From assembly GCA_964605525.1 (NCBI GenBank), contig CAZSCV010000002.1, positions 69,888 to 133,887 of the forward strand: a DNA stretch of 64,000 nt, read 5' to 3'. The DNA comes from an uncultured Bdellovibrionales bacterium. Its GTDB lineage: Bacteria > Patescibacteriota > Minisyncoccia > Moranbacterales > UBA9337. The notes beneath the pieces were generated by a model, which made no database searches, was not told the origin of the DNA, and was given only the letters and a program-made list of their open reading frames with translations. Positions 1-64,000 of this stretch are shown piece by piece; position 1 is the first letter of the stretch, and each line of letters starts with the position of its first letter. Both the position numbers and the translations under genes were made by a program.

Positions 1-648
1 ATCCATTCGGTTCTTGAAAACACCGGAGACGATGATGCCTATGACATCGAACTCCAATACTGGATTTCCGAAAACAAAACTTTCGGCGACGATGAAGACG
101 AATACCTCGCCTCCGATTGGATCGACCAAATCGACGCGGGAGAATCCCACGAAGACAGAAAAACCCAAGACGAAAACGGCGATCAACTCAGAACCCCCAA
201 CCAAGAGGGGCTTTTTTATATCTTCGCCATCGCCATCGTTGATACTGATAACTCGACCAACATCTCCGACAACAACGATGACGATGAGTATTCCAAACTC
301 ACCGTCAAGGAGTACATTCCTCCGCCACCTCCAATGGAAATTAAAATCACCGATCCTTCCAGCGGAGAGAAGTGGAAGACCAGTAGCGGTCATTCTTTGA
401 ATTGGAAAACCACCAACGTCCCCAAGGGATGCCACGTAAAGATTGAGTATTATCTTTACGAAAAAAAGAAGTGGTACGTCCTGGACGACTCCACCCCCAA
501 TTCAGATGGAGAAAAGAATTGGGATATGGAGAAATCTCCATACAAAGACATCATCAAAAAGGATACCGACGCCAAAGTCAGGATTACTGTCGTCGAGTAT
601 CCGAAAATATCAAATGAAGTCAAATTCAAAATTGATCACAAGAAATGA
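1..648 (+). CDS. C-terminal part of a larger acidic Asp/Glu-rich protein (5' truncated by window edge); frame 1 is open from nt 1 to stop at 646-648
   Basis: Continuous open frame from the window start. Listed ORF 334..648 is only the M-initiated tail. Low-complexity acidic N-part, then a Lys-rich folded-looking C-part. Confidence 0.45.
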   Translation: MHSVLENTGDDDAYDIELQYWISENKTFGDDEDEYLASDWIDQIDAGESHEDRKTQDENGDQLRTPNQEGLFYIFAIAIVDTDNSTNISDNNDDDEYSKLTVKEYIPPPPPMEIKITDPSSGEKWKTSSGHSLNWKTTNVPKGCHVKIEYYLYEKKKWYVLDDSTPNSDGEKNWDMEKSPYKDIIKKDTDAKVRITVVEYPKISNEVKFKIDHKK

Positions 649-675
649 AGCATATCAATCTTGAGTTTGACTGCC

Positions 676-712
676 AACGGAAAGTCTCGAAAGAGGTTTT
701 CCGTTTTTTTTA
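676..712 (+). terminator. Rho-independent terminator (AACGGAAA...TTTCCGTT stem followed by T8)
   Basis: Inverted repeat plus T-run directly after the stop at 648. Confidence 0.6.
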
Positions 713-804
713 TTACTCACTTTATTTTTTGAAATTTTTTATGTATAATAAAATGCAGTGGGCGGATATTGAGGTTTGGTTGATTTGAAATTAAGAATAA
801 TTTA

Positions 805-1368
805 ATGGAAGAGAATATTGCGAAAATTTTGGGAGTGGTGGCGGTTATAATACTCGGAAGCGGACTGATATTGGGCGAAGAAACTTTGCGGGAAAAATTT
901 TTACGGACAAAATCAATTGTAATCCGCTGGGCTGTTTACTCGATTCTTGATTATGGATTAACAGGACTTAGTATTCTCTTGGTAATCATATTTAAGCAAG
1001 CAGGATCGGGTTTTGCGGAAGCATTTTTTGCGATGTGGGCTTTTGATTTTATTTCAGCCGTCTTACTTCTTGTTATTTGCGTCAAGTCAGGAAAAGATTT
1101 GACTTTGGGACAAGAATATCGAAGGTCTATTGGGAAAATTTTTTTCAAATCAAAAATGGTCGGCGTGGTTTCTTTCCTTGCCTTTGCGCTGAAGGCGTCT
1201 ATTTGGGATGGCCCGGAAAGGATGGTCGAATACTTTAAAAATGAACTTAATACTATCCTTAAAAAAGGATTGGTTATCTTTTTTATGACATCACTTCAAG
1301 CGGTATTTTGGACAGGAGCTTATTCTTTGGGGTATGATGGGATTATGAGATTTTTAAATAATATATAA
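805..1368 (+). CDS. hypothetical integral membrane protein (4-5 TM helices)
   Basis: ORF with a GGAAGAG-like RBS context and hydrophobic segments; no recognisable family. Confidence 0.5.
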   Translation: MEENIAKILGVVAVIILGSGLILGEETLREKFLRTKSIVIRWAVYSILDYGLTGLSILLVIIFKQAGSGFAEAFFAMWAFDFISAVLLLVICVKSGKDLTLGQEYRRSIGKIFFKSKMVGVVSFLAFALKASIWDGPERMVEYFKNELNTILKKGLVIFFMTSLQAVFWTGAYSLGYDGIMRFLNNI

Positions 1369-1398
1369 TCAGCTTATTTCGCGGTTTTATTTAGAATC

Positions 1399-2748
1399 GT
1401 GCAGAATTTTTTTATGAATATACTTTTTGTTTCGAGAGATTTGTCGGGAGGGGATTTGGCGTATAGGTTGAAAAATGAGGGCAATGACGTGCGACTTTTC
1501 ATCGATGATCATGATTTGAAAAAATGTTTCGATGGAATGGTTGAAAAAACGGACAATTGGGAAAAGGATCTTGAATGGGTTGGAAAAGAGGGAATGATCG
1601 TTTTTGATAGCACTGGATACGGAAAAATTCAAGATGATTTGAGAAAAAACGGATATTCCGTTATCGGAGGATGCGAAATGGGAGATAAGCTCGAGCATGA
1701 TCGGCAATACGGACAGAAAATATTTTCTGCTTGCGGAATTAATATTGCTCCAACGGAAAGATTTGATTCATTGGAAAAGGCTGTTGCATTTGTGAAAAAT
1801 AATGAGGGACCTTGGGTTGTTAAGCAAAATGGACATCAAGATAAGACTTGTAATTATGTGGGAGAATTTAAGGATGGAAGGGATGTTATTGATGTCCTTG
1901 AATCTTATTTTAAAAATAAAGAAAAATGTATTCCGGTAGATTTGCAAAAAAGAGTATATGGAATTGAAATTGGCGTAGCGAGATATTTTAACGGAAATGA
2001 TTGGGTTGGTCCTATCGAAATTAATATGGAACATAAAGATTTATTTGCAGGATGCATAGGTCCGAAAACCGACGAAATGGGAACTTTGATGTGGTATGAA
2101 AAGGATGAAAATAACAAATTATTCCAGGCTACGCTGGAAAAATTAAAACCATTTTTTCAGAAAATAGATTTTCGTGGCGATGTCGATATAAATTGTATTG
2201 TCGATAAAGAGAAAATTTTTCCATTGGAATTGACAACAAGATTCGGCTGGCCTGCCATTCATGCACAAGAGTCTTTACATATATCCGATTGGAGTAAATT
2301 TTTAAAAGCGGTGGCGGACGGAGAAAAATACGAGTTAAAATATAAAGATGGATTTTCTATGACTGTTTTAATTGCGGTTCCTCCTTTTCCATATAAAATT
2401 GATAATGGAAAATATTCATTCAGGAATAAGGAAATTTATTTTTCATCCAAATTAACAGAAGATGAGATTAAAAATATTCATTTCGATGAAGTTTATAAGG
2501 ATAATGAGGGGAAATTTAGGATAGCAGGGGATTCCGGATTTGTTTTGAATGTTGCATGTTCAGGCGAAACAGTCGGGGATATTAGAGAAAATATCTATGG
2601 AATAATCAAAAAAATTATAATTCCAAAAAAATTCTACAGAAACGATATTGGAATAAAGTTTGAGCAAGAAGATCAAAAAAAACTTGAAAAGTGGGGATGG
2701 ATACAAAAAAGAAGCTTTTTCAGTTTTTGTGGTATAATTAAAAAATAA
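1399..2748 (+). CDS. ATP-grasp enzyme, PurD (phosphoribosylamine-glycine ligase)-like
   Basis: N-terminal MNILFVSRDLSGGDLAYRL resembles the PurD N domain (MKVLVIGSGGREHAL). ATP-grasp-like central region. Divergent, so the function is uncertain. Confidence 0.45.
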   Translation: MQNFFMNILFVSRDLSGGDLAYRLKNEGNDVRLFIDDHDLKKCFDGMVEKTDNWEKDLEWVGKEGMIVFDSTGYGKIQDDLRKNGYSVIGGCEMGDKLEHDRQYGQKIFSACGINIAPTERFDSLEKAVAFVKNNEGPWVVKQNGHQDKTCNYVGEFKDGRDVIDVLESYFKNKEKCIPVDLQKRVYGIEIGVARYFNGNDWVGPIEINMEHKDLFAGCIGPKTDEMGTLMWYEKDENNKLFQATLEKLKPFFQKIDFRGDVDINCIVDKEKIFPLELTTRFGWPAIHAQESLHISDWSKFLKAVADGEKYELKYKDGFSMTVLIAVPPFPYKIDNGKYSFRNKEIYFSSKLTEDEIKNIHFDEVYKDNEGKFRIAGDSGFVLNVACSGETVGDIRENIYGIIKKIIIPKKFYRNDIGIKFEQEDQKKLEKWGWIQKRSFFSFCGIIKK

Positions 2749-2766
2749 AAATTAAAAAATTAAAAA

Positions 2767-4467
2767 ATGTTTTGTCAAGATGCCTCGGCTCCATTTTTAT
2801 TTCTTTTTTCCGACATAGCTCCTCAGTTGTTATATTATTCACACTTTACCGGAATAATAGCAACATTGGTTATAGGATCCTATGTTTTTTTTAAGAATAT
2901 TTCTTCCATAAGCGCGTTTTTGATTTTTATTGTGGCGATTTTGTTTTCTTTATGGTCGATTTTTGATGTAATTACTTGGGTTAATATCGACAGCAGGATT
3001 ATAATGCTTTCCTGGGGATTGATGAATTTGGTTGAACCTTTGATATACCTGACTCTTTTGTATTTTGTTTCTCATTATCTGAGAGAAAAAACCGATTATC
3101 GATTCAAATTTGTTGTGGCTATTCTTTTTCTGCCGATCTTATTTTTACTTTCGACGACATATAATTTAAAGCATTTCGACCTTTCAGTGTGCGAATCAAT
3201 ACAGGGAGAATTGATGAAGTATAATTATTCTTTCGAAATGTTATTATCCACTCTGATTATCTATTTTATTGTGAAGAATTTAATATTTGTCCGTGAAGAG
3301 ATGTCAAGGAAGCACATTGTAATATTTTCTTTAGGAGTTATATTTTTTATTATTTCTTTTTCGTGGGCGAATATAGTTGGAAATATTACTACCAATTGGG
3401 AAATAACTCAATACGGACTGTTCGGAGCTCCTGTTTTTATGGGTGTTTTGGCATATTTGATTGTTCGTTATAAAGCCTTCAATGTAAAAGTATTTGGGGT
3501 GCAGGCTTTGATGCTCTCATTGATCATTATTATCGCCTCTGAATATTTTTTTGTTGATTCTTTGGTGAATTTTGTTTTGGTCGGGATTACCTTAATTTTG
3601 GCACTTGGATTCGGATATATCCTAACTAAATCGGTCAAAAGGGATATTGAGCAAAAAGAAGAATTGGAAGTTTTGAGTCAACAATTGGTAGCGGCGAATG
3701 TTCAGCTTAAAAAACTTGATAAGGCAAAAACGGAATTTATCTCCATTGCCTCCCATCAATTGCGAACCCCGCTTACTGCCATTAAGGGGTACACTTCATT
3801 GATCATAGAAGGATCGTACGGAAAAATAAGCAAGTCAGTTGAAGCTGCATTGAAAAAAACATATAGCGCTAATGAACGTTTGATTTTGTTAGTAGAGGAC
3901 TTGCTTAATGTTTCCCGTATTGAATCGGGGCGAATGAAATATGATCTGGCAGATGTTCGCTTGGAAGATTTGGCAACTCAATCGTACGACAGTTTGATTT
4001 TAAAAGCTGAAGATGAAGGATTATATTTGAAAATCAATCTTCCAAAAAATCCATTGCCGGTTTTCCATATTGATGGGGGAAAAGTGCGAGAAGTTATTTC
4101 CAATTTTATTGATAATGCGGTTAAATATACTGAAAAGGGCGGAGTGGAAGTGAGTTTTGAAATTGATTCCCAGTCGGCGAGAATTGTGATTTCCGATACT
4201 GGAATCGGAATTCCCAAGGAAGAGCTCGCTTATCTTTTTAAGAAATTTTCTCGCGGAAAAGACACTTCACGACTCAATGCGACTGGAACAGGGTTGGGGC
4301 TTTTTGTCGGAAAAAACATCATTGAAGCGCATGGCGGAAGGGTTTGGGTTGATTCGGAAGGAATAGGAAAGGGTTCAAAATTTTACATCCAGCTTCCGCT
4401 TAAATGGGTTGATCCAAATAAAAATTCTGGGGTCGGAATGAATGAAGAGGTAAATAAAGGAAAATAG
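2767..4467 (+). CDS. sensor histidine kinase with multi-TM N-terminal sensor domain (HisKA + HATPase_c)
   Basis: H-box SIASHQLRTPLTAIKGY and G2 box GTGLGLFVGKNIIEAHGG, with about 7 predicted TM helices N-terminally. No cognate response regulator in the window. Confidence 0.8.
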   Translation: MFCQDASAPFLFLFSDIAPQLLYYSHFTGIIATLVIGSYVFFKNISSISAFLIFIVAILFSLWSIFDVITWVNIDSRIIMLSWGLMNLVEPLIYLTLLYFVSHYLREKTDYRFKFVVAILFLPILFLLSTTYNLKHFDLSVCESIQGELMKYNYSFEMLLSTLIIYFIVKNLIFVREEMSRKHIVIFSLGVIFFIISFSWANIVGNITTNWEITQYGLFGAPVFMGVLAYLIVRYKAFNVKVFGVQALMLSLIIIIASEYFFVDSLVNFVLVGITLILALGFGYILTKSVKRDIEQKEELEVLSQQLVAANVQLKKLDKAKTEFISIASHQLRTPLTAIKGYTSLIIEGSYGKISKSVEAALKKTYSANERLILLVEDLLNVSRIESGRMKYDLADVRLEDLATQSYDSLILKAEDEGLYLKINLPKNPLPVFHIDGGKVREVISNFIDNAVKYTEKGGVEVSFEIDSQSARIVISDTGIGIPKEELAYLFKKFSRGKDTSRLNATGTGLGLFVGKNIIEAHGGRVWVDSEGIGKGSKFYIQLPLKWVDPNKNSGVGMNEEVNKGK

Positions 4468-4486
4468 TTTTTTTTGTCTATTTTTT

Positions 4487-4519
4487 AAAAAAGCAGACTT
4501 TTTACGAGTCTGCTTTTTA
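4487..4519. terminator. bidirectional rho-independent terminator between convergent HK gene and ispG (AAAAGCAGACT-loop-AGTCTGCTTTTT)
   Basis: Perfect 11-bp inverted repeat flanked by A/T runs on both sides. Confidence 0.7.
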
Positions 4520-4545
4520 TATGACATTATATTAAAATAAGCACC

Positions 4546-5607
4546 CTATTTTCTTTCCTTTTCGAGTCGTTTAATTTCTTCAAGAAGAGCGGGGAGAATG
4601 TCTTTTTCCTTAACGCTTTTGATAACTTTTCCTTTGGCAAAAATAGCTCCCATTCCTTTGCCACCTGCCACACCAATGTCGGCTTCGCGCGCTTCGCCAG
4701 GACCATTAACCACGCATCCCATTACAGCCACCTTAATCGGTATTTTCACCTTCAAAAGCGCTTGCTCGACTTTATTTGCCAGTTCTATTAAATTAATTTC
4801 TGTTCTGCCGCAGGTAGGGCAAGAAATCATTTCCGGTCCGCGCCGTCGCAATTCAAGCGATTGCAAGATTGCCCAGCAAGTGTCCATTTCTTCCAGTGGA
4901 TCAGCCGTGAGAGAAACGCGAAAAGTTGATCCGATGCCTTGATTTAACAAAACCCCGATTCCAATGGCGCTTTTGATAGAACCCTTAAAAGCGGTTCCTG
5001 CCTCGGTAACTCCAAGATGGAGAGGATAGTCTACTCTTTTAGCGAGCATTTGATATGCTTGGATCATATGTGGGACATTGCTGAATTTAATGGAGATTAA
5101 AATATCTTTAAAATTAAATTTTTCCAAAATCCTGACATGGCGCATTGCCGATTCAACAGCAGCTTTCGGAGTAGCTCCATATTTATTCAGAAGGTCCTGT
5201 TCGATTGATCCTGAATTAACTCCGATGCGGATAGGAATTTTTTTCTTTTTACAAGCATCAACGACAGCTTTTATTTTTTCTTCCGATCCGATATTTCCCG
5301 GATTGATTCTCACTTTGTCGATTCCCTGATTGATTGCTTCAAGCGCCAATTTGTAATCGAAATGAATATCGGCTACTAATGGAATATGGATTTGTTTTTT
5401 AATTTTTCCAATTGCTTTGGCGGCAACCATATCCGGAACAGCTACGCGAATAATCTCACAGCCGGCTTTTTCCAGCGCGAGAATTTGCTTGACAGTGTCT
5501 TTGACATTGCGAGTGTCAGTGTTGCACATTGATTGGATGCGGACAGGATTATCTCCTCCCAACTTCAAATTTCCAACTTTGACTACGCGAGTTGTGTATT
5601 TTTTCAT
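4546..5607 (-). CDS. ispG: 4-hydroxy-3-methylbut-2-en-1-yl diphosphate synthase (IspG/GcpE)
   Basis: Full-length similarity pattern to GcpE. C-terminal CPTCGRT...MGCVVNGPGE cluster-binding cysteines. Confidence 0.9.
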   Translation of the reverse strand: MKKYTTRVVKVGNLKLGGDNPVRIQSMCNTDTRNVKDTVKQILALEKAGCEIIRVAVPDMVAAKAIGKIKKQIHIPLVADIHFDYKLALEAINQGIDKVRINPGNIGSEEKIKAVVDACKKKKIPIRIGVNSGSIEQDLLNKYGATPKAAVESAMRHVRILEKFNFKDILISIKFSNVPHMIQAYQMLAKRVDYPLHLGVTEAGTAFKGSIKSAIGIGVLLNQGIGSTFRVSLTADPLEEMDTCWAILQSLELRRRGPEMISCPTCGRTEINLIELANKVEQALLKVKIPIKVAVMGCVVNGPGEAREADIGVAGGKGMGAIFAKGKVIKSVKEKDILPALLEEIKRLEKERK

Positions 5608-5737
5608 ATTTTTCTTTAAAAAATTTAACCGAAAAATTCTATTCTATAAAGAAAGGTAGCATTTAATCGGAGTATTTTCAAGCCCTTGCGATTTGATTTT
5701 TTGGCGTTATCGGGTAATATTAGATTATTGCCAAAAT

Positions 5738-6049
5738 ATGGATAATAAAAAATTCCAACGGAATATCGAGGATTTTGTTTGTGGAAATTGCGGAGCTCAA
5801 ATTGAAGGGAATGGATATACCAATCATTGCCCGTTTTGTTTGTGGAGCAAGCATGTTGACAAAAATCCTGGCGATCGGGAGGAAAAATGCCATGGAATGA
5901 TGAAGCCGGTTTCTATCCAAATGAAAAACGGCAAGCAAATAATTATTCACAAATGCCAAAAATGCGGATTTGAAAAATCAAACAAAGTTTCAAAAACGGA
6001 TAATTTTGAAAAAATATTGGAGTTAATGAAGGGAAATTTTAACAGTTGA
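5738..6049 (+). CDS. RNHCP-domain zinc-ribbon protein
   Basis: CGNCG...NHCPFC...KCQKCG motifs. Start taken at the internal ATG 5738 (MDNKKFQRN), since the upstream part of ORF 5693 has no support. Confidence 0.6.
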   Translation: MDNKKFQRNIEDFVCGNCGAQIEGNGYTNHCPFCLWSKHVDKNPGDREEKCHGMMKPVSIQMKNGKQIIIHKCQKCGFEKSNKVSKTDNFEKILELMKGNFNS

Positions 6050-6132
6050 GCAAAATAATAAAAAGTGGTAGAATATGTTTTGTCGGAGTAATTAATTTTA
6101 ACAGATTGAATTAATCTGAAATATAAATAAAA

Positions 6133-7527
6133 ATGAATCCAATTGATAAAAGCAAACGAAACAAAAAAAGGAGTGTAATCGCAATTGTTGCAATATTGAT
6201 GGCGGCTGGAGCGGTCTATTTATTTTTAAAAGCTGATAAAAAAGATATCCTCATGTCTTCCATTTCTGCGATTGAAAAAGTGTCCCGATTATTGCCAATA
6301 GAAAAAGATACGAAAGCGGAAATTTCCGCCATAGACAAATTATCCCAAGAACTTCTTAAGAAAGATGATGTCGAAAGAAGATATTTGATTTTGCTTCAGA
6401 ATAACATGGAATTGCGCCCCGGAGGAGGATTTTTGGGTCAATATGCGATTTTAAAGGTGAAAAATGGCGAGGTGGCATCCACTCAAATTGAAGACGCGAA
6501 TTTGCTTGACCAGCGGATTACGGCGAAAGTAACTCCGCCATATCCTTTCAAGCAGAAAATGCAAATCAAAAAATGGAAATTCCGCGATTCCAATTTTTCA
6601 CCGAATTTTCCAACTAATGCCGAGAAAGCCAAATATTTTTACCGCCTTAGCGGTGGCAATGATAATTTTGACGGAGTAATTGCTGTTAACTCTGATGTGT
6701 TTTCCAATGTCTTGAAACTGACCGGTCCGATAGTGGTTCCTGGTTACTCAACTGAATTTATCAGTGAAAACGCAGTTTTAAAATTGGAAGAAATTGTTGA
6801 AAAAGCATATATTAACAATGCCGCACTTGATTCCACTAACCGAAAATCAATAATGAAAAGTATGGGTCCGGTGATTATTGAAAAATTGGCGCACATTAAT
6901 AATATTCCGAAAATTTCCGAATTTGTTCTTGAAGAGTTACGCAATAAAAACGTGATGTTTAACTTTCGCGATGAGCAGTTGCAGGCGGAAGTGGAAAAAG
7001 TGCATTGGGACGGAGAAGTGGAGCAGGAATGGAGCGATGATTATTTGATGATGGTTGATGCGAATATGGGAGCGCTTAAATCCGATTATTATATGGACAG
7101 GGAAATTAGTTACAATCTTGATTTGACAGCAGAAAAACCAACAGCTGAATTGCGTATTTTGTATAAGCATAATGCAACTTATGGAGATTGGAGGACTAGC
7201 GATTACCATTCATATTTGCGGGTATATGCGCCAAAAGGGTCAACTCTTTTGGAGCGGAAAATGATCAGCTCTCCTTTGACACAGGAGGAATTTGGAAAGA
7301 CTTATTTTGGAGCGATGGTGGATGTTTTGATTGGGGGACAGACGGAAGCATATCTTAAATATGAACTCCCGGTAGAATTTAAAAGTAAAGATTACCGGCT
7401 ATTAGTCCAAAAACAATCAGGAGTGGGGGATGTTCCAATTAAAGTTCATATGAAAAATAACGATGGAGAATTTGATTATGAGGGAATATTGAAAAAAGAT
7501 TTGCATTTGGAATTTGGAAAAGAATAA
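6133..7527 (+). CDS. DUF4012 domain membrane-anchored protein
   Basis: N-terminal TM helix plus the hallmark LRPGGGFLGQYA motif of DUF4012. Confidence 0.6.
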   Translation: MNPIDKSKRNKKRSVIAIVAILMAAGAVYLFLKADKKDILMSSISAIEKVSRLLPIEKDTKAEISAIDKLSQELLKKDDVERRYLILLQNNMELRPGGGFLGQYAILKVKNGEVASTQIEDANLLDQRITAKVTPPYPFKQKMQIKKWKFRDSNFSPNFPTNAEKAKYFYRLSGGNDNFDGVIAVNSDVFSNVLKLTGPIVVPGYSTEFISENAVLKLEEIVEKAYINNAALDSTNRKSIMKSMGPVIIEKLAHINNIPKISEFVLEELRNKNVMFNFRDEQLQAEVEKVHWDGEVEQEWSDDYLMMVDANMGALKSDYYMDREISYNLDLTAEKPTAELRILYKHNATYGDWRTSDYHSYLRVYAPKGSTLLERKMISSPLTQEEFGKTYFGAMVDVLIGGQTEAYLKYELPVEFKSKDYRLLVQKQSGVGDVPIKVHMKNNDGEFDYEGILKKDLHLEFGKE

Positions 7528-7570
7528 AAAAATAGATTTTATTTTTAAAATTTGTTAGAATATATTTATT

Positions 7571-7681
7571 ATGAAGAACAAGAGATTTCGGAAGAATATA
7601 TATAGGATTTGGGTGGTTATTTCCCTTTTTGCAGTTATTGCAATGATTGTGTTTCTGATCGCGCCTCTTTTTTTGTATTAA
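7571..7681 (+). CDS. possible 36-aa single-TM peptide upstream of ftsB-like gene
   Basis: Small ORF MKNKRFRKNIYRIWVVISLFAVIAMIVFLIAPLFLY, below the ORF-track cutoff. Speculative. Confidence 0.2.
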   Translation: MKNKRFRKNIYRIWVVISLFAVIAMIVFLIAPLFLY

Positions 7682-7700
7682 AAAATAAAATTCCAACTGA

Positions 7701-8102
7701 ATGAAAAAGACGGGCTTAATAATTTCTTTCGGTGTGATTTTCGGCGGATTAGCTTTAATAGCAATGTTGCTTTATCCTTCATATAAGGAATACGAAAGAA
7801 ACAAGCGTATCAATGGTGAAATTGAAAAATTAAGCCAAGAAGCGGAAAAATTACGGGAGAACAATTCTGAATTAAGCGAGAAAATCGAGTATTTTAAAAC
7901 CCAGGCTTACAAGGAAAGGATTGCAAAAGAGAGATTGAATTTGCAAAAAACAGACGAGCAAGTTGTTGCCGTTAAACCCAGTATTTCAAAAAACGAATCT
8001 GTCGAAGTTTTGCAATTAAACAAGGGTGATGAAAATAAATTAGGCAAAATTGAATCTCCGAATTATCAAAAATGGATCAGGTATTTTTTTGGAAATTTAT
8101 AA
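7701..8102 (+). CDS. septum formation initiator family protein (FtsB/DivIC-like)
   Basis: N-terminal TM followed by a coiled-coil with leucine heptads (INGEIEKLSQEAEKLRENNSELSEKIEYFK). Confidence 0.55.
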   Translation: MKKTGLIISFGVIFGGLALIAMLLYPSYKEYERNKRINGEIEKLSQEAEKLRENNSELSEKIEYFKTQAYKERIAKERLNLQKTDEQVVAVKPSISKNESVEVLQLNKGDENKLGKIESPNYQKWIRYFFGNL

Positions 8103-8105
8103 ACA

Positions 8106-9152
8106 ATGGATAAAAAAGAAAAGAAAGAAGGAAAGAGAAGAGTGAGTTTTCCGGCGATGCTGGGTTCTTTTGCAATGTTTGCTTTTTTAATCCTGCTTTT
8201 TTCGGGTTTTTATGCCTCTCGGAATCATGACGGTGAATTTTCAAAAAAAATAACAAAATATGTTCCTCTTCCACTGGTGGCTGTGGATTATTTTAATTTC
8301 ATAAGCCTTTCAACTTTTAACGACGACTTGAGGTCATTGAGAAGTTTTTATGAAAATCAAGATTTTTCAGATTCAGGAATGCGAGTAGACTTTTCTACGG
8401 AAGATGGAAAAAAAAGATTAAAAATTAAAGAAAAAGATATCTTAAATAAGCTTATTTCTGATAAAGTAATTGAAATAGCTGCAAAAAAAAATGGAAAAAA
8501 TATCTCCAAGGAGGATGTTGATCAGAGTGTTTCCAGAAAAATCAAGGAATTCGGCGGGGAAGATAAAATAAAAGAAAATTTAAAAAAATTGTATGGCTGG
8601 AATCTCGAAGATTTCAAGGAAAAAATTGTCAAACCGAGTCTGTATCGTGACGAAATAGAAAAAATTATCGCTTCTGAGTATGGACAAGAGGAGAACATAC
8701 GGCAAGAGAATAAAATTAAAGAGGCTCAAAACAGGCTGTCCGAGGGGGATGATTTTGCCGGGATTGCCAAAGAATTTTCCCTTGGCAAAACAGCTGACCA
8801 AGGAGGGGAATTGGGGTGGTTCTCTCGTGAGCAAATTTTGGACGGACTGGCTGAGACATCATTTTCCCTGAAAGAAGGTGAAGTAAGCGACGTATTAGAG
8901 AGTGAATTGGGATATCACCTCATTGAATTAGAAGAAAAGAAAAGTGATGGAGAGCAAGAATTGATACGGGTACGGCAAATTTTTCGTCCAAAAATGACAA
9001 TGGATCGCTGGCTCTCCGAAGAGATGAAAAAGCATAAAGTTTGGATCTTTATTGATGGATATAATTGGAATTCTGAGCTTGATCTGGCTGATTTTTCCAG
9101 CGAAGAACTTCAAAAATTCGAGCAGGATCAAGGCATGGAAATTTTGCAGTAA
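8106..9152 (+). CDS. PpiC-type peptidyl-prolyl cis-trans isomerase (parvulin, PrsA/SurA-like foldase)
   Basis: Parvulin signature DFAGIAKEFSLGKTADQGGELGWFSREQILDGLAE...GYHLIELEE, plus an N-terminal TM anchor. Confidence 0.8.
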   Translation: MDKKEKKEGKRRVSFPAMLGSFAMFAFLILLFSGFYASRNHDGEFSKKITKYVPLPLVAVDYFNFISLSTFNDDLRSLRSFYENQDFSDSGMRVDFSTEDGKKRLKIKEKDILNKLISDKVIEIAAKKNGKNISKEDVDQSVSRKIKEFGGEDKIKENLKKLYGWNLEDFKEKIVKPSLYRDEIEKIIASEYGQEENIRQENKIKEAQNRLSEGDDFAGIAKEFSLGKTADQGGELGWFSREQILDGLAETSFSLKEGEVSDVLESELGYHLIELEEKKSDGEQELIRVRQIFRPKMTMDRWLSEEMKKHKVWIFIDGYNWNSELDLADFSSEELQKFEQDQGMEILQ

Positions 9153-9234
9153 AAAAACCACTTGATTCGAATTTCATATTGCAGTAAAATAGCAGAGTAA
9201 AAAATAATTAATAAATTTATTAAATAAAAAAAAT

Positions 9235-9417
9235 ATGTCAAAGCCAGTTGTAAATGAAGATTTGTGCATTGGTTGTGGAACATGTGAAGCTCTTTGCCCG
9301 AATGTTTTCAAAATTGAAGATGGAAAATCCCACACTATTTCCGAGGATTGCGATGAATGCAATTGCCAGGAAGTGATTGAGAGTTGCCCAGTGAATGCAA
9401 TTTCAAGCGAGGAATAA
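9235..9417 (+). CDS. 4Fe-4S single-cluster ferredoxin
   Basis: CIGCGTCEALCP...C motif; 60 aa. Confidence 0.8.
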   Translation: MSKPVVNEDLCIGCGTCEALCPNVFKIEDGKSHTISEDCDECNCQEVIESCPVNAISSEE

Positions 9418-9506
9418 AACTTATCGACGAATTGTTCATTTTTATTTTCTGCAAGTGATATGTTTTTTTGTTAACATAATTATTAAGTAATCTATGCTTA
9501 TTTGTT

Positions 9507-10814
9507 ATGGAAAAATTAAAAAATAGTGAAGAAAAAAATGATATTGTTTCGCAATACCGCGAGGATGATTATGAAAGCGGGGAAAAAATAAATGCTCAAA
9601 AAAGAGGCTTGAGAAATAAGTTTTTTATTGGCGCTGTTTTAGTTGTTGTTGTTTCTTCTTTTTTTGGGGCATCGTTCGGATTCGTTTCCGGCTTGATTGC
9701 GTCAAAATATCTAAACAAAAAAGAAGAAATCCAGAAAAATAATAATGAGAATAATATCCTTGGCGTGATGGATAATAATGAATCAGCTGTGATAAATGTG
9801 GTTGAAAAAGCAAATCCAAGCGTTGTGAGTATTGTGGTAACTAAGGATGTTCCGAAATTCCGCAGTTTTTTTGATAATCCTTTCGGTTTCGGTCCTTTTT
9901 CTTCTCCTTTTGAAAATAACAACAATGATGGCAGTTCGATGGAAAAACAAGAAGTGGGCGGAGGTTCTGGGTTTATCGTATCCGCCGATGGAACGATAGT
10001 TACGAATAAACATGTTGTGAGCGACAGTGAGGCGGAATACACAGCAATTACAAGCGATAATCAAGAATACAAAGCTAGCGTAATTGTGCGGCATCCCACG
10101 ATGGATATCGCGCTTTTGAAAATTGAAGGGAATGATTTTCCGGCGATTGATTTGGGAGATTCAATGAATTTAAAAGTCGGGCAATTTGCGGTTGCAATCG
10201 GAAATCCTCTCGGAGAATTCTCAAATAGTGTAAGTTTGGGAATAATTTCCGGATTGAAAAGGGATATTGTTGCCGGATCAACATTTGGTGGCGATGCGGA
10301 AAAACTTTCCGGTATTATTCAAACTGATGCGGCAATAAATCCGGGAAATTCAGGCGGACCACTTTTGGATTTAAGTGGAAAAGTTATCGGAGTTAATGTG
10401 GCAGTGGCGCAAGGAGCGGAAAATATAGGATTTGCTCTCCCAATTGAAGTTGTGAAAAAAACACTGGCCCAGATGAATGAAAACGGAAAAATATCCGTGC
10501 CTTTTCTTGGTGTCAGATATGCCTTGATTAATGAAAAAATAAAAAAAGATAATAATCTGCCATTTTCCTATGGAGCTTTGGTAGTGCGCGGAGAACAAAT
10601 TTCTGATTTGGCAGTATCTCCCGGATCCCCTGCTGACAAAGCGGGAATAGTCGAAAATGATATCATCCTTGAAATTAATAGTGAAAAAATTACAGAAGAA
10701 AAAACGCTCGCAGATATCATTTCTCAGTATGAAGTGGGCGAAGAAATTATTTTAAAAATTTGGCACAAAGGAGAGGATAAGGAGGTAAGAGTTAAATTGG
10801 AAGAAAAACAATAA
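9507..10814 (+). CDS. htrA: HtrA/DegP family serine protease (trypsin-like S1C + PDZ)
   Basis: [28 protein letters not shown] and a C-terminal PDZ-like segment; N-terminal TM. Confidence 0.85.
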
Positions 10815-10824
10815 TATAAACTTT

Positions 10825-13437
10825 ATGAATATAAACAAATTTACAAGCAGAAGTCAGGAGGCTCTGCGGATGGCGCAAGAAAAAGCTTTGTCATATAACC
10901 AGCAACAAGTAGATGTCTTGCATCTGCTTGTTGTTTTAATCGGACAAAATGATTCGGTGGTTCCAGTTGTTTTCAGAAAGATGGAAATTAATATTGAGGA
11001 ACTTTCAATTTGGCTCACGGGGGAAATTGAGAAGCTTCCCAAAGCCCCAGGGGGAATAATCGGGCAGATTTTTGTCAGTCAAATGCTAGTTGAGGTTTTG
11101 GATCAAGCAGAAAAGGAAATGAGAATAATAAAAGACGAATTTATTTCTACCGAGCATCTTCTTTTGGCGATTTTGGCTGTTGGTAATACAGCCGGTAAAG
11201 AATTGGAGCGCAGGGGCGTGAGTCGAGAAAGAGTTTTAGAAATACTTTCTGAGGTTCGTGGCAGTCAAAAAGTCGATAGCCCGGAACCGGAAGGAAAATT
11301 CCAATCTTTGGAAAAATATGCAATCAATTTGACTCGCCTGGCAAAAGAAGAAAAGCTCGACCCTGTTATCGGAAGAGATACTGAAATCCGCAGGGTTATT
11401 CAGGTCTTAAGCCGAAGAACAAAAAATAATCCGGTTTTAATCGGAGAGGCGGGTACCGGAAAAACTGCCATCGTTGAAGGTCTGGCACAAAGAATCGTTT
11501 CTGGTGATATTCCGGAAAATCTTCGAGATAAGGAATTGATTAGTTTGGATTTGGGGGCGCTTTTAGCGGGAGCCAAATTTCGAGGAGAATTCGAAGAAAG
11601 ACTTAAGGCAATTTTGAAAGAAATTGAAAGTTCATCCGGAAGGTATATTGTTTTTATCGATGAGTTGCATACGCTGGTGGGGGCGGGAGCTGCTGATGGA
11701 GCGCTGGATGCGTCAAATATGCTCAAACCTGTGCTTGCGCGCGGTAAAATGAAAACAATCGGAGCAACTACAACTAAGGAGTATCAAAGATATATCGAAA
11801 AAGATGCCGCTTTGGAAAGAAGATTCCAGCCGGTTCAAGTTCTGGAGCCTTCCATTGAAGATGCGGTAGCTATTTTGCGCGGCATTAAAGAAAAATATGA
11901 AATCCATCACGGAGTAAAAATTACCGACGAGGCAATTTTGGCGGCGGTTAATCTGTCGGTTAGATATATTAGCGATCGTTTTTTGCCGGACAAGGCAGTT
12001 GATTTAATTGATGAAGCGGCTTCTTCCTTGAAAATAGAAATTGATTCAATGCCGGCAGAAATTGATCAGATGGAAAGAGATATCCGTCGCTTGGAAATTG
12101 AGAGAAAGGGATTGGAAAAAGAAAAAGACGGAAAGAATCGAAAAAAAATCAGCGTTATTGCCAAAGAACTGGCCAATCTTCAAGAAAAATCAAAGAAAAT
12201 AAGCTTGCAATGGAAATCGGAAAGAGATCTCATTATGATTATTCGAAAGCAAAAAAAGGAAGTTGAACGCCTCAAATCGGAAGCGGATGTTTTGGAAAGG
12301 CAAGGGCAATTGGATAAGGTTGCTGAAATCCAGTATGGAAAAATTCCGGAAATTGAAAAAAAGATAAAGCAAGAAGGTATAAAATTAAATCATATTCAAA
12401 AAGATGGTGGGATGCTCAAGGAAGAAATAGATGCAAATGATATCGCAAAAGTAGTTTCCCAATGGACGAATATTCCGGCTTCGAAAATGCTTCAAGGCGA
12501 GGTGGAAAAATTAATTAATGCAGAAAAGGAATTGGGAAAAAGAGTCGTTGGACAGGAGGAGGCGATAATCTCCGTGTCTAACGCGATCAGGAGGTCGAGG
12601 GCGGGTATTGCGGAAGAAAACAGACCGATTGGTTCATTTATATTCCTAGGTCCCACTGGTGTCGGAAAAACCGAGTTGGCAAAATCTTTAACCGAGTTGC
12701 TTTTTAATGACGAAAAATCATTAGTCAGATTGGATATGAGCGAATATATGGAATCTCATTCGGCGGCGAAAATTATCGGTTCTCCTCCCGGTTATGTTGG
12801 ATATGAAGAAGGAGGACAGTTGACGGAAATTATTAGAAGAAAACCTTTCAGTGTTATTTTATTTGATGAAATTGAAAAAGCTCATCCCCAAGTTTTCAAC
12901 ATACTTTTGCAAATTCTTGATGATGGTCGGCTTACAGATGCAAAAGGTCGGATGGTAAATTTCAAAAATACGGTAATAATAATGACTTCCAATATCGGAT
13001 CGGATTTGATTTATCAAATGCAGGAGGTTGGATTTAGGCATGGAAAGAAAAAAAACAAAGTAGATGAAAAAGAGATACGTGAAAAGATAATGCAGAATTT
13101 GCGCAGCAATTTTAAGCCGGAGTTCTTGAATCGTCTTGATGATATCATAATTTTCCATCCATTGGATAAAAAAATATTGGAAAAAATCGTAAGTATACAA
13201 CTTAAAAAGGTCCAAAAAAGGCTGGGAGAGAAGAATATTGTTATTAACTTTTCTGACGAGGTAAAAAAATATCTCACCGAAAAAGGCTATGATCCGGTCT
13301 ACGGAGCAAGGCCCTTGAAACGGGTTATTCAAACTGAAATTTTGAATGAGTTGGCACTTTGGATAATTGAGGGTAAGATAAAGGAGGGAGCAGTTGTAAA
13401 TGCGAAATTTGCGAAAGGTCGGATAATTTTCCAATAA
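10825..13437 (+). CDS. clpB: ATP-dependent chaperone ClpB
   Basis: Two AAA+ modules (GEAGTGKTA and GPTGVGKTE Walker A), middle coiled-coil, Clp N-domain. Confidence 0.92.
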
Positions 13438-13452
13438 AATAACAATAACATT

Positions 13453-14190
13453 GTGTTTTTTCATTTTCAATCATTTATTTTTTCTCTGATTTTTGCATTA
13501 GGATTGGAACTTATTGCCTTAAAGCAAGAGTCGTTTTTTTACGTCTTGTTTTTCTTGATTTTTCTTTCGTTTTGGGCTAATCAAAAAATTTATCGGAAGA
13601 TTTCTTTCGCGGTTATTCCCATCCTTTTTTCACTGTCATCAATGCTGATGTTATATTTGATCGATCAAAGCGTTGAGAAACAAGTTTTCATCGCACTCAG
13701 TTTCTTTATGTATTATTTGACGTTTTTGAGCGCGTGTCGTATAAGAAGGTATAAATTGGACCAAACAGCGAGGGGATTGCTGGCGGCTTCCTTGATGGTG
13801 ACAATTTTTTTCTTTTATACTTCGGTTTATGGAGTTTATTTGAATTTTGCAATCTCGCTTTGGTTTTTAATGGCAGTTTTTTTAGTAGCAACTTTTCTGG
13901 CAAGCTACCAATATCTGGAAATAATCAATTTGGAAAAAATGTCAGTTTGGAAATATAGCGTAATATTGGGGTTGATTATGTCGGAAATTTCCTGGGTGGT
14001 AAATTTTTGGCCGTTTGGATATCTGACGACTGGCGTAATCCTGTTAATATTCTATTATATAATATGGGATATTATCCAGAGTTATTTCTTGAAATTGCTT
14101 TCCAAAAAAAGAGTTGTCGCGAATATGGTGTTTTTTAGTTTGTTAATAGGAATAATATTGCTTAGTTCAAGATGGCTTCCGAATGTTTAA
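13453..14190 (+). CDS. hypothetical polytopic membrane protein
   Basis: 6-7 hydrophobic helices; no family recognised. Confidence 0.45.
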   Translation: MFFHFQSFIFSLIFALGLELIALKQESFFYVLFFLIFLSFWANQKIYRKISFAVIPILFSLSSMLMLYLIDQSVEKQVFIALSFFMYYLTFLSACRIRRYKLDQTARGLLAASLMVTIFFFYTSVYGVYLNFAISLWFLMAVFLVATFLASYQYLEIINLEKMSVWKYSVILGLIMSEISWVVNFWPFGYLTTGVILLIFYYIIWDIIQSYFLKLLSKKRVVANMVFFSLLIGIILLSSRWLPNV

Positions 14191-14223
14191 GTCTAAATTT
14201 TAATTTAAATAATATTAAAAAAT

Positions 14224-15372
14224 ATGGATAATGAAACTGGTAATTCCGGAAAAAATAAATTCTTCAAATTTATTTTTCTAGTGGCAATGATTTTTGTAAT
14301 CGGTGGGGTGGGGGGTGCTTTTATCGACCGCTATCTTTTTCCTGAATTGTCCCAATATCCATTTTTTTCCAAATGTGCTTTTTTGCGCAAGGCAAATGAA
14401 AGCGTTACGATTATTGAAAAAACTGAACAGGTTATGGTAAAGGAAGATGATTCTATCCAGAAAATAATCTCCCGTCCAAGTTCCGGAATGGTCAATATCT
14501 TGTCTGTTGGAAAAGATGGAACAAGTAAAAATGGCTCAGGATTTGTAGTTGCCAGCGACGGCTTGATTATTACGTATGCGGATGCGATTTTAACAGACAG
14601 CGATTCATACAAAATTTTTATCTTTGACGGCTCTGAATATTCCGCTGATTTGGTTGGCATAGATAAGTATTCAAATTTGGCGTATTTCCGAATTCAGAAA
14701 TCAAACCTTCCGGTGGTTTCTTTTTCAAATTCCGACGAAATAAATATCGGAAAGAAAGTGATTCTTTTGGGAAATTCCAGTGCGGAGTATCAAAATCAAA
14801 TAAGCGCGGAAACCGTAAAGTCGTTTGAAAACAATTTTAATTTAGCAGGAAAGGCGATGTCTTTCTCTGACAAGCTTGAAGGAGTATTTGAAATTGGAGC
14901 GGAAGCTTCCGATCATTTTGTCGGCGGACCGGCAGTTGATTATAATGGCGACGTCATCGGCTTGATTGGAAAAATAAAAATCGATAATTCGAATAAATAT
15001 TTTATTATTCCTTCAAATGAAATCAACCGCTCAATAGATCTGATAATTGCAAAAAAAATCGATACACGGGCCACGTTGGGAATTTACTATATTTCCCTGA
15101 ATAAATCATATTCTTTCGCCAATGATATTAAACAGGAAAAAGGAGCATATATTTTTTCTCCATCCGGACGAAAAAGTCCGATGATTTTATCCGGTTCCAA
15201 AGGAGAGGAGGCAAAGTTTATGCTCGGGGATATTATTATTTCTGTCGATGGAAAAGAAATAAATTCCAACAACCCTTTGTCTGAAATCATCAGTCATTAC
15301 CAAATAGGAGAAAAAGCGAATTTTCATATTCTCCGGGCAGAAAAAGAAATGGACATTGAAGTAGTTTTCTGA
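14224..15372 (+). CDS. trypsin-like serine protease with PDZ-like C-terminus (divergent HtrA paralog)
   Basis: NGSGFVVASDGLIITYADAI and HFVGGPAVDYNGDVIGLIG resemble the S1C catalytic core. N-terminal TM. Confidence 0.55.
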   Translation: MDNETGNSGKNKFFKFIFLVAMIFVIGGVGGAFIDRYLFPELSQYPFFSKCAFLRKANESVTIIEKTEQVMVKEDDSIQKIISRPSSGMVNILSVGKDGTSKNGSGFVVASDGLIITYADAILTDSDSYKIFIFDGSEYSADLVGIDKYSNLAYFRIQKSNLPVVSFSNSDEINIGKKVILLGNSSAEYQNQISAETVKSFENNFNLAGKAMSFSDKLEGVFEIGAEASDHFVGGPAVDYNGDVIGLIGKIKIDNSNKYFIIPSNEINRSIDLIIAKKIDTRATLGIYYISLNKSYSFANDIKQEKGAYIFSPSGRKSPMILSGSKGEEAKFMLGDIIISVDGKEINSNNPLSEIISHYQIGEKANFHILRAEKEMDIEVVF

Positions 15373-15446
15373 CGATTATTTGCCAAATAGCTGTAAAAAA
15401 ATCGCCCCAGCAGTGGAGCGATTTTTTTTATGAAAGTTTTTTGCGG

Positions 15447-15749
15447 TTATTTCTTTTTTGGCTTGGCTTTCTTTTCTTCTTTTTTTGCGGTTTCTTTTGG
15501 CGCCTTTTTTTCTTTTTTGGCTTCGGCCGCTTCCGCTTTTTTGGCTGCTGATTTTTCTGCTAATTTCTTGAAACGGTCAACTCGTCCGGTAGTGTCTATG
15601 GTTTTTTTCTTTCCGGAAAAAAACGGATGGCAACTGGAGCAAATTTCAACTTCCATATTTTTGACAGTCGCACCGGCTTCCAAAACCGCTCCGCAAGCGC
15701 AAGTAATCTTGGCATCAGTGAAGTATTTCGGATGTATGTTCTTTTTCAT
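15447..15749 (-). CDS. rpmE: 50S ribosomal protein L31 with about 30-aa Lys/Ala-rich C-terminal extension
   Basis: MKKNIHPKY...CaCG...[12 protein letters not shown]...GRVDRF is canonical L31, followed by [31 protein letters not shown]. Confidence 0.85.
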
Positions 15750-15812
15750 GATTTTTTAGATGAAAATTATTAGTTTTTAATTACCCAAATAGACTAGCAT
15801 AAAGATTTACAA

Positions 15813-15840
15813 TTGACAAGGGTCCCGTATCTGCTATACT
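15813..15840 (+). promoter_or_regulatory. sigma70-like promoter TTGACA-16-TATACT upstream of rpsB leader
   Basis: Near-consensus -35/-10 hexamers with 16-nt spacer. Confidence 0.55.
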
Positions 15841-16000
15841 GTTAGACATGCCCGCGTGCGGGCAAATATACATATTTTCCCTTAATCTCTTCCTGTTTAG
15901 CGGCCCCGAGTGGCGCTGAATGTGAGATTGTAAACAAGGGATTATAGACGTTTTTCTTGGAATTTTCCAAGAAAATTAATTAATTTAAAAAAGGAAAAAA

Positions 16001-16774
16001 ATGACCACAAAGGAAAAAAAGGCCGAAAAGGCTATTCAAGACGAGAGCGTCAAAGAAGCAAAAAAAACAACCAGTGATTTTTTTGCTGATTTTAATTTGG
16101 GAGAGTTGAAAATGAGTATGGAAGAAATGCTCAAAGCGGGAGTTCATTTCGGACACAAAAAAGCCAGAAAGGATCCGCGGATGGAAGAATATATTTATGG
16201 AACCAAAAAAGGCGTAAATATCATCGATTTGCAGGCGACTCAAGAAAATTTGGAACGGGCGCTGGCGTTTATTGAAGATATCAAGAAAAGCGGAAAGAAA
16301 ATTCTTTTTATCGGAACAAAGAAGCAATCCCGAGATCTCGTAAAATCAGCCGCGAAAAGATGCCAGATGCCATATGTTATCGAAAGATGGCTCGGAGGGA
16401 CATTTACCAATTTTTCAAACATAAAGAAAAGAACTCGATATTTGAAAGATCTTGAAGGTCAAATTGAATCAGGAGAATTGAAAAAATATACCAAATTCGA
16501 ACAATCAAAGAAAAAGGAAGAAGCGGAAAAACTTGAACGAAGAATGGGAGGAATAAAAGAAATGACGGAATTGCCGGCAGCAATTTTTGCAACGGATGTG
16601 AATGAAGACAGTCTTGCAATTCGTGAAGCGATAAAAATGGGCATTCCAGTTGTTGCTTTGGTGGATACCAATGTCAATCCCGCTCAGGCCAATTATCCTA
16701 TTCCATCTAATGATGACGCGGTTTCATCTTTAAAATTGATGCTTGGATATGTTTGCCGGGTGCTGGAAAAATAG
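16001..16774 (+). CDS. rpsB: 30S ribosomal protein S2 (with about 37-aa Lys/Glu-rich N-terminal extension; alternative start at 16112)
   Basis: LKAGVHFGHKKARKDPRM core and full-length S2 architecture. GGAGAG lies 8 nt before the internal ATG at 16112, so a shorter canonical form is also possible. Confidence 0.88.
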   Translation: MTTKEKKAEKAIQDESVKEAKKTTSDFFADFNLGELKMSMEEMLKAGVHFGHKKARKDPRMEEYIYGTKKGVNIIDLQATQENLERALAFIEDIKKSGKKILFIGTKKQSRDLVKSAAKRCQMPYVIERWLGGTFTNFSNIKKRTRYLKDLEGQIESGELKKYTKFEQSKKKEEAEKLERRMGGIKEMTELPAAIFATDVNEDSLAIREAIKMGIPVVALVDTNVNPAQANYPIPSNDDAVSSLKLMLGYVCRVLEK

Positions 16775-16811
16775 TTATTGGCAAAAAATAAAAATTAAGA
16801 AGTGAAAAAAT

Positions 16812-17393
16812 ATGAGTTTGGAATTAGTAAAAAAAATAAGAGAAAAAACAGGAGCAGGAATGGTTGATATTAAAAATGCTATTGATGAGGCAGGCGGGAA
16901 TGAAGAGAAGGCGATTGAAATTTTGCGAAAGAAAGGGCAAAGCAAGGCAGCGAAAAAATCAGGACGCCAGGTAAAGGAAGGAATTATTGCTTGCTATATT
17001 CATTCAAATGGAAAAATCGGATCAATGGTGAAATTATATTGTGAAACTGATTTTGTCGCGCGCAATGAAGAATTTGTGAATCTGGCAAAGGATATCGCAA
17101 TGCATATTAGCGCAATGGATCCGAAGTTTTCTTCTCCCGAAGAAGTGCCGGCAGAACTTGTCGCGAAAGAAAGAGATATTTGGAATGAACAAATGAAAGG
17201 AGAAAATAAGCCTGAAGATATTTTGAAAAAAATTCTCGAAGGAAAAGAAAAGAAATTCCGGGAAGAAATGTCGCTTTTAACACAATCATTCATCAAGCAG
17301 CCGGAAAAGTCCGTCGGCGAACTGGTAAATGAAAAAATTGGTAAAATAGGAGAAAATATTCAGATCGGAGAGTTCGTTCGTTATGAAATGTAG
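16812..17393 (+). CDS. tsf: elongation factor Ts (short form)
   Basis: LVKKIREKTGAGMVDIKNAIDEAGGNEEKAIEILRKKG N-terminal UBA-like domain plus TDFVARNEEF. Confidence 0.88.
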   Translation: MSLELVKKIREKTGAGMVDIKNAIDEAGGNEEKAIEILRKKGQSKAAKKSGRQVKEGIIACYIHSNGKIGSMVKLYCETDFVARNEEFVNLAKDIAMHISAMDPKFSSPEEVPAELVAKERDIWNEQMKGENKPEDILKKILEGKEKKFREEMSLLTQSFIKQPEKSVGELVNEKIGKIGENIQIGEFVRYEM

Positions 17394-17424
17394 GCATTTT
17401 TTTTTGGTAACCTCAAATTGAACT

Positions 17425-18201
17425 ATGTTTAAATATCTAGTTAAGCTGTATGATTGGGAAAATCCCCGGCTTTGTTCCAGTAGCGCTGAATTTTCTACCG
17501 GAGATAAGGTGATAGTCAGTTCTGATTTTGGAAATGATCTAGGTGTGATTTTTGATTCCAAAGTTGAAACAAAAGACGAGCCGACAAATGCCATCGTGCG
17601 AAAAGCCACACCTCGAGATCTCGAAGTTTTCAATGAAAACGGCAGGAAAAAAGTGGAAATCATCAAGACCTGCCAAGAGGAAATTCACAAAGAAAAACTT
17701 GAAATGAAATTGATTGACGCGCATATTACTTTAGGCAAAGGTAATATTCTTATTGTCTTTACGGCAGATGGAAGAGTTGATTTTCGCGATTTGGTAAAAA
17801 ATCTTTCAGGTTCTTTCCATCGAAGCGTGAGGATGCAGCAAATCGGTTCACGGGATGAGGCCAGGAAACTTGGGGGATGCGGTATCTGCGGAAAAGAACT
17901 TTGTTGTACACGTTTTTCCGGAAACTTGCCAAGTATCTCAACCGAAATGGCAAAAATTCAGCAGATTTCCCATCGCGGGTCAGATCGAATATCCGGACTT
18001 TGCGGTCGATTGATGTGCTGTCTTTCATATGAAGTGGATCAATACCGGGAATTATTAAAAGGTATGCCTGAAATGCATAGTATCGTTAAGACGGAAAAAG
18101 GAAAAGGGCTGGTTATTGAAATAAACGCACTGATTCAGAAAATAAAAATAAAGTTGGATGACGGGCAAATAATAACTGTTGAAAAAAAAGAAATAAAATA
18201 A
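17425..18201 (+). CDS. PSP1 C-terminal domain protein (YaaT/RicT-like)
   Basis: Paired Cys motifs GCGICGKELCCTRF and GLCGRLMCCLSYE typical of PSP1/RicT. Confidence 0.75.
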   Translation: MFKYLVKLYDWENPRLCSSSAEFSTGDKVIVSSDFGNDLGVIFDSKVETKDEPTNAIVRKATPRDLEVFNENGRKKVEIIKTCQEEIHKEKLEMKLIDAHITLGKGNILIVFTADGRVDFRDLVKNLSGSFHRSVRMQQIGSRDEARKLGGCGICGKELCCTRFSGNLPSISTEMAKIQQISHRGSDRISGLCGRLMCCLSYEVDQYRELLKGMPEMHSIVKTEKGKGLVIEINALIQKIKIKLDDGQIITVEKKEIK

Positions 18202-19007
18202 TGTCTTACTTATATTTAATTATTCCACCGGTTGTAATTATTATCAGTTTGTCAATTCTGCTTGTTTTGGTGTCTCGTCGATCTGGAAAAATCCTTGCGG
18301 AAAAAGAAAGAGGGGAAGGCGGTGGCATGACGGATGGAAATGGGAAAAGAAAGAGCGCCCTGGAGAATGGAGCGAGTGGATTTAATCGGTTTTTTTTACG
18401 CATATTGGAAAAGGTTGCCCATAATTTCAAAATTTTTTCATTAAAAATCCACAATTTGGTTGAAATATGGTTGCATAATATCAAAGAAAAAAGAGCAAGA
18501 ACCCAAAAGGAGTCTGTGATTAAAGAAAATCGCGAAGAAAAGATGATCAAAGATGGAAGCGTTTCTGCTTATCGGGGCGCAGAGGTGAAATCCGCGAAAA
18601 AAATGATGAGTTTTTCCAGATTTGGAAGAATAACAAAAGACGCGGTAATGGAATCACCAAAAGGAATGGTTATAAATGAGATAAGAAAAGAAAAAAAGGA
18701 CGCTAAGGAAATTTTCGTGCAATCGGAAGAGAAAAGAGCCAAGGGACCAATGGTTAGCCGAGCGGCGGTCTATCCTGAAGCGGTTAAAATGGAAAGAAAA
18801 GATGAATTGGAGGAAATTTTGATTGAAAGAATTGCATCAGATCCCCGGGATGTGGAAGCGTATGAGCGGTTGGGGGATTATTACTATGACCGAAGAAATA
18901 CCCGGGACGCGGTTGATTGTTATAAGCAAGTATTGAAGCTCAGTCCGGTTAATCGGGCGATCCGGGTGAAACTGCGGAGAGCAGAAAGAAGCCTCCGGAG
19001 CCTATGA
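18201..19007 (+). CDS. hypothetical membrane-anchored protein with C-terminal TPR-like repeat
   Basis: N-terminal TM; C-terminal AYERLGDYYYDRRNTRDAVDCYKQVLKLSP TPR-like unit. Confidence 0.45.
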   Translation: MSYLYLIIPPVVIIISLSILLVLVSRRSGKILAEKERGEGGGMTDGNGKRKSALENGASGFNRFFLRILEKVAHNFKIFSLKIHNLVEIWLHNIKEKRARTQKESVIKENREEKMIKDGSVSAYRGAEVKSAKKMMSFSRFGRITKDAVMESPKGMVINEIRKEKKDAKEIFVQSEEKRAKGPMVSRAAVYPEAVKMERKDELEEILIERIASDPRDVEAYERLGDYYYDRRNTRDAVDCYKQVLKLSPVNRAIRVKLRRAERSLRSL

Positions 19008-19017
19008 TGCGCAAAGT

Positions 19018-19045
19018 TTGATTTTATCCGCAATACGTGTATAAT
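19018..19045 (+). promoter_or_regulatory. sigma70-like promoter TTGATT-16-TATAAT for tRNA cluster
   Basis: Hexamers with 16-nt spacer about 30 nt upstream of the first tRNA. Confidence 0.5.
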
Positions 19046-19076
19046 AAAGAAGTTTTGAGCGGATATTTTAATTAAT

Positions 19077-19149
19077 GCCACCTTAGCTCAGCTGGTAGAG
19101 CGGCTGTTTTGTAAACAGCGGGTCGTCGGTTCAAGTCCGGCAGGTGGCT
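19077..19149 (+). tRNA. tRNA-Thr (anticodon UGU)
   Basis: Cloverleaf folded by hand: acceptor GCCACCT/AGGTGGC, D arm GCTCAGCTGGTAGAGC, anticodon stem GCTGT/ACAGC with loop TTTGTAA, T arm GTCGGTTCAAGTCCGGC. No encoded CCA. Confidence 0.85.
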
Positions 19150-19176
19150 CAGGGTTGAAAATTGAATAGATAAAAT

Positions 19177-19259
19177 GGGTCGGTGGCAGAGCGGTCAAAT
19201 GCATCAGACTGTAAATCTGACGTCTTCGGACTTCGGGGGTTCGATTCCCTCCCGGCCCA
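19177..19259 (+). tRNA. tRNA-Tyr (anticodon GUA; type II, long variable arm)
   Basis: Acceptor GGGTCGG/CCGGCCC, anticodon loop CTGTAAA, long variable arm CGTCTTCGGACTTCG, T loop TTCGATT. Confidence 0.8.
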
Positions 19260-19359
19260 CTTCGACTTATTGAGTAAATTAGGATCAAGTCGATAGACTA
19301 GTTATGTTTCACAATGGAGTAGATTTTTTATTGTATCTTTTTGTGCTAATATAGTTTAC

Positions 19360-19950
19360 ATGAAGATAACAAAAGAAAAATTAGAACATTATTATTTTGC
19401 AAAAAAAATGTCGGTCAAAGAAATGACTAATGTTTTTATAAGAAGTGAAACATGTATTAGTTATTGGATGAAAAAATATGGAATAAAGAAAAGAACGATA
19501 AGCGAATCTGTATATTTAAAAAATAATCCGAATGGTGATCCATTTAAGATAAGGAAGGATTTAAACAGTGAGTTGACGGAATTAAAAGGAATAGGTATAG
19601 GGTTATATTGGGGTGAGGGAAACAAACGAAATAAAAATTCTATAAAAATTGGGAATACTGACCCAGCGTTAATAAAAAAATTTATAGAATTTTTAGTAAA
19701 AATTTTAGGAGTAAAAAGAAAAAATATACGTTTTTCTTTGCAGGTTTTTAGTGATATGAATTCAGAAAAAGCCAAGAGATATTGGTTAGAAGAATTAAAA
19801 GTTGACCCTGCGCAATTTTCAAAAAAAATAACCATAACTCATTCCGGAAAAGTCGGTAATTATAAAAGAAAAACGCAATACGGTGTTCTCACGATGTATT
19901 ATCACAATACAAAGTTGAGAAATATTTTAATTGCAATGTTGCCGTTGTAG
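19360..19950 (+). CDS. free-standing putative LAGLIDADG-like homing endonuclease (N-terminal HTH-like segment)
   Basis: GIGLYWGEGNK followed by ALIKKFIEFLVKILGV resembles the LAGLIDADG helix plus the following scaffold helix (compare I-CreI LAGFVDGDGS...LDKLVDEIGVG). Sits between two tRNA genes, and its last 10 nt overlap the 5' end of the intron-containing tRNA. Assignment is by motif only. Confidence 0.35.
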   Translation: MKITKEKLEHYYFAKKMSVKEMTNVFIRSETCISYWMKKYGIKKRTISESVYLKNNPNGDPFKIRKDLNSELTELKGIGIGLYWGEGNKRNKNSIKIGNTDPALIKKFIEFLVKILGVKRKNIRFSLQVFSDMNSEKAKRYWLEELKVDPAQFSKKITITHSGKVGNYKRKTQYGVLTMYYHNTKLRNILIAMLPL

Positions 19951-20213
19951 CTCAGTTGGTAGAGCACATCCATGGTAAATTAAAAACTGCCCATTGATTA
20001 GGAAACTTTTCATTGAATCCCGAATAACGGTTAAAGACCTAGCACGAGGTTCAGACCGTGGCGAAATTTTCGCCCGAACGACTGACAAGGGGGACTAAGT
20101 CTTTGGAATACATTGATATGTTCAATATACAGTCTAGTTCTCTTATATAGGTGTTTTAAAAAAAAGAGATAGCAATGAAGGATGAGGTCCGCGGTCCGAT
20201 TCCGCGCAACGGC
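19941..20213 (+). tRNA. tRNA-Thr (anticodon GGU) gene interrupted in the anticodon loop: exon 1 at 19941-19976, exon 2 at 20177-20213
   Basis: Exon 1 is GCCGTTG TA GCTCAGTTGGTAGAGC A CATCC ATGGT. Exon 2 is AA GGATG AGGTC CGCGGTCCGATTCCGCG CAACGGC T. Acceptor stem 7/7 and anticodon stem CATCC/GGATG 5/5. Joined loop is ATGGTAA (U33, A37). Confidence 0.75.
19977..20176 (+). mobile_element. group I-like intron (200 nt) in tRNA-Thr(GGU) anticodon loop, inserted after nt 36
   Basis: 5' exon ends in U and the intron ends in G (omega-G). R-like element CGAACGACUGACA and S-like element AUAUACAGUCUAG can form P7 (GACUG/CAGUC). Size is comparable to the 205-nt Azoarcus tRNA-Ile intron. The P1/IGS pairing is only partly resolved by eye. 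Confidence 0.6.
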
Positions 20214-20256
20214 TCAGAGGAAGGTAAATATGTTAATATGTTAAAATGTAAAATAT

Positions 20257-20418
20257 TATGGCAAAGACAAAGGAAAATCTGGTTAAATTCAAATGCAATG
20301 AGTGCAAAAAAATAACTCATTATTCTAATCGTAACAAAAAGAAATTGAAAGAGAAATTGGAAATGAAAAAATATTGCAAATTCTGCAAAAAGCATACTCT
20401 GCACAAGGAAGCGAAATA
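20257..20418 (+). CDS. rpmG: 50S ribosomal protein L33 (zinc-ribbon type)
   Basis: MAKTKENLVKFKCNECKKITHYSNRNKKKLKEKLEMKKYCKFCKKHTLHKEAK has the CxxC...CxxC L33 signature. Below the ORF-track size cutoff. Confidence 0.85.
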
Positions 20419-20448
20419 ATTTGACAAAAGTCCGCCCTGGCGGACAAA

Positions 20449-20519
20449 GGCGGGTGTCGTACAGTGGCAGTACGTTGGTCTCCAAAACCAATAACGGGAG
20501 TTCGATTCTCTCCACCCGT
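20449..20519 (+). tRNA. tRNA-Trp (anticodon CCA)
   Basis: Acceptor GCGGGTG/CACCCGT (G1.U72), D stem GTAC/GTAC, anticodon stem TTGGT/ACCAA with loop CTCCAAA, T arm GGGAGTTCGATTCTCTC. Preceded by a GTCCGCC-ctg-GCGGAC hairpin. Confidence 0.75.
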
Positions 20520-20530
20520 GCATATCAATT

Positions 20531-20557
20531 AAAAAACGCTTGAATAAGGCGTTTTTT
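20531..20557 (+). terminator. rho-independent terminator after tRNA-Trp
   Basis: AACGC-ttgaataag-GCGTT stem followed by T6. Confidence 0.6.
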
Positions 20558-20687
20558 ACGTTTTTGCTGTAGGTTTATTTGACACACAATGATTTTTATG
20601 CTATCATAAGTAGTTATTGAGGAATAACCCTCAATACAATCCTCAGCGATCGAGGGATCACTCTCGACGCAAAAAAGGAGGCCAGTT

Positions 20688-21122
20688 ATGGCAAATTTAG
20701 TTCTTATTGGTAAAGAAGGACAAATCAAGGCAAAGTTATCCTGCTCTGCATCCTTGCCTCCGGACTTCAAAGTTCCGGAAGGCTGCATTTTAAGCTGGGA
20801 TGATCAGCCGCATCGTGCCGAAGGATGGTATAAGGGCAACCAGAATCGTGGTCCGGAAATCATCAAGCACAGGAGTGCAAGCGCAGTACTGAGGAACTAC
20901 CATCCTACAGTTCATATTCGAATCGAGAGTTCGGATGCCAGAGATCTGTTTGAGCTGATTGAGATCGTATGGCTGCACATTGGCGGAACAGTTATCCCTG
21001 CCAGATGGCCAGCCGAGAGAGATCAATCGTTTATCGCTGGCGTTCAGGGTGATTGCAGGCGATTGAAGGATGGGATTGTTCGGGTCAAACAAGTCATTGG
21101 AATGAAACTCGCCTCTCTCTAG
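20688..21122 (+). CDS. hypothetical protein, compositionally foreign (about 50% GC)
   Basis: Strong RBS AAGGAGG 7 nt upstream. GC and codon usage unlike the flanking genes. No recognised family. Confidence 0.55.
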   Translation: MANLVLIGKEGQIKAKLSCSASLPPDFKVPEGCILSWDDQPHRAEGWYKGNQNRGPEIIKHRSASAVLRNYHPTVHIRIESSDARDLFELIEIVWLHIGGTVIPARWPAERDQSFIAGVQGDCRRLKDGIVRVKQVIGMKLASL

Positions 21123-21207
21123 GGGGGGGTGGCATAAGCTAATGATGCAAACGAAAGGGTTCTCTAGCCGAGCTAGTTGATCCCTTTTTTGTTTATTGAA
21201 TGATGGG

Positions 21208-21244
21208 CCAGTGATTTACAACAGACCATCACTGGTCTTTTTTA
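21208..21244 (+). terminator. rho-independent terminator (CCAGTGAT...ATCACTGG + T-run) fused to repeat copy A
   Basis: 8-bp perfect stem followed by TCTTTTTT. Confidence 0.65.
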
Positions 21245-21340
21245 TTTCATCAAAACCATCGCTCTCTCCAATCTAATTTCAATCACATCCCAATTCTCCA
21301 ATATATTGGTTCGAAGCGTGTACCCTAGTCTGTGCAAAAT
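21238..21340. repeat. copy A of a roughly 105-bp intergenic repeat family (TTTTTTATTTCATCAAAACC...CCAATATATTGGTTCGAAGCGTGTACCCTAGTCTGTGCAA)
   Basis: Near-identical to copy C at 31786-31886; diverged copy B at 22969-23071. Contains the 12-bp perfect palindrome CCAATATATTGG. Confidence 0.8.
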
Positions 21341-21601
21341 AAAGCAGTTTTCTTTACGGAGGCTGTTTTTTTTGTCAGAAAATCTTTTTTAGCGTAACTT
21401 CTTTTTCTTCCATAGCGTTAATTGAGTTAACCCTCCAGTTTACCAGAAAAAGGGGCTTCGGGGTTTGAATTCGGGCCATGGCTGAGGGCTGGACATTTTT
21501 ATTTATTTGTGCAATAATCAAATGTTGCCAAATGATTGGCATCCCTTGAATGCAGGTGGCATTCACAGTTCCTAAAACCCTAAAATGGGAAAGGAGATGC
21601 T

Positions 21602-22915
21602 ATGAAAACGAAAGGGGAAAAAGATGGCTTGTTGGGAGGTGCAATGGCTTTCTATCATGATAAGGGCTTTGTTCCTGCATTTAAGCAAGCAATGCGATAT
21701 GCTGCAGGACGTGCTGGCCGAGTTGGGACTATGCTGGACTGGGTGGATGCACGATTAGCAATACCGCCGTACGAAAAACTGGGCATGCATGACACATCAA
21801 ATCCAACTCCTTGGGATCAGTACTACACAACCATGTCTGCTGAGTATGTTGGTATCAGCAAGGGTGGAACCAAAATCTTGATCGTTGCTCATGGTATCGG
21901 ACCAATGGCAACACTTGATGGTGTCGTCGAAGCATATCGATATCATTATAATGATAAGACACGCCGGACTGAGGGTGGCCGTATTTCAGTGGAGGAGTTC
22001 CGGAAGCTTGAGAGTGGCATCTATGGTGACGTGGTGATTGTCGATCTTGAAGAGTATGTATTTGAGCGTGAGTATCCGTTCATTGCAACTCTCCACTATT
22101 TTGATGCACTGGATGACTCAGTGCTTAAGGCTCGCCTTGGCTCAAGGGCTGATGAGTACATTGAGCAACATGCAAATTATGCAAGGAAATACCATCTGGA
22201 TGCTCATCAGCGTATGATTATAGATCCCTACATTATAGGGAACGAAGGACCGGGAATGTACTGGGTCAAAAATACCAAGCCCGAAGATGGTCTTGCATAT
22301 GCTCATCTTCTGAGCGTCGGTGCGATTACGAATTTACATGTCAGCCAAAGCGAGCATCGGGTCCCCAGCTGGGTGTCTGATGTGAACACACATGGTTGGT
22401 ATGACGGTACTCGCCTGATTGGTATTCCTGAGGGTAAGCTTGCATCTATCGGCAAAGGCCCTGATGCATATCGCCTGCTGCGCAAGCACTGGCAAGAGCT
22501 TTTTGAGCCGAGTGGTCTCAACCGCTCACCCGATGGGCTCTTCGTTCTGATGCAAATGCCGGACAAGACGTGGTTCACGCAGTTCCAGAAGAAGGGAGCT
22601 AGCGCTGACAGCTACGAACCGGAATTCCGTGTGACGTCGATGGAGAAGGTGGGGGAACTTGCTCGGTTTTACACCGAGTCGAACTATCCCGTCCCGATCT
22701 TCCGATACGACATCCGCGAGGCGCAGGCTGTGCTTTCCAAAGAAACCAATGCTTACGAACTCGTTGGTGATCCGACCAAGACAGGTGGTGCTGATAGTCA
22801 GGAGACCTGTCTCGTGCAGGGCTATCGCATCGAAATTGACCATACGCAACGGCTTATGCGACAAGAAGTATTGGCCAATAATTACGAAAAGATGATGCAG
22901 CTTCACGAGAAGTAA
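21602..22915 (+). CDS. hypothetical protein, compositionally foreign (about 50% GC), 437 aa
   Basis: RBS GGAAAGGAG; no recognisable domain by inspection. Confidence 0.55.
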   Translation: MKTKGEKDGLLGGAMAFYHDKGFVPAFKQAMRYAAGRAGRVGTMLDWVDARLAIPPYEKLGMHDTSNPTPWDQYYTTMSAEYVGISKGGTKILIVAHGIGPMATLDGVVEAYRYHYNDKTRRTEGGRISVEEFRKLESGIYGDVVIVDLEEYVFEREYPFIATLHYFDALDDSVLKARLGSRADEYIEQHANYARKYHLDAHQRMIIDPYIIGNEGPGMYWVKNTKPEDGLAYAHLLSVGAITNLHVSQSEHRVPSWVSDVNTHGWYDGTRLIGIPEGKLASIGKGPDAYRLLRKHWQELFEPSGLNRSPDGLFVLMQMPDKTWFTQFQKKGASADSYEPEFRVTSMEKVGELARFYTESNYPVPIFRYDIREAQAVLSKETNAYELVGDPTKTGGADSQETCLVQGYRIEIDHTQRLMRQEVLANNYEKMMQLHEK

Positions 22916-22930
22916 AAGCATCGAAATCCT

Positions 22931-22974
22931 GCGGAGCCGCACCCACAGCAATATGTGGGTCGCGGCTCTTTTTT
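22931..22974 (+). terminator. rho-independent terminator (GAGCCGC...GCGGCTC + T6) fused to repeat copy B
   Basis: Long GC-rich stem-loop followed by a T-run. Confidence 0.6.
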
Positions 22975-23071
22975 ATTTCATCAAAATTCTTACTTGCTCT
23001 AATTTTGCCTTAACACTTTCCCAATTTTCCACCATTAAAGTTCGAAGTATATACCTTCTCCTGTGCTGATG
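22969..23071. repeat. copy B (diverged) of the roughly 105-bp repeat family
   Basis: Shares TTTTTTATTTCATCAAAA...CCAATTTTCC...AGTTCGAAGTATATACC...GTGCTGATG with copies A and C. A further right-end fragment is at about 23868-23915. Confidence 0.65.
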
Positions 23072-23233
23072 AAAAACGAGGCTTATTTGAGCTTTGTTTT
23101 TGTTTGGGGACTGGACATGATAACTTCTTTTAGTGTCTACCAACGCGCATTGAATAAAGGCAGGAACTATGTTAGTATCGAGGTGGATTATAAATTAATT
23201 CACCTTGTTTTTATTAGATTAAAAAAATGCAAT

Positions 23234-23770
23234 ATGACAAACAAATTAGAAAAATGGGAGGAAATTTCCAGAGAGGAAATTTTTAGTAAATATGGGAGAG
23301 GCATTGAAAAAGTTGATTTCAAATTGCCAAATGGAGAAATCACTGATTTCTATATCAAAAAGGAAAGTGTTTTCGTGGCTACCCTAGCGATAACCAAAGA
23401 TGAAAAAATCATTCTTGTTAAGCAATTCAGACCAGGACCAAAAGAAATTCTTACTGAATTGCCTGGTGGTTATGTTGACAAAGGCGAGATTCCGAAGCAA
23501 GCGGCAGAAAGAGAACTTTTAGAAGAGACTGGGTATAAGGGAAGCGCAGAATTTGTAACATCTATCATTGGCGACGGTTATTCTACGATGGAAAAAAATT
23601 GTGTCGTGGTGACTGATTGTGAGAAAGTTTCCGAACAAAAACTTGAAGAAAATGAATTTACTGAAGTTGTGTTGATGTCAATTGCAGAATTTAGAGAATT
23701 GCTTAGAAGTGGAAAAAGCTCAGATGTTGAAGTCGGATATCTTGGTTTGGATTACTTAGGATTATTGTAG
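23234..23770 (+). CDS. NUDIX hydrolase (ADP-ribose pyrophosphatase-like)
   Basis: Nudix box GGYVDKGEIPKQAAERELLEETGY. Start chosen at the internal ATG (MTNKLEKWEE), because the upstream part of ORF 23063 overlaps repeat B. Confidence 0.75.
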   Translation: MTNKLEKWEEISREEIFSKYGRGIEKVDFKLPNGEITDFYIKKESVFVATLAITKDEKIILVKQFRPGPKEILTELPGGYVDKGEIPKQAAERELLEETGYKGSAEFVTSIIGDGYSTMEKNCVVVTDCEKVSEQKLEENEFTEVVLMSIAEFRELLRSGKSSDVEVGYLGLDYLGLL

Positions 23771-24140
23771 ATAAAAAAATAGTGAGCAGGAGAGTGGGGT
23801 AATTTATATTTGCTGGCTTAAGTCTGGAATATAAATATATTCCTTTCTTTTCATAAAAATAGTTCTAACGTCCTTTACTACCCCGTGCATATAAAACAAG
23901 GCTTATTTGCTAGAGTCTTGTTTTCGTGTCTTGTGGATTGGGGTTAGAATTGTGATATAATGGGCATATGAAAATAAATAAATTGACTCCGGAAGAAAAA
24001 AGAATAATTATCGACGCGGTAGCTACCTATGAGTAAAATTGGATTAGGTCTATAAAGTGGTTTAACAACGGGGATGGGCGGGTGTAAGATATTAGTATAA
24101 TCTAAATTATACTAATCTGAATTATAGATATTATAAAAAT

Positions 24141-24215
24141 ACTAAGAATTCAGGAATTTCAGCCAAAGACTGATCCGCCTATGGCGGAAATTCAGTAATA
24201 AGTTCAGTAATAAAC
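24141..24215. repeat. left boundary repeat of defense-like island (GAATTCAGGAATTTCAG...CCGCCTATGGCGG AAATTCAGTAATAA GTTCAGTAATAAAC)
   Basis: Shares the core GGAATTCAGTAATAAA (direct) and the GAATTCAGGAATT/AATTCCTGAATTC module with 30190-30262. Confidence 0.6.
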
Positions 24216-24231
24216 TTATTAAAACAAAAAA

Positions 24232-24396
24232 ATGCCAAGAAGAAAATCGGAAGATAATAATATCAGGAAATTGACCAAATCCGGCAACGGGTCAATTGGG
24301 CTAACGCTTCCGATTGAAGTTGTTCGCGAACTTGGTTGGAAAGAAAAGCAGAAAGTTTACCCCGTAGTCAGCCCCGATGTACTACTGGGGTGGTAG
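24232..24396 (+). CDS. AbrB/SpoVT (MazE-like) swapped-hairpin DNA-binding small protein, 54 aa
   Basis: KLTKSGNGSIGLTLPIEVVRELGWKEKQKV is typical of AbrB/MazE-type antitoxin or regulator domains. Below the ORF-track cutoff. Confidence 0.5.
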   Translation: MPRRKSEDNNIRKLTKSGNGSIGLTLPIEVVRELGWKEKQKVYPVVSPDVLLGW

Positions 24397-24539
24397 TCAA
24401 ACGAGTCCGTGGAGGCGTGCTGGTTAAGGACTGGAAAAATAAGATTTTATAAAAACTATGGCAAGCGAAAAGAAAATTGAGGCTTTTGAAAAAACCCTTT
24501 TTAAGGTGGCAGATAAATTGCGAAAAAAATATAAATATT

Positions 24540-25958
24540 ATGGATATAAGCGAAATTAAAAAAATAATTAATAGGGCTTTCGATGCTCGTTCAGAGCTAA
24601 GCGGAATAGAATTTAAAGATGCGCGCGGTGGATTTCCAGCAGACCCAACGGCAAAAACTCTTTCTGCTTTTGGCAATACGAAAGGTGGCGTTATTGTATT
24701 TGGCGCGTTGGAACATAAAGATCGTTCTTTGGAAATTGTTGGCACGCAAAATTCTGCAGTACTACAAGAGCGTATGGCACAGTTGTCATCTGAAGGCATG
24801 AGTGAAGTATTGCGTCTGGAATATCAAATCCTTTCTATGGAAGGAAAAACAGTTTTGGCAGTAGTTGTTCCGGAATGCCGTAGTCATGTTAAGCCATATT
24901 ATGTAAAAAAATTTGGTATGGATAGAGGTGCATTTGTGCGTGACGGTATTACGGATCGTCAGATGACAGCCGAGGAAGTGCGAAGTTGCGTGCGTAATGC
25001 GCAAGTTGATGATTTTGATGGAAATTGTGCGGATAATCTAATCAAAGAAGATCTATCGATTATAAAAATTGAAAATTTTCTCAAAAAAAGTGCAAAAAAG
25101 GTTGGACGTATTTTTGATAGTGTTGACGATGTGCTTCTTAAAAATATCGGCGTGGCACGTGAATGTGGTGGTGTTTTACGCCCAACAATTGCAGGTTATC
25201 TTATTTTTGCAAATCAAAATCCGCAAAACACTCTTCAGTTTGAGCGTTATAAGATTAGATGTGTCAGATTTAAGGGATCAGGAGTAGCGAGTGATATTAT
25301 TGATAAAGCAGATATCGTTGGCACACTGGATGAACAGATTGATGTTATGGAATCTTTTGTATTACGCAATATTAAAAATAGTGCTGAAATTGTAGGCACT
25401 AAACGAGTTGAGAGATATGAATATCCGGAAAAAGCAGTTCGCGAGATTTTGGCTAATGCTGTTATTCATAGGGATTATCGTATCACAGAAACATATACGC
25501 AAGTCAATATTTTTGACGATCGTATAGAAGTATTTAATCCAGGGAACTTGCCTCCGGGTGTAACAGTGGAAAATATTAAGGATGCGCAAGAGAGTCGCAA
25601 TCGCATCATAGCAGCTCGTCTTAATGAAATGGACTATCTTGAAGAATATGGTCGTGGTATCGATATAGTTTTTACATTGATGTCAGCATGGGGATTGTTG
25701 CCGCCAATTTTCAAAAACTCATCAAATAGCTTTAAGGTTGTCCTACCAGGTGAAAGATTGAGTAAATTAAATGATCGTCAGATTAAAATTTGGCAATATT
25801 TGATGGACAACAATAGATTAAATCGTAAGGATGTTGAAAAGATATTACCAGATACCCCCGTGGAAACTATCAAATATGATTTACGAAAAATGAAGGATAT
25901 GGGTCTTATTGGCCAACGAGGCGAATCTATTAACACATATTATGAGGCAGCCTTTTAG
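24540..25958 (+). CDS. AlbA_2 (Schlafen-like) DNA-binding domain + HATPase_c_4 ATP-binding protein (putative regulator, COG2865-like)
   Basis: N-terminal IKKIINRAFDARSELSGIEFKDARGGFP...GGVIVFG AlbA_2-type; C-terminal RecG-C/HATPase_c_4-like region and winged HTH. Confidence 0.55.
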   Translation: MDISEIKKIINRAFDARSELSGIEFKDARGGFPADPTAKTLSAFGNTKGGVIVFGALEHKDRSLEIVGTQNSAVLQERMAQLSSEGMSEVLRLEYQILSMEGKTVLAVVVPECRSHVKPYYVKKFGMDRGAFVRDGITDRQMTAEEVRSCVRNAQVDDFDGNCADNLIKEDLSIIKIENFLKKSAKKVGRIFDSVDDVLLKNIGVARECGGVLRPTIAGYLIFANQNPQNTLQFERYKIRCVRFKGSGVASDIIDKADIVGTLDEQIDVMESFVLRNIKNSAEIVGTKRVERYEYPEKAVREILANAVIHRDYRITETYTQVNIFDDRIEVFNPGNLPPGVTVENIKDAQESRNRIIAARLNEMDYLEEYGRGIDIVFTLMSAWGLLPPIFKNSSNSFKVVLPGERLSKLNDRQIKIWQYLMDNNRLNRKDVEKILPDTPVETIKYDLRKMKDMGLIGQRGESINTYYEAAF

Positions 25959-25961
25959 AGG

Positions 25962-26078
25962 AATTAACCGCAATTAACCGTAATAGTAAAAAATGGCTTA
26001 GGGAGGGGGAGGGGGAGGGTGTATAATGCCTAAAGGAATTAACCGCAATTAACCGTAATAGTAAAAAATAGCTTAAAA
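25962..26078. repeat. two 41-bp direct repeats (GGAATTAACCGCAATTAACCGTAATAGTAAAAAAT.GCTTA) separated by a G-tract GGGAGGGGGAGGGGGAGGG
   Basis: Read directly: 25962-26002 and 26037-26078. Each repeat contains AATTAACCG twice. The intervening G3-5 tracts fit a G-quadruplex motif. Confidence 0.7.
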
Positions 26079-26424
26079 TAAGGATTTTAAGGGTATGGAG
26101 TTTTAGACGAAATTAGACGAATTAAACGCAATGTCGAAAAAGGCTTAAATAAAAGACTTATGATCGTGTAGCCTTTTAAATTAAAGAATCTTAAAGGAAA
26201 CATTGGAGATTGGGGAAAGGGAGAAATATGAAAAGAAGATTGGGGTGGCCAAAAAAGAGGGTCGGAAATGCCGGTCTTTTGGATATAATCGCAATCATCT
26301 GACTGGATTACAAACTGGAATTGCTGCGAAGTTGCCCTTGCGATGCTCATTTGAGAAAGTGTTGAGTAATCAGTTGCTTGATGGTATTATATAAATATAA
26401 TAACATCCCTTAATTTCAACAAAT

Positions 26425-27447
26425 ATGGAACGAAAAGACATTATTAAAAAAATTGAGACATTGCGAAGCTCAAAGGTGATAACCTACGCAACCAGTGATC
26501 GGCAAGGTCCAGTCAATGCTCGGGTGGCGATGGATATTATTCCGATTATCAGCTCGCAACTGCGAAAGATTGGGAAGCAAGAAAAGATTGATTTGGTGCT
26601 GTATAGCGCAGGAGGCGACACCATGGTGCCATGGCGCTTGGTTTCGATGATTCGCGAGTATTGCGACCAGTTTTCTGTAATAATCCCATATAAAGCCCAT
26701 AGTGCGGCCACTATGATTTCTTTGGGAGCGGATGAAATTGTGATGAGCGATATGAGCGAGCTTTCACCGATTGATCCGTCCACAGCCAATGTTTTCAATC
26801 CGATTGACCCGCAAAATCCGCAAAAACGCATCCCGATTTCCGTGGAAGAAGTGATGAGCTATTTTGATTTGGCAAAAAACAAGTTTGGAATCAAGAGCGA
26901 TGAGGAACTGACCAAGATTTTCAACAAGTTTGTGGAAAGCACACCATCCATCCATCCTTTGGCTTTGGGTAATGTTAATCGAACACACAATCTGATTAAA
27001 ATCCTAGCGAAAAGATTACTTAAGAGCCATAAGGAGTCGATGAAAGAGGATGAGGTGGAAAAAGTGATTGAATTCCTGACGGAAAAATTATATTCACATC
27101 AATACTACATTGGAAGAAAAGAAGCCAAGGAAGATCTCGGCATTAAGTCTGTGGTTTTTGCTGGCCAAGATCTTTCTGATCTGATGACGGATATTTATGA
27201 AGAGTATGAAAAGGAAATGAATATGCGAAAAATGTGGAATCCGGAGAATGAAATCGGCGGCAATGCAGAAACTAGAAAAGAATATAAAATCGCATTCGTC
27301 GAAAGCGCGGAAACGAGCAATCATTTTGGAATCAATATGGAATTTAAAAAAGTCCAACAAAACATCCCACAACAAACTCCGCAAGGAATCATTCAAATTC
27401 CACAGGAGCAAATTGTTTGGAGAATGATTGGACAGGGGTGGAAATAA
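26425..27447 (+). CDS. Clp-fold serine protease (SDH/SppA-ClpP-like)
   Basis: LVLYSAGGDTMVPWRLVSMIREYCDQFSVIIPYKAHSAATMISLGADEIVMSDMSELSPIDP resembles the ClpP/crotonase-fold catalytic core (Ser, then His/Asp). Confidence 0.45.
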   Translation: MERKDIIKKIETLRSSKVITYATSDRQGPVNARVAMDIIPIISSQLRKIGKQEKIDLVLYSAGGDTMVPWRLVSMIREYCDQFSVIIPYKAHSAATMISLGADEIVMSDMSELSPIDPSTANVFNPIDPQNPQKRIPISVEEVMSYFDLAKNKFGIKSDEELTKIFNKFVESTPSIHPLALGNVNRTHNLIKILAKRLLKSHKESMKEDEVEKVIEFLTEKLYSHQYYIGRKEAKEDLGIKSVVFAGQDLSDLMTDIYEEYEKEMNMRKMWNPENEIGGNAETRKEYKIAFVESAETSNHFGINMEFKKVQQNIPQQTPQGIIQIPQEQIVWRMIGQGWK

Positions 27448-27448
27448 A

Positions 27449-27733
27449 ATGAAAAATTTAATCAACATAGAAATCAAAGATTCATTCAACAAGAAGGATC
27501 ACTCATACAAAAAAGATGAAGATATTTCCAATCATGTCTCCACGCTAAATGATACAAAAAACATTTTGGAAACTTATTCTGCTAGTGTGGGATCGATTAC
27601 GGGACATCATTTTGATGGAAGTATAAATATTGTAAAAAATCAAGGAAAAGGAATTTGGAGAGAAATTATTATTGGAACTACCAGTGCAGTTCTTGGTGCA
27701 GTTATAAGTTATTTCATTTTTGGAATTAAGTAA
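27449..27733 (+). CDS. small protein with C-terminal TM anchor (operon partner of the protease)
   Basis: Start 2 nt after the protease stop; C-terminal IIIGTTSAVLGAVISYFIFGI helix. Confidence 0.4.
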   Translation: MKNLINIEIKDSFNKKDHSYKKDEDISNHVSTLNDTKNILETYSASVGSITGHHFDGSINIVKNQGKGIWREIIIGTTSAVLGAVISYFIFGIK

Positions 27734-27739
27734 TAAAAT

Positions 27740-28429
27740 ATGAAGAAGTATAAAATTGATATTTATGTATTGTTGCCTGCAATAGCATTCTTGGTGGGTT
27801 GGTTTTTAAAAGGGCTCATAAATTTCAATATAATCAAATTACTAAATTCAAATTTTTTTGTTGCTCTTATCACTGCAATAGTGGGCTATACTGCTATCCA
27901 TTTGTATAAAAAACAGCAAGCAGATAATAAGAAAAATGCTGCAAGACTTATCATACAGGAAATAAGATATGCGGAACAACAAATACGAAATGCAAAAATG
28001 TTGACGCCTGCAGTAGAAACCAATTATTATTTGGCATTAAAATTATTACCAACAAATAGCTGGCATAAAAACATACATTTATTTGTTGAGGATTTGCAAG
28101 AAGAAAATCAACTTGATCTCGTTAGTCAATTTTACTCCCAAGCAGCTTATCTGGATAGCGTAATTGAAATAATTTCCAACGAAAAAAACAAGACATGGAA
28201 TGTTGTAAAATCCTCACTTCTTGCAAATGAAAAAGGTCAAATGCAAATAGCAATGGGGCTTATCCTTCCCTCTGGACATAGTACATTAGACGCTTCAAAT
28301 GAAAATTTTAAAATTGAATTAAAGCTTCAGGCCAATCAAATTTTATCTGATGTTACAGGCAAAATAGAGTTTATATATAATTCTTCTGCTGTGGATAAAT
28401 TAAGATCTATTGCTAAAGGTAAGTTGTAA
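27740..28429 (+). CDS. membrane protein with two N-terminal TM helices and cytoplasmic domain
   Basis: Tightly spaced in the same operon; no family recognised. Confidence 0.45.
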   Translation: MKKYKIDIYVLLPAIAFLVGWFLKGLINFNIIKLLNSNFFVALITAIVGYTAIHLYKKQQADNKKNAARLIIQEIRYAEQQIRNAKMLTPAVETNYYLALKLLPTNSWHKNIHLFVEDLQEENQLDLVSQFYSQAAYLDSVIEIISNEKNKTWNVVKSSLLANEKGQMQIAMGLILPSGHSTLDASNENFKIELKLQANQILSDVTGKIEFIYNSSAVDKLRSIAKGKL

Positions 28430-28441
28430 AAAATATTAATT

Positions 28442-29215
28442 ATGAAAAAGGACGACCAGCGATGGACACGAGAACAGACAATAGTCGCTTTTAACTTATA
28501 TTGTAAAATCCCTTTCAATAGAGTTACTTCAAGTCACCCTGAAATAATAAAAATCGCCAAAATTATCGGTCGGAGTGTAAATTCGGTAAAAATGAAAATA
28601 GGCAATTTTGGAAGTTTTGATCCAGAGCTTAAAAAAAGAGGAATTGTTGGACTTACCAATGCAAGCAAGCTGGATGAGGTTGTTTGGAATGAATTTAATA
28701 ATAATTGGGATGATTTGGCTTTCGAAAGCGAAAAAATATTAACGAGCTTTGAGGGAGGGGACATTTTGAAAAATGCACAAGCCAGTGAAGATAATTTTTG
28801 TTTTGTGGAAGGAATTGAAAAGGAAAGATTGGTAAAGACAAGGGTAAATCAAAGCTTTTTTCGCCAGACAGTTTTATCTGCGAATAATTCATCCTGTTGT
28901 ATTACTGGAATAGATATTCCAGCACTTCTTATTGCCAGTCATATAATTCCTTGGAGCAAAGCGGCCAAAGACAGGCTAAACCCACGAAACGGATTATGTC
29001 TGAATGCCCTGCATGACAAAGCTTTCGATAAAGGACTGATGACTATTACCCCTGACTTTAAAATAAAAATATCTCCAAAAATACTCGAGAACCCGAGTGC
29101 GCCAATTGAAAAATGGATAGCCAGTTTTGAAGGTAAAAATATAATAATTCCAGAAAGATTTGTGCCAACAACTCAAATACTTGAGTATCATAATAAAAAT
29201 ATTTTTCAATTATGA
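28442..29215 (+). CDS. HNH endonuclease (HNH_2 / putative restriction endonuclease family)
   Basis: CCITGIDIPALLIASHIIPWS...NGLCLNALHDKAFDKGLMTI matches the HNH_2 core. Confidence 0.65.
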   Translation: MKKDDQRWTREQTIVAFNLYCKIPFNRVTSSHPEIIKIAKIIGRSVNSVKMKIGNFGSFDPELKKRGIVGLTNASKLDEVVWNEFNNNWDDLAFESEKILTSFEGGDILKNAQASEDNFCFVEGIEKERLVKTRVNQSFFRQTVLSANNSSCCITGIDIPALLIASHIIPWSKAAKDRLNPRNGLCLNALHDKAFDKGLMTITPDFKIKISPKILENPSAPIEKWIASFEGKNIIIPERFVPTTQILEYHNKNIFQL

Positions 29216-29713
29216 TTGCTAAAACAACATATATTCGGCCGAATATTACGATTGAATATGAGATTATCGGATCAAGAAAGTTTTACATATATAATTACAA
29301 GGGAATCCATTATAGGGTTTTTTGTTCGTTGAAAAATTTACGAAATTTTATTACAAAGGCATGCGAAACATGGATTTTTGAATGTGGCACTGAAAATGAA
29401 TTAGAAAAATATTTATACAGCCATATCCAAGCACATTAAAATCAAGAATTTTTTGGTTGCGATCGCGTTGGGCATGACACCAAATAAGAAATGGGACGGC
29501 TTCACTAAGGCGCACGGCGGCTATATTATTGTCAGGGAGGACGGGGAACTTGTTTGTTATCATCTCTATAATAGAGATGAGTTTCAAAATTATCTTTACA
29601 AGAATACCAAATTGGATACGCCAAGCACAACCAGACATAAATTCGGGAGTATTTATGAAGAAAACGGAGAGAAAAAAGTAAAATATAATCTGCAAATAAG
29701 GTTTATAAAATAG
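29212..29713 (+). pseudogene. frameshifted remnant ORFs (29212-29439 frame 1; 29453-29713 frame 2), possibly a decayed restriction endonuclease
   Basis: Two short adjacent ORFs in different frames immediately upstream of vsr. No methyltransferase present. Family not identifiable by eye. Confidence 0.3.
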
Positions 29714-29723
29714 TATTCAAATC

Positions 29724-30125
29724 ATGGCAGATATTTTTTCAAAAAATAAAAGATCCGACATAATGTCCAAAATCAAAAGTAAGGAAACGGGAATTGAAAT
29801 AAAACTGAGAAAAGAACTGTGGAAGGCGGGCTACAGATATCGGAAAAATGTATCAGGCTATTTCGGAAAGCCTGATATTTTATTAAAAAAATACAAGACG
29901 GTTATTTTCGTTGATTCCTGTTTTTGGCACGGATGTAAAAAACACGGATCAATGCCTCAAACTCGCAAGAAATTTTGGAAAGAAAAAATCGAGCGAAACA
30001 AAGAACGAGACAAAGAGGTTAATAAGTATTACAAAAAAATAGGCTGGAAGGTTATCAGAATTTGGGAGCATGATATAATAAATGGCTCATGGATAAAAGG
30101 GGTCAGGCACTTTTTTGAGAAATAA
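29724..30125 (+). CDS. vsr: very short patch repair endonuclease Vsr
   Basis: RSDIMSKIKSKETGIE...FVDSCFWHGCKKHG...GWKVIRIWEHD is canonical Vsr. Confidence 0.85.
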   Translation: MADIFSKNKRSDIMSKIKSKETGIEIKLRKELWKAGYRYRKNVSGYFGKPDILLKKYKTVIFVDSCFWHGCKKHGSMPQTRKKFWKEKIERNKERDKEVNKYYKKIGWKVIRIWEHDIINGSWIKGVRHFFEK

Positions 30126-30189
30126 GATTAAAATAAAATTATGACACCAAAAAACAAAAAATTTTCCATTGCTCTTGCCGGCTGGCGCA

Positions 30190-30262
30190 AGGCTCTGAAT
30201 TGTCCGTAATTAATTCCTGAATTCCTGCCCGCCTCTGGAGGGAATTCAGTAATAAATAAAAA
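30190..30262. repeat. right boundary repeat of defense-like island (AATTCCTGAATTCCTG CCCGCC TCTGGAGGG AATTCAGTAATAAATAAA)
   Basis: Shares core sequences with 24141-24215. Contains the inverted repeat CTGAATTCC...GGAATTCAG. Confidence 0.6.
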
Positions 30263-30337
30263 TTAAAATAAATAAATAAAAAAAATATCCAAACTCATCA
30301 TTTACTCTTAATTATTTAATTTGGATTCTCAACTAAG

Positions 30338-30499
30338 ATGTCCCAACAAAAAATAAAAATCATCACTGTAAATGACAAGATGCAGTCAGGATACAAATAT
30401 AATCTGACTGAGTTGATGGGGAAGAATTTTGATCCGGCGTTCAAGCCGGAGCTGACTCCCAAGGAGATGCTGGCGCTGGAATTGTATTCAAAAGCGTGA
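30338..30499 (+). CDS. 53-aa ORF upstream of fic (possible cognate small partner/antitoxin, or N-terminal gene fragment)
   Basis: MSQQKIKIITVNDKMQSGYKYNLTELMGKNFDPAFKPELTPKEMLALELYSKA. Its stop lies in the first CAAAAGCGTGAAAA repeat. Confidence 0.3.
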   Translation: MSQQKIKIITVNDKMQSGYKYNLTELMGKNFDPAFKPELTPKEMLALELYSKA

Positions 30500-30534
30500 A
30501 AATGTGAGAATTTTAATGATTTTTCACGATTATG

Positions 30535-30562
30535 TTGACAAAAGCGTGAAAAAGAGTATAAT
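30535..30562 (+). promoter_or_regulatory. consensus sigma70 promoter TTGACA-16-TATAAT for fic, overlapped by direct repeat CAAAAGCGTGAAAA (x2)
   Basis: Perfect hexamers. The 14-nt motif occurs at 30489-30502 and within the spacer at 30539-30552. Confidence 0.65.
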
Positions 30563-30570
30563 ATTAACAT

Positions 30571-31458
30571 ATGGTTAAAATACTAAATGTCTACAATAAA
30601 ATAAGTTTTCTGCGCGAGCGATACTATGAGGCATCTGCCGATAAAGATGCGCTTATTAAGCTTATTGCTGAAGCTGAAGTGGCTGAACAGGTGTATAACT
30701 CCAATGCCATCGAAAACAGCACTCTTTCACTTGAAGAAACGGAAAAAATACTTTTACAGATTGATCTGGATAGATATATTTCTGAGCGAGAAATTTTTGA
30801 AGCCAAAAATTTGGCACGAGTTGTGTCATACATTGATAAAAAATCTAAAGAGCAAGAACTCACTCTTGAGGTAATTTTGTCATTGCATAAAATGCTAATC
30901 TCCAATATTCGCGATGACATTGCTGGCAGATTCAGAAAAGATAATGAATTTGTGCGAGTTGGAAATCACATTGCGCCTAATCCAAAAGAAGTGGTTGAAC
31001 GATTAGAAAAAATGCTGGCTGAATATAATGCTTCAAGTCACGAAAATATTATAAAGCGTATTGCAAAACTGCATTTGACTTTTGAATATGCTCATCCATT
31101 TTGTGATGGCAATGGACGCATTGGGCGAGTTATTAATAATTATCTGTTAATGCGAGAGGGGTTCGTGCCGATAAATATAAAATTTATTGATCGCAAAAAA
31201 TATTATGAAGCGTTTCGAGAATTTGATGCAAATGGATCGACTGCTATTATGGAGGAAATAGTTGGCAAAGCTTTGACTAATAGTTATCATAAGCGGTTGG
31301 CATATTTGGAAGGCAAAAAAATAATTACCTTGGTTGAATATGCAAAAAACAATAAGCTTTCACATTCTAATATGATAAATAAGGCTAGTAGACAAACTAT
31401 TGAGGCTTTTTTGGAAAAGAATGTTTGGAAAATTGGGATCAATAATGATACAAAATAA
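30571..31458 (+). CDS. fic: Fic/Doc family protein (AMPylation-type toxin-like)
   Basis: Fic motif HPFCDGNGRIGR. Confidence 0.85.
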   Translation: MVKILNVYNKISFLRERYYEASADKDALIKLIAEAEVAEQVYNSNAIENSTLSLEETEKILLQIDLDRYISEREIFEAKNLARVVSYIDKKSKEQELTLEVILSLHKMLISNIRDDIAGRFRKDNEFVRVGNHIAPNPKEVVERLEKMLAEYNASSHENIIKRIAKLHLTFEYAHPFCDGNGRIGRVINNYLLMREGFVPINIKFIDRKKYYEAFREFDANGSTAIMEEIVGKALTNSYHKRLAYLEGKKIITLVEYAKNNKLSHSNMINKASRQTIEAFLEKNVWKIGINNDTK

Positions 31459-31785
31459 TATTTTATAAACGAATCAGAAACAAGAGCTGAATATATTGAT
31501 CCCAAGTTGAAAACCAGTGGCTAGGGAGAAGTTGAAGCTAAAAGGTATACTCAATTCTGTGCTGATGTGATAAAATTCGAAATAGTTTGGTAGTGTCCCC
31601 GATAACATCTGCGTTGCAGACTGAAGGATGCTAGGGAATTGGCTCTGGTTTTCCCGGACACTAAAAACGCACGGTCCCCAGCGGTCATGGTCCACCGTAT
31701 AGGCCACGTTGCTGAAATATGGACTTGTTTACCGGGATTTGAGCAGGAATGCTATTTATTAAAGCTTCCTGATACTCAGATCCCG

Positions 31786-31886
31786 TTTTTTATTTCATCA
31801 AAACCATCGCTCACTTCAATTTAATCTCAATCACATCCCAATTCTCCAATATATTAGTTCGAAGCGTGTACCCTAGTCCGTGCAAG
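31786..31886. repeat. copy C of the roughly 105-bp repeat family (near-identical to copy A)
   Basis: TTTTTTATTTCATCAAAACCATCGCTCACTTCAATTTAATCTCAATCACATCCCAATTCTCCAATATATTAGTTCGAAGCGTGTACCCTAGTCCGTGCAAG. A partial right-end copy at about 31540-31580 (GGTATACTCAATTCTGTGCTGATG) lies in a GC-richer segment. Confidence 0.8.
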
Positions 31887-32036
31887 TACTGAAAAATGCC
31901 TTTAAATTGGCATTTTCTGCGTTTTGTTTTAAACACATTCATTTGGGTGTGTTTTTGTTTTTGGGAGTGGGGGCGAGAAGAAAATAATCGTGATATAATA
32001 AGAATATTGAATAATAAGTGAGCGAGTATTTTTTGT

Positions 32037-32885
32037 ATGAAAATTTTTAAAAGTAAGGTTTGCAAAATGATGCTACTTGGCGCACTGGGATTGATAGTGA
32101 TTATTGGTTGGTATTTTCTGGACAAACCTCCTTTGCAGGGCGATTGGCAGGAGCAATTAGCGGTGGCATCAACTGCAGAATTCAATGGTGATTTCGTGAC
32201 TGTTAAAAATGTGCGAAATTTTCGATATTATCCAACTGAAGCTGATATGCATCCGGATTATTATGACAAAACCTATAATCTTACTCAAATAAAAAAAGTT
32301 TGGTACATAACTGAGCCGTTTAATGAAAACAAGATTGCCGCACACACATTTGTTTCTTTTGAATTCAATAATGGCGACTTTTTGTCTATCAGTATTGAAG
32401 CTCGCAAGGCTAAGGGTCAAACATATAGTACTTTGAAGGGTATGGTGCATTCCTATCCGCTTATATATATCGCGGCCGATGAAAGGGATGTTCTTTTAAT
32501 GCGGGCTAATCTGCGCAAAGATCAGGTCTATGTGTATCCGGTGAGGTTGGAAAAACAGGAGAATGCCAGATTGCTGTTGGTCGATATGCTAGGAAAAATG
32601 AATGAATTGACTTCGACTCATCCAGTCTGGTACAATACGCTTTTTGCCAACTGCACTTCCAGTATTGCTAGTCACATAAACAAGATTACTCCCGGACGCA
32701 TCTCTATTTTTTCTTGGCAACTCTGGTTAACCTCATCAGCAGATGAATTGGCCTTGGAACGTGGTCTTCTGGACACTGATTTGCCCATTGAGCAAGCTCG
32801 GGAAAAATATAATATAAATGCAATTTCCGAGAAAGTCGGCGACATGGAAAATTATTCGTCCGAGATCAGAAGGGGATTGAGGTAA
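32037..32885 (+). CDS. hypothetical membrane-anchored protein (possibly DUF4105-like)
   Basis: N-terminal TM; DUF4105 is guessed from overall pattern only. Confidence 0.35.
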   Translation: MKIFKSKVCKMMLLGALGLIVIIGWYFLDKPPLQGDWQEQLAVASTAEFNGDFVTVKNVRNFRYYPTEADMHPDYYDKTYNLTQIKKVWYITEPFNENKIAAHTFVSFEFNNGDFLSISIEARKAKGQTYSTLKGMVHSYPLIYIAADERDVLLMRANLRKDQVYVYPVRLEKQENARLLLVDMLGKMNELTSTHPVWYNTLFANCTSSIASHINKITPGRISIFSWQLWLTSSADELALERGLLDTDLPIEQAREKYNINAISEKVGDMENYSSEIRRGLR

Positions 32886-32999
32886 AGATTAAAGGAATGT
32901 AGGAATCTGGAATTTTTTGTGATAATATTGAAATATTAAAATTAAAATAAAAAAAGAATTATTTATACTGGATTAACCCAAGAGCAAGCCACCGAGGCT

Positions 33000-35474
33000 T
33001 TGCAAAAAGACGGATTCAATGAGTTGCCTTCACAAAAAAAGCAGGGCGTTTTTGTGGTATTTTTGGAGGTGATAAAAGAGCCAATGTTGTTCATTTTGGT
33101 GATTGCCGGTTTTATTTATCTGGCAATGGGAGAATTGCAAGATGCTTTGATGCTTCTTTCTTTTATTGTAGTGGTTATCGGAATAACTTTTTATCAAAAG
33201 CATAAAACAGAGAAAACTCTGGATGCCTTGCGCAATCTTTCCAGCCCCAGAGCGTTGGTAATTCGAGATGGCAAGCAAATACGAATTCCCGGGCGGGAAG
33301 TTGTGCGTGGTGATATGATTATAATCCGTGAAGGCGACCGTATTCCCGCAGATGCCGTGATTTTAGATTGTGAAAATCTTTCTGTCGATGAATCGCTCCT
33401 GACCGGAGAATCTGTTTCTGTGCGAAAATCCGAGGGTAATAAAAAAATGGAATTCAAAAGACCAGGAGGAGATGATCTTCCTTTTGTATACTCCGGATCA
33501 TTAGTCGTGAGCGGACGGGGTGTTGCAGAAGTATTGCGCATCGGAATTGAAACCGAGATCGGCAAAATCGGAAAAAGCCTGGATTCAATAAAAAACGAGG
33601 AAACTAACTTAAACAAGGAAATATCCAGAGTTGCCAGCCGAATGGGAATTTTTGGAATTATTGTCTGTCTTATATTTATTCTTGTTTATTACATTGTTAA
33701 GGGCAATCTCTTGGAAGGATTTTTGGCCGGATTGGCACTGAGTATGTCAATGCTTCCGGAAGAATTTCCCGTAGTTTTGATAATATTTATGACATTGGGC
33801 GCTTGGAGAATTTCAAAAAAACAGGTTTTAACCCGGCGCGCATCGGCAATTGAAACTCTCGGCGCGGCGACCGTCCTTTGTACTGATAAAACCGGAACTT
33901 TGACAATGAATGAAATGCAATTATCTTCCCTGTATTCAAAAGGTGTTTTCCTTAAAATAACCAACGCTAAAAAAGATAATTTGCCGAATGAATTTTCAGA
34001 ATTGCTTGAGGTGGCACTGCTTTCAAGCCAACAAGATCCATTTGATCCCATTGAAAAAGAAATAAAAAGAACGTACGAAAAATATTTGACCAGCAAAAAA
34101 GAATCCTTAAGTGGAATGTTTTTAACAAAAGAATATTCGCTGTCGAAAGAATTGACTGCGGTGTCGCATGCTTGGAAAACAAGGGAGGAAGATTACCTGA
34201 TTGTTTCAAAGGGCTCTCCGGAGGCCATTTTGGAGCTGTGCCATACGGGCAGAGGAGAAAGGATGGAACTTCTGAAAACCATAAATGACATGTCAGCCAA
34301 GGGCTTGAGAGTCCTGGGAACCGCCAAGGCGATTTTTACCGAAAAAGAATTGCCAGCCAATCAGCATGATTTTAAATTTGAATTTACGGGGTTTTTGGGT
34401 TTTGTTGATCCGCCGCGAGATTCCGCTTCGCTGGCAATCAAAGAAGCATATCAGGCAGGTATGCGAGTAATAATGATAACCGGAGATTATCCCGGAACGG
34501 CACAATTTATCGCTAAAAAAATCGGCATCAAAAATCCGGAGCGGTTTATTACGGGAGATGAAATAAGTAGAATGAATCCGGATGAATTCAAAAAGAAAAT
34601 AATCGGGGTAAATATCTTTGCGCGTACTGCACCGGAACAAAAACTTCAAATTATCAGTGCGCTTAAGTCTAATAATGAAATCGTTGCCATGACGGGCGAC
34701 GGGGTCAATGATGCGCCGGCTCTCAAGGCTGCTGATATTGGAATTGCTATGGGAAAACGCGGAACCGATGTCGCGCGTGAAGCTTCCGCGCTTGTACTTT
34801 TGGATGATGATTTTTCTTCCATTGTCGATGCTGTCCGTTTGGGTCGCCGCATTTATGCCAACCTGAGAAAAGCTTCCGGATATATCTTGGCGGTTCATAT
34901 TCCTATTGCCGGAATCTCTCTTTTACCTTTGTTTTTTAATTTTCCTATAATTTTATTGCCGGCGCATATCGCTTTTTTGGAATTAATAATTGATCCAGCT
35001 TGTTCAACTGTTTTTGAGGCAGAAAAAGAATCTCCCAATACGATGCATAGGCCGCCCAGGAGCATCAGTGAATCTATTTTCAGCAGGAAAAATGTCATCC
35101 TGAGCCTAATGCAAGGTTTTGGAGTTTTGCTGGCTGCCTTGTTGTCTCTTTTTTATGCCATTAAGACAGGCAGGAGTGAAGAAGAAATCAGATCATTTGC
35201 TTTTGCTTCGCTTGTTTTGTCTAATATTATCTTAATAACTATTAATCTCTCTTGGCATAATAATATTCATAAAATTATTTTGTCCGGAAATAAAATTTTA
35301 TTTTTTGTTGCCGGCGGAGCAATAGCTTGCCTTTTGGCTGTTTTATACATACCTTTCTTTTCGAGATTATTCCATATGGCGCCAATTGGCACCGGAGAAT
35401 TTTTTCTTATCGGAATTGCTTCTATGATTAGTTTGTTTTGGTTTGAAATACTCAAGATTTTTGCAAGAAAATAG
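33000..35474 (+). CDS. P-type cation-transporting ATPase (type IIA-like), TTG start as listed; N-terminus appears truncated or uses a non-canonical start
   Basis: DKTGTLT, TGDYPGTA and GDGVNDAPALK motifs. The conserved N-terminal GLTQEQATEALQKDGFNEL continues in frame upstream of 33000 to a stop at 32943-32945 with no ATG/GTG/TTG available. Confidence 0.8.
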   Translation: MQKDGFNELPSQKKQGVFVVFLEVIKEPMLFILVIAGFIYLAMGELQDALMLLSFIVVVIGITFYQKHKTEKTLDALRNLSSPRALVIRDGKQIRIPGREVVRGDMIIIREGDRIPADAVILDCENLSVDESLLTGESVSVRKSEGNKKMEFKRPGGDDLPFVYSGSLVVSGRGVAEVLRIGIETEIGKIGKSLDSIKNEETNLNKEISRVASRMGIFGIIVCLIFILVYYIVKGNLLEGFLAGLALSMSMLPEEFPVVLIIFMTLGAWRISKKQVLTRRASAIETLGAATVLCTDKTGTLTMNEMQLSSLYSKGVFLKITNAKKDNLPNEFSELLEVALLSSQQDPFDPIEKEIKRTYEKYLTSKKESLSGMFLTKEYSLSKELTAVSHAWKTREEDYLIVSKGSPEAILELCHTGRGERMELLKTINDMSAKGLRVLGTAKAIFTEKELPANQHDFKFEFTGFLGFVDPPRDSASLAIKEAYQAGMRVIMITGDYPGTAQFIAKKIGIKNPERFITGDEISRMNPDEFKKKIIGVNIFARTAPEQKLQIISALKSNNEIVAMTGDGVNDAPALKAADIGIAMGKRGTDVAREASALVLLDDDFSSIVDAVRLGRRIYANLRKASGYILAVHIPIAGISLLPLFFNFPIILLPAHIAFLELIIDPACSTVFEAEKESPNTMHRPPRSISESIFSRKNVILSLMQGFGVLLAALLSLFYAIKTGRSEEEIRSFAFASLVLSNIILITINLSWHNNIHKIILSGNKILFFVAGGAIACLLAVLYIPFFSRLFHMAPIGTGEFFLIGIASMISLFWFEILKIFARK

Positions 35475-35578
35475 CGTCGTTCTTGCCTTGTTTTGTGTTT
35501 TGGAATAAACTGAACGGGGTAGGTAAAAGTGGCAAAAAGCGCTTATTTATTATTTTTTTATACCAAGTGTTAAATTAT

Positions 35579-36646
35579 ATGGACATTAAGGAAGAGCTGA
35601 AAAAATTCAAAGATTTGTTGGATCCGAAAATTGAAATATATCTGGACAAAGCCGTCAAAGAGGCGGAAAAAGAAGATATCTTTATTGCCGATGCTTTGCG
35701 CTTTGTGAAAAAATATGTGCTTTCCGGAGGTAAAAGATTGCGCCCAGCACTCATGTATTATGGCTATTTGGCTGCTGGAGGAAAAGAAAGAGAAAAAGCT
35801 CTCAAGACCGCAGTAAGCATTGAACTGATTCATGCTTTTCTTCTTATTCATGATGATATTATCGATAAGGATGAGATGCGTCACGGAGTGGACACGGCGC
35901 ACTATCATTTTTCCAAATTAGGAAAGAAATATTTTCCCAAAAAAGATAGCGCGCATTTCGGCAATTCCATTGCGATTATTGTGGGGGATATGGTAGGAGC
36001 GATGGGAAATCAAATTATTTTCAATTCTGATTTCGACACAAAAAATATTATGCGGGCGCTGGACCGTTTGCAAGGAATTGTTTCAATGACGGTTATCGGG
36101 CAATCTCAAGATGTGTATATCGAATATGCGGGAAAGGCGAGTGAGAAAGAAATCTTGCAAATGTACAAAAATAAAACTGCCAAATATACCATCGAGGGTC
36201 CGCTTCATTTGGGAGCGATTTTGGGCGGAGCTGGCGATGAACTTTTGGAAAAAATCACCCGTTTTTCCATTCCAATCGGAATCGCTTTTCAAATTCAAGA
36301 TGATATTTTGGGAATTTTTGGATCAGAGAGGAAAATCGGAAAACCGGTTGGTTCAGATATTCAAGAAGGAAAACAAACAATTTTAGTGGCGCGCGCTTTG
36401 GAAATTGGAAAAGCTGATCAAAAAAAGGTTATCAAAAGTTTACTGGGGAAAGAGAAATTAACATCTAAAGATATTGATGAATTCCGTCGGGCGATTATTG
36501 CTTCTGGTGCATTGGAATATGCGCAAAAAACAGCTACTGATTTTATCAAGCAAGGAAAAAAAGAAATTGAGAGTGCGCAGATAAAAAGCGAAGCCAAAGA
36601 ATTTCTCTTAGGAATGGCTGATTATATGATGAGCAGGGATGTTTGA
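35579..36646 (+). CDS. polyprenyl diphosphate synthase (IspA/GGPPS family)
   Basis: First DDxxD LLIHDDIIDKDEMRHG and second FQIQDDILG motifs; start at internal ATG (MDIKEELKK). Confidence 0.8.
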   Translation: MDIKEELKKFKDLLDPKIEIYLDKAVKEAEKEDIFIADALRFVKKYVLSGGKRLRPALMYYGYLAAGGKEREKALKTAVSIELIHAFLLIHDDIIDKDEMRHGVDTAHYHFSKLGKKYFPKKDSAHFGNSIAIIVGDMVGAMGNQIIFNSDFDTKNIMRALDRLQGIVSMTVIGQSQDVYIEYAGKASEKEILQMYKNKTAKYTIEGPLHLGAILGGAGDELLEKITRFSIPIGIAFQIQDDILGIFGSERKIGKPVGSDIQEGKQTILVARALEIGKADQKKVIKSLLGKEKLTSKDIDEFRRAIIASGALEYAQKTATDFIKQGKKEIESAQIKSEAKEFLLGMADYMMSRDV

Positions 36647-36670
36647 TGAAAAAATAATTCAAATAAAAAA

Positions 36671-36694
36671 CTCCCGGCGTGCCGGGAGTTTTTT
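36671..36694. terminator. bidirectional rho-independent terminator (CTCCCGGC..GCCGGGAG + T6)
   Basis: Between the convergent prenyl synthase and rpmB genes. Confidence 0.65.
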
Positions 36695-36695
36695 A

Positions 36696-36863
36696 TTACT
36701 TGGAAATAGTTTTTATGCATTTGGCGCAAACTTTTCTCTTTTTTCCGTCAATTTTTTTTGACTGGACATTGATTTTGAATTTTCGATTGGAAGCAATATT
36801 TGAATGGCTTCGAGAATGACCGGTTTTAGTCCCGCGTCCGCAAACTTCACAAGTTCTACTCAT
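36696..36863 (-). CDS. rpmB: 50S ribosomal protein L28
   Basis: MSRTCEVCGRGTKTGHSRSHSNIASNRKFKINVQ... matches L28; start at internal Met 21 of listed ORF. Confidence 0.8.
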   Translation of the reverse strand: MSRTCEVCGRGTKTGHSRSHSNIASNRKFKINVQSKKIDGKKRKVCAKCIKTISK

Positions 36864-37046
36864 AATATCATATACCATGGAATATGGAGCATGGAACATT
36901 TGCATTATTGCTATGTGTTTCACGTTTCATATTTCACGAAATTGGGTTGCTTTATTACAGAAATTATCTTATCATAGTAAATGGGTTTTGGCAAGGAGAT
37001 TGTGTTTTTTTCAGAAAACCATAATTTATTAAAAGGGTAAAATAAT

Positions 37047-37748
37047 ATGTCTGGAGAAATTGTGCTAATTATTTTTCAAGTAGCTATTGTAATAATGTCA
37101 GTAGTTGTTCATGAAGTTTCCCACGGATTAGCAGCTTTTTATTTGGGCGATCCAACCGCAAAATATGCCGGGCGCCTCACTTTGAACCCTTTCCACCATT
37201 TGGATTTGTGGGGATCTGTCTTGGTACCTATTTTTATGATTTTTACGTTTGGTTTCGGTTTTGGATGGGCAAAACCGGTTCCATATAATCCGTACAATTT
37301 GAAAGACCAAAAAAAAGGTCCGGCATTGGTCGGATTGGCCGGTCCGCTTTCAAATATCATTCTGGCATTAGTTTTTGGACTAGCCGCCCGTTTCATTGCC
37401 ATCAACTATTTGGGGAAAATAGATATTCTTAATAACTTGCTCCAGGGGGATTATTCAAGTCTGGTTCTTGCGGTTTCAGGTTCTCTTTCTTCGATATTTT
37501 TCCTTTTGTTTACAATGATCGTGGTAATAAATGTTTTTTTGGCGTTTTTTAATCTTATTCCAATCCCTCCGCTGGACGGTTCCAAATTGCTTTTTTACCT
37601 TATTCCAATAAAAACAGAAACGAAAATAATGCTGGAGTCTTTCGGATTCGTTTTTCTTTTGGTTTTTATCTTCTTAGCGTCTCCGCTTTTGGGAAGATTC
37701 CTTTATGGAGCGTTGGATATCTTTTTTCATTATGTAGTGGGAATATAG
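37047..37748 (+). CDS. site-2 protease family zinc metalloprotease (peptidase M50)
   Basis: HEVSHGLAAFYLGD HExxH motif in a TM helix; multi-TM. Confidence 0.75.
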   Translation: MSGEIVLIIFQVAIVIMSVVVHEVSHGLAAFYLGDPTAKYAGRLTLNPFHHLDLWGSVLVPIFMIFTFGFGFGWAKPVPYNPYNLKDQKKGPALVGLAGPLSNIILALVFGLAARFIAINYLGKIDILNNLLQGDYSSLVLAVSGSLSSIFFLLFTMIVVINVFLAFFNLIPIPPLDGSKLLFYLIPIKTETKIMLESFGFVFLLVFIFLASPLLGRFLYGALDIFFHYVVGI

Positions 37749-37813
37749 AACTAAGAAAAATTTCCATAAAAAAAATTGCATTTTATTTTAAAGAATAATG
37801 CAATTTTTTTTAG

Positions 37814-39721
37814 TTATTCTTTGGCTGGAGTTTCGGCAGGAACAATTCTGATAAAATTATCCGGCCGGTTATCAATATTCAATTCCCATTCCGGGAGGGA
37901 ACTTTCACTGTAATAATAATGCGCCGAGAGAGTATCTTTGTTCTTTTTTTTGTTAGATTCCAGTTTTTCAAAATAACGCATTTTTCCTCTGCGAGTGATG
38001 ACAAAATAATCTATGGAATTTTTTGTAGAATTTACCGAATAGTTGGTAGTGCAAGTGCCTGAAAAAAATTCACATACTCCGTAATAATCCGACCAGACAG
38101 TCAATTCTTTGGCGCCAGGAAGGCTATTGAGGTATTTGGCGGCCTCAAACCCTCCATATCCCCAGGAATCAGCTATAATGTATTTTTTGGGCAGTAGGTT
38201 ATTTGTGTAATTGAGATAGAAGGGCTTGGCAAGAATTATTGGAAGTGCCAAGGAGAAAACAAGAGCAACTGTCAAAATAAGCTTGTTGCCTTTTTTAAGT
38301 ACAAAAGCAGATGAAAGCATGGAATAGAAAGAAATCGCCGCTAGAAAATATGCCGCTGGATACAATATAATATCATAGCGAATTATGGCAAATAAATTTT
38401 TCGAAAGAACAGCTCCAAAAAAAGATAGTATGAAAAAAGAAAGTGAAAATGAAATAAAATGAAATGGATTTTTCTTGAAAAAAATTGACCTGATCCAATG
38501 TGCCAGCATTAAAAAAATAACAACAGGTTGGAGGGAAAAAACAAAAATTTTAAATTCAAGCATGACTTTTTCAAAAAAAGACGTTCCTTCGGGAAAAAAT
38601 TTCACATCAAATGGAATTTCGCTTATTTGGAGAAAATTGCCCCCAATCGACCAATTCAGTAAAACTGCAAGAAAAATAAATGCCAAAACTGAATAAACGA
38701 CTGAAGAAATAACAAATCTGGCTTTGTGCAGAAAATTTGATATTTTCAAAAAGAGGCTTGCTTTTATTTTTACGCACAGAATCAGGATTATTAATAGCGC
38801 AAGTATGCAAATAAGAAATACGGGAATTCCTTCATATAGTAGCGTTCCTTTTAAAAGAATTGAGAAATCTAATAATGAAGCCGGAAGAAATATGGCGAAC
38901 ACAACCACTGAGGTCAAAATTGTCAGCACGTAACCTGTGATAAGTTTTTTTACATCCCTTCCGAGAAGCTCCGCATCAGATGAAGATTTTCTAAAGAAAA
39001 ATATCCAGGCAAGTATGATGGAAAAAAAATAAATGAAAAGAAAGGTGCTGGTATATTTGCAAAGCAAGCTTAATCCCAAAAAAATACCGCTCAAAAAACT
39101 CAAAGGAAATTCTTTCTTGATTATAAAAGCGAGAAATAATAGAACAGAGGCAAAAGTGCAAGACCAAATTAAGGCATCAGGATTTATGACCTGGGAAATT
39201 CCGACAAGAATAGGGGATAGGGACATAATAAAGACAGCCAAAAAAGAAAACGGCTTATTTCCGGTCAATTTGTTGGTAATCCAATAAAAAGATAACAACG
39301 AAAGCGCGGACCAGATCAACAAGGGGATTCGGAAGAAAAAATTTCTTTTTATTGTTGATTTTTCCCTGGCTTCACCGAAAGATTCACTGTCGCCGGAAAC
39401 AGTTGTTTCTCTGGGAAATTGATTGAAGTTTCTGTTTAAAAAATAACCGGCACCGTCTATGAGGGCTAATGTGATTCCGGGCTTGTCATTTATGTAGGTT
39501 TTTTCAAATTCTCCACTGGAAATACCCTTCCAATAATGAGGAATTCTTTCATATTTCCAAAGCTGTTCATCTGGGGATACGAAATTTGTTAAATGAAAAA
39601 AACCGAATGATAAAAATATAAAAGCCGGCAAAACGGCAAAAATCGCGGATTTTTTTTGTAATAATTTCAGAATACGTATGCGCATATTAATATCAAAGCA
39701 AGTAGACAACAAGGATAGCAA
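37814..39721 (-). CDS. GT-C fold membrane glycosyltransferase, ArnT/PMT (GT39/GT83)-like, family A paralog 1
   Basis: First-loop DE motif (SPDEQLWKYERIPHYW), INDKPGITLALIDG, more than 10 TM, C-terminal soluble domain GYGGFEAAKYLNSLPG...VWSD...GVCEFFSGTC shared with the next two genes. Confidence 0.6.
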   Translation of the reverse strand: MLSLLSTCFDINMRIRILKLLQKKSAIFAVLPAFIFLSFGFFHLTNFVSPDEQLWKYERIPHYWKGISSGEFEKTYINDKPGITLALIDGAGYFLNRNFNQFPRETTVSGDSESFGEAREKSTIKRNFFFRIPLLIWSALSLLSFYWITNKLTGNKPFSFLAVFIMSLSPILVGISQVINPDALIWSCTFASVLLFLAFIIKKEFPLSFLSGIFLGLSLLCKYTSTFLFIYFFSIILAWIFFFRKSSSDAELLGRDVKKLITGYVLTILTSVVVFAIFLPASLLDFSILLKGTLLYEGIPVFLICILALLIILILCVKIKASLFLKISNFLHKARFVISSVVYSVLAFIFLAVLLNWSIGGNFLQISEIPFDVKFFPEGTSFFEKVMLEFKIFVFSLQPVVIFLMLAHWIRSIFFKKNPFHFISFSLSFFILSFFGAVLSKNLFAIIRYDIILYPAAYFLAAISFYSMLSSAFVLKKGNKLILTVALVFSLALPIILAKPFYLNYTNNLLPKKYIIADSWGYGGFEAAKYLNSLPGAKELTVWSDYYGVCEFFSGTCTTNYSVNSTKNSIDYFVITRRGKMRYFEKLESNKKKNKDTLSAHYYYSESSLPEWELNIDNRPDNFIRIVPAETPAKE

Positions 39722-39755
39722 ATACCAGAAAGACGGCTGATTATGGAAATTTTTT

Positions 39756-41639
39756 TTATTCCATTATTAATAGCTGTTTGGCGTCAACAACTTTGACAAA
39801 ATTATCCGGCCGACCGGCTATCTCCACCTTAAACGCATAATCCTCCGTGAGGTAGGCTTGCTCGAGGTCGATATAACTTTTGGCTGAGGTTTCAGTTTTG
39901 AAAGTTTTAGACATCCGGCCGGTTGAAATAACGATGTAATCAAAATCTTTTCCCTTGATGTTTTTGGGATCAAGTCCAATTTCACAGCGTCCGGAGAAAA
40001 CCGCGCAAACAGCGCCTTTGTCCGACCAAATGACAAGATTCTGCGGATTGGGAAGAGAATTTAAATAGGCTGCGGCTTCATATGATCCATCCCCCATATC
40101 TTTTAAATTAACAACATATTTTTTGGGAAGAATCTCAGAATTATATGCAAAATAGAAAGGCTTGATTGAAACAAGACTGTAAATCAAGGAAAATGCAAAT
40201 AATATTGAAATTATAATTTGATGTTTCTCGAATCTTTTAATCTGGACAAAATGCGCAAGTGCCATTCCGGCAATAATAAAAAAGAGGGGATAGAGCATTA
40301 CTTGATAACGCACCACCGCAACAGCGCCACTAGCAGTCGAGGCAATGTAATAAATAAAAATAAACAACAAGAAATAAAAAACATTTTTTATTGCGTAAAT
40401 ATCCTTTTCTTTATGCCAAACAATGAGAGCAGTGATGTAAGAAATAACCGAAACAAGTACCAGTGGAGAAACAGCAAAAATAAGGCTGTACACTTCCGCC
40501 AATATTTTCCCGCTAAATACTGCCGGGGAGAACAAGTCGTTCGTTCCCTTTGGAGAAGCGATTATTTGCATAAAGTCGCCAAAGCGCATTCCCGAATAAA
40601 CATTAACAATTACGGCAATCATCAAAAAAAGAAAAAATCCTAAAAATAACAATACCAGAGTTTTTCGATAAGGGGTGATTTTTTCCAAAATTGTTTTAAT
40701 TATCTTTGATTTCAGAAAAAAGAAATCCAATCCGATAAAAAACAATATAGCACAAAATAAAGGCAGGAATGGCACAAAGGTTTTGTTTAAAAACGTTCCC
40801 TCTAGGAGCATTATGGGCTTTACCCAAACGGCAGGGAAAAAAATGAAAAAAGTCGCCAGTGAGGATGCAATCAAAATCAGATAACCAATCATTTTATTCC
40901 TCAAATAAACAAAAAATTCAGTTTGCTTTGCGGCAAAAATAAAATCAATGAATATGAGCAGGAAAAAATAAACATAGAGAACATTGGACACATATTTTGT
41001 AAGCAGAGAAAGACCCAAGAAAATTCCAGCAATAGCGGAAAATTTAAATTTATCTTCTTTTAGGTACGCCAAAAAAGAAAGCAACGCAAGTGGCGCAAAA
41101 ATCCAAATCAACGAATCCGGATTAATAATAAGCGACATCCCCAGAAGAATCGGAGAGAGTCCTATGAATATGGTTGAAAAATTAGCCGTGGATTTTCCGA
41201 ACATTTTTCGGATAAAAAAATAAAACAAAGGAAGAAAGAGTAGTGAAAGAAGATAAATCGGCAGGCGAAAAAAGAAATTTATTGAGTTGATAATTTCCAA
41301 TTGTTCTGAAGTTTTGGGTTTTTGCCTCAGTGTTTTGTAATCCATCGGGTCATATTTTAAAAGACCCAATCCGGAAAATATTGCGACAGTCACTCCCGGC
41401 TTGTCATTAATATTGGTTCGGCTGAATTTCGGTTTGGTTACTCCGCTCCAAAACTTCGAAGTTCTGTCATAAGTCCAATATGGCTCGTCCACCGCGGAAT
41501 ATTTGTCCAAGCGCGGAAGTCCGAAAAAAAGATTAACAGCAATAATCGAACTAAGCAACAAAATCGCCCCTAGTTCTTTTTTGAAAAAAATTTTCATATA
41601 CTTTGCCGCATCATCTGATAATTTTCTTAGTGTTTTCAT
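39756..41639 (-). CDS. GT-C fold membrane glycosyltransferase, ArnT/PMT-like, family A paralog 2
   Basis: SAVDEPYWTYDRTSKFW, NINDKPGVTVAIFSG, C-terminal GDGSYEAAAYLNSLP...IWSDKGAVCAVFSGRC. Confidence 0.6.
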   Translation of the reverse strand: MKTLRKLSDDAAKYMKIFFKKELGAILLLSSIIAVNLFFGLPRLDKYSAVDEPYWTYDRTSKFWSGVTKPKFSRTNINDKPGVTVAIFSGLGLLKYDPMDYKTLRQKPKTSEQLEIINSINFFFRLPIYLLSLLFLPLFYFFIRKMFGKSTANFSTIFIGLSPILLGMSLIINPDSLIWIFAPLALLSFLAYLKEDKFKFSAIAGIFLGLSLLTKYVSNVLYVYFFLLIFIDFIFAAKQTEFFVYLRNKMIGYLILIASSLATFFIFFPAVWVKPIMLLEGTFLNKTFVPFLPLFCAILFFIGLDFFFLKSKIIKTILEKITPYRKTLVLLFLGFFLFLMIAVIVNVYSGMRFGDFMQIIASPKGTNDLFSPAVFSGKILAEVYSLIFAVSPLVLVSVISYITALIVWHKEKDIYAIKNVFYFLLFIFIYYIASTASGAVAVVRYQVMLYPLFFIIAGMALAHFVQIKRFEKHQIIISILFAFSLIYSLVSIKPFYFAYNSEILPKKYVVNLKDMGDGSYEAAAYLNSLPNPQNLVIWSDKGAVCAVFSGRCEIGLDPKNIKGKDFDYIVISTGRMSKTFKTETSAKSYIDLEQAYLTEDYAFKVEIAGRPDNFVKVVDAKQLLIME

Positions 41640-41648
41640 AGATAAGTT

Positions 41649-43877
41649 TTATCTTAATTTTATTATGCGAACATACTGACTTTCACGATTATTTATTTTT
41701 AATTGCCAGAAAATATCATTTCCTTCAAGCTCATAGTATTGCCCGAAGCTCAATGGATCGTTGGGTTTTGACCGACTTCTCTTTTTTGTCCGGCTTTCTC
41801 TTCCTGATGAAATAACTACATATTCAATTTGAATATTCTGAAGTTCCAGCTTGTCATATCCAGTATAGCAAATTCCTGCAAAAAAGTTGCATACTCCGGA
41901 TTTATCCGTCCAAATAACCGTTTCTTCCGCGTCAGGAAGTTGATTAAGAAACTGCGCCGCTTCATATGACCCACTTCCCATATCCTTCAAATTAAGCGAA
42001 TACTCGCGAGGAAGGAAAACGGAAGCGTAGCTTAGATAAAAAGGATGATTCAGCCAGAGGGAGATAATCCCAGCAGAGATTATTAGCAAGATAGGAACGA
42101 TTACTAGAGAAAGAATACCTAGTTTTATACGCTCAAACAATGTTTTTATTCCCAATCCTGCGGCGGTTAAAATTAGCGGGAAAGCCATTATTTGATAGCG
42201 GGTTATCAATGCGACATTGGTCATAATTGATCCGGCATAATAAAGCAGAGTAAAAAATATGAGAAAAATAAAATAGCGTTTTTGGGCGGAATATTTCTTG
42301 GAAAAAGCAAAAAATAATCCGCTTGCAATTCCCAATATTGCAATGGGATGGATGGCAAAAATTAAAGCATAAAAATCAGCAAAAAAAGTATTCAGGGAGC
42401 CGATTTTTTTGATTGATTTTGGGGATTGGAGAATTTCTTCAAAATTCCAAAAATGCATTCCGAGATAAACATTGAAAAGTACGATTAATATTGAAAGAGT
42501 AAAAATTGATCCAATAAAAATAAAAATGAACCTTCTTTTTTTTGCAAAAAAACTCAAAATTGAAGAAAACAAGATATTTTTAAATAAAAAAGTGTCGAAT
42601 ACTAATAACGCAAAAAAAGACAACAGATATGCGGAAGTTGATTGAAATGCCTGGCTGTGGATGGTTGCTTTTAGGATTATTTCCGGGTTAACCCAAGATG
42701 CCGGACAGAAAAGATAAAAAACGGCTAGAGAAATAAAAATTATAGAAAGATAGTTATAAACCGATTCTCTTAAATATATTTTTAAAGAAGGGTATTTTTT
42801 TACGTTTAAAATATATTCAAGAAAAATAAGAAAAAAGAAAAAAATGAAAAGAATATTAGCGACATACTTTGTTAGAAGTGCCAATCCTAAAAATATTCCG
42901 GACCATAAAATAAAAATTTTTGATTTTCTTTTTAAATAAGAAAAATAAGAAAAAATCGACGCGGAAGTAAAAATCCAGAGTAAGGAGTCTGGATTGATTA
43001 TGCGGACCATCCCGATCAATATCGGAGAGAGTCCGATAAATGCGATTGAATACAGCGCTGATTTTTTTCCGGAAAAACGTTCAATGAAAAAATAAAGAAT
43101 TGGAATAAAAAATGCAGCGAAAACAAGGATGGGGAAGCGAAGCGCAAGATTCATTTCTTCAAAATTTTTCGTTGAAGCAAAAATTCTACTACTCCATTTA
43201 ATTGGAGCGTAATTTTCGGGCGTTATCCAATTCAATCCGATCCCTGAAATAATTGAAACTGTGATCCCGGGCTTATCACTGACAAAGGTTCTTTCCCATT
43301 CATGTTTTTCAAGTGCCAGCCAATATTTCTCAATTCGGCCGAAAGTCCAAAGAGCTTCATCCACGGCTGCAAATTTTTGCACATTAAAGCTTGAAAATCC
43401 AAAGAAAGCAAAGGCAATCAAAAAAACGGATGCCAGTGTTAATACTCCTTGTTCCTGCAACCAATTTCCAATTGATACCGCAGTGGAAAATTTTTCCGGC
43501 TGATGTTTTTTAAGCAAATACTTCCAAGATAAAAAAATAACCGCCACCGCTAAAAAGATATTCGCAAAAGCAAAGACCGCTAGGTGGAACTGGAAACCAT
43601 TAACTGCGACAAAAATTTGAGCAGGAAGAAGAACGAAAACGGTTTTTTTGAAAAAAATTTCAAATGCAAACTTTTCTTCAAAATAAGCAATCAAACCTAA
43701 TGATACTATTAAAACTGTTAAGTAAAGGAAATATAGGATGTCACCTGGAATTAAAACAGGAAAATAGGGGTTTTTCTCCATTTTTATCAAAAAAATAAAA
43801 AAAAGCATTAAAATTGAAAAAAATGCCAGAAGTTTGGGATAATAGTTGGAAAATATTTCATTCAAAAGCTTGTTCAT
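41649..43877 (-). CDS. GT-C fold membrane glycosyltransferase, ArnT/PMT-like, family A paralog 3 (extended N-terminus)
   Basis: AAVDEALWTFGRIEKYW, FVSDKPGITVSIISG, C-terminal GSGSYEAAQFLNQLP...IWTDKSGVCNFFAGIC. Confidence 0.6.
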   Translation of the reverse strand: MNKLLNEIFSNYYPKLLAFFSILMLFFIFLIKMEKNPYFPVLIPGDILYFLYLTVLIVSLGLIAYFEEKFAFEIFFKKTVFVLLPAQIFVAVNGFQFHLAVFAFANIFLAVAVIFLSWKYLLKKHQPEKFSTAVSIGNWLQEQGVLTLASVFLIAFAFFGFSSFNVQKFAAVDEALWTFGRIEKYWLALEKHEWERTFVSDKPGITVSIISGIGLNWITPENYAPIKWSSRIFASTKNFEEMNLALRFPILVFAAFFIPILYFFIERFSGKKSALYSIAFIGLSPILIGMVRIINPDSLLWIFTSASIFSYFSYLKRKSKIFILWSGIFLGLALLTKYVANILFIFFFFLIFLEYILNVKKYPSLKIYLRESVYNYLSIIFISLAVFYLFCPASWVNPEIILKATIHSQAFQSTSAYLLSFFALLVFDTFLFKNILFSSILSFFAKKRRFIFIFIGSIFTLSILIVLFNVYLGMHFWNFEEILQSPKSIKKIGSLNTFFADFYALIFAIHPIAILGIASGLFFAFSKKYSAQKRYFIFLIFFTLLYYAGSIMTNVALITRYQIMAFPLILTAAGLGIKTLFERIKLGILSLVIVPILLIISAGIISLWLNHPFYLSYASVFLPREYSLNLKDMGSGSYEAAQFLNQLPDAEETVIWTDKSGVCNFFAGICYTGYDKLELQNIQIEYVVISSGRESRTKKRSRSKPNDPLSFGQYYELEGNDIFWQLKINNRESQYVRIIKLR

Positions 43878-43962
43878 GTCTATTAATATCGCTTTTTTAA
43901 TAAAAATATGTTAAAATAAGTAGGAATTAAAAAACCTTATTTTCCATTATATCGCATTTACA

Positions 43963-45726
43963 ATGATACGCAAACTGTCAAGTTTCCTCAAAAATAATTG
44001 GTTCGTACTTCTCATCTCTGTCATTTTTTTGGTTGGAATTTTTTTGCGTTCTTTTCATTTTTCCGATTGGATGCATTTTGAATTGGATCAAGAGAGAGAT
44101 GCGCACCTAATCAGCAAAGCCATTGAAAATGGTCCGGCAGAACTCCCGCTTCTCGGTCCGCGGGCGAGCGGATCATTTTTGCGCCTCGGTCCGGTTTTTT
44201 ATTACTTGGAATACCTGAGCGCACTGGCATTTGGAAATACTCCGCAAGGAATTGCCGGGGTTGTTTTGCTTTTTTCAATCGCTTCACTTCCTTTGTTTTT
44301 TTATTTCTTCCGAATATATTTTGACAGGAGAATTTCTTTGATGCTTCTTTCTCTTTATGCGGTTTCTTTATATTTCGTGATGTATTCTCGATTTGCTTGG
44401 AATCCGAATTTGCTTCCGTTTTTCATTCTGCTGTTCTTTTATTCCTTGCTAAGGATAATAAAAACGGATGAAAAAAATAAAGGCAAGTGGCTTTTAATAT
44501 GTTCATTTTCCTTGGCAATCACTACCCAGCTTCATTTTGTAGCATTCATAAGCTTGCCGGTGATTTTTGCTTTCGGAATAATATTCAAACGAACAAGAAT
44601 AAATTGGCGCTATTGGTTGGGATTTATTTTCATTTTGCTTCTTTTTTATTCTCCAATGATTATTAATGAATACAAAACAGGGGGAGAAAACGCGCAAGAA
44701 TTTTTCAAAGCAATTACAGAGAAATCGGGAGATGGCGAAAATGTAAGCATTGTTAAAAAAGCAGTCATTGATTATATTAAAACATCTCGTTATTATTCTG
44801 TTCTGTTGACTGGAAGGGATGACAGTGATTTTTTGAGAATAAATTTTGAAGATATAAAAAATCAGAATACGAATTGCAAGTATTGCTGGAGGGATTTTCC
44901 GTTGGGAATAATGAGTTCGCTTTTTTTTCTGGTTGGGATATGGCTGTCTGTTTGGATATGGAGAAAAGAGTCTGATGAACAAAAGAAGGATTTTATTTTA
45001 CTTAATTTGGTTTGGATATTTTTTGTTTTTCTTTTATTTGTCCCCCTGGCACTTGAAATATCTCCGCGATTTTTCTTATTATCCGCTTTTTCCCCATTTT
45101 TTCTTCTGGGCGTGGTTTTGAATTATTTTTTTCGAACAAAAAAGGCTATCGTTTCTTGGATAATCTTCCTGATTCTCATCTCGCTTGGCATTCAATCAGT
45201 AAAAATGCGTTTTAATGAGCTTTCCAGGGCGCCATTTGAAAATATTTGGAGTCAAAAAGATGTGATTCTTAAAGAGAAAAAAAGGGTGACTCTCGAGCAA
45301 GAAGAAATGATTATTGCTTATATGGAAAAAATAAGCCGGGAAAACGGAGAGCCGATATTTTTCGAAGCCGATCCGGAATATTCCAATGCATTTGAATATT
45401 TTCTGGAGAAAAATCCGGCGCTTTTTGATGACATTAGCAGTAAAAATATTTATCGGCAAGGAAATTATTTCTCAATTCAATCGATTAATAGTCTTGAGGA
45501 AGTATATTTAGGTAAGCTGTCCAAAAAATTCACATTGCTGGATGCCACGCAATTTGGAACTCTCACGGTAGTCCGGATGCAGCCAAAAGAAGAGGCTATT
45601 ACGGAGGATGCGAAAGATTTTAATGAGCCACCTAAGAAAAAATCCAGGTCGAAAGCTCCAAAACGTTATGTGTGGAGAGAAATATTTGACCAGGGTTTTA
45701 TTAATGAAGATGATGAAGATGAATAA
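43963..45726 (+). CDS. polytopic membrane protein, family B paralog 1 (GT-C-like / glycan polymerase-like)
   Basis: Shared N-terminal motif FHFSDWMHFELDQERDAHLISKAIENG...LPLLGPRASGSFLRLGPVFYY with 48998 and 50773; about 13 TM; acidic C-terminal tail. Confidence 0.5.
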   Translation: MIRKLSSFLKNNWFVLLISVIFLVGIFLRSFHFSDWMHFELDQERDAHLISKAIENGPAELPLLGPRASGSFLRLGPVFYYLEYLSALAFGNTPQGIAGVVLLFSIASLPLFFYFFRIYFDRRISLMLLSLYAVSLYFVMYSRFAWNPNLLPFFILLFFYSLLRIIKTDEKNKGKWLLICSFSLAITTQLHFVAFISLPVIFAFGIIFKRTRINWRYWLGFIFILLLFYSPMIINEYKTGGENAQEFFKAITEKSGDGENVSIVKKAVIDYIKTSRYYSVLLTGRDDSDFLRINFEDIKNQNTNCKYCWRDFPLGIMSSLFFLVGIWLSVWIWRKESDEQKKDFILLNLVWIFFVFLLFVPLALEISPRFFLLSAFSPFFLLGVVLNYFFRTKKAIVSWIIFLILISLGIQSVKMRFNELSRAPFENIWSQKDVILKEKKRVTLEQEEMIIAYMEKISRENGEPIFFEADPEYSNAFEYFLEKNPALFDDISSKNIYRQGNYFSIQSINSLEEVYLGKLSKKFTLLDATQFGTLTVVRMQPKEEAITEDAKDFNEPPKKKSRSKAPKRYVWREIFDQGFINEDDEDE

Positions 45727-47305
45727 TAAATTTTATTCGGGAATGTTGGTATTTTTTGGAATTATTATTCTAGTTGTTTTTTATTTTTTTCAAAAAAACA
45801 ATACTGCTAATATCCAGCGGGAAAATGAAGATAAATTTAAAGATATTGCGGTAAATATAGATCTTGAAGCTTTAAAATTCAAGCCATTATCCTTTCCTGA
45901 CCGGGAATGTAATATTTTAAATTATGGAGCCGAGGAAAGTGGAAAAAAACTGGCAACTGAAGCCATCCGGCAAGCCATAGATGATTGTGCCAAGCAGGGC
46001 GGAGGAAAAGTTGTTATTCCGACGGGAAAATGGAAGACAGGCGCAATTCATCTTAAAAGCAATATCAACTTATATCTCGAAGATAATTCCCAGTTAATCT
46101 TCAGCTCAAACCCGCAAAATTATCTGCCGGTTGTTTTCTCGCGCTTTGAAGGTATGGAACTTTATAATTATTCGCCATTTATTTACGCGAAAGATTGCGA
46201 AAATGTAGCACTAGGCGGAAAAGGAGAAATCATCGGGCAGGGAGAAAAATGGAATGATTGGAATGATAAACAGAAATCCGCAGTCAATGAGCTTTATGAT
46301 ATGGCAGATAAAGATGTTCCGGTCGAAAAAAGGATTTTTGGGACTGAAAAAGCCGCTTTGCGTCCAAATTTTATTGAGTTTGTCGGATGCAGGAATGTTG
46401 AAATTTCCGGATTGACCATTATTGATGGTCCGATGTGGACGCTTCATCCTCTTTATTCGGAAAATGTATATATTCACGATTTAAATATAAAAACGAAAAG
46501 CCATAATACGGACGGAGTTGTGATTGACTCATCAAAAAATGTCTTGGTGGAAAATTGCAAATTTGAAACTGGCGATGATGCGGTTTCAATAAAATCCGGA
46601 TTGGATAATGATGGATGGCGGGTCGGCAGGTCGTCTGAAAACATCGTTATTAGAAAAATTTCGACAAAACGAGGGCACGGAAGCGTGAATATCGGAAGTG
46701 AGATGTCGGGCGGAGTTAAAAATGTTCTTGTTTATGATTGTGATTTTTTCAACACACAATCGGGAGTTCGAATAAAAACTTTGCGGGGGCGAGGGGGATT
46801 TGTGGAAAATGCCACTTTTTATGATATAAGAATGTTGGACGTTAATGATCCGATTATTATGGACTTACGTTATCCGGCATATACAGTTACTCCGAAAACC
46901 AAAGCTATGCCGAATATAAAAAATATTTTATTTAGCGATATTAACAGTATCGCTTCCCGGAACGCGATTTTTATCAGAGGTTTTTCAGAAAAAGATAATC
47001 TGAGTGAAATATCCTTTAAAAATATTTCAATGAAAGCGCTGAACGGAGTATTAATAGACGGAGCGGAAAATTTAAAATTTGAAAATATCGACATAGATAT
47101 TGAAGTAAAAAAAGACAAATCGCTGGTTTCTGTCAGCGAGAGTTTCAATTTAATATTTAAAAAAATAAAATGCAATGATAATATTGAAATATGCTTCAGG
47201 ATATTGGGAGAGGAATTGGGAGGGATTGATCTGAAAGAATCCGGGATTTCAAATATCAATGAAAGAATGCAATTTACGCAAGATGAAAAATTTTTTGAAA
47301 ATTAA
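45719..47305 (+). CDS. glycoside hydrolase family 28 (polygalacturonase-like, parallel beta-helix), signal-anchored
   Basis: CNILNYGAEESGKKLATEAIRQAIDDCAKQGGGKVVIP, NTDGVVIDSS, GHGSVNIGSEMSGGVKNV GH28 signatures; start placed at ATG 45719 overlapping the upstream stop. Confidence 0.7.
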   Translation: MNNKFYSGMLVFFGIIILVVFYFFQKNNTANIQRENEDKFKDIAVNIDLEALKFKPLSFPDRECNILNYGAEESGKKLATEAIRQAIDDCAKQGGGKVVIPTGKWKTGAIHLKSNINLYLEDNSQLIFSSNPQNYLPVVFSRFEGMELYNYSPFIYAKDCENVALGGKGEIIGQGEKWNDWNDKQKSAVNELYDMADKDVPVEKRIFGTEKAALRPNFIEFVGCRNVEISGLTIIDGPMWTLHPLYSENVYIHDLNIKTKSHNTDGVVIDSSKNVLVENCKFETGDDAVSIKSGLDNDGWRVGRSSENIVIRKISTKRGHGSVNIGSEMSGGVKNVLVYDCDFFNTQSGVRIKTLRGRGGFVENATFYDIRMLDVNDPIIMDLRYPAYTVTPKTKAMPNIKNILFSDINSIASRNAIFIRGFSEKDNLSEISFKNISMKALNGVLIDGAENLKFENIDIDIEVKKDKSLVSVSESFNLIFKKIKCNDNIEICFRILGEELGGIDLKESGISNINERMQFTQDEKFFEN

Positions 47306-47318
47306 ATAAAAAAATAAT

Positions 47319-48146
47319 ATGCATAAATTGCAAAAAAACCTCGGGGAATACTGGAATAAATTCAAATCGTTGATAGCGAAAAATAAAAAAGTTGTGGTTA
47401 TTGGTGTTGCATTGGCGGTGCTTTTACTTTCCGGTTTTTGGGTTTGGAGGGAATGTGAAGTTAATCGTCCCTTAAAAATTGGGATTATGTCTGACATTCA
47501 CGCCGCTAACGACAAAGTGCGAATGGCTGACAATGAACCGGCGGGCTATCCGAGAAAATATAAGGAATATTTTGCATCCGCTTTGGATAAAATGAAAGAA
47601 GAGAAGGTCGATGTGGTATTGGCACTAGGGGATAACACTAATGTGGGCAATCCAAAATATGCAAAAAGTCTAATGGAAATTATGGCAGAAAAAAAAGCGA
47701 GTGTTATGTGGGTAAAAGGAAATCATGACCGGACAAAAACCAAAGTAATGACCTATTTCGGAATCGACAAGACATACTATTTCCAAGATGTTAAAAATTG
47801 GCGTATAATTGTGCTGGATTCTTCATTTACCGGAAAAGATTATACTGGCGAAATAGACGCGGAGCAGATGAAATGGCTCAAGGAAGCGCTCAAAACCGAC
47901 AGACGCGTGATTATTGCAATGCATCATCCAATATTTAACAAGGAAAATTTGGAAAATATTTATCCGATTTACAAAGATTTTGTGGAAACTATTTCAAATA
48001 GTCACAATGTTAAGGATGTGTTTTTTGGACATTTTCACAAATATGATATGGTTAAGGAAATAAACGGAGTAAAATATCATCTCGTCCCATCATTGACCGG
48101 AAATGAAAACGAACCGATTTTTAAGATCATAGAATTTGAAGAATGA
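47319..48146 (+). CDS. calcineurin-like metallophosphoesterase, paralog 1
   Basis: IGIMSDIHA, LGDNTNVGN, GNHD, GHFH motifs; N-terminal TM. Confidence 0.75.
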   Translation: MHKLQKNLGEYWNKFKSLIAKNKKVVVIGVALAVLLLSGFWVWRECEVNRPLKIGIMSDIHAANDKVRMADNEPAGYPRKYKEYFASALDKMKEEKVDVVLALGDNTNVGNPKYAKSLMEIMAEKKASVMWVKGNHDRTKTKVMTYFGIDKTYYFQDVKNWRIIVLDSSFTGKDYTGEIDAEQMKWLKEALKTDRRVIIAMHHPIFNKENLENIYPIYKDFVETISNSHNVKDVFFGHFHKYDMVKEINGVKYHLVPSLTGNENEPIFKIIEFEE

Positions 48147-48988
48147 AATTATTTATAAAGCAAAAAAATAAAATATTCATTACCTCGGTACTTTTTATTT
48201 TTGTGATCATTTTATTTGCAGGAGCATTGAAGATTGTGTTTTTTTGTGCAAGCAAAAAACATACGCCTGTCAAAATCGGGTGGGTAACAGATATTCATGC
48301 CGGGGGGCAAAGAGAGCGGAAACAAACAGAAAAGAATATTACATTTCCGCGGGAATATTCCAAATATCTGGATGCTGTTTTTAAAAAAATGAAGGCTGAG
48401 GGTATAAATTTTGTAATCACTTCCGGGGATAATACTGATAAAGGAGAAAATAAGTATGCGGAAAAGCTTGTCGCTATTGCCAGGGAAAATGAGATGAATG
48501 TTCTCTGGACAAAAGGCAACCACGATAGGGAAAAAAATGGCATAATGAAGCAACTGGGATTGGAAAAAAACTATTACACCTTTGATATCGGCAATGACGT
48601 AAGAATAATTATTTTAAATAATGCAAAAATCGACACTTATCCGAATGGTGAAATCGACGCGGAACAATTTGAGTGGTTCAAAGATGTTTTGAAAAATACT
48701 CGCAGAGGTAAAAAAATAATCATATCAATGCATGTTCCAATAATAGAACCGACTAAAAATTTTGTAATCACCCCTCAATATAAAGAATTTGAAAAACTGC
48801 TGAGAAAGAATAATAACATTATTTTTGTCCTATTTGGTCATCGGCATATGGAATTTAATGCGAAAATCAACGGGGTGCATTATTGGGCGGGAAATCCATT
48901 GACACTCAAAGATCACTTGGGAAGTTATTATATATTGGATATTGATAATGAAATTGTAATCTCTGCTGATTTAGCAGGTTTGGAATAA
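48143..48988 (+). CDS. calcineurin-like metallophosphoesterase, paralog 2
   Basis: IGWVTDIHAG, SGDNTDKGE, GNHD, GHRH motifs; ATGA overlap with the upstream gene. Confidence 0.75.
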   Translation: MKLFIKQKNKIFITSVLFIFVIILFAGALKIVFFCASKKHTPVKIGWVTDIHAGGQRERKQTEKNITFPREYSKYLDAVFKKMKAEGINFVITSGDNTDKGENKYAEKLVAIARENEMNVLWTKGNHDREKNGIMKQLGLEKNYYTFDIGNDVRIIILNNAKIDTYPNGEIDAEQFEWFKDVLKNTRRGKKIIISMHVPIIEPTKNFVITPQYKEFEKLLRKNNNIIFVLFGHRHMEFNAKINGVHYWAGNPLTLKDHLGSYYILDIDNEIVISADLAGLE

Positions 48989-48997
48989 AAAAAAATT

Positions 48998-50767
48998 ATG
49001 AAAAAAAACAAAGCAACTATCTTAACTCTCGCGTTAATTTTATTTGTAGCAATATTTTTGCGGACATATCATTTCCATGATTGGCTTTACTTTAAAATGG
49101 ATCAAGCGCGTGATTCTCTGCTCATCAGCCAGGCTATTACTGAAGGAGCGGGAAGTCTTCCTCTTTTGGGACCACGCGCCGGGGCGACGGATGTAGGTGA
49201 GGGTTTTTTGCGCCTGGGACCAGCTTATTACTATTTTCAATATCTTTCCGGAAAAATCTTCCATTCCACAGATCCTGAAATTTTTGCCTATCCGGATTTA
49301 TTTTTTTCTATTGCGGCAATACTACTTATTTTTTTCTTTCTCCGTTTGTACTTTAATAATTTTATCTCTCTTTTGCTTGTCGCCTTGTATTCATTTTCTT
49401 TTATCATAATCCAATATTCGCGCTTTGCTTGGAATCCAAACTCTTTGCAATTTTTTGCTATTTTGACTTTTTTCGGACTTTTGAAATTTTTTCGCGAAAA
49501 AGATAAAAAAAGAAAGAAATGGTGGCTGGCACTTTGGGCAATCGGACTTTTTATCGGCTCCCAATTGCATTTTTTCGGCTTCTTTATGCTTCTTGGCGCA
49601 TCTGGATTATTTATATTATTCAAATTCCAGCCTTGGAAAAAAGAAAGTTTCGCGCAACTCGGAAAAAAAGAATTTATCCAAAAAATTTCTACTTATACTT
49701 TGATAATTTTGGCAGTATTTGCCGTTACATATTCCCCCGTGATTATCAGTGATATTAAAAGGGGAGGGGAAAATACTAGAAATTTTGTTTTGGCACTTTC
49801 TTCAAAACCGGCAAACAAGAAAAAAACTTTCGATGAAAAACTGCAGCGCGGATTTGATGAAAATATGAAAAATTATTGCTTAATTATAACCGCCGATTGT
49901 TATAACGGGAAATACAAGGATTGGGGAATGTCCATTAAGTTTACGATTTTTTTAATCGCATTTGGAATAGTTTTGACCATCTGGAGGATAGCAAAAACGT
50001 CAAATCAAGACCAAAAAGACTTTCTTATGCTTGTCCTGATCTGGCTGGGCGTGTTCTTTGTTTTGACTGTTCCGGTTTCATATCAAATCCGTCCCAGATT
50101 TTTCATACCCGTTTTCTTGATTCCGTATATCTTAATTGGGATATTTTTTCAACTGTTGCAAGAAAAGGCAAAAAAGGGCGGGATCTTGATTATCATCGGT
50201 GCTACGATCCTCCTTTTGAATGTGAATGCCGAGGGGACTCGCGCTTGGTTTGGCGAACAGTCAAAAGCGCAAAATAAAAATATATCGCCCGCAAGAACGC
50301 TTATTTTAAAAACAAAAGATGGAGTGACTCTTGGGCAATTGGAGCGCGCGGCGGATTATATTTATGAAAACAAGAAAAAAGGAGCAAATATTTATTATTA
50401 CATAAAACCGGAGCACATCGCCCCCTTTAAGTATCTTTTCCGCCAAAAAAACGATCCATCCTTTGTTTTTTTACCTTTAAAAATAAACACTGATCCAAAC
50501 GCCCAATATTTTGCCATCATCCCTTCAGATGCAGAAAGCCAGAGCTATATTGAAGGTAAATTCAATAGTGAAATAAAAATATTTTCAGAGAAGCAATTTG
50601 GTCAGTTGAAGGTTATTGAAATTGATGTTCTTAATCGATCAATCTCTCAAGATTTCAGGTTTAATCAGGAAAGCGGATTATCGGACAGAATTTTTTGGTC
50701 GGATATTTTTGGCAAGAAAATAAATCGGGATATATTGCAAGAAGAGGGGATTAATTCAATCGAATAG
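48998..50767 (+). CDS. polytopic membrane protein, family B paralog 2
   Basis: YHFHDWLYFKMDQARDSLLISQAITEG...LPLLGPRAGATDVGEGFLRLGPAYYY. Confidence 0.5.
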   Translation: MKKNKATILTLALILFVAIFLRTYHFHDWLYFKMDQARDSLLISQAITEGAGSLPLLGPRAGATDVGEGFLRLGPAYYYFQYLSGKIFHSTDPEIFAYPDLFFSIAAILLIFFFLRLYFNNFISLLLVALYSFSFIIIQYSRFAWNPNSLQFFAILTFFGLLKFFREKDKKRKKWWLALWAIGLFIGSQLHFFGFFMLLGASGLFILFKFQPWKKESFAQLGKKEFIQKISTYTLIILAVFAVTYSPVIISDIKRGGENTRNFVLALSSKPANKKKTFDEKLQRGFDENMKNYCLIITADCYNGKYKDWGMSIKFTIFLIAFGIVLTIWRIAKTSNQDQKDFLMLVLIWLGVFFVLTVPVSYQIRPRFFIPVFLIPYILIGIFFQLLQEKAKKGGILIIIGATILLLNVNAEGTRAWFGEQSKAQNKNISPARTLILKTKDGVTLGQLERAADYIYENKKKGANIYYYIKPEHIAPFKYLFRQKNDPSFVFLPLKINTDPNAQYFAIIPSDAESQSYIEGKFNSEIKIFSEKQFGQLKVIEIDVLNRSISQDFRFNQESGLSDRIFWSDIFGKKINRDILQEEGINSIE

Positions 50768-50772
50768 AAAAT

Positions 50773-52479
50773 ATGCTTAATTTAAAAAACGGAATAAATT
50801 GGAAGATTGCGTTGTTCTGGGCGGTAATATTACTGGCGATTTTTTTGCGCGTTTACAATTTTAACGATTGGCTTTTGGCAAAAGGCGACCAAGTGCGCGA
50901 CGGGATAAAAATTTCACGGGCTTTTGAGGGAGGTGTGGGAGATTTGCCACTTTTGGGACCGCGCGCCGGAGGAACAAAACTGCATCTGGGACCGGCTTAT
51001 TACTATCTTCTTTATGGCTCTAGTATTATTTCCGGTAATGTTTCATTGCCGACTACGGCATATCCGAATTTAATTTTCTCGCTCCTTTCAATTTGGATTT
51101 TTTATTTTTTCTCCAAAGAATATTTCAATAAAGACCAGGCGATGGTTTTAACAGGAATATTCTCCCTTTCATATCTTGCCATTGAACATGCCAGATTTCC
51201 CTGGAATCCGAATTCAACAATCTTTTTTTCACTGCTTTTTGCTTTTGCTCTGCTGAAAGTATTCAAATCCGGAAAAGAAAAAAATATTTGGTGGGCGGCG
51301 CTGGCCGGTTTTGCTTATGCTATTGGATCACAGTTGCATTTCACTTTTTTTGTGGCTTTTCCGATAATCACCGTCATCTTTCTGACCTTTAACTACAAAA
51401 GAATTTCTCGTTCCATATCCTGGAAACAAGCCGGATTGTTTTTTTTGGTTATAATATTTTTTTATATCCCGGTAATCGTGAGTGATGTTTTAAATAATGG
51501 AGAAAATCTTCGATTGTTTTTTTCTTCAATCAGTTCGAAGTCATCAGATCATTCATTTTTCAAGAATTTGCAAAAAGATTTTTATTATTTCGGGAAATAT
51601 ATCTTCAGAATAATAACCGGATATTTCGGGCCAAATAAAGTGCTTCATTATGCGGGAAGTTTTCTGGCAGTATTGGGATTGGGAGTCTTGGTCGCATTGC
51701 TAAAAAAAGAATCGGATGAAAATAAAATGAGCTTTCTTCTGCTTAACTTGATCTTATTTTTCACTTTTTTCCTTGTGTATATTCCGCTGGCATATTCAAT
51801 CGACAAACCTCGCTTTTATCTGCCAATTTTCTTTGTTCCTATTGTTTTTCTGGGCTTGATTGCCGGAATAATTGTTAAAAAAACACGAGGCAATATTATT
51901 GCAAAAATCTCTCTTTTACTTTTGGCAGTTGCCCTTATTTCCAGTAATATTTTTTTTGTGTCCGCTTGGTTTAGCGAGCTTGGAAAATCAACGCGCAAAA
52001 GCGTTAATCCGAAAGATACCCTCATCCTGAAAACAAAAAAAGACAGCGCTTGGATACTCTGGGAGCAACTTACGTCTTCTGCGAATAAAATAAAAAGAGA
52101 TTGCCCGCAAAAAAATATCTATCTCTCTTTTTCCAAAAAAGTTGCCGAATTTGAAGATACTCTTGATTATGCGCTTACTTATAATGATAAGAATTTGAAA
52201 TTACACTTATTTAAGCTTGGTAGCAACGCTCCTTTTGATTCCAGTGCTTGTTATTATTATATTTTTCGAAACGGGGATGAGGCACCGAAAGATTTGAATG
52301 CGTATTTTAATCAAAAAGAAGACTTTTCTATGGGAAGTTTGGGGATATTAAAAATTGAAATAAAAAATACAACCGTTAAAGATGACTTGTCGGAGAAATC
52401 AGGAAGCACTGCGGCATCTGAAATAGAAGATATTGCCGGTCAAAATGAATATTGGAAAGATGTTTTCCGTAAAAAGTAA
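50773..52479 (+). CDS. polytopic membrane protein, family B paralog 3
   Basis: YNFNDWLLAKGDQVRDGIKISRAFEGG...LPLLGPRAGGTKLHLGPAYYY. Confidence 0.5.
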   Translation: MLNLKNGINWKIALFWAVILLAIFLRVYNFNDWLLAKGDQVRDGIKISRAFEGGVGDLPLLGPRAGGTKLHLGPAYYYLLYGSSIISGNVSLPTTAYPNLIFSLLSIWIFYFFSKEYFNKDQAMVLTGIFSLSYLAIEHARFPWNPNSTIFFSLLFAFALLKVFKSGKEKNIWWAALAGFAYAIGSQLHFTFFVAFPIITVIFLTFNYKRISRSISWKQAGLFFLVIIFFYIPVIVSDVLNNGENLRLFFSSISSKSSDHSFFKNLQKDFYYFGKYIFRIITGYFGPNKVLHYAGSFLAVLGLGVLVALLKKESDENKMSFLLLNLILFFTFFLVYIPLAYSIDKPRFYLPIFFVPIVFLGLIAGIIVKKTRGNIIAKISLLLLAVALISSNIFFVSAWFSELGKSTRKSVNPKDTLILKTKKDSAWILWEQLTSSANKIKRDCPQKNIYLSFSKKVAEFEDTLDYALTYNDKNLKLHLFKLGSNAPFDSSACYYYIFRNGDEAPKDLNAYFNQKEDFSMGSLGILKIEIKNTTVKDDLSEKSGSTAASEIEDIAGQNEYWKDVFRKK

Positions 52480-52484
52480 TCCGT

Positions 52485-53966
52485 TTATTTTTTTCCAGCA
52501 AGCATTTTTCCAAAGAAGACAAGGTCTTCTTTTTTTATTTCCCCAATAAAATATAAAATTCCGGCGTAAATAGCAAATAAAATCACCGACCACACAATAA
52601 AAATATATTGCCCTTGGGAGAAAAATCCGGCAATAAAATACATAATGATTCCTGCTGAAATTATTTTTAAGTAATTCTTCATTTTCAAAGTAATCCCGAA
52701 ATCGCGATGAATAAAGTAGAGCGCGATTAGCATGACAATAAATGAACTGACGGATGTCGCAATCGCACTTCCAATCAGAGCATATTTTTTTATGAGAATA
52801 TAATTAAGAATGGTGTTGACAATCAATCCAAAAATGGAAATAAACATTGGTTGCTTTGTTTTCCCGGCTCCATTACTCACAAAACTCATCACATAAAATA
52901 TCGTCAGAAATCCCACTCCGACAGCAAGAATTGCCATTGGGACGCTAGCCTCGATATATTGCGAACTGTAAAATATCTTGATTATCGGGCGGGCAAAAAC
53001 TGACATCAAAACCACGCTTGGAACTAAAAGTATTGTCATAATTCGGAGTGATTGGCTGATTATTTTATTGGTTTCACTGTGATTATTTTGCGCGGTGGAA
53101 TTGGAAATTTTCGGAAGGAGGATTATTGTAAGAGCGTAAAAAATATAGTAGGGGATACGTCCAACCGTAAGGGCGGCATTATATATTCCAGTTTGGTAGT
53201 CGCTATGTAAAATTCCTTTAACAAGATAGAGATCGATACTGATAAGAAGCTCGTATGCCAGAAAAAATAGGATTATTTGCCAAGCGTAATTTGTGAGTTT
53301 TTGCCATGGAAATGAAGCGGTTTCAAGTTTTTGAGCGGTAATTTGAGCGCGAATTTTTTTTGTAACGCTGAATTTGTCGATCAGCCACGCAATCAAGAAA
53401 ACTGATGCCGGAGCAACAATATATCCAATAATTGATCCTTTGAGATGGAAAAAATATGCCAGCGAAACGATAGCGATAACTTTTACTGCAGAACGGGAAA
53501 CTTTGAGAATCGACTGTAAATTGAAAAGATGCAGTCCTGTGTAATATGAAAAATAAAAAGAAGCCGCCGCAAATGCCGGAATAATCAAGGTTGAGATGCG
53601 GAAGAGGTGAGTAAGCGTTGGATCACCCAATATTCTCGCAATTAATGGCGAAAGGAGGTAAAACAGCAAGGTTATGCTTCCAATGACAATGCTTTGCAAA
53701 AAAATTGCCCGCCGTTTGATTGCCAAAACCATTGCCGGATTGGAGTCAAAGATTTCGCTGATATATTTTGCCATCGCGGTAGGAATTCCGTTTCCAATCA
53801 AGATAATTACCATTGTGGTAAGCGTAATGACCAATCCGTAGCGTCCGTAATCCGCCGGACCCAATATCCTCCCGACAACACTATGGATAATATAGCCGGA
53901 TAGATTGAAAATGATTTCTGAAATTACAACCCAAAGTGCTGATTTTGCAATATGTTGTTTTGACAT
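52485..53966 (-). CDS. Wzx-like oligosaccharide flippase (polysaccharide biosynthesis protein, MOP superfamily)
   Basis: 14-TM architecture with N-terminal ALWVVISEIIFNLSGYIIHSVVGRILGPADYGRYGLVITL typical of Wzx/PST proteins. Confidence 0.65.
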   Translation of the reverse strand: MSKQHIAKSALWVVISEIIFNLSGYIIHSVVGRILGPADYGRYGLVITLTTMVIILIGNGIPTAMAKYISEIFDSNPAMVLAIKRRAIFLQSIVIGSITLLFYLLSPLIARILGDPTLTHLFRISTLIIPAFAAASFYFSYYTGLHLFNLQSILKVSRSAVKVIAIVSLAYFFHLKGSIIGYIVAPASVFLIAWLIDKFSVTKKIRAQITAQKLETASFPWQKLTNYAWQIILFFLAYELLISIDLYLVKGILHSDYQTGIYNAALTVGRIPYYIFYALTIILLPKISNSTAQNNHSETNKIISQSLRIMTILLVPSVVLMSVFARPIIKIFYSSQYIEASVPMAILAVGVGFLTIFYVMSFVSNGAGKTKQPMFISIFGLIVNTILNYILIKKYALIGSAIATSVSSFIVMLIALYFIHRDFGITLKMKNYLKIISAGIIMYFIAGFFSQGQYIFIVWSVILFAIYAGILYFIGEIKKEDLVFFGKMLAGKK

Positions 53967-54052
53967 TTTTTTAATATTATTTTAATATGAAATACTGTGG
54001 TTATTTAAATTAGCAGTTCTTTTTATCAAAATCATTAGGAGGGGGAGGAGAG

Positions 54053-54346
54053 ATGATAGAAGTGTTGGGAATAGAGGGTGTAGAGATGTTATTATTGTTG
54101 ATGTCCTTGTTGATAGTTTGCTTTTTTATGGAGAGAATTCTGCAACAGATGTTTTTTCCAATGATTGCCCTTTCCAGTATTCCGCTTGTCTGCGACACTA
54201 TCATCCCGGTGTATTGTTTCCTTGATAAGTTCAATGGACTTAATAAGGAAATGGCAACGATGTTAGGATGGGCGATTGCGTTCGTGGCAATATTTTGGAT
54301 TTCTCTTTTAATGTCGTTTCTGGTTTTTAAAAGAAATATCCAATAG
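54053..54346 (+). CDS. small hypothetical membrane protein
   Basis: Strong RBS GGAGGGGGAGGAGAG; three hydrophobic helices. Confidence 0.4.
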   Translation: MIEVLGIEGVEMLLLLMSLLIVCFFMERILQQMFFPMIALSSIPLVCDTIIPVYCFLDKFNGLNKEMATMLGWAIAFVAIFWISLLMSFLVFKRNIQ

Positions 54347-54367
54347 AGAACAATCCTTAATCGACAG

Positions 54368-54408
54368 CAGACCGTTTCCTTGTAATTCAGGGAACGGTCT
54401 GTTTTTTT
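54368..54408. terminator. bidirectional rho-independent terminator (CAGACCGTT...AACGGTCTG + T7)
   Basis: 9-bp stem with A/T runs on both sides, between convergent genes. Confidence 0.7.
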
Positions 54409-55039
54409 ATTTCTCCATTTTTATTATATCTTTAATTTCTTCAAAAATCACATTCTGATCCCTGTTTCCGTCAATTGTTTTTAGATCCCAAATTTTTACC
54501 GCCGCGTCATACAAAGATCTTTTTTCTTTGAGATATTCCACTCCTTGGTCAGGCTTGCGCTGGCGATTCATGATAATCTTTGGATCAACTGCAAGATAAA
54601 TCCCAAGAAATGGCTGCTCGATTTTATAATTTTTCAAATTTTCTGCATCGAAATTTTTCAAAAGATATTGGATGTTAATCGCACTATCATAAAAAAACCG
54701 GTCGCTGAGAATATAATTAAAATCTCGGCTTTCCAATTCGCGCTTTAATTTTTCAAATCTTAATTGATCGATTTTTAGCGCCAACTTGCGAAGCTGGATT
54801 TGTATTAGATTGGCTTTCGTGACACTTTTTTTCATATTCGGTTGAATTTGGCACAAGCCTTTGATTTTGCAAATCAAGCAATATTTTTTCTTTAATTCCG
54901 CCAATTTGGTGGCGATGCCGAATTCGATGGCATGGAAATAAAAAACCCGCTTGCCTTGCGACTGGAGATAAGTTTTGAGCATTTGGATCTGGGTGGATTT
55001 GCCCGACCCGTCCAACCCAGAAATGGTGATTATTTTCAT
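54407..55039 (-). CDS. thymidylate kinase-like P-loop nucleotide kinase
   Basis: ISGLDGSGKSTQ P-loop, DRFFYDS (DRY-like) and YLAVDPKIIMNRQ lid-like motif; unusual insertion in the middle. Confidence 0.45.
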   Translation of the reverse strand: MKIITISGLDGSGKSTQIQMLKTYLQSQGKRVFYFHAIEFGIATKLAELKKKYCLICKIKGLCQIQPNMKKSVTKANLIQIQLRKLALKIDQLRFEKLKRELESRDFNYILSDRFFYDSAINIQYLLKNFDAENLKNYKIEQPFLGIYLAVDPKIIMNRQRKPDQGVEYLKEKRSLYDAAVKIWDLKTIDGNRDQNVIFEEIKDIIKMEK

Positions 55040-55148
55040 ATTTTAGTAAATTTATGGTAAAATGTATTCATAAGGCAGTATGATTACATCAAAATCATAC
55101 CACAAACCTTAATTTGAGCCAAATTATAGGCAGGTACGGATAAAACTA

Positions 55149-55347
55149 GTTCGGGGAAATCGCTCGCTCGGACTAAGGTCCTCGCTCGCTCTGATTTCCC
55201 CGAACGGGCGCGGCTTACAGCCTCGTTCTCCGATGCCGCTCGCAGTCCTGCGGCCTTGCTCTGCGACATCTCCGAACTCGGCTTATGCGAAATGCCTGTC
55301 GAAAAATTTCATTTTTCTCCAGACACATCGCATAAGCCGCGCCCGTT
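55149..55347. mobile_element. GC-rich (about 60%) 199-bp hairpin element, copy 1 (MITE/IS200-605-like non-autonomous element or structured RNA)
   Basis: Identical to copy 2. Nested inverted repeats GTTCGGGGAAATC/GATTTCCCCGAAC, GGGCGCGGCTTA/TAAGCCGCGCCC and CGGCTTATGCGAT/ATCGCATAAGCCG. Confidence 0.7.
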
Positions 55348-55424
55348 ATCGGAAATGAATTCATTTTTGTCCCTTTAAAATATAATAAAAAATTAGAATT
55401 GGGCTAATATACGGAGGGAGGATT

Positions 55425-55538
55425 ATGAAAAAGAAGGAAGAAGAATTTCCAGGTGTTAATTTCATGAATCGTTTTTGGGTGGCAATACTTGTCATATGTA
55501 TAATGTACATTATATTTTTCGTTGAATTTCCAAAGTAA
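55425..55538 (+). CDS. possible 37-aa membrane peptide
   Basis: Strong RBS GGAGGGAGG 6 nt upstream; MKKKEEEFPGVNFMNRFWVAILVICIMYIIFFVEFPK. Speculative. Confidence 0.25.
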   Translation: MKKKEEEFPGVNFMNRFWVAILVICIMYIIFFVEFPK

Positions 55539-55900
55539 CACCCTCACTATTCTAAGGCGGAAACATCTGCCGTGATAAAGCGTGAACGAACAGCCCACGT
55601 TCACGCCCAATTCTAATTTTTTATAACCAAAAGGAAGGACAAAAATAAATTTACATCCGACAACAAAGAATATCTGGTTCAAAAAATTTGCCGCAGTTAA
55701 AACTAAAAGGAGGGCAAATTTTTCTCTCCCAAATCCCGCACTTTTCCGTTTTGCTGCAATTTAGAGTATAATTAAACTAATAAAGAAGTAAGGATATTAA
55801 AGTTTTGTGCCTATAAACCAAAGTGCAGGACTTCAGATATTCTTAAACGTTGGACGAAATTATAAATTGACCCTTTATTTGGTATTGTAATACGGATCGC

Positions 55901-56392
55901 ATGAATACATTTTTTTATCTACTATTGATATACATCATCTTTTGTAAAGTTTGGCCATATTTTTTTTATCCAAATTATTTGAAGAAATCAAAAATTGAAA
56001 ACTATCCTGAATTAAAAGAATTATCTTCAAAACTAACAGGAAATAGTAAGCTTCAAACTGTTGAAAATGTGTATGAATATATGCGACAAACTTATTCCGG
56101 CAATGACGACGTTTTGAAGATAGAAAATTTATTGAGCGTTTTCAATTTTGGTGATTTCTCAACTAAGGGCATCTTGGATAAAAAAATATTTCTATGGTGT
56201 CATGGACAAAATCGATTACTCAAGTCTGTTCTGATTAATACTGGTTTGTTTAAAGATGATGATATAACTATTCAAAAAAGATTATTTACATCGTTTTTTA
56301 TTCATCAATGGTTGGTGATAAATATTGACGATAAAAAAATAAAGGTAGATCCATATTACAATATTTTTAATAAGGAACTGGTCAATTTATAA
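55901..56392 (+). CDS. hypothetical N-terminally anchored protein
   Basis: ORF following an F-type repeat/promoter-like region; no family recognised. Confidence 0.4.
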   Translation: MNTFFYLLLIYIIFCKVWPYFFYPNYLKKSKIENYPELKELSSKLTGNSKLQTVENVYEYMRQTYSGNDDVLKIENLLSVFNFGDFSTKGILDKKIFLWCHGQNRLLKSVLINTGLFKDDDITIQKRLFTSFFIHQWLVINIDDKKIKVDPYYNIFNKELVNL

Positions 56393-56515
56393 CATCGTCC
56401 AACACCAAATATCTGGTTCCAAAATTTTTCACTTTATAATATAATAAGGTAAGAAAAATTTTCTCTCCCAAATTTGCTTTCGTTACACTCCAGCAAACTT
56501 CAGATATTTGGATAC
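56392..56515. repeat. F repeat (about 125 bp; ...ACACCAAATATCTGGTTCC...CTTCAGATATTTGGATACGTT), occupied target-site copy
   Basis: Near-identical to 58048-58178. Partial relatives at about 55640-55700, 55800-55860, 56725-56780, 59030-59075 and 59690-59710. Confidence 0.7.
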
Positions 56516-56714
56516 GTTCGGGGAAATCGCTCGCTCGGACTAAGGTCCTCGCTCGCTCTGATTTCCCCGAACGGGCGCGGCTTACAGCCTCGTTCTCCGA
56601 TGCCGCTCGCAGTCCTGCGGCCTTGCTCTGCGACATCTCCGAACTCGGCTTATGCGAAATGCCTGTCGAAAAATTTCATTTTTCTCCAGACACATCGCAT
56701 AAGCCGCGCCCGTT
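56516..56714. mobile_element. GC-rich 199-bp hairpin element, copy 2, inserted after GATACGTT of an F repeat
   Basis: Same sequence as copy 1. Flanks are gatacgtt|...|agacgaaatg, while the unoccupied homologous site at 58170-58188 reads gatacgtt|agctgaaata. Confidence 0.75.
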
Positions 56715-56898
56715 AGACGAAATGCCATGAAGAAATTAAGGGATGGCACATCGTCCAACACTGTATATCTGGTTTCGCAAAAGAGAAAATCTGCATAATT
56801 CTTTTCTTTTAAAATCAGCTTTTTTGTATTTTTTTGCCAAAAGAAAACCCCAGGGAAGTGTTATCCTGGGGTTCGCGTGTGTGGCAACGATTTGCCCT

Positions 56899-57201
56899 TT
56901 ACTTCTGCGGTGACGGCTCTATTTCACGCATTGTCCATTCATCGTCGTAGCGTATGGTGTGTTTTTTTCCGATTTCAAACACCATTCCCAGGATTATTCC
57001 CCGGAAGGTTACGACTCGGCCGTCCTTGAAAGTTACGACCGTCATGTTTGGCGCTCCGAGAATGGATTCCCTGGGGATGATCTGAACATTGGAAATAACC
57101 CCTGAGACTTCATGGAGATTTGCCGCCTCCACGACAACCACACTTGCTGTTGCAATGATGAGGGTCAGCACGAGAGTTAAAAGAACGATAAGCTTTTTCA
57201 T
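56899..57201 (-). CDS. small secreted hypothetical protein (signal peptide), about 47% GC
   Basis: MKKLIVLLTLVLTLIIATASVVVVEA signal peptide; RBS GGAGAAATG context. Confidence 0.45.
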   Translation of the reverse strand: MKKLIVLLTLVLTLIIATASVVVVEAANLHEVSGVISNVQIIPRESILGAPNMTVVTFKDGRVVTFRGIILGMVFEIGKKHTIRYDDEWTMREIEPSPQK

Positions 57202-57426
57202 GTCATTTCTCCTTTTCCGTTGATGTTGGTGAACTTCTGTATGACTCTATATGCTAGCACAAGATGATGGTCTTGTCAACTCCAATTTGGCAAAAAAATA
57301 CAAAAAAGTTTTAAAATAAGGTAAATTATACAGATTTTCTCTTTTGCTTCACCCAAATTTTTGCTTCTTTTATCTATTTGGAATAATATTAAGGAAGCGA
57401 GGCAAAAACTTCAGATACACAGATAC

Positions 57427-57603
57427 GTTCGGGGAAATCGCTCGCTCTGATTTCCCCGAACGGGCGCGGCTTACAGCCTCGTTCTCCGATGCCGCTCGCA
57501 GTCCTGCGGCCTTGCTCTGCGACATCTCCGAACTCGGCTTATGCGAAATGCCTGTCGAAAAATTTCATTTTTCTCCAGACACATCGCATAAGCCGCGCCC
57601 GTT
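57427..57603. mobile_element. GC-rich hairpin element, copy 3 (177 bp; lacks 22 bp of the first hairpin loop)
   Basis: Identical to copies 1 and 2 except for deletion of CGGACTAAGGTCCTCGCTCGCT. Inserted after CTTCAGATACACAGATACGTT. Confidence 0.7.
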
Positions 57604-57700
57604 GTACGAAATAGCCAGAAATTTCTTTTTATTTTTTAGATCTTTTGGCAAATAATTTTATAAATCATTAATTAATTAATTAATTAATTTAAATAATAAT

Positions 57701-58003
57701 ATGTTTGGAGAGCCAAAATTTGAAATGAAACAACCGAATGAATTTAGGGATTTGGTTGAGGACTTAGTTAAAAATAGCGAAACTCTAAAAGACAGGGTTA
57801 TCTCAATCGGTGGAATTGAAGAAAAAATAAATATTCTTGATGCGATTGAGGGCAAGGGATTGACTGATTATGCAGATGGCGCAGACGACAAAACATTAGA
57901 TGCTATTCATTGTCTTATGGCTATATATGACGAGCTAAAGAAAGATGAGCCGGATGATGATTTTATTGAAGAAACAGTCGAACGTTTAAAAGAATATTTA
58001 TAA
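57701..58003 (+). CDS. hypothetical acidic 100-aa protein
   Basis: ORF preceded by a (TTAA)6 tract at 57670-57695; no family recognised. Confidence 0.4.
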   Translation: MFGEPKFEMKQPNEFRDLVEDLVKNSETLKDRVISIGGIEEKINILDAIEGKGLTDYADGADDKTLDAIHCLMAIYDELKKDEPDDDFIEETVERLKEYL

Positions 58004-58047
58004 AATTATTTGCCAAAATATTAATAAGGAGGAAAAAATTTCTAGCT

Positions 58048-58178
58048 ACATCGCACAACACCAAATATCTGGTTCCAAAATTTTTCACTTTATAATAAAA
58101 TAAGGAAAGAAAAATTTCCTCTCCCAAATTTGCTTTCGTTACACTCCAGCAAACTTCAGATATTTGGATACGTTAGCT
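58048..58178. repeat. F repeat, unoccupied copy (target site GATACGTT|AGCTGAAAT intact)
   Basis: About 95% identical to 56392-56515 over about 125 bp, but no GC-rich element follows. Confidence 0.7.
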
Positions 58179-58348
58179 GAAATATTTTTTCATCTTTGGT
58201 GGTAATTTGTGGATTTGTGATTTAAACAAGGATAGAAAATTTGATTTTTAATTTATTTACAGAGGGGAATAAGAATGTCCCTTAATAGTTCAAAAATAAA
58301 AAACGCCCGTGGTGCTCATTGAGTCCACTGACGGCGAGATTTTCCAAA

Positions 58349-58666
58349 TTAATATCTTGGAGAAAGAGGTGATGGTTCGGGATCAAGCTGGCAACATGAA
58401 CGGTCAATCCGACCAGTTTTGCCACCATAGTATATTTCAGTACACGCTTGAATCTTATCATCTTTGGGGGATTTTATTGTGACTTTTCTGACCAATCTCC
58501 TCCCGTTTCCTTGCCATGCTCCAAATGTTGTTTGCGGAGCTCCGTGGGTCGTAAACTCCCTCATTTCCAGCATTTCAATATTATTTCCAGCACCACTGCT
58601 AATAGGCACGGAAATGATGAGGAATAAAAAAATAATAGAAAGAACTTTTGGTGTTTGCATAGTCAT
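58349..58666 (-). CDS. small secreted hypothetical protein
   Basis: Start taken at internal Met (MTMQTPKVLSIIFLFLIISVPISSGAG signal peptide). Confidence 0.35.
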   Translation of the reverse strand: MTMQTPKVLSIIFLFLIISVPISSGAGNNIEMLEMREFTTHGAPQTTFGAWQGNGRRLVRKVTIKSPKDDKIQACTEIYYGGKTGRIDRSCCQLDPEPSPLSPRY

Positions 58667-59179
58667 TATTCTCCATGGTTGCATGTTGTTAAAAGATAAT
58701 TTACGATACCAAACAACATAAGATACTAGCATATGAAATAAATAATAGCAAGGCAATGTGTAGTTGATTGGCTAGATTTTGGCTAAAATAAAGACCAATA
58801 AGGAGTTTTGGGTTTTGGGCATTCACCCCTGACCCCTCTGCCCAAAATCCAAAACAAAAATCAAATTTTCTTAGTAATAAAACAAAGTTTAAACCAATAA
58901 AAATCGAGATAAAAAATTTACATCGCATATGATTAAATATGTTAGGCGACGGAGCTAAAACTCCAACACGGCGATCCATAGCCCGCGTCATAGCCCGCGA
59001 CTGTTAAAAGCATACCAAATATGGTATGCTTTTAGTATACGAACACCAAATATCTGGTTTCACAAAAGAAAAATTTAACGGATATTTTTTATTTTTAATT
59101 GGCTCTTTTTAATTTTTTAAAAAAAGAAGTGTCTACACATGATATACACATGAGACACTCATAGATTACTCGGACAATC

Positions 59180-59437
59180 TTATTGCAGTCCGACCACTGA
59201 CTTTACTGCGATTACCCATGTTGAGTGCGAGGTAAAATGTGATGTCTTGAGTGCAGGATCTGGTTCTGACAGATTCTCCGCAGTTGAATCACTGGTCTTT
59301 TTGTAAAGATTGTGATTGACCTGCTTTTCTTCGTGCCAAAACATCATTCCGAAGCGTCCTCCAAACACTTCGTAGATTACAAAAAGGTCACCTACTGCCA
59401 AATCATCAAACTCCGGAAAACGCTTTTTCTTTTCCAT
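59180..59437 (-). CDS. hypothetical protein (85 aa)
   Basis: RBS AGGAGGAG 7 nt upstream on the minus strand. Confidence 0.45.
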   Translation of the reverse strand: MEKKKRFPEFDDLAVGDLFVIYEVFGGRFGMMFWHEEKQVNHNLYKKTSDSTAENLSEPDPALKTSHFTSHSTWVIAVKSVVGLQ

Positions 59438-59774
59438 CTTACTCCTCCTTGTTTGTTGTCAGAAATTTATGAAATTCATTGACTCAGCACTATACTCCAA
59501 AACCAAGAAAAAGTCAATCCCCGCGCCTTTAAAAAATTAAAAAGAGCCTTTATTTAATGTAAATATTCGTTAAATTTTTCTTTTGTTCCACCCAAATTCC
59601 GCGCTTTACGCTGGTTATAATCCAAAGTATAATTAAACTAATAAACCAAGAAGAATATCAAGGTTTTGTGCCATTAAACCAGTGCTAAACTTCAGATATT
59701 TGGATACGTTATCTGATGTTTATTTTTATATAATGCAATTATTGGGGGATATTTATTTTTTAACCCAGAATTCA

Positions 59775-60086
59775 ATGAAGAATAAACAAGGATATATTTT
59801 TGTTGGACTAGCATCTCTGCTCTGGACATCAACCGCAGCAGTTAGTAAATTGCTTCTTGCTCATTTGAACGCCAGTACGGAAAAAATACCAGTCGCGGAC
59901 GCTTCTTTTGAATATATAGTGGAATTTGACTTGAGCGAAATGAGCAAATTGAAATATAAAAAATATATATTAAAGCAACGAAAATTAATTAACGAATCGG
60001 CTTATTCCGATTATTACAACAAAGAAAAATGTTTGAATCTTTTTGATAGAATAGAAAAAATTATCAACGATGACAGTAACGCTTAG
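59775..60086 (+). CDS. hypothetical secreted/anchored protein (start at internal Met of ORF 59682)
   Basis: MKNKQGYIFVGLASLLWTSTAAVS signal-like N-terminus. Confidence 0.35.
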   Translation: MKNKQGYIFVGLASLLWTSTAAVSKLLLAHLNASTEKIPVADASFEYIVEFDLSEMSKLKYKKYILKQRKLINESAYSDYYNKEKCLNLFDRIEKIINDDSNA

Positions 60087-60165
60087 ATGTAAATATTTTT
60101 TGATCCCACCTCGCTGCGTCGCGTCAATTTTGCGTCTGGCGTGAAATGGGATAAAATTAAAACTA

Positions 60166-61230
60166 ATGTGGATGAAAAATAAAAAAATAATATTCGTTTT
60201 GATTTTCGCCGTTTTGCTTGCGATGGTTTTGATTATTGTCGGCATGGGAAAATTTTCTTCGATGGAGCCGGACGGGGATTTGTCCGGATATGACCGGCGG
60301 GATTTCAATTTCACTTTGGAGCACGACGGAATGGAGCGGTCGTATATCGTCCATATCCCCGCCGGTTATGACAGGAATTCCGAAACGCCTTTGGTCATCG
60401 CCCTCCATGGCGGAGGAGGCGACGCCGCCAACGGTCCGGAATATTTCGGACTGAACCGGACATCCGATGAAAAAGGTTTTATTGTCGCGTATCCGGAAGG
60501 AAGCGGGAAGGAAGTTTTCGGGAAAACATTCGCGACTTGGAATGCGGGCAGGTGTTGCGGCGACGCTTTGCGGGAAAATGTCGATGACGTCGGATTTATT
60601 GCGGCGATGATCGGAAAAATGGAAACGGATTTTAATATCGATGGAAAAAGGATATTCGCGACCGGGATGTCCAACGGCGCGCAGATGGCGTACCGGCTGG
60701 CCTGCGAACTGTCGGGGAAAATCGCGGCGATCGCGCCCAGCGGTTCGCAAGGGACGTTTGATGATTGCCAGCCGGAAAGAGCGGTTCCGGTTTTCCACAT
60801 CCAGGGAAAGGCCGATCCTTGCAGTCCGTATTGGGGCGGGACGTGCGGAAGGTGTATGGCTGATTTCTGGCGGAAAATCGGCGTGCCGGCCCGTTATGAC
60901 GATTGGCAATGCGTTTCCATACCGGACTATGTCGATAAGTGGCGGACGATGAACGGCTGTTCCGAAAAAACAAATATAACTTTCAGAAACGGAGGCGCGG
61001 TCTGTTCGACATATGAAGGTTGCCAGCAGGATGCGGACGTGACCTTGTGCGCGGTTGACGGCTTGGGGCACAATTGGGCGGGAAGGGAAGGCTATAGCGT
61101 CCAAGCCTGCGAAACGGACCCGAGCGGAAAAGTATGCCAAGAGTGGGAAAGCGCCGTCGGTCCGTTAAGTCAAGACCTTCCGGCCAATGAAAAAATTTGG
61201 GAATTTTTTGAAAAGCACCCGCTGCCTTAA
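60166..61230 (+). CDS. PHB depolymerase-family esterase (LpqC/COG3509-like alpha/beta hydrolase), about 57% GC
   Basis: RSYIVHIPAGYDRNSETPLVIALHGGGG...GFIVAYPEG...GMSNGAQMAYRLACE (GxSxG nucleophile elbow); N-terminal TM anchor. Composition strongly foreign to the host. Confidence 0.7.
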   Translation: MWMKNKKIIFVLIFAVLLAMVLIIVGMGKFSSMEPDGDLSGYDRRDFNFTLEHDGMERSYIVHIPAGYDRNSETPLVIALHGGGGDAANGPEYFGLNRTSDEKGFIVAYPEGSGKEVFGKTFATWNAGRCCGDALRENVDDVGFIAAMIGKMETDFNIDGKRIFATGMSNGAQMAYRLACELSGKIAAIAPSGSQGTFDDCQPERAVPVFHIQGKADPCSPYWGGTCGRCMADFWRKIGVPARYDDWQCVSIPDYVDKWRTMNGCSEKTNITFRNGGAVCSTYEGCQQDADVTLCAVDGLGHNWAGREGYSVQACETDPSGKVCQEWESAVGPLSQDLPANEKIWEFFEKHPLP

Positions 61231-61232
61231 TA

Positions 61233-62729
61233 TCAATACATCAGCACCGCTACCGGTTGCATTTTGGCTACTGATTTTATGATCTTATTTTCTTCCATTC
61301 CGGAAATCACTTCCTCGACATCTTTGTAATAGGAGCTGTCTTGTAAGACTACTCCTTTGGAAGCGGCATTGTATAATTTGACATGACGTTTTTCCATTTT
61401 TTCAAATAATTCTTTTTTGCTATGCGCGGCATCTTCTTGGCTTTCGGCGCGTTTTCCTGTTCCATGGCTTGCTGAAAAAAAGGATGAGTCATTTTCATCT
61501 GTTCCCACTCCCAAATAGGCAGGAGTACTCATTGAAGATGGAATGAAAACCGGCTCTCCGGTTTGGGAAAACAGAGGATGATTTTTCATTCTTTGCGGAC
61601 CATCGGCGCTTACAGTTCCATTGCGATGCACCCAAACATCTTCGCCGAAATGATCCTCTTTCCGATTGAAAATATGCGGAGTATCATAGAGCAAATCCAA
61701 TTCAACTTGTCTTCCGAAAACTCTTTCCAAAGCGCGATCCAGATTGTCAGTTAGAACTGCCCGATTGGCAAATCCGAAATTGGCACTGGCTTGGTGGGCG
61801 GTGAGATACATTTTTCCTTCCAGACTGTCCGCTTCGTAGCCCAAAAATTCATCAGAGTTTTGATATTTTTTTATTTTTTCGGCGATATTTTTGTATACTT
61901 GTTTTTTCTGGCTGTCGAAAAATGTTGTTCCAATCTTGAGCATCATTTTTTGACTGAAATGCTCTTTGGTTTTTGGCGTGTACATATATGACGCATATTG
62001 TCCGAAAAGTCCCGAGCCGGTGTGCATCAGAAAAATATATTGTCCGACCTTGAGGTTGAATTTTTCCGCAATTTCATTGTCCTTGATTTCTGTTATTTTC
62101 ATCAAATCCAAAAAGTGATTTCCGGCCGCTCCCAAAATTCCGAGGCGATATTTTCCCACGTGAAAAAAGAATTTCGGAATCGCATCAAAAATATCCCGCT
62201 GGCTGATTTCTGCTGGCACCATATTTCCATTCATTGAGGAATTTTCCAATTCGTTTTTTGTTCGACTTTTCAGGTGAGAAAGCAATGGGTTAATTCCTTT
62301 GTGGGCAATGTCGACTGCCAATTGGTATGGAATCTTATTGCCGACATATTTTTTTGTCGGAATAACCTCGATCAATTCTTTGAAAAGTTCGTCGATTTTT
62401 TCTTCTGTCAGATTCTGGTCATTCAAATCGGTACGCAAAAAACGCATTCCGCAATTAGGGGCGGTATCATTAATCTGAGGAAAGAGATGAGTTTTGCTCA
62501 CCACGATTGTTCCAGTTGGATTTTTGCGTCCCGCCTTGGGATGCACGTCGCTCATTGCGGCAATATGCGAAAAAAGACGCTTGTCTTTTCCGAGGTTTTC
62601 CAGTTGGTCGAAGGTGTGCTGGTTGGGCAAAAGAGCATCCGAAGTGTGAAAAATCACCGGAACACTCATTTCCTTGGTTTGAAATTGCTGAAGATGCGGG
62701 TTTATTTTTTTTGTTTTAGGCATTGACAT
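61233..62729 (-). CDS. rtcB: RtcB-family RNA ligase
   Basis: MSDVHPKAG, GNHFLDL, VWVHRNGTV, HGTGK metal/GTP-binding motifs of RtcB. Confidence 0.8.
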   Translation of the reverse strand: MSMPKTKKINPHLQQFQTKEMSVPVIFHTSDALLPNQHTFDQLENLGKDKRLFSHIAAMSDVHPKAGRKNPTGTIVVSKTHLFPQINDTAPNCGMRFLRTDLNDQNLTEEKIDELFKELIEVIPTKKYVGNKIPYQLAVDIAHKGINPLLSHLKSRTKNELENSSMNGNMVPAEISQRDIFDAIPKFFFHVGKYRLGILGAAGNHFLDLMKITEIKDNEIAEKFNLKVGQYIFLMHTGSGLFGQYASYMYTPKTKEHFSQKMMLKIGTTFFDSQKKQVYKNIAEKIKKYQNSDEFLGYEADSLEGKMYLTAHQASANFGFANRAVLTDNLDRALERVFGRQVELDLLYDTPHIFNRKEDHFGEDVWVHRNGTVSADGPQRMKNHPLFSQTGEPVFIPSSMSTPAYLGVGTDENDSSFFSASHGTGKRAESQEDAAHSKKELFEKMEKRHVKLYNAASKGVVLQDSSYYKDVEEVISGMEENKIIKSVAKMQPVAVLMY

Positions 62730-62864
62730 AAAATTATTTATGTAGTATTATATTGAGTTAATAGAGTTCGTTACCAATTTAAATGGAGGCATTGCTATGA
62801 AATATAATACCATAGTTGCCTCAGAAACGGAAGAATATACTTCATGAAAAATAAAGGAGGGGGG

Positions 62865-63167
62865 ATGAGAAAAACTTGTTTTTTAATCGCGGGGTTGTTG
62901 ATTTTTGTCTGTATCCTTGGGAATAATGCAGATAGTTTTTTTCCCAAGAATAAAGTTGCTAATTTAAACGGAGGGGTTGTTGCGGTCTTCATGACAATCC
63001 CCGATGGGGATATCATTGTTGAAGATCGGGCAAAATATCTCAACCTCCGTCCGGAGGATGAGGTTAGACTGCCTATCTCTGGAAAAATGGTTTCGGTGAA
63101 GTTTATCAACTTTTTCTTTCGCACATTCGACGAGGATGGCGCGGAAGTTTTGAGATCAATTCGATAA
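62865..63167 (+). CDS. small secreted hypothetical protein
   Basis: RBS AAAGGAGGGGGG; MRKTCFLIAGLLIFVCILG signal peptide; start at internal ATG of ORF 62844. Confidence 0.4.
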   Translation: MRKTCFLIAGLLIFVCILGNNADSFFPKNKVANLNGGVVAVFMTIPDGDIIVEDRAKYLNLRPEDEVRLPISGKMVSVKFINFFFRTFDEDGAEVLRSIR

Positions 63168-63199
63168 TCCAGTCGCACAAGCTTCTGGCAAAATTTTAA

Positions 63200-63559
63200 A
63201 TGGGGGGATGGGTTGAGATGAGTATCTGTCAATTTTCATTGGGTATTGTCCTTGCATCAATATTTCTTTGGGTCTCATTGATGTATTTCAGGCGCCCGAA
63301 GGATATCAATGAATGGGGAATTGGTTTCGGAATTTTGGCCGGAATATTAATCTCCGCAGCTATGTTTATTAATAGCTGCCCATTGCGTTATCATTCTCTG
63401 TTGGAAACTGAAATCGTTTCCATGATCGTCGCTTCCACAGGAATAGTCGCGGCGTATATAGCATTACTTATTCTCTTGGTAAGTTGTTTGAGGGAGAGTC
63501 GTACAATAATTGCGCGATTTATGAAAAACGTCCGAAAAAAAGAGGAGGAGGCTTCATGA
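63200..63559 (+). CDS. hypothetical membrane protein (3 TM)
   Basis: Hydrophobic helices; no family. Confidence 0.4.
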   Translation: MGGWVEMSICQFSLGIVLASIFLWVSLMYFRRPKDINEWGIGFGILAGILISAAMFINSCPLRYHSLLETEIVSMIVASTGIVAAYIALLILLVSCLRESRTIIARFMKNVRKKEEEAS

Positions 63560-63894
63560 AAACATGCACAAGAATTTTATTGATTATAGCAGTATGTTTT
63601 ATCTTTTCTGGTTGCGCTTCGAAGTCAACTCTTTATGAACCTTGTGAAGGGGAAATCGGTGAGGATGAGGATGGTGCGGCCATTGGCAGAGTCGCACTCT
63701 TTTCGGTTATTGTTAACGGAGAGAAGGCAACTCTCCGCAATTATGCTCCGGAAACATTGGGTGATCTTCGTCCGGGAGAGGAAGTTTTTTTCACGGATAT
63801 CAATGGTAAAAAAATCATCCAGGCCATTTTTACTGGATACGAAAAGATAATTATAGATGGGGTATCTGAAATCTCCATCCCAGAGGAGGAATAA
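63556..63894 (+). CDS. putative lipoprotein
   Basis: RBS AAGAGGAGGAGG; lipobox-like IFSGC after the signal peptide (start at internal Met of ORF 63484). Confidence 0.45.
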   Translation: MKTCTRILLIIAVCFIFSGCASKSTLYEPCEGEIGEDEDGAAIGRVALFSVIVNGEKATLRNYAPETLGDLRPGEEVFFTDINGKKIIQAIFTGYEKIIIDGVSEISIPEEE

Positions 63895-63897
63895 ACA

Positions 63898-64000
63898 TGA
63901 TATGGAAGGATATTTTAATCTTATTGATTATCTTGATTTTAACATTCGGTCCTTTTGTTTCATGGGTTATATCATTAGATCGTTACGTAAATGGATATCC
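63898..64000 (+). CDS. 5' part of a membrane protein gene continuing beyond the window
   Basis: ATG 4 nt after the previous stop; MIWKDILILLIILILTFGPFVSWV hydrophobic start; truncated by the window edge. Confidence 0.3.

What the first reader, a model, noticed from the sequence alone, without database searches (positions are those of the whole stretch)
37814..53966. A 16-kb envelope glycosylation locus with two separately triplicated families of GT-C-like polytopic proteins
Three tandem minus-strand paralogs (family A) have an ArnT/PMT-type DE motif, an (I/V)xDKPG(I/V)T motif, and a shared C-terminal soluble domain (GSYEAAxYLNxLP...W(S/T)D...GVC.(F/V)F(S/A)G.C). They face three plus-strand paralogs of a second family (family B, DQxRD...LPLLGPRA...LRLGPxxYY). 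Interleaved are a secreted GH28 hydrolase and two metallophosphoesterases, and the locus is closed by a Wzx flippase. Such expansions suggest a lipid-linked glycan assembled on the outer face, or a protein O-glycosylation system with several acceptor or linkage specificities. The conserved Cys-containing C-terminal domain of family A is not a standard ArnT feature.
Basis: partly seen in the sequence, partly recalled or inferred. Interest (0 to 1): 0.6.

Follow-up and report, generated by a model that had tools for sequence, protein, structure and literature searches.

The report
Moranbacteria multi-GT-C envelope glycosylation locus
This stretch of an uncultured ultra-small (Moranbacteria) bacterium encodes six membrane sugar-transferases of two old families, a galacturonic-acid-cleaving enzyme, two phosphodiesterases and a flippase, which together most likely build and trim a surface sugar polymer outside the cell; the kind of system is known, but this layout and its enzyme fusions have not been described.

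Summary
Window 37814-53966 carries three tandem family-A and three family-B polytopic proteins, a GH28, two metallophosphoesterases and a MOP flippase, and every quoted motif is present. All six membrane proteins pass Pfam PMT_2. AlphaFold models (pLDDT about 90) match GT-C enzymes only: ArnT best for B, STT3/AglB/ArnT for A. Family B is therefore not a transporter.

The copies are not recent triplications. A1, A2, A3, B1, B2 and B3 are separate orthogroups, 46-68% identical to orthologs against 29-37% between paralogs. The window (Parcubacteria bacterium Athens0714_25) holds the GT-C-rich half of a locus conserved across Moraniibacteriota: Tmk, MOP flippase, a divergent B|A pair, 1-8 GT-Cs, then PF03706 flippase-like, GT4, UDP-glucose dehydrogenase and an ArnC-type GT2. 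This window lacks that last block.

In other genomes family A is fused to GH28 (at least 7 proteins), to a metallophosphoesterase (2) and to a C39-like peptidase (1). Its Cys-pair C-terminal domain has no Pfam model and occurs only in this family (302 representatives among 1.84 billion).

[quoted passage not shown] The substrate is unproven. I rate it a new variant of a known kind, of moderate interest.

The parts
37814..39721 (-). A1: family-A GT-C glycosyltransferase, 635 aa from a TTG start (an ATG 12 codons downstream is an alternative start)
   Evidence: Pfam PMT_2 3e-8 and PMT 2e-5. It is 31-32% identical to A2 and A3. It forms its own orthogroup with L004 6249-8078 (39%) and L008 8059-9981 (35%).
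39756..41639 (-). A2: family-A GT-C glycosyltransferase, 627 aa; the core family-A member found in every related locus
   Evidence: Pfam PMT_2 1.4e-11. It is 100% identical to P0001 from Parcubacteria bacterium Athens0714_25, with orthologs at about 50% in Moranbacteria. AF2 model: pLDDT 89.9, pTM 0.92. Foldseek matches STT3/AglB at 7e-7, ArnT at 2e-4 and Pmt4 at 3e-3.
39756..40154 (-). C-terminal extracytoplasmic domain of A2 (residues 496-627), with invariant L504 P505 G516 G518 N527 W538 D540 C545 G550 C552 Y568 Y596
   Evidence: No Pfam family. An exhaustive search found 302 representatives in 1.84e9 proteins, always in family-A GT-Cs. Conservation was measured over 138 diverse copies.
41649..43877 (-). 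A3: family-A GT-C glycosyltransferase, 742 aa, with about 4 extra N-terminal membrane helices
   Evidence: Pfam PMT_2 7.6e-11. Hydropathy shows the extra helices. Orthologs: L007 5882-8176 (60%) and L006 8171-10426 (40%).
43878..43962 (.). 85-bp divergent intergenic spacer between the A operon and the B operon
   Evidence: Gene coordinates. The promoter scan for the region is at chance level, so no promoter is assigned.
43963..45726 (+). B1: family-B GT-C glycosyltransferase, 587 aa
   Evidence: Pfam PMT_2 6.5e-8. Orthologs: L007 (62%) and L006 (48%).
45704..47305 (+). GH28 exo-alpha-galacturonosidase-like hydrolase, 533 aa, with one N-terminal membrane helix
   Evidence: Pfam Glyco_hydro_28 2e-38. 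NCBIfam alpha-D-galacturonidase BT4155 1e-110, below its cut-off. PDB 3JUR exo-poly-alpha-D-galacturonosidase 2e-92. NTD, GDD, GHG and RIK motifs are present. Fused to family A in P0077, P0080, P0366, P0422, P0432, P0457 and P0483.
47319..48146 (+). MPE1: membrane-anchored metallophosphoesterase, 275 aa
   Evidence: Pfam Metallophos 2.7e-18. DxH, GDxx, GNHD and GHxH motifs plus an N-terminal helix. PDB Rv0805 4e-8. A Metallophos domain is fused to family A in P0377 and P0454.
48143..48988 (+). MPE2: membrane-anchored metallophosphoesterase, 281 aa, paralog of MPE1
   Evidence: Pfam Metallophos 6e-17. 41% identical to MPE1. Motifs and N-terminal helix present.
48998..50767 (+). B2: family-B GT-C glycosyltransferase, 589 aa; a core family-B member present in most related loci, though more distant ones carry only a B1-like copy
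   Evidence: Pfam PMT 1e-9. Orthologs at about 50% in Moranbacteria. AF2 model: pLDDT 89.2, pTM 0.89. Foldseek best match is ArnT at 8e-8, TM 0.51-0.55.
50773..52479 (+). B3: family-B GT-C glycosyltransferase, 568 aa
   Evidence: Pfam PMT_2 9e-8. Orthologs: L007 (67%), L006 (46%) and L005 (41%).
52485..53966 (-). MOP-superfamily flippase (Wzx/MurJ/SpoVB-like), 493 aa, a separate convergent transcription unit
   Evidence: Pfam Polysacc_synt 2e-20, MurJ 2e-16 and MatE. NCBIfam SpoVB 94 bits and MurJ 63 bits, both far below cut-off. 66-69% identical orthologs sit next to Tmk at the same edge of the locus in relatives.
54407..55039 (-). Thymidylate-kinase-like gene: the conserved syntenic border of the locus, not thought to be part of the function
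   Evidence: Pfam Thymidylate_kin. Tmk followed by the flippase is found in 21 of 38 full-flank loci.

Best explanation

Proposed steps:
1. Inferred. A sugar is loaded onto polyprenyl phosphate at the cytoplasmic face. The enzymes are encoded outside this window but adjacent in most relatives: an ArnC/GtrB-type GT2, supplied in part by UDP-glucose 6-dehydrogenase. A GT4 probably makes the lipid-linked or glycolipid primer.
2. Inferred. Donor and/or primer are flipped by the MOP flippase at 52485-53966. In relatives a PF03706 flippase-like protein, and in at least one relative (L004) a GtrA-type protein, could also do this.
3. The fold is shown; the chemistry is inferred. On the outer face, the six GT-C enzymes each add a sugar in a different linkage or to a different acceptor position of a surface glycoconjugate. 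They belong to two unrelated-looking GT-C_A families, A1-A3 and B1-B3, and all retain the acidic EL1 motif and the basic and Arg/Tyr residues typical of polyprenyl-phosphate-sugar users.
4. The coupling is shown by gene fusion and adjacency; the substrate is inferred. The membrane-anchored GH28 exo-alpha-galacturonosidase-like enzyme and the two Rv0805/CpdA-type phosphodiesterases work beside family A to trim or process the same polymer. This is analogous to the cognate hydrolases found in exopolysaccharide operons.

The UDP-glucose dehydrogenase link and the GH28 link both point to a uronic-acid-containing polymer, possibly with phosphodiester bonds, resembling a lipoglycan or a teichuronic/teichoic acid. 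The variable number of GT-C paralogs per genome (1-8) would give species-specific surface structures.
For: - GT-C identity: Pfam PMT_2/PMT hits above cut-off for all six. High-confidence AF2 models match only GT-C enzymes.
- Catalytic-type residues are invariant in all paralogs and in 50-52 homologs. They lie where the GT-C/PMT clan has its acidic EL1 pair, its EL1 lysine and its late-loop Arg/Tyr (PMC7801869).
- Conserved locus: in 38 genomes with full flanks, family A occurs in 38, family B in 37, PF03706 in 36, GT4 in 36, UGDH in 29, ArnC-like GT2 in 29, MOP flippase in 25, and a divergent A|B pair in 31.
- The GT2s align end to end with ArnC and PgfS, and the UGDH scores 568 bits against TuaD.
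- Fusions of family A with GH28, Metallophos and Peptidase_C39_2.
- 23 of 24 GH28 genes in the related loci lie within 600 bp of a GT-C gene, 17 of them next to a family-A gene.
- GH28 and the MPEs have intact active-site motifs and N-terminal membrane helices.
- Operon-like packing.
- The system type is defined in PMC8035078, including the use of Wzx-type flippases.
Against: - No acceptor, donor sugar or product is known, and nothing was tested biochemically.
- The donor-synthesis genes (GT2, UGDH, GT4, PF03706, GtrA) are absent from this 64-kb window. I could not check the rest of the genome.
- No UDP-glucuronate 4-epimerase was seen in the loci examined, although GH28 enzymes act on galacturonic rather than glucuronic acid.
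- GH28 and MPE occur in only 11 of 38 full-flank loci each, so they are accessory.
- The GH28 is about as similar to planctomycete and myxobacterial GH28s (42-45%) as to other Moranbacteria ones, which would also fit a scavenging enzyme acquired horizontally.
- The flippase could simply be the cell's lipid II flippase.
Confidence: 0.6

Rival explanations
1. Protein O-glycosylation system. The family-A and/or family-B enzymes act like bacterial PMT (GT39) or the pilin glycosyltransferase TfpW. They transfer sugars from polyprenyl-phosphate carriers to Ser/Thr of S-layer proteins, type IV pilins or lipoproteins, and the paralogs recognise different protein acceptors.
For: Family A has the PMT-type invariant Asp-Glu pair in loop 1. 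42 of 52 family-A members also hit Pfam PMT, and NCBI names them 'glycosyltransferase family 39'. One family-A protein is fused to a C39-like peptidase domain, which suggests a peptide-containing acceptor. TfpW shows that a GT-C enzyme can glycosylate pilins (bioRxiv 10.1101/2020.04.19.049825).
Against: No MIR or PMT_4TMC domains are detected. The conserved neighbours (GT4, UGDH, PF03706, MOP flippase) and the fusions to a glycoside hydrolase and a phosphodiesterase fit polymer or lipoglycan chemistry better than single-sugar protein modification. Up to eight GT-Cs per locus resembles the mycobacterial lipoglycan and arabinogalactan machinery.
Confidence: 0.2
2. The GH28 and the metallophosphoesterases are nutrient-scavenging ecto-enzymes (pectin or uronate and organophosphate harvesting) that merely sit among envelope genes. 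Only the GT-Cs and the flippase form a functional unit.
For: Patescibacteria GH28 genes are usually read as polysaccharide-degradation genes (PMC9868632). The closest characterised homologs are pectin-degrading exo-galacturonosidases (3JUR and BT4155-like). GH28 and MPE are missing from about 70% of related loci.
Against: Independent in-frame fusions join GH28 (at least 7 proteins, on both A2-type and A3-type backbones) and Metallophos (2 proteins) to the C-terminus of family-A GT-Cs. 23 of 24 GH28 genes lie within 600 bp of a GT-C gene, even where only a single GT-C is present (L008). They also sit inside the B operon with 13-bp and 9-bp gaps.
Confidence: 0.1
3. Family A is oligosaccharyltransferase-like. 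It transfers a pre-assembled glycan en bloc from a polyprenyl-diphosphate carrier flipped by the Wzx-like MOP flippase. The coupled metallophosphoesterases recycle the released polyprenyl diphosphate, and GH28 trims the transferred glycan.
For: The best Foldseek matches of the A2 model are STT3 and AglB (7e-7 to 4e-6), ahead of ArnT. The invariant W538-x-D540-x-G542 at a strand-to-helix junction of the C-terminal domain resembles the OST WWDYG motif; this comparison is from memory and was not tested. A MOP flippase is always present. Calcineurin-type phosphoesterases such as LpxH cleave lipid pyrophosphates (own knowledge).
Against: No STT3-family Pfam hit appears in any of 52 members, even at E<=10. 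The family profile finds no OST in the PDB sequence set. TM-scores are only about 0.45, and family B matches OSTs equally well. No initiating phosphoglycosyltransferase was seen in the loci. The ArnC-type GT2 in relatives implies monophosphate-linked single-sugar donors.
Confidence: 0.05
4. An ArnT-like lipid or charge modification system. The GT-Cs decorate membrane lipids or a lipid-anchored molecule to change surface charge and resist cationic antimicrobials, rather than building a polymer.
For: Family B is structurally closest to ArnT. The UGDH plus ArnC-like GT2 plus GT-C combination in relatives mirrors part of the Arn pathway. A PF03706 (MprF-type flippase-like) protein lies next to the locus in 36 of 38 relatives.
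Against: No ArnA, ArnB or ArnD equivalents were seen. Patescibacteria lack lipid A (own knowledge). Six to eight different GT-Cs, plus a glycosidase and phosphodiesterases, are far more than a single lipid decoration needs.
Confidence: 0.05

Closest known systems
Multi-component (three-component) transmembrane glycosylation systems: GtrA/GtrB/GtrC, CsbB-GtcA-YfhO, GacI/J-GacK-GacL, ArnC-ArnEF-ArnT (PMC8035078, PMC11127046)
   Same: The logic matches: polytopic GT-C transferases with an acidic motif in the first outer loop, a flippase (here MOP/Wzx-type, as with GacK), and, in relatives, an ArnC/GtrB-type GT2 that would make the polyprenyl-phosphate sugar.
   Different: Known systems have one GT-C per module and add a single side-chain sugar. 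Here 2-8 GT-Cs of two families sit in one locus. They are coupled, and sometimes fused, to a GH28 and to metallophosphoesterases. In this genome the GT2 is not in the locus.
Mycobacterial and corynebacterial lipomannan/lipoarabinomannan and arabinogalactan assembly (GT4 PimA/PimB, GT2 Ppm1, GT-C PimE, MptA-C, EmbA-C, AftA-D); own knowledge plus PDB hits AftA, EmbA/B and PimE
   Same: Many different GT-C enzymes act in series outside the membrane on a lipid-anchored glycan. Cytoplasmic GT4 enzymes make the primer and a GT2 makes the polyprenyl-phosphate sugar. Corynebacteria also use a glucuronic-acid glycolipid anchor, which parallels the UGDH plus GT4 pair seen here.
   Different: There is no sequence-level relationship beyond the GT-C fold. 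The phylum is different (Patescibacteria), there is no arabinose pathway, and the Moranbacteria genes form one compact locus with a glycosidase and phosphodiesterases.
Rhizobium RgtA-D / RgtE galacturonosyl transfer from dodecaprenyl-phosphate-GalA to LPS (own knowledge, not tested here)
   Same: ArnT-like GT-C enzymes that use a polyprenyl-phosphate uronic acid donor made by a GT2. Several paralogs have different acceptor positions.
   Different: The acceptor there is LPS core and lipid A, which Patescibacteria lack. No GH28 or phosphodiesterase partners are involved. The uronic-acid donor is only inferred here, from the UGDH and GH28 linkage.
Bacterial protein O-mannosyltransferases (GT39; M. 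tuberculosis Rv1002c, PMC12331936) and eukaryotic Pmt1/2/4
   Same: The Pfam PMT/PMT_2 core and the invariant Asp-Glu pair in loop 1 of family A.
   Different: No MIR domain. The C-terminal domain is different and family-specific. The structural matches are weak (Pmt4 E 3e-3 for A). The locus content points to polymer chemistry.
Exopolysaccharide operons that encode a hydrolase or lyase for their own product (BcsZ, PslG, PelA, AlgL; own knowledge)
   Same: The principle that a synthase locus carries an enzyme cleaving the polymer it makes, acting outside the cytoplasmic membrane.
   Different: Those synthases are GT-A/GT-2 or Wzy-dependent systems. I found no description of a GH28 attached to, or fused with, a GT-C transferase.

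Membership tests
GT-C fold glycosyltransferase superfamily (GT-C_A class: ArnT, PMT, STT3/PglB/AglB) | Polytopic membrane protein whose core matches PMT/PMT_2-type profiles | tested here: met
   All six proteins hit PF13231 above the gathering score, and four also hit PF02366. Hydropathy gives 8-16 predicted helices.
GT-C fold glycosyltransferase superfamily (GT-C_A class: ArnT, PMT, STT3/PglB/AglB) | Three-dimensional similarity to solved GT-C enzymes | tested here: met
   The A2 model matches STT3/AglB at 7e-7 and ArnT at 2e-4. The B2 model matches ArnT at 8e-8 with TM 0.51-0.55, then AglB, PglB, ALG9/12, AftA, Pmt and Emb. Non-GT-C hits have probability below 0.2.
GT-C fold glycosyltransferase superfamily (GT-C_A class: ArnT, PMT, STT3/PglB/AglB) | Conserved acidic residue(s) in the first extracytoplasmic loop, plus basic residues for the lipid phosphate (PMC7801869) | tested here: met
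   Family A: D51-E52, D79-K80 and R444-Y445 are invariant in 52 sequences. Family B: D35, Q36, R38, D39, R60 and R367 are invariant in 50 sequences. Equivalence to ArnT D55/E56, K85 and the late-loop Arg/Tyr is inferred from position, not from a structural alignment.
CAZy GT39 (protein O-mannosyltransferase, PMT) | Asp-Glu motif in loop 1, a MIR domain in loop 5 (in eukaryotic PMTs) and the C-terminal PMT_4TMC module | tested here: not met
   The DE motif is present in family A only. No MIR or PMT_4TMC hit appears in any protein, nor in 52 family-A members at E<=10. CAZy/dbCAN classification was not available.
CAZy GT83 (ArnT) | Membership by sequence model, with Ara4N transfer to lipid A | tested here: inconclusive
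   No NCBIfam ArnT model is hit. Family B is structurally closest to ArnT. The acceptor lipid A is not expected in this phylum. dbCAN was not run.
Oligosaccharyltransferase (GT66, STT3/PglB/AglB) | STT3 profile match and a WWDYG motif in the C-terminal domain | tested here: not met
   No STT3-family Pfam hit at E<=10 in 52 members. The family profile finds no OST in the PDB sequence set. Only a W-x-D-x-G resemblance exists (W538, D540, G542).
Multi-component transmembrane glycosylation system (PMC8035078) | GT-C transferase acting on the outer face | tested here: met
   There are six GT-Cs. The extracytoplasmic position of the C-terminal domain is inferred from direct fusion, without an intervening membrane helix, to GH28 and Metallophos domains, which carry signal anchors when free-standing.
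Multi-component transmembrane glycosylation system (PMC8035078) | Flippase (GtrA-type or Wzx-type) | tested here: met
   A MOP-superfamily flippase lies at 52485-53966 and is conserved at the locus edge in relatives. Its substrate is unknown.
Multi-component transmembrane glycosylation system (PMC8035078) | GT-A/GT2 enzyme making the polyprenyl-phosphate sugar | tested here: inconclusive
   None is present in the 64-kb window (tblastn). An ArnC/PgfS-type GT2 is adjacent in 29 of 38 related genomes at 69-73% identity. The rest of this genome could not be searched.
Glycoside hydrolase family 28 | Beta-helix fold with the NTD, G/QDD, G/SHG and RIK catalytic motifs | tested here: met
   Pfam 2e-38. 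The motifs are at residues 267, 289-291, 323-325 and 355-357. 3JUR scores 2e-92.
Calcineurin-like metallophosphoesterase (class III phosphodiesterase, CpdA/Rv0805 type) | DxH, GDxx, GNH(D/E), H and GHxH metal-binding motifs | tested here: met
   All are present in MPE1 and MPE2. Pfam Metallophos 3e-18 and 6e-17. Rv0805 scores 4e-8. Scores against the CpdA model are far below its cut-off, so the substrate is open.
Wzx O-unit flippase | Membership in a Wzx-specific model rather than MurJ or SpoVB | tested here: inconclusive
   Polysacc_synt 74 bits, SpoVB 94 bits (cut-off 372), MurJ 63 bits (cut-off 236), WzxE 16 bits. MOP superfamily only.

The most novel reading that the evidence does not exclude
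Moranbacteria make a previously unknown uronic-acid-containing lipoglycan or wall polymer. It would be assembled outside the membrane by arrays of two CPR-specific GT-C families. The family-A enzymes would work as physically coupled synthesis-and-trimming machines, joined or fused to an exo-galacturonosidase and a phosphodiesterase through a family-specific disulfide-bonded C-terminal domain. The changing paralog set (1-8 per genome) would diversify the cell surface that these episymbiont-like cells present to hosts and phages.
Probability: 0.25. Interest if true: 0.7.

Novelty: new variant of a known kind. Interest (0 to 1): 0.5.

Why it matters
Almost nothing is known about the envelope chemistry of Candidate Phyla Radiation bacteria, although their surface is what attaches these tiny cells to hosts. 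This locus is present in essentially every Moranbacteria genome sampled here, which makes it a concrete and testable candidate for their main surface-glycan pathway.

The fusions of a GT-C transferase with a GH28 hydrolase or a metallophosphoesterase are a new architecture for GT-C enzymes. They predict a direct hand-over between synthesis and trimming. They also give two soluble, easily expressed ectodomains whose substrate specificity would reveal the composition of the polymer.

The family-A C-terminal domain is an undescribed domain with conserved Cys, Trp, Asp and Tyr residues. It is likely to be the acceptor-binding module.

Tried and rejected
- Sequence searches of A2, B2 and the family-A profile against PDB chains gave nothing meaningful. 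Only fold comparison linked them to solved GT-Cs.
- Pfam at E<=10 over 52 family-A members found no STT3/OST families, so the OST-like reading stays a low-probability lead.
- Promoter and terminator consensus scans were at chance level (59 versus 59.8 and 15 versus 16.8 expected). The operon structure therefore rests on gene spacing alone.
- tblastn with the relatives' GT2, UGDH, GT4, PF03706 and GtrA proteins found nothing in the window.
- Two attempts to extend beyond the window ends by exact-protein look-up failed.
- The profile-profile comparison of A against B aligned only the N-terminal 228 columns (probability 88%). I therefore rejected the idea that B is a diverged copy of A.
- I also rejected recent local triplication, because orthologs are closer than paralogs.
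- Literature searches for Moranbacteria or CPR GT-C arrays and for the source MAG found nothing relevant.

Full report
**Observation.** Three tandem minus-strand genes are A1 37814-39721, A2 39756-41639 and A3 41649-43877. They face a plus-strand run of B1 43963-45726, GH28 45704-47305, MPE1 47319-48146, MPE2 48143-48988, B2 48998-50767 and B3 50773-52479. A convergent minus-strand flippase gene closes the block at 52485-53966. Gaps inside each run are -4 to 34 bp, and the two runs are separated by an 85-bp divergent spacer, so they look like two divergent operons plus a separate flippase unit. Consensus promoter and terminator scans were at chance level and add nothing.

Blastp confirms two families. 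A1/A2/A3 are 31-37% identical over their full length, and B1/B2/B3 are 29-33% identical. There is no significant A-versus-B match, and MPE1 and MPE2 are 41% identical.

**What the proteins are.** All six membrane proteins hit Pfam PMT_2 above the gathering score, and four also hit PMT. AlphaFold2 models built with 50-52 homologs are confident: A2 has pLDDT 89.9 and pTM 0.92, and B2 has pLDDT 89.2 and pTM 0.89. Foldseek against the PDB returns only GT-C enzymes with probability 1.0. For B2 the best match is ArnT (8e-8, TM 0.51-0.55), followed by AglB, PglB, STT3, ALG9/12, AftA, Pmt and Emb. For A2 the order is STT3/AglB (7e-7), ArnT (2e-4), ALG9/12 and Pmt4.

A profile-profile comparison of the two families aligns only the N-terminal GT-C core (228 columns, probability 88%). 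They are therefore two distinct GT-C_A families, not diverged copies of one another.

The invariant residues are D51-E52, D79-K80 and R444-Y445 in family A, and D35/Q36/R38/D39, R60 and R367 in family B. They lie where the GT-C/PMT clan carries its acidic first-loop pair, the lysine that contacts the lipid phosphate, and the late-loop Arg/Tyr (PMC7801869). This mapping is positional inference. All six window paralogs keep these residues, so none looks like a dead enzyme.

The GH28 has all four catalytic motifs and a single N-terminal membrane helix. It is closest to exo-acting alpha-galacturonosidases: 3JUR at 2e-92 and the BT4155-type model at 1e-110, the latter below its cut-off. Both phosphoesterases have the complete metallophosphoesterase motif set and an N-terminal helix, and their nearest solved relative is Rv0805. 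The flippase belongs to the MOP superfamily. It scores best against SpoVB and MurJ models but far below their cut-offs, so 'Wzx' is too specific a name.

**Source and relatives.** A2, B2 and GH28 are 100% identical to proteins of Parcubacteria group bacterium Athens0714_25. Homologs at about 50% identity come almost entirely from Candidatus Moranbacteria/Moraniibacteriota.

The six genes are separate orthogroups. A 168-kb JGI contig (L007) has the same order as the window: A2 (68%), A3 (60%), then B1 (62%), GH28 (57%), MPE1 (56%), B2 (63%) and B3 (67%). L006 has the same genes rearranged. Neighbour-joining trees group each window paralog with orthologs from other genomes. They also reveal a fourth B clade that is expanded elsewhere (up to five copies in one locus, L001) but absent from the window. 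Orthologs (46-68%) are closer than paralogs (29-37%), so the duplications predate the Moranbacteria radiation. They are not local triplications.

**The larger locus.** A scan of GTDB species genomes with the family-A profile returned 76 loci, nearly all Moraniibacteriota. I classified their genes by tblastn. Among the 38 loci with full 10-kb flanks:

| Gene class | Loci (of 38) |
|---|---|
| Family A | 38 |
| Family B | 37 |
| Adjacent divergent A\|B pair | 31 |
| PF03706 flippase-like protein | 36 |
| GT4 | 36 |
| UDP-glucose 6-dehydrogenase | 29 |
| ArnC-type GT2 | 29 |
| MOP flippase | 25 |
| Tmk | 21 |
| GH28 | 11 |
| Metallophosphoesterase | 11 |

The number of GT-C genes per locus ranges from 1 to 8 across the 76 loci (1 to 7 among the 38 in the table). 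The canonical order is RtcB … Tmk, flippase, B(-)|A(+), further GT-Cs, PF03706, GT4, UGDH, GT2.

The GT2 is the most conserved gene (69-73% identity) and aligns end to end with ArnC and PgfS models. The dehydrogenase scores 568 bits against TuaD. In at least one relative (L004) a GtrA-type protein is also present.

The window and its 88% relative L009 keep the RtcB-Tmk-flippase border but lack the PF03706-GT4-UGDH-GT2 block. In its place they carry an M50 peptidase, a trans-polyprenyl synthetase, a P-type ATPase and an Lnb_N protein. Whether the donor genes are elsewhere in this genome could not be checked.

**Gene fusions.** In the A2 search, two 1060-aa proteins (P0077, P0080) are A2 orthologs fused at the C-terminus to a GH28 domain. 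P0080 is a single verified ORF in a contig with at least nine GT-C genes.

An exhaustive HMMER search of 1.84 billion representatives with the A2 C-terminal domain found only 302 proteins. The domain is always at the C-terminus of a family-A GT-C or internal to a longer fusion. Pfam on the long hits showed family A + GH28 (five more proteins, on both A2-type and A3-type backbones), family A + Metallophos (two), and family A + Peptidase_C39_2 (one).

Free-standing GH28 genes are almost always next to a GT-C gene. Of 24 GH28 genes in the related loci, 23 lie within 600 bp of one, and 17 of those are next to a family-A gene. This holds even in L008, where only one GT-C is present.

Because free GH28 and MPE proteins carry signal anchors and the fusions have no intervening membrane helix, the family-A C-terminal domain must be extracytoplasmic. 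The three activities must act in the same compartment, very probably on the same substrate.

**The C-terminal domain.** It has no Pfam family. Across 138 diverse copies, L504, P505, G516, G518, N527, W538, D540, C545, G550, C552, Y568 and Y596 are 95-100% conserved, and both cysteines are conserved at 100%. The model shows a small alpha/beta domain. A Cys-x6-Cys disulfide and an aromatic/acidic sugar-binding surface are plausible but untested.

The W-x-D-x-G string recalls the WWDYG motif of oligosaccharyltransferases. However, no STT3-type profile hit exists in 52 members even at E<=10, and the family profile finds no OST in the PDB sequence set. I keep this only as a low-probability lead.

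[quoted passage not shown] A GT2 loads a sugar on polyprenyl phosphate, a flippase moves it outward, and GT-C enzymes transfer it outside the membrane.

The unusual features here are:
- The number and diversity of GT-Cs, which most resembles mycobacterial lipomannan, lipoarabinomannan and arabinogalactan assembly (own knowledge).
- The conserved GT4 + UGDH + PF03706 trio, which would fit synthesis and flipping of a glucuronic-acid-containing lipid primer.
- The coupling to an exo-galacturonosidase-like GH28 and to phosphodiesterases.

Together these point to a uronic-acid-containing surface glycoconjugate, possibly with phosphodiester bonds, that is built and trimmed on the outer face. Each GT-C orthogroup would provide one linkage. 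The fold, the motifs, the synteny and the fusions are shown. The donor, the acceptor and the product are inferred.

Rivals are protein O-glycosylation, unrelated scavenging roles for GH28 and MPE, OST-like en-bloc transfer with pyrophosphate recycling, and ArnT-like lipid modification. They are listed with their evidence in the Rival explanations section.

**Novelty.** The individual genes are already annotated generically ('glycosyltransferase family 39', 'phospholipid carrier-dependent glycosyltransferase', 'glycoside hydrolase family 28'), and the system type is known. I found no literature on the phylum-wide multi-GT-C locus, the two CPR-specific GT-C families, the family-A C-terminal domain, or the GT-C fusions with GH28, metallophosphoesterase and C39-like peptidase. 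I rate it a new variant of a known kind, with interest 0.5.

Noticed in passing
window 55149-55357, 56516-56724, 57405-57613: A 209-nt GC-rich element occurs in three copies (99% and 86% identical to the first), each with a roughly 61-nt self-complementary core. It folds very stably (minus strand -113.7 kcal/mol, z = -10.6; plus strand z = -6.6) and matches no Rfam family. The spurious ORFs beginning MSQSKAAGLRAASENEA... read through it. The NCBI assembly of the same organism (L085) is about 1.6 kb shorter in this interval, which suggests repeat collapse. It could be a structured ncRNA or a palindromic mobile repeat.
   Followed up: partly
window 55653-55734, 56392-56527, 58048-58183, 59687-59759: AT-rich 80-136-nt direct repeats, with a 31-nt core ACTTCAGATA..ACGTT in five copies, precede small ORFs in the 55-60 kb stretch, which otherwise has no long genes.
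   Followed up: no
window 35483-36646 and 4546-5607: A trans-polyprenyl synthetase lies directly upstream of the locus, in the position where relatives have the GT2/UGDH block. An IspG (GcpE) gene lies further upstream. Both are isoprenoid-carrier supply genes, so the link to the lipid carrier may be coincidental or functional.
   Followed up: partly
window 24477-31458: A cluster of defence- or mobile-looking genes: a Schlafen/AlbA_2 + HATPase_c_4 protein, an SDH-type ClpP-like protease, an HNH_2 endonuclease and a Fic protein. A Fic gene also flanks the locus in L009 and L063.
   Followed up: no
window 60166-61230 (+), with antisense ORF 60163-61140 (-): A PHB-depolymerase-like esterase gene sits in a segment whose GC content jumps to 0.47, against about 0.36 elsewhere. 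A 325-aa antisense ORF overlaps it and is probably spurious.
   Followed up: no
window 54366-54403: A strong 15-bp-stem hairpin followed by a T-run lies just past the Tmk stop codon, in the approximately 440-bp spacer (53967-54406) that precedes the flippase start. It is likely a terminator that isolates the flippase unit.
   Followed up: no
L001 14962-15684; L063 18501-20819; L005 3121-5304; L063 6159-7685: Related loci carry further accessory genes: a YdjC-type sugar deacetylase, an extra GT2 with a small 460-aa third type of PMT_2 GT-C, and large proteins (727 and 508 aa) without any Pfam family between the flippase and the GT-Cs.
   Followed up: partly
L013, L020, L022, L027 and about 15 other loci; also L057: Many public MAG records that carry this Moranbacteria-type locus are titled 'uncultured Bdellovibrionales bacterium', and one is titled 'Clostridiales bacterium GWE2_32_10'. 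These are probably mislabelled or mis-binned Patescibacteria contigs.
   Followed up: no
window 6133-7527 and 13453-14190: DUF4012 and DUF5656 proteins are present in the same window, among housekeeping genes (ClpB, HtrA-like proteases, S2, EF-Ts).
   Followed up: no

What the first reader, a model, noticed from the sequence alone, without database searches (positions are those of the whole stretch)
55149..57603. Three copies of a GC-rich 199-bp hairpin element inserted at a specific target (GATACGTT|AGNCGAAAT), with an unoccupied target copy at 58170
Copies 1 (55149-55347) and 2 (56516-56714) are identical. Copy 3 (57427-57603) differs only by a 22-bp internal deletion. The element is about 60% GC in an AT-rich genome and is built from nested inverted repeats (13-bp stem GTTCGGGGAAATC/GATTTCCCCGAAC, and a long outer hairpin GGGCGCGGCTTA...TAAGCCGCGCCC with an inner CGGCTTATGCGAT/ATCGCATAAGCCG). 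Copies 2 and 3 follow ...GATACGTT and are followed by AGACGAAAT or GTACGAAAT. The homologous F repeat at 58048-58188 reads GATACGTT|AGCTGAAAT with nothing inserted. Target-specific insertion 3' of a short motif, no clear terminal inverted repeats, subterminal hairpins, and an element ending in the same CGTT as the target match IS200/IS605-derived non-autonomous elements (PATE or MITE-like) or a mobile structured RNA such as an omega-RNA-like relic. The ORF-track ORFs inside it are artifacts.
Basis: seen in the sequence. Interest (0 to 1): 0.75.

Follow-up and report, generated by a model that had tools for sequence, protein, structure and literature searches.

The report
ORF-less cassette in Xer-like integron
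The three GC-rich hairpin repeats are copies of a gene-less cassette in an integron-like array of a likely candidate-phyla-radiation (CPR) bacterium, and they led to a widespread integron variant whose recombinase lacks the domain thought to define integron integrases.

Summary
Three copies exist, two identical and one with a 22-bp slippage deletion. The true unit is 196 bp (TT...G), because the GTT is shared at both ends.

The IS200/IS605 / omega-RNA reading is not supported. Region 55150-59708 is an integron-type cassette array. The "F repeats" are attC-like sites, and the "target" GATACG|TT is the recombination crossover. Every cassette's first bases complement the R'' box of its own downstream site.

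The element obeys the same grammar. A covariance model built only from the neighbouring site family hits its 3' 80 nt, on the array strand only.

Architecture-conserved homologues occur in about 12 other lineages, mostly CPR/Patescibacteria MAGs and metagenomes. They are multi-copy inside arrays. In 5 of 11 recombinase-linked loci they are the first unit after a conserved attI.

The linked recombinase (about 273 aa, more than 5,600 homologues) matches VchIntIA best but lacks the roughly 50-aa IntI additional domain. In the window its ORF has been deleted.

Besides a bulged attC-like fold, the element carries an internal antisense copy of its own junction. This gives a perfect duplex about 27 kcal/mol more stable.

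Most likely it is a non-autonomous, recombinase-mobilised empty cassette. Its cellular function is unproven.

The parts
55040..55149 (+). Former recombinase-attI intergenic region, ending in an attI-like site (55133-55149, TACGGATAAAACTAG, crossover after G55149). The recombinase ORF that lies here in a syntenic relative is missing.
   Evidence: The attI consensus TCG[C/T]ATA[A/G]-N3-5-[C/T/G]AG|TT is seen next to the recombinase in L015, L018, L019, L023, L024, L025, L068, L105, L107, L118, L120, L122 and L123. L118 has recombinase-tmk-flippase-PMT on one side and the array plus RtcB on the other, the same synteny as the window. The 110 nt align to the L118 intergenic region with score 24, against 6.0 +/- 4.0 for shuffles.
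55150..55345 (+). Element copy 1 (E1), 196 bp, first unit after attI.
56517..56712 (+). Element copy 2 (E2), identical to E1, between the attC of cassette c2 and cassette c3.
57428..57601 (+). Element copy 3 (E3), 174 bp, with a 22-nt deletion in the loop of hairpin H1.
55150..55205 (+). Hairpin H1 of E1. The cassette start TTCGGGGAAATC (55150-55161) pairs with GATTTCCCCGAA (55193-55204), followed by C55205. This is R''-like box (a).
   Evidence: helix 1: 8 of 11 pairs covary among 12 lineages
55206..55217 (+). (a) L''-like arm GGGCGCGGCTTA. Together with C55205 it is the exact reverse complement of the element's last 13 nt (55333-55345). With the H1 3' arm it forms a 25-nt antisense copy of the circular-cassette junction.
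   Evidence: I16; helix 2: 99% paired, 9 of 10 pairs covary, crossover pair C:G in 6 lineages and T:A in 6
55225..55277 (+). Middle hairpin. An internal G|TT-CTCC (R'#2, 55225-55231) faces GCGACATC-TCCG-AAC (R'' box (b), 55263-55277).
   Evidence: helix 3: extracted by motif, not by complementarity; 82% paired, 3 covarying pairs
55263..55345 (+). Minimal attC-like site (b) of E1: ACATC-TCCG-AAC-T-[CGGCTTATGCGA ... TCGCATAAGCCG]-CGCCC-G. Spacers are 1 nt versus 5 nt, which gives a bulge. The same site lies at 56630-56712 and 57519-57601.
   Evidence: Model R1 hits: 55261-55359 and 56628-56726 at 21 bits, 57517-57615 at 23 bits, on the + strand only (the - strand scores 7 bits). All 15 model pairs are kept.
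55653..55849 (+). attC-like site of cassette c1 (cassette 55346-55849).
   Evidence: R1 107 bits. R'' CGAC-AAC against own start GTT-ATCG.
56392..56516 (+). attC-like site of cassette c2 (cassette 55850-56516, 163-aa ORF).
   Evidence: R1 144 bits. R'' GTCC-AAC is perfectly complementary to own start GTT-GGAC at 55849.
56748..57427 (+). Long attC-like site of cassette c3 (cassette 56713-57427). A 100-aa ORF (56899-57201, minus strand) lies inside it.
   Evidence: (I4, I10)
58048..58172 (+). attC-like site of cassette c4 (cassette 57602-58172).
   Evidence: R1 145 bits
59033..59708 (+). Last, long attC-like site (cassette c5, 58173-59708), with a minus-strand ORF at 59180-59437 inside it. This is the end of the array.

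Best explanation
The 196-bp unit is a gene-less ('empty') cassette of an integron-like system in a likely CPR/Patescibacteria bacterium. It is not a transposon relic.

Shown:
- It is bounded on both sides by the G|TT crossover used by all cassettes of the array.
- It begins with the cassette start signature TT-N4-GAAAT.
- It ends with a minimal attC-like hairpin (site b) whose R'' box matches its own first bases.
- It lies in the same orientation as all other sites.
- It belongs to a conserved family of such units, multi-copy in arrays and often the first unit after attI in relatives that carry an adjacent, divergently oriented IntI/Xer-like tyrosine recombinase.

Inferred:
- The recombinase, supplied in trans here because the local gene is deleted, excises the unit as a circle and re-inserts it at attI or at attC junctions by one strand exchange on a folded single strand. 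Repeated re-insertion gave three copies.
- The internal antisense copy (a) of the junction converts the bulged site into a fully paired duplex. I read this as a structural switch: either a lock on the site or a mimic of a double-stranded attI/dif-like site.
- The unit is most simply a selfish, highly recombinogenic cassette. A host function is not excluded.
For: Array grammar:
- 5 AT-rich sites carry R''(N4-AAC)-L''...L'-bulge-G|TT.
- The L stem shows compensatory changes in 7 of 12 pairs across 24 sites.
- The R'' N4 pairs with the N4 of the cassette's own start, not the next cassette's: 0.63 versus 0.33 per position, Wilcoxon p = 4e-4. Regular cassettes pair at 19-26 of 30 positions, with an invariant AA.CA mismatch at positions 9-10.

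Element:
- Model R1, built without the element, hits its 3' end on the array strand only.
- Start CGGG pairs 4/4 with (a) CCCG, and 3/4 plus one G.T with (b) TCCG.
- The flanks of the three copies are unrelated beyond the attC consensus.
- Contigs of the same species break inside the element (L002-L004).

Family:
- 15 distinct complete homologues from 12 lineages (window included) share one architecture: 93% of cells paired, 25 of 38 pairs with compensatory changes, and crossover pair C:G in 6 and T:A in 6.
- Multi-copy examples: 4 copies in L018, 2 in L011, L025, L102 and L112.
- At least 12 metagenome contig ends fall inside elements.

Platform:
- A recombinase lies upstream of and divergent from the arrays in 7 of 16 attC-selected loci, and in all 4 distinct recombinase-selected loci with upstream DNA.
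- An element is the first unit after attI in 5 of these 11 loci (L012, L018, L025, L118, L123).
- It also sits at attI in L068 and L105, but those loci were found through the element itself.
Against: - No recombinase gene lies in the 64-kb window, so current mobility needs a trans copy that I could not look for.
- The site (b) score is weak: 21-23 bits, E of about 1e-3 to 1e-2 depending on the amount of sequence searched.
- Site (b) lacks the family's three-way junction motifs (GGTTC, CCCAAATT, AACTTC).
- The predicted ground state is fold (a), about 27 kcal/mol more stable than the attC-like fold. It is unclear which fold is the substrate.
- The exact 22-mer of this species' element is absent from the three public collections. 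No presence/absence polymorphism at a single junction was observed.
- The one strain difference (L001) is explained by homologous recombination between attCs or by assembly collapse.
- Most helix arms in the covariation table were extracted by searching for complementarity, so their percent paired is partly circular.
Confidence: 0.78

Rival explanations
1. First reader's model. The unit is an IS200/IS605-derived non-autonomous element (PATE/MITE) or an omega-RNA relic. A Y1 transposase acting in trans inserts it as single-stranded DNA 3' of a CGTT target.
For: Subterminal hairpins are present, there is no target duplication, and the element ends in the same CGTT as the left flank.
Against: - The shared GTT is the integron-type crossover present at every cassette boundary, including junctions without the element.
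- The element carries the cassette start signature and an attC-like site.
- All homologues lie in arrays next to a tyrosine recombinase, not a Y1 or TnpB gene.
- No tnpA/tnpB is seen among the ORFs scanned in the window.
- There is no Rfam hit above noise.
- No longer parent exists in genome, metagenome or viral collections.
Confidence: 0.03
2. The unit is a built-in functional module of the integron platform rather than a selfish cassette. Its perfect-duplex fold could present a double-stranded-like attI/dif mimic, acting as a portable insertion point. Alternatively it could lock the neighbouring junctions and so control array stability.
For: - It is the first unit after attI in 5 of 11 recombinase-linked loci.
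- The architecture is conserved over deep divergence, with perfect covariation of the crossover base pair in fold (a) while (b) stays AAC.
- In fold (a), the whole L'-spacer-R' strand is base-paired.
- The attI left arm (TTCGCATAA) resembles the element's L' arm (TCGCATAAG).
Against: - It is absent from attI in 6 of 11 loci, so it is not essential.
- The share at attI (about 45%) is not clearly above its rough share of all cassettes (my estimate of 15-20%) with this sample size.
- The L112 short form lacks the (b) half.
- There is no experimental handle.
Confidence: 0.25
3. The unit is a regulatory ORF-less cassette, acting as a promoter, a terminator/insulator, an mRNA-stabilising hairpin or a small RNA. 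Comparable roles were described for ORF-less cassettes of Treponema and Xanthomonas integrons.
For: - ORF-less cassettes with promoter or sRNA activity are documented (PMC6557892; review PMC8876359).
- The element has very stable GC-rich hairpins in an AT-rich array.
- It is repeated along arrays.
Against: - No sigma-70-like promoter and no hairpin-plus-T-run terminator lies inside any copy, although 25 promoter-like sites occur elsewhere in the array.
- There is no Rfam family.
- Helix ends coincide exactly with the cassette boundaries and pair across the circular junction. That points to a DNA recombination structure rather than an RNA one.
- CPR promoters are unknown, so this argument is weak.
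Confidence: 0.12
4. The three copies arose by local duplication or homologous recombination, not by site-specific insertion.
For: The copies are identical and 1.4 and 0.9 kb apart. A related MAG differs by an attC-attC homologous-recombination-type deletion.
Against: - The flanks of the three copies differ. One copy abuts attI and two abut different attCs, and the three downstream cassettes are different.
- The boundaries are exact to the base at G|TT.
- The same pattern recurs with unrelated cassettes in L018, L011, L102 and L112.
Confidence: 0.04

Closest known systems
ORF-less gene cassettes of classical integrons (Treponema oral-metagenome cassettes, Xanthomonas, Vibrio arrays)
   Same: No ORF. 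Bounded by the G|TT crossover. Own 3' attC-type site. Sits in a cassette array, sometimes in first position. Presumed to be mobilised in trans by the integron recombinase.
   Different: It carries two nested R''-L'' half-sites that share one L'-R' arm. One of them is a perfect antisense copy of the junction. It forms a sequence-divergent but architecture-conserved family across many lineages and is multi-copy within arrays. No promoter-like signal was found. The associated recombinase lacks the IntI additional domain.
Classical integrons (IntI plus attI plus attC arrays; sedentary chromosomal integrons such as the Vibrio VCR arrays)
   Same: Divergent recombinase gene, attI, unidirectional array of small cassettes, R''/L''/L'/R' site layout, AAC/GTT cores, extra bases on the bottom-strand R'-L' arm, R' completed by the next cassette, and homogeneous attCs within a lineage.
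   Different: - The recombinase is about 273 aa with no additional domain.
- The R arm is an 11-nt box (TT-N4-GAAAT / ACATC-N4-AA) with an invariant AA.CA mismatch.
- The cassette-closing stem extends to about 25 bp.
- The sites have a conserved three-way junction with invariant unpaired motifs.
- Some ORFs lie inside the attC.
Xer/dif systems and elements that exploit them (XerS/difSL and XerH/difH with the gene next to its site; CTX-phage-type folded single-strand attP). This comparison is from my own knowledge.
   Same: The recombinase aligns full-length with archaeal XerA (4a8e), and NCBIfam NF040815 scores at or above its cut-off. The site lies next to the gene. attI plus the first cassette start forms a two-arm core site of dif-like size. 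A folded single strand acts as recombination partner.
   Different: Arrays of many small cassettes with integron-type permutation logic. The window shows no GC-skew switch at the locus. Genomic locations differ between genomes.
IS200/IS605 PATEs, REP/BIME elements, group IIC-attC introns and IS1111-attC elements
   Same: Short GC-rich palindromic repeats, or mobile elements that target attC sites.
   Different: No Y1, RAYT, reverse-transcriptase or DEDD transposase partner was found. The insertion point is the recombinase crossover itself. At 196 bp it is far below intron or IS size. No group II intron domains were found by Rfam.

Membership tests
Integron gene cassette | Bounded by the crossover in the R' core (G|TT) on both sides. 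| tested here: met
   All three copies...G|TTCGGGG at the start and ...GCCCG|TT at the end. Every other cassette junction has the same boundaries.
Integron gene cassette | Own 3' attC site with R''-L''...L'-R' imperfect inverted repeats. | tested here: met
   A covariance model of 24 neighbouring or related sites, built without the element, hits 55261-55359, 56628-56726 and 57517-57615 at 21-23 bits. All 15 pairs are kept, and the hits are on the + strand only. The score is weak and the central three-way junction is missing.
Integron gene cassette | R'' complementary to the cassette's own first bases (circular permutation), not to the next cassette's. | tested here: met
   Start CGGG against (a) CCCG is 4/4, and against (b) TCCG is 3/4 plus one G.T. 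Array-wide, own versus next pairing is 0.63 versus 0.33, p = 4e-4.
Integron gene cassette | Unpaired or extrahelical bases that make the folded site asymmetric (strand choice). | tested here: inconclusive
   Fold (b) has 1 versus 5 spacer bases and the family's AA.CA mismatch. The more stable fold (a) has neither. All copies share the array orientation, which argues for an asymmetric active form.
Integron gene cassette | Located in an array downstream of attI and an integrase gene. | tested here: inconclusive
   The array and an attI-like site are present. The integrase ORF is absent from the window. It is present at the syntenic position in L118.
Integron gene cassette | Excision and integration by the integrase demonstrated. 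| not testable with these tools
   No reads or experiments are available. The L001 strain difference is not informative.
Classical integron (IntI-defined) | Integrase carries the IntI-specific additional domain around patch III (Messier and Roy 2001, as cited in PMC9668308). | tested here: not met
   Array-linked recombinases are 272-280 aa. TIGR02249 matches in two stretches, below its cut-off. The alignment to VchIntIA 2a3v skips chain residues 191-240.
Classical integron (IntI-defined) | intI divergent from a unidirectional attC array, with attI between them. | tested here: met
   Seen in L012, L015, L018, L019, L023, L024, L025, L068, L105, L118 and L120.
IS200/IS605-derived PATE/MITE | An autonomous parent with the same ends encoding TnpA (Y1) and/or TnpB exists. 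| tested here: not met
   No parent in genome, metagenome or viral collections. All about 24 homologues are 126-223 nt and lie in arrays.
IS200/IS605-derived PATE/MITE | Copies dispersed at a short target motif, independent of other recombination sites. | tested here: not met
   Every copy in the sequence available, in the window and in the loci, lies at attI or attC crossovers. No complete genome could be surveyed.
omega-RNA / other known structured RNA | Match to a curated RNA family. | tested here: not met
   Only sub-threshold miRNA-hairpin noise of up to 27.5 bits, far below the gathering scores.

The most novel reading that the evidence does not exclude
CPR/Patescibacteria carry a large, apparently undescribed integron lineage built on a Xer-like recombinase without the IntI additional domain, a possible proto-integron. 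Its attI is dif-like, its attC sites form three-way junctions, and its cassette-closing stems run to about 25 bp. The GC-rich unit would be its conserved companion: an empty cassette that switches between a bulged attC-like fold and a perfectly paired attI/dif-mimicking fold. That switch would let it insert at both attI and attC junctions, or lock them. Such empty cassettes, together with ORFs sitting in different loops of the same scaffold, could also bear on how cassettes originate.
Probability: 0.35. Interest if true: 0.85.

Novelty: new variant of a known kind. Interest (0 to 1): 0.7.

Why it matters
The additional domain is treated as the defining and essential feature of integron integrases, and current integron finders rely on it. 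Here a recombinase family of more than 5,600 database clusters lacks that domain. In every recombinase-linked locus I could inspect, it still sits in classical integron layout next to attI and cassette arrays.

If these arrays are active, integron-type gene capture is older, broader and mechanistically more flexible than thought. It would also exist in the reduced genomes of CPR bacteria, where horizontal gene flow is poorly understood.

The gene-less unit is a compact, conserved substrate of 150-220 nt with two competing folds. That makes it a convenient handle for testing how an additional-domain-less recombinase recognises folded DNA.

On the practical side, these repeats break short-read assemblies between the recombinase and its array. 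That may explain why such integrons have gone unnoticed.

Tried and rejected
- Exact 22-mer of the element in genome contigs, metagenome contigs and viral contigs: no hit.
- Protein searches with the two longest element-internal reading frames, to catch spurious gene calls over other copies: no hit.
- blastn of the element against plasmids and phages: no match.
- Rfam at gathering and at E <= 5: only tRNAs elsewhere and miRNA-like hairpin noise on the element.
- Promoter and terminator consensus scan: nothing inside the copies.
- Strain comparison for mobility. The 99%-identical MAG contig L001 lacks window 56528-58047 (E2, c3, E3, c4), but its attC is a chimera of the two flanking attCs. It also has an N-gap inside its only element. 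So it reflects homologous recombination or assembly collapse and is not evidence of site-specific excision.
- Search for an integrase among the window's ORFs with Pfam: none.
- dif/terminus idea for attI in this genome: there is no GC-skew switch at the locus.
- A relaxed automatic element finder gave false stems and AT-rich false positives. I replaced it with a motif-anchored parse.
- Literature searches on integrons in CPR/Patescibacteria, or on XerA-like integron integrases: nothing relevant in the held library. Absence there does not prove the system is undescribed.
Full report
**1. Observation**

The three copies are real. Copies 1 and 2 are identical. Copy 3 lacks 22 nt between two TCGCTCGCTC direct repeats at the tip of the first hairpin, which is typical of replication slippage.

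GTT occurs at both ends, so the inserted unit is TT...G:
- E1: 55150-55345 (196 bp)
- E2: 56517-56712 (196 bp)
- E3: 57428-57601 (174 bp)

GC content is 0.58, against 0.37 for the window and 0.34 for the rest of the array. Both strands fold far better than shuffles, with z = -6.6 and -7.5. The reading frames inside the element have no homologues.

**2. What surrounds it**

The AT-rich "F repeats" are not passive targets. Five of them have the anatomy of integron attC sites. They start at 55653, 56392, 56748, 58048 and 59033.

Their layout is ACATC-N4-AAC (R''), an L'' arm, a variable centre, an L' arm, a spacer with 3 extra bases, then G|TT (R').

The decisive point is circular permutation. 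The four variable bases of each R'' complement the bases after the GTT of the preceding site, which is the cassette's own start. They do not complement the bases that follow the site itself. For example, GTT-GGAC at 55849 matches GTCC-AAC at 56398.

Over the 29 consecutive site pairs counted in the window and related loci:
- Per-position pairing with the cassette's own start is 0.63, against 0.33 for the next cassette (Wilcoxon p = 4e-4).
- In regular cassettes, the start and the region before R'' are inverted repeats over 19-26 of 30 nt.
- An AA.CA mismatch at positions 9-10 is invariant.

The region 55150-59708 is therefore a cassette array, in this order: attI | E1 | c1 | c2 | E2 | c3 | E3 | c4 | c5.

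**3. Relatives and the recombinase**

A gapped pattern of the site, ATATCTGGTT-N60-90-ACTTCAGATA-N7-ACGTT, hit 16 MAGs. Most are labelled Parcubacteria, Patescibacteria, Falkowbacteria, Saccharibacteria, CPR3, Moraniibacteriota or WS2.

The sites occur in arrays. The L stem shows compensatory changes in 7 of 12 pairs. A covariance model built from 24 sites (R1) finds 56 sites in these loci.

In 7 of the 16 loci, a tyrosine recombinase of about 275 aa lies upstream of the array and divergent from it. What is known about this recombinase:
- It passes NCBIfam NF040815 ("site-specific tyrosine recombinase/integron integrase").
- It matches the integron-integrase model TIGR02249 only in two pieces, below the cut-off.
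- Its best solved relative is VchIntIA (2a3v, E = 9.5e-45). The alignment skips chain residues 191-240, which I take to be the IntI additional domain (my knowledge of the IntI4 structure).
- Pyrococcus XerA (4a8e) aligns end to end.
- The family has more than 5,600 clusters at E <= 1e-40, many about 70% identical, in Parcubacteria, Paceibacterota and Moranbacteria.

I then selected loci through the recombinase rather than through the site. All four distinct loci with upstream DNA again show attI followed by cassettes or attC sites.

One of them, L118, is syntenic with the window: glycosyltransferase, RtcB, array, recombinase, tmk-like kinase, flippase, PMT. In the window the recombinase ORF is missing, and 110 bp homologous to the recombinase-attI spacer abut the kinase start codon.

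The window's left junction, TACGGATAAAACTAG|TT, fits the attI consensus TCG[C/T]ATA[A/G]-N3-5-[C/T/G]AG|TT.

The organism is inferred to be a CPR bacterium. The basis is these relatives plus 99% identity of the shared flanking DNA to a contig of MAG GCA_007376775.1, which has a shorter array.

**4. The element itself**

It follows the cassette grammar:
- It starts TT-CGGG-GAAAT.
- Its 3' 83 nt read ACATC-TCCG-AAC-T-[CGGCTTATGCGA ... TCGCATAAGCCG]-CGCCC-G|TT. I call this site (b).
- R1, which was built without the element, aligns to it on the array strand only. It scores 21-23 bits, against 7 bits on the other strand, and keeps all 15 model pairs. The 1-versus-5 spacer asymmetry matches the family's.
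- The centre is a plain hairpin instead of the family's three-way junction, so it is an outlying, minimal member.

Upstream lies a second R''-L'' half-site, (a): GATTTC-CCCG-AAC-GGGCGCGGCTTA. It is the exact reverse complement of the last 13 nt plus the first 12 nt of the element, which is the junction of the circular form.

In the integrated copy this gives hairpin H1 (the start paired with the (a) R'' box). It also gives an outer stem, (a) L'' paired with the 3' end, that swallows the bulge.

A third G|TT-like box, CCTCG|TT-CTCC, faces R''(b) in a middle hairpin.

With DNA parameters, the circular single strand prefers fold (a): -55.8 kcal/mol (top) and -62.1 (bottom). If (a) is blocked, it adopts the attC-like fold (b), at -29.1 and -33.6 kcal/mol.

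**5. A conserved family**

Element-like units sit directly at attI in L012, L018 and L025. L018 has four near-identical copies with four different downstream cassettes.

A motif scan of metagenomes, CCTCGT-N10-40-GCGACATC-N4-AACTCGG, gave 92 loci. About 24 are true homologues, and the rest are chance hits in GC-rich coding sequence.

Fifteen distinct complete units from 12 lineages (window included) share the order H1, (a), CCTCG|TT-N4, GC hairpin, GCGACATC-N4-AAC-T, L''(b), loop, L', spacer, [G/A]|TT.

On a segment alignment:
- 93% of cells pair.
- 25 of 38 pairs show compensatory changes.
- The crossover pair of fold (a) is C:G in six lineages and T:A in six, while (b) keeps AAC.
- Caveat: three of the four helices were extracted by searching for complementarity, so only their variation counts as evidence, not their percent paired. 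The R'#2:(b) helix was extracted by motif and is 82% paired, with 3 covarying pairs.

Other family observations:
- A 126-nt short form in L112 equals the long form minus the 70 nt from R'#2 to R''(b).
- Many contigs end or begin inside elements, as expected for multi-copy repeats.
- All copies share the orientation of the attC sites.
- An element is the first unit after attI in 5 of 11 distinct recombinase-linked loci that were not selected through the element. It also sits at attI in L068 and L105.

**6. Mechanism**

Shown: the unit has cassette boundaries, the cassette start, an attC-like site, array context, conserved relatives and linkage to a recombinase.

Inferred: the recombinase excises the unit as a circle and re-inserts it. 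It probably does so mostly at attI, with later cassettes pushing older copies inward. Insertion directly at attC junctions is also possible. In the window this must have happened before the local recombinase was lost, or it relies on a copy elsewhere.

The role of (a) is unknown. I favour a switch between a paired state (locked, or double-strand-like) and a bulged state. The simplest reading of the copy number is a selfish, highly recombinogenic empty cassette.

Rivals:
- A built-in platform module.
- A regulatory cassette. No promoter-like or terminator-like signal was found in the copies.
- Local duplication. The flanks differ, which argues against it.
It fails on parent, partner enzyme, distribution and Rfam.

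**7. Comparison and novelty**

Functionally this is an integron with ORF-less cassettes, both of which are known kinds (PMC8876359, PMC6557892).

It fails one defining test of classical integrons, the IntI additional domain (cited as defining in PMC9668308). It also differs in several other ways:
- an 11-nt R arm with an invariant mismatch
- long cassette-closing stems
- a conserved three-way-junction attC
- ORFs placed inside attC sites
- this dual-fold empty cassette

I found no description of integrons in CPR bacteria in the held literature. That does not prove there is none.

The interpretation should be replaced by "ORF-less cassette of a Xer-like integron". This is a new variant of a known kind, with interest 0.7.

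Noticed in passing
window 56713-57427 and 58173-59708: In cassettes c3 and c5 the ORF lies inside the attC-like site, on the opposite strand (56899-57201 and 59180-59437, both minus). It sits between long inverted repeats (56777-56832 / 57292-57347 and 59062-59087 / 59561-59586). The normal cargo position of c3 is an empty 13-nt loop (56713-56760). ORFs therefore occupy different loops of the same hairpin scaffold.
   Followed up: partly
window 55346-58172 (cassettes c1, c2, c4) and loci L013, L014, L019, L021, L022, L024: Regular cassettes have about 25-nt (up to about 60-nt) inverted repeats between their first bases and the region just before R''. There is an invariant AA.CA mismatch at positions 9-10 from the crossover. 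This is much longer than the 7-bp core pairing of classical attC sites.
   Followed up: yes
window 55037-55149 versus L118 5894-6830: The recombinase ORF present between the tmk-like gene and attI in a syntenic relative is deleted in the window. This leaves the former recombinase upstream region directly in front of the kinase start codon.
   Followed up: partly
L010 (minus strand; four copies, one after each of the sites at 7681-7991, 6152-6295, 4352-4494 and 2301-2440): A different repeated ORF-less unit with at least 4 copies starts with an H1-like hairpin, GTTATCTAAAACC...GGTTTTAGATAAT. It contains an extended -10-like GTGTGATATAAT, so it is possibly a promoter cassette.
   Followed up: no
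L068 5176-5548: Two different element-type units lie in tandem directly after attI, next to the recombinase gene.
   Followed up: no
L013, L015, L016, L022: Contigs carrying the CPR-type sites are labelled Bdellovibrionales or Gammaproteobacteria MAGs, and L015 also carries the recombinase. This is either misbinning or transfer outside CPR.
   Followed up: no
L120 6001-8344; P0025 locus: The recombinase gene is followed by scpA-scpB in one genome, and by tmk, mnmA or a PDDEXK nuclease gene in others. One array contains an NTP_transf_2/HepT toxin-antitoxin pair. Whether this recombinase is also the housekeeping Xer of these genomes remains open.
   Followed up: no
window 19077-23000: Three tRNA genes (19077-19259 and 20450-20520) are followed by a stretch with GC up to 0.50. 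It contains a 437-aa ORF (21602-22915) without a Pfam match. This is possibly an integrated island.
   Followed up: no
window 60166-61230: A PHB-depolymerase-type esterase gene with GC 0.49 lies just beyond the last attC, in a 0.37-GC genome. It may be an acquired gene or a decayed terminal cassette.
   Followed up: no
family attC sites, e.g. window 56450-56460 and L015, L016, L025: A conserved AAGGAG-like (Shine-Dalgarno-like) motif lies in the loop region of the first inner hairpin of the attC sites. It is too far from the next ORF to be an obvious ribosome-binding site.
   Followed up: no
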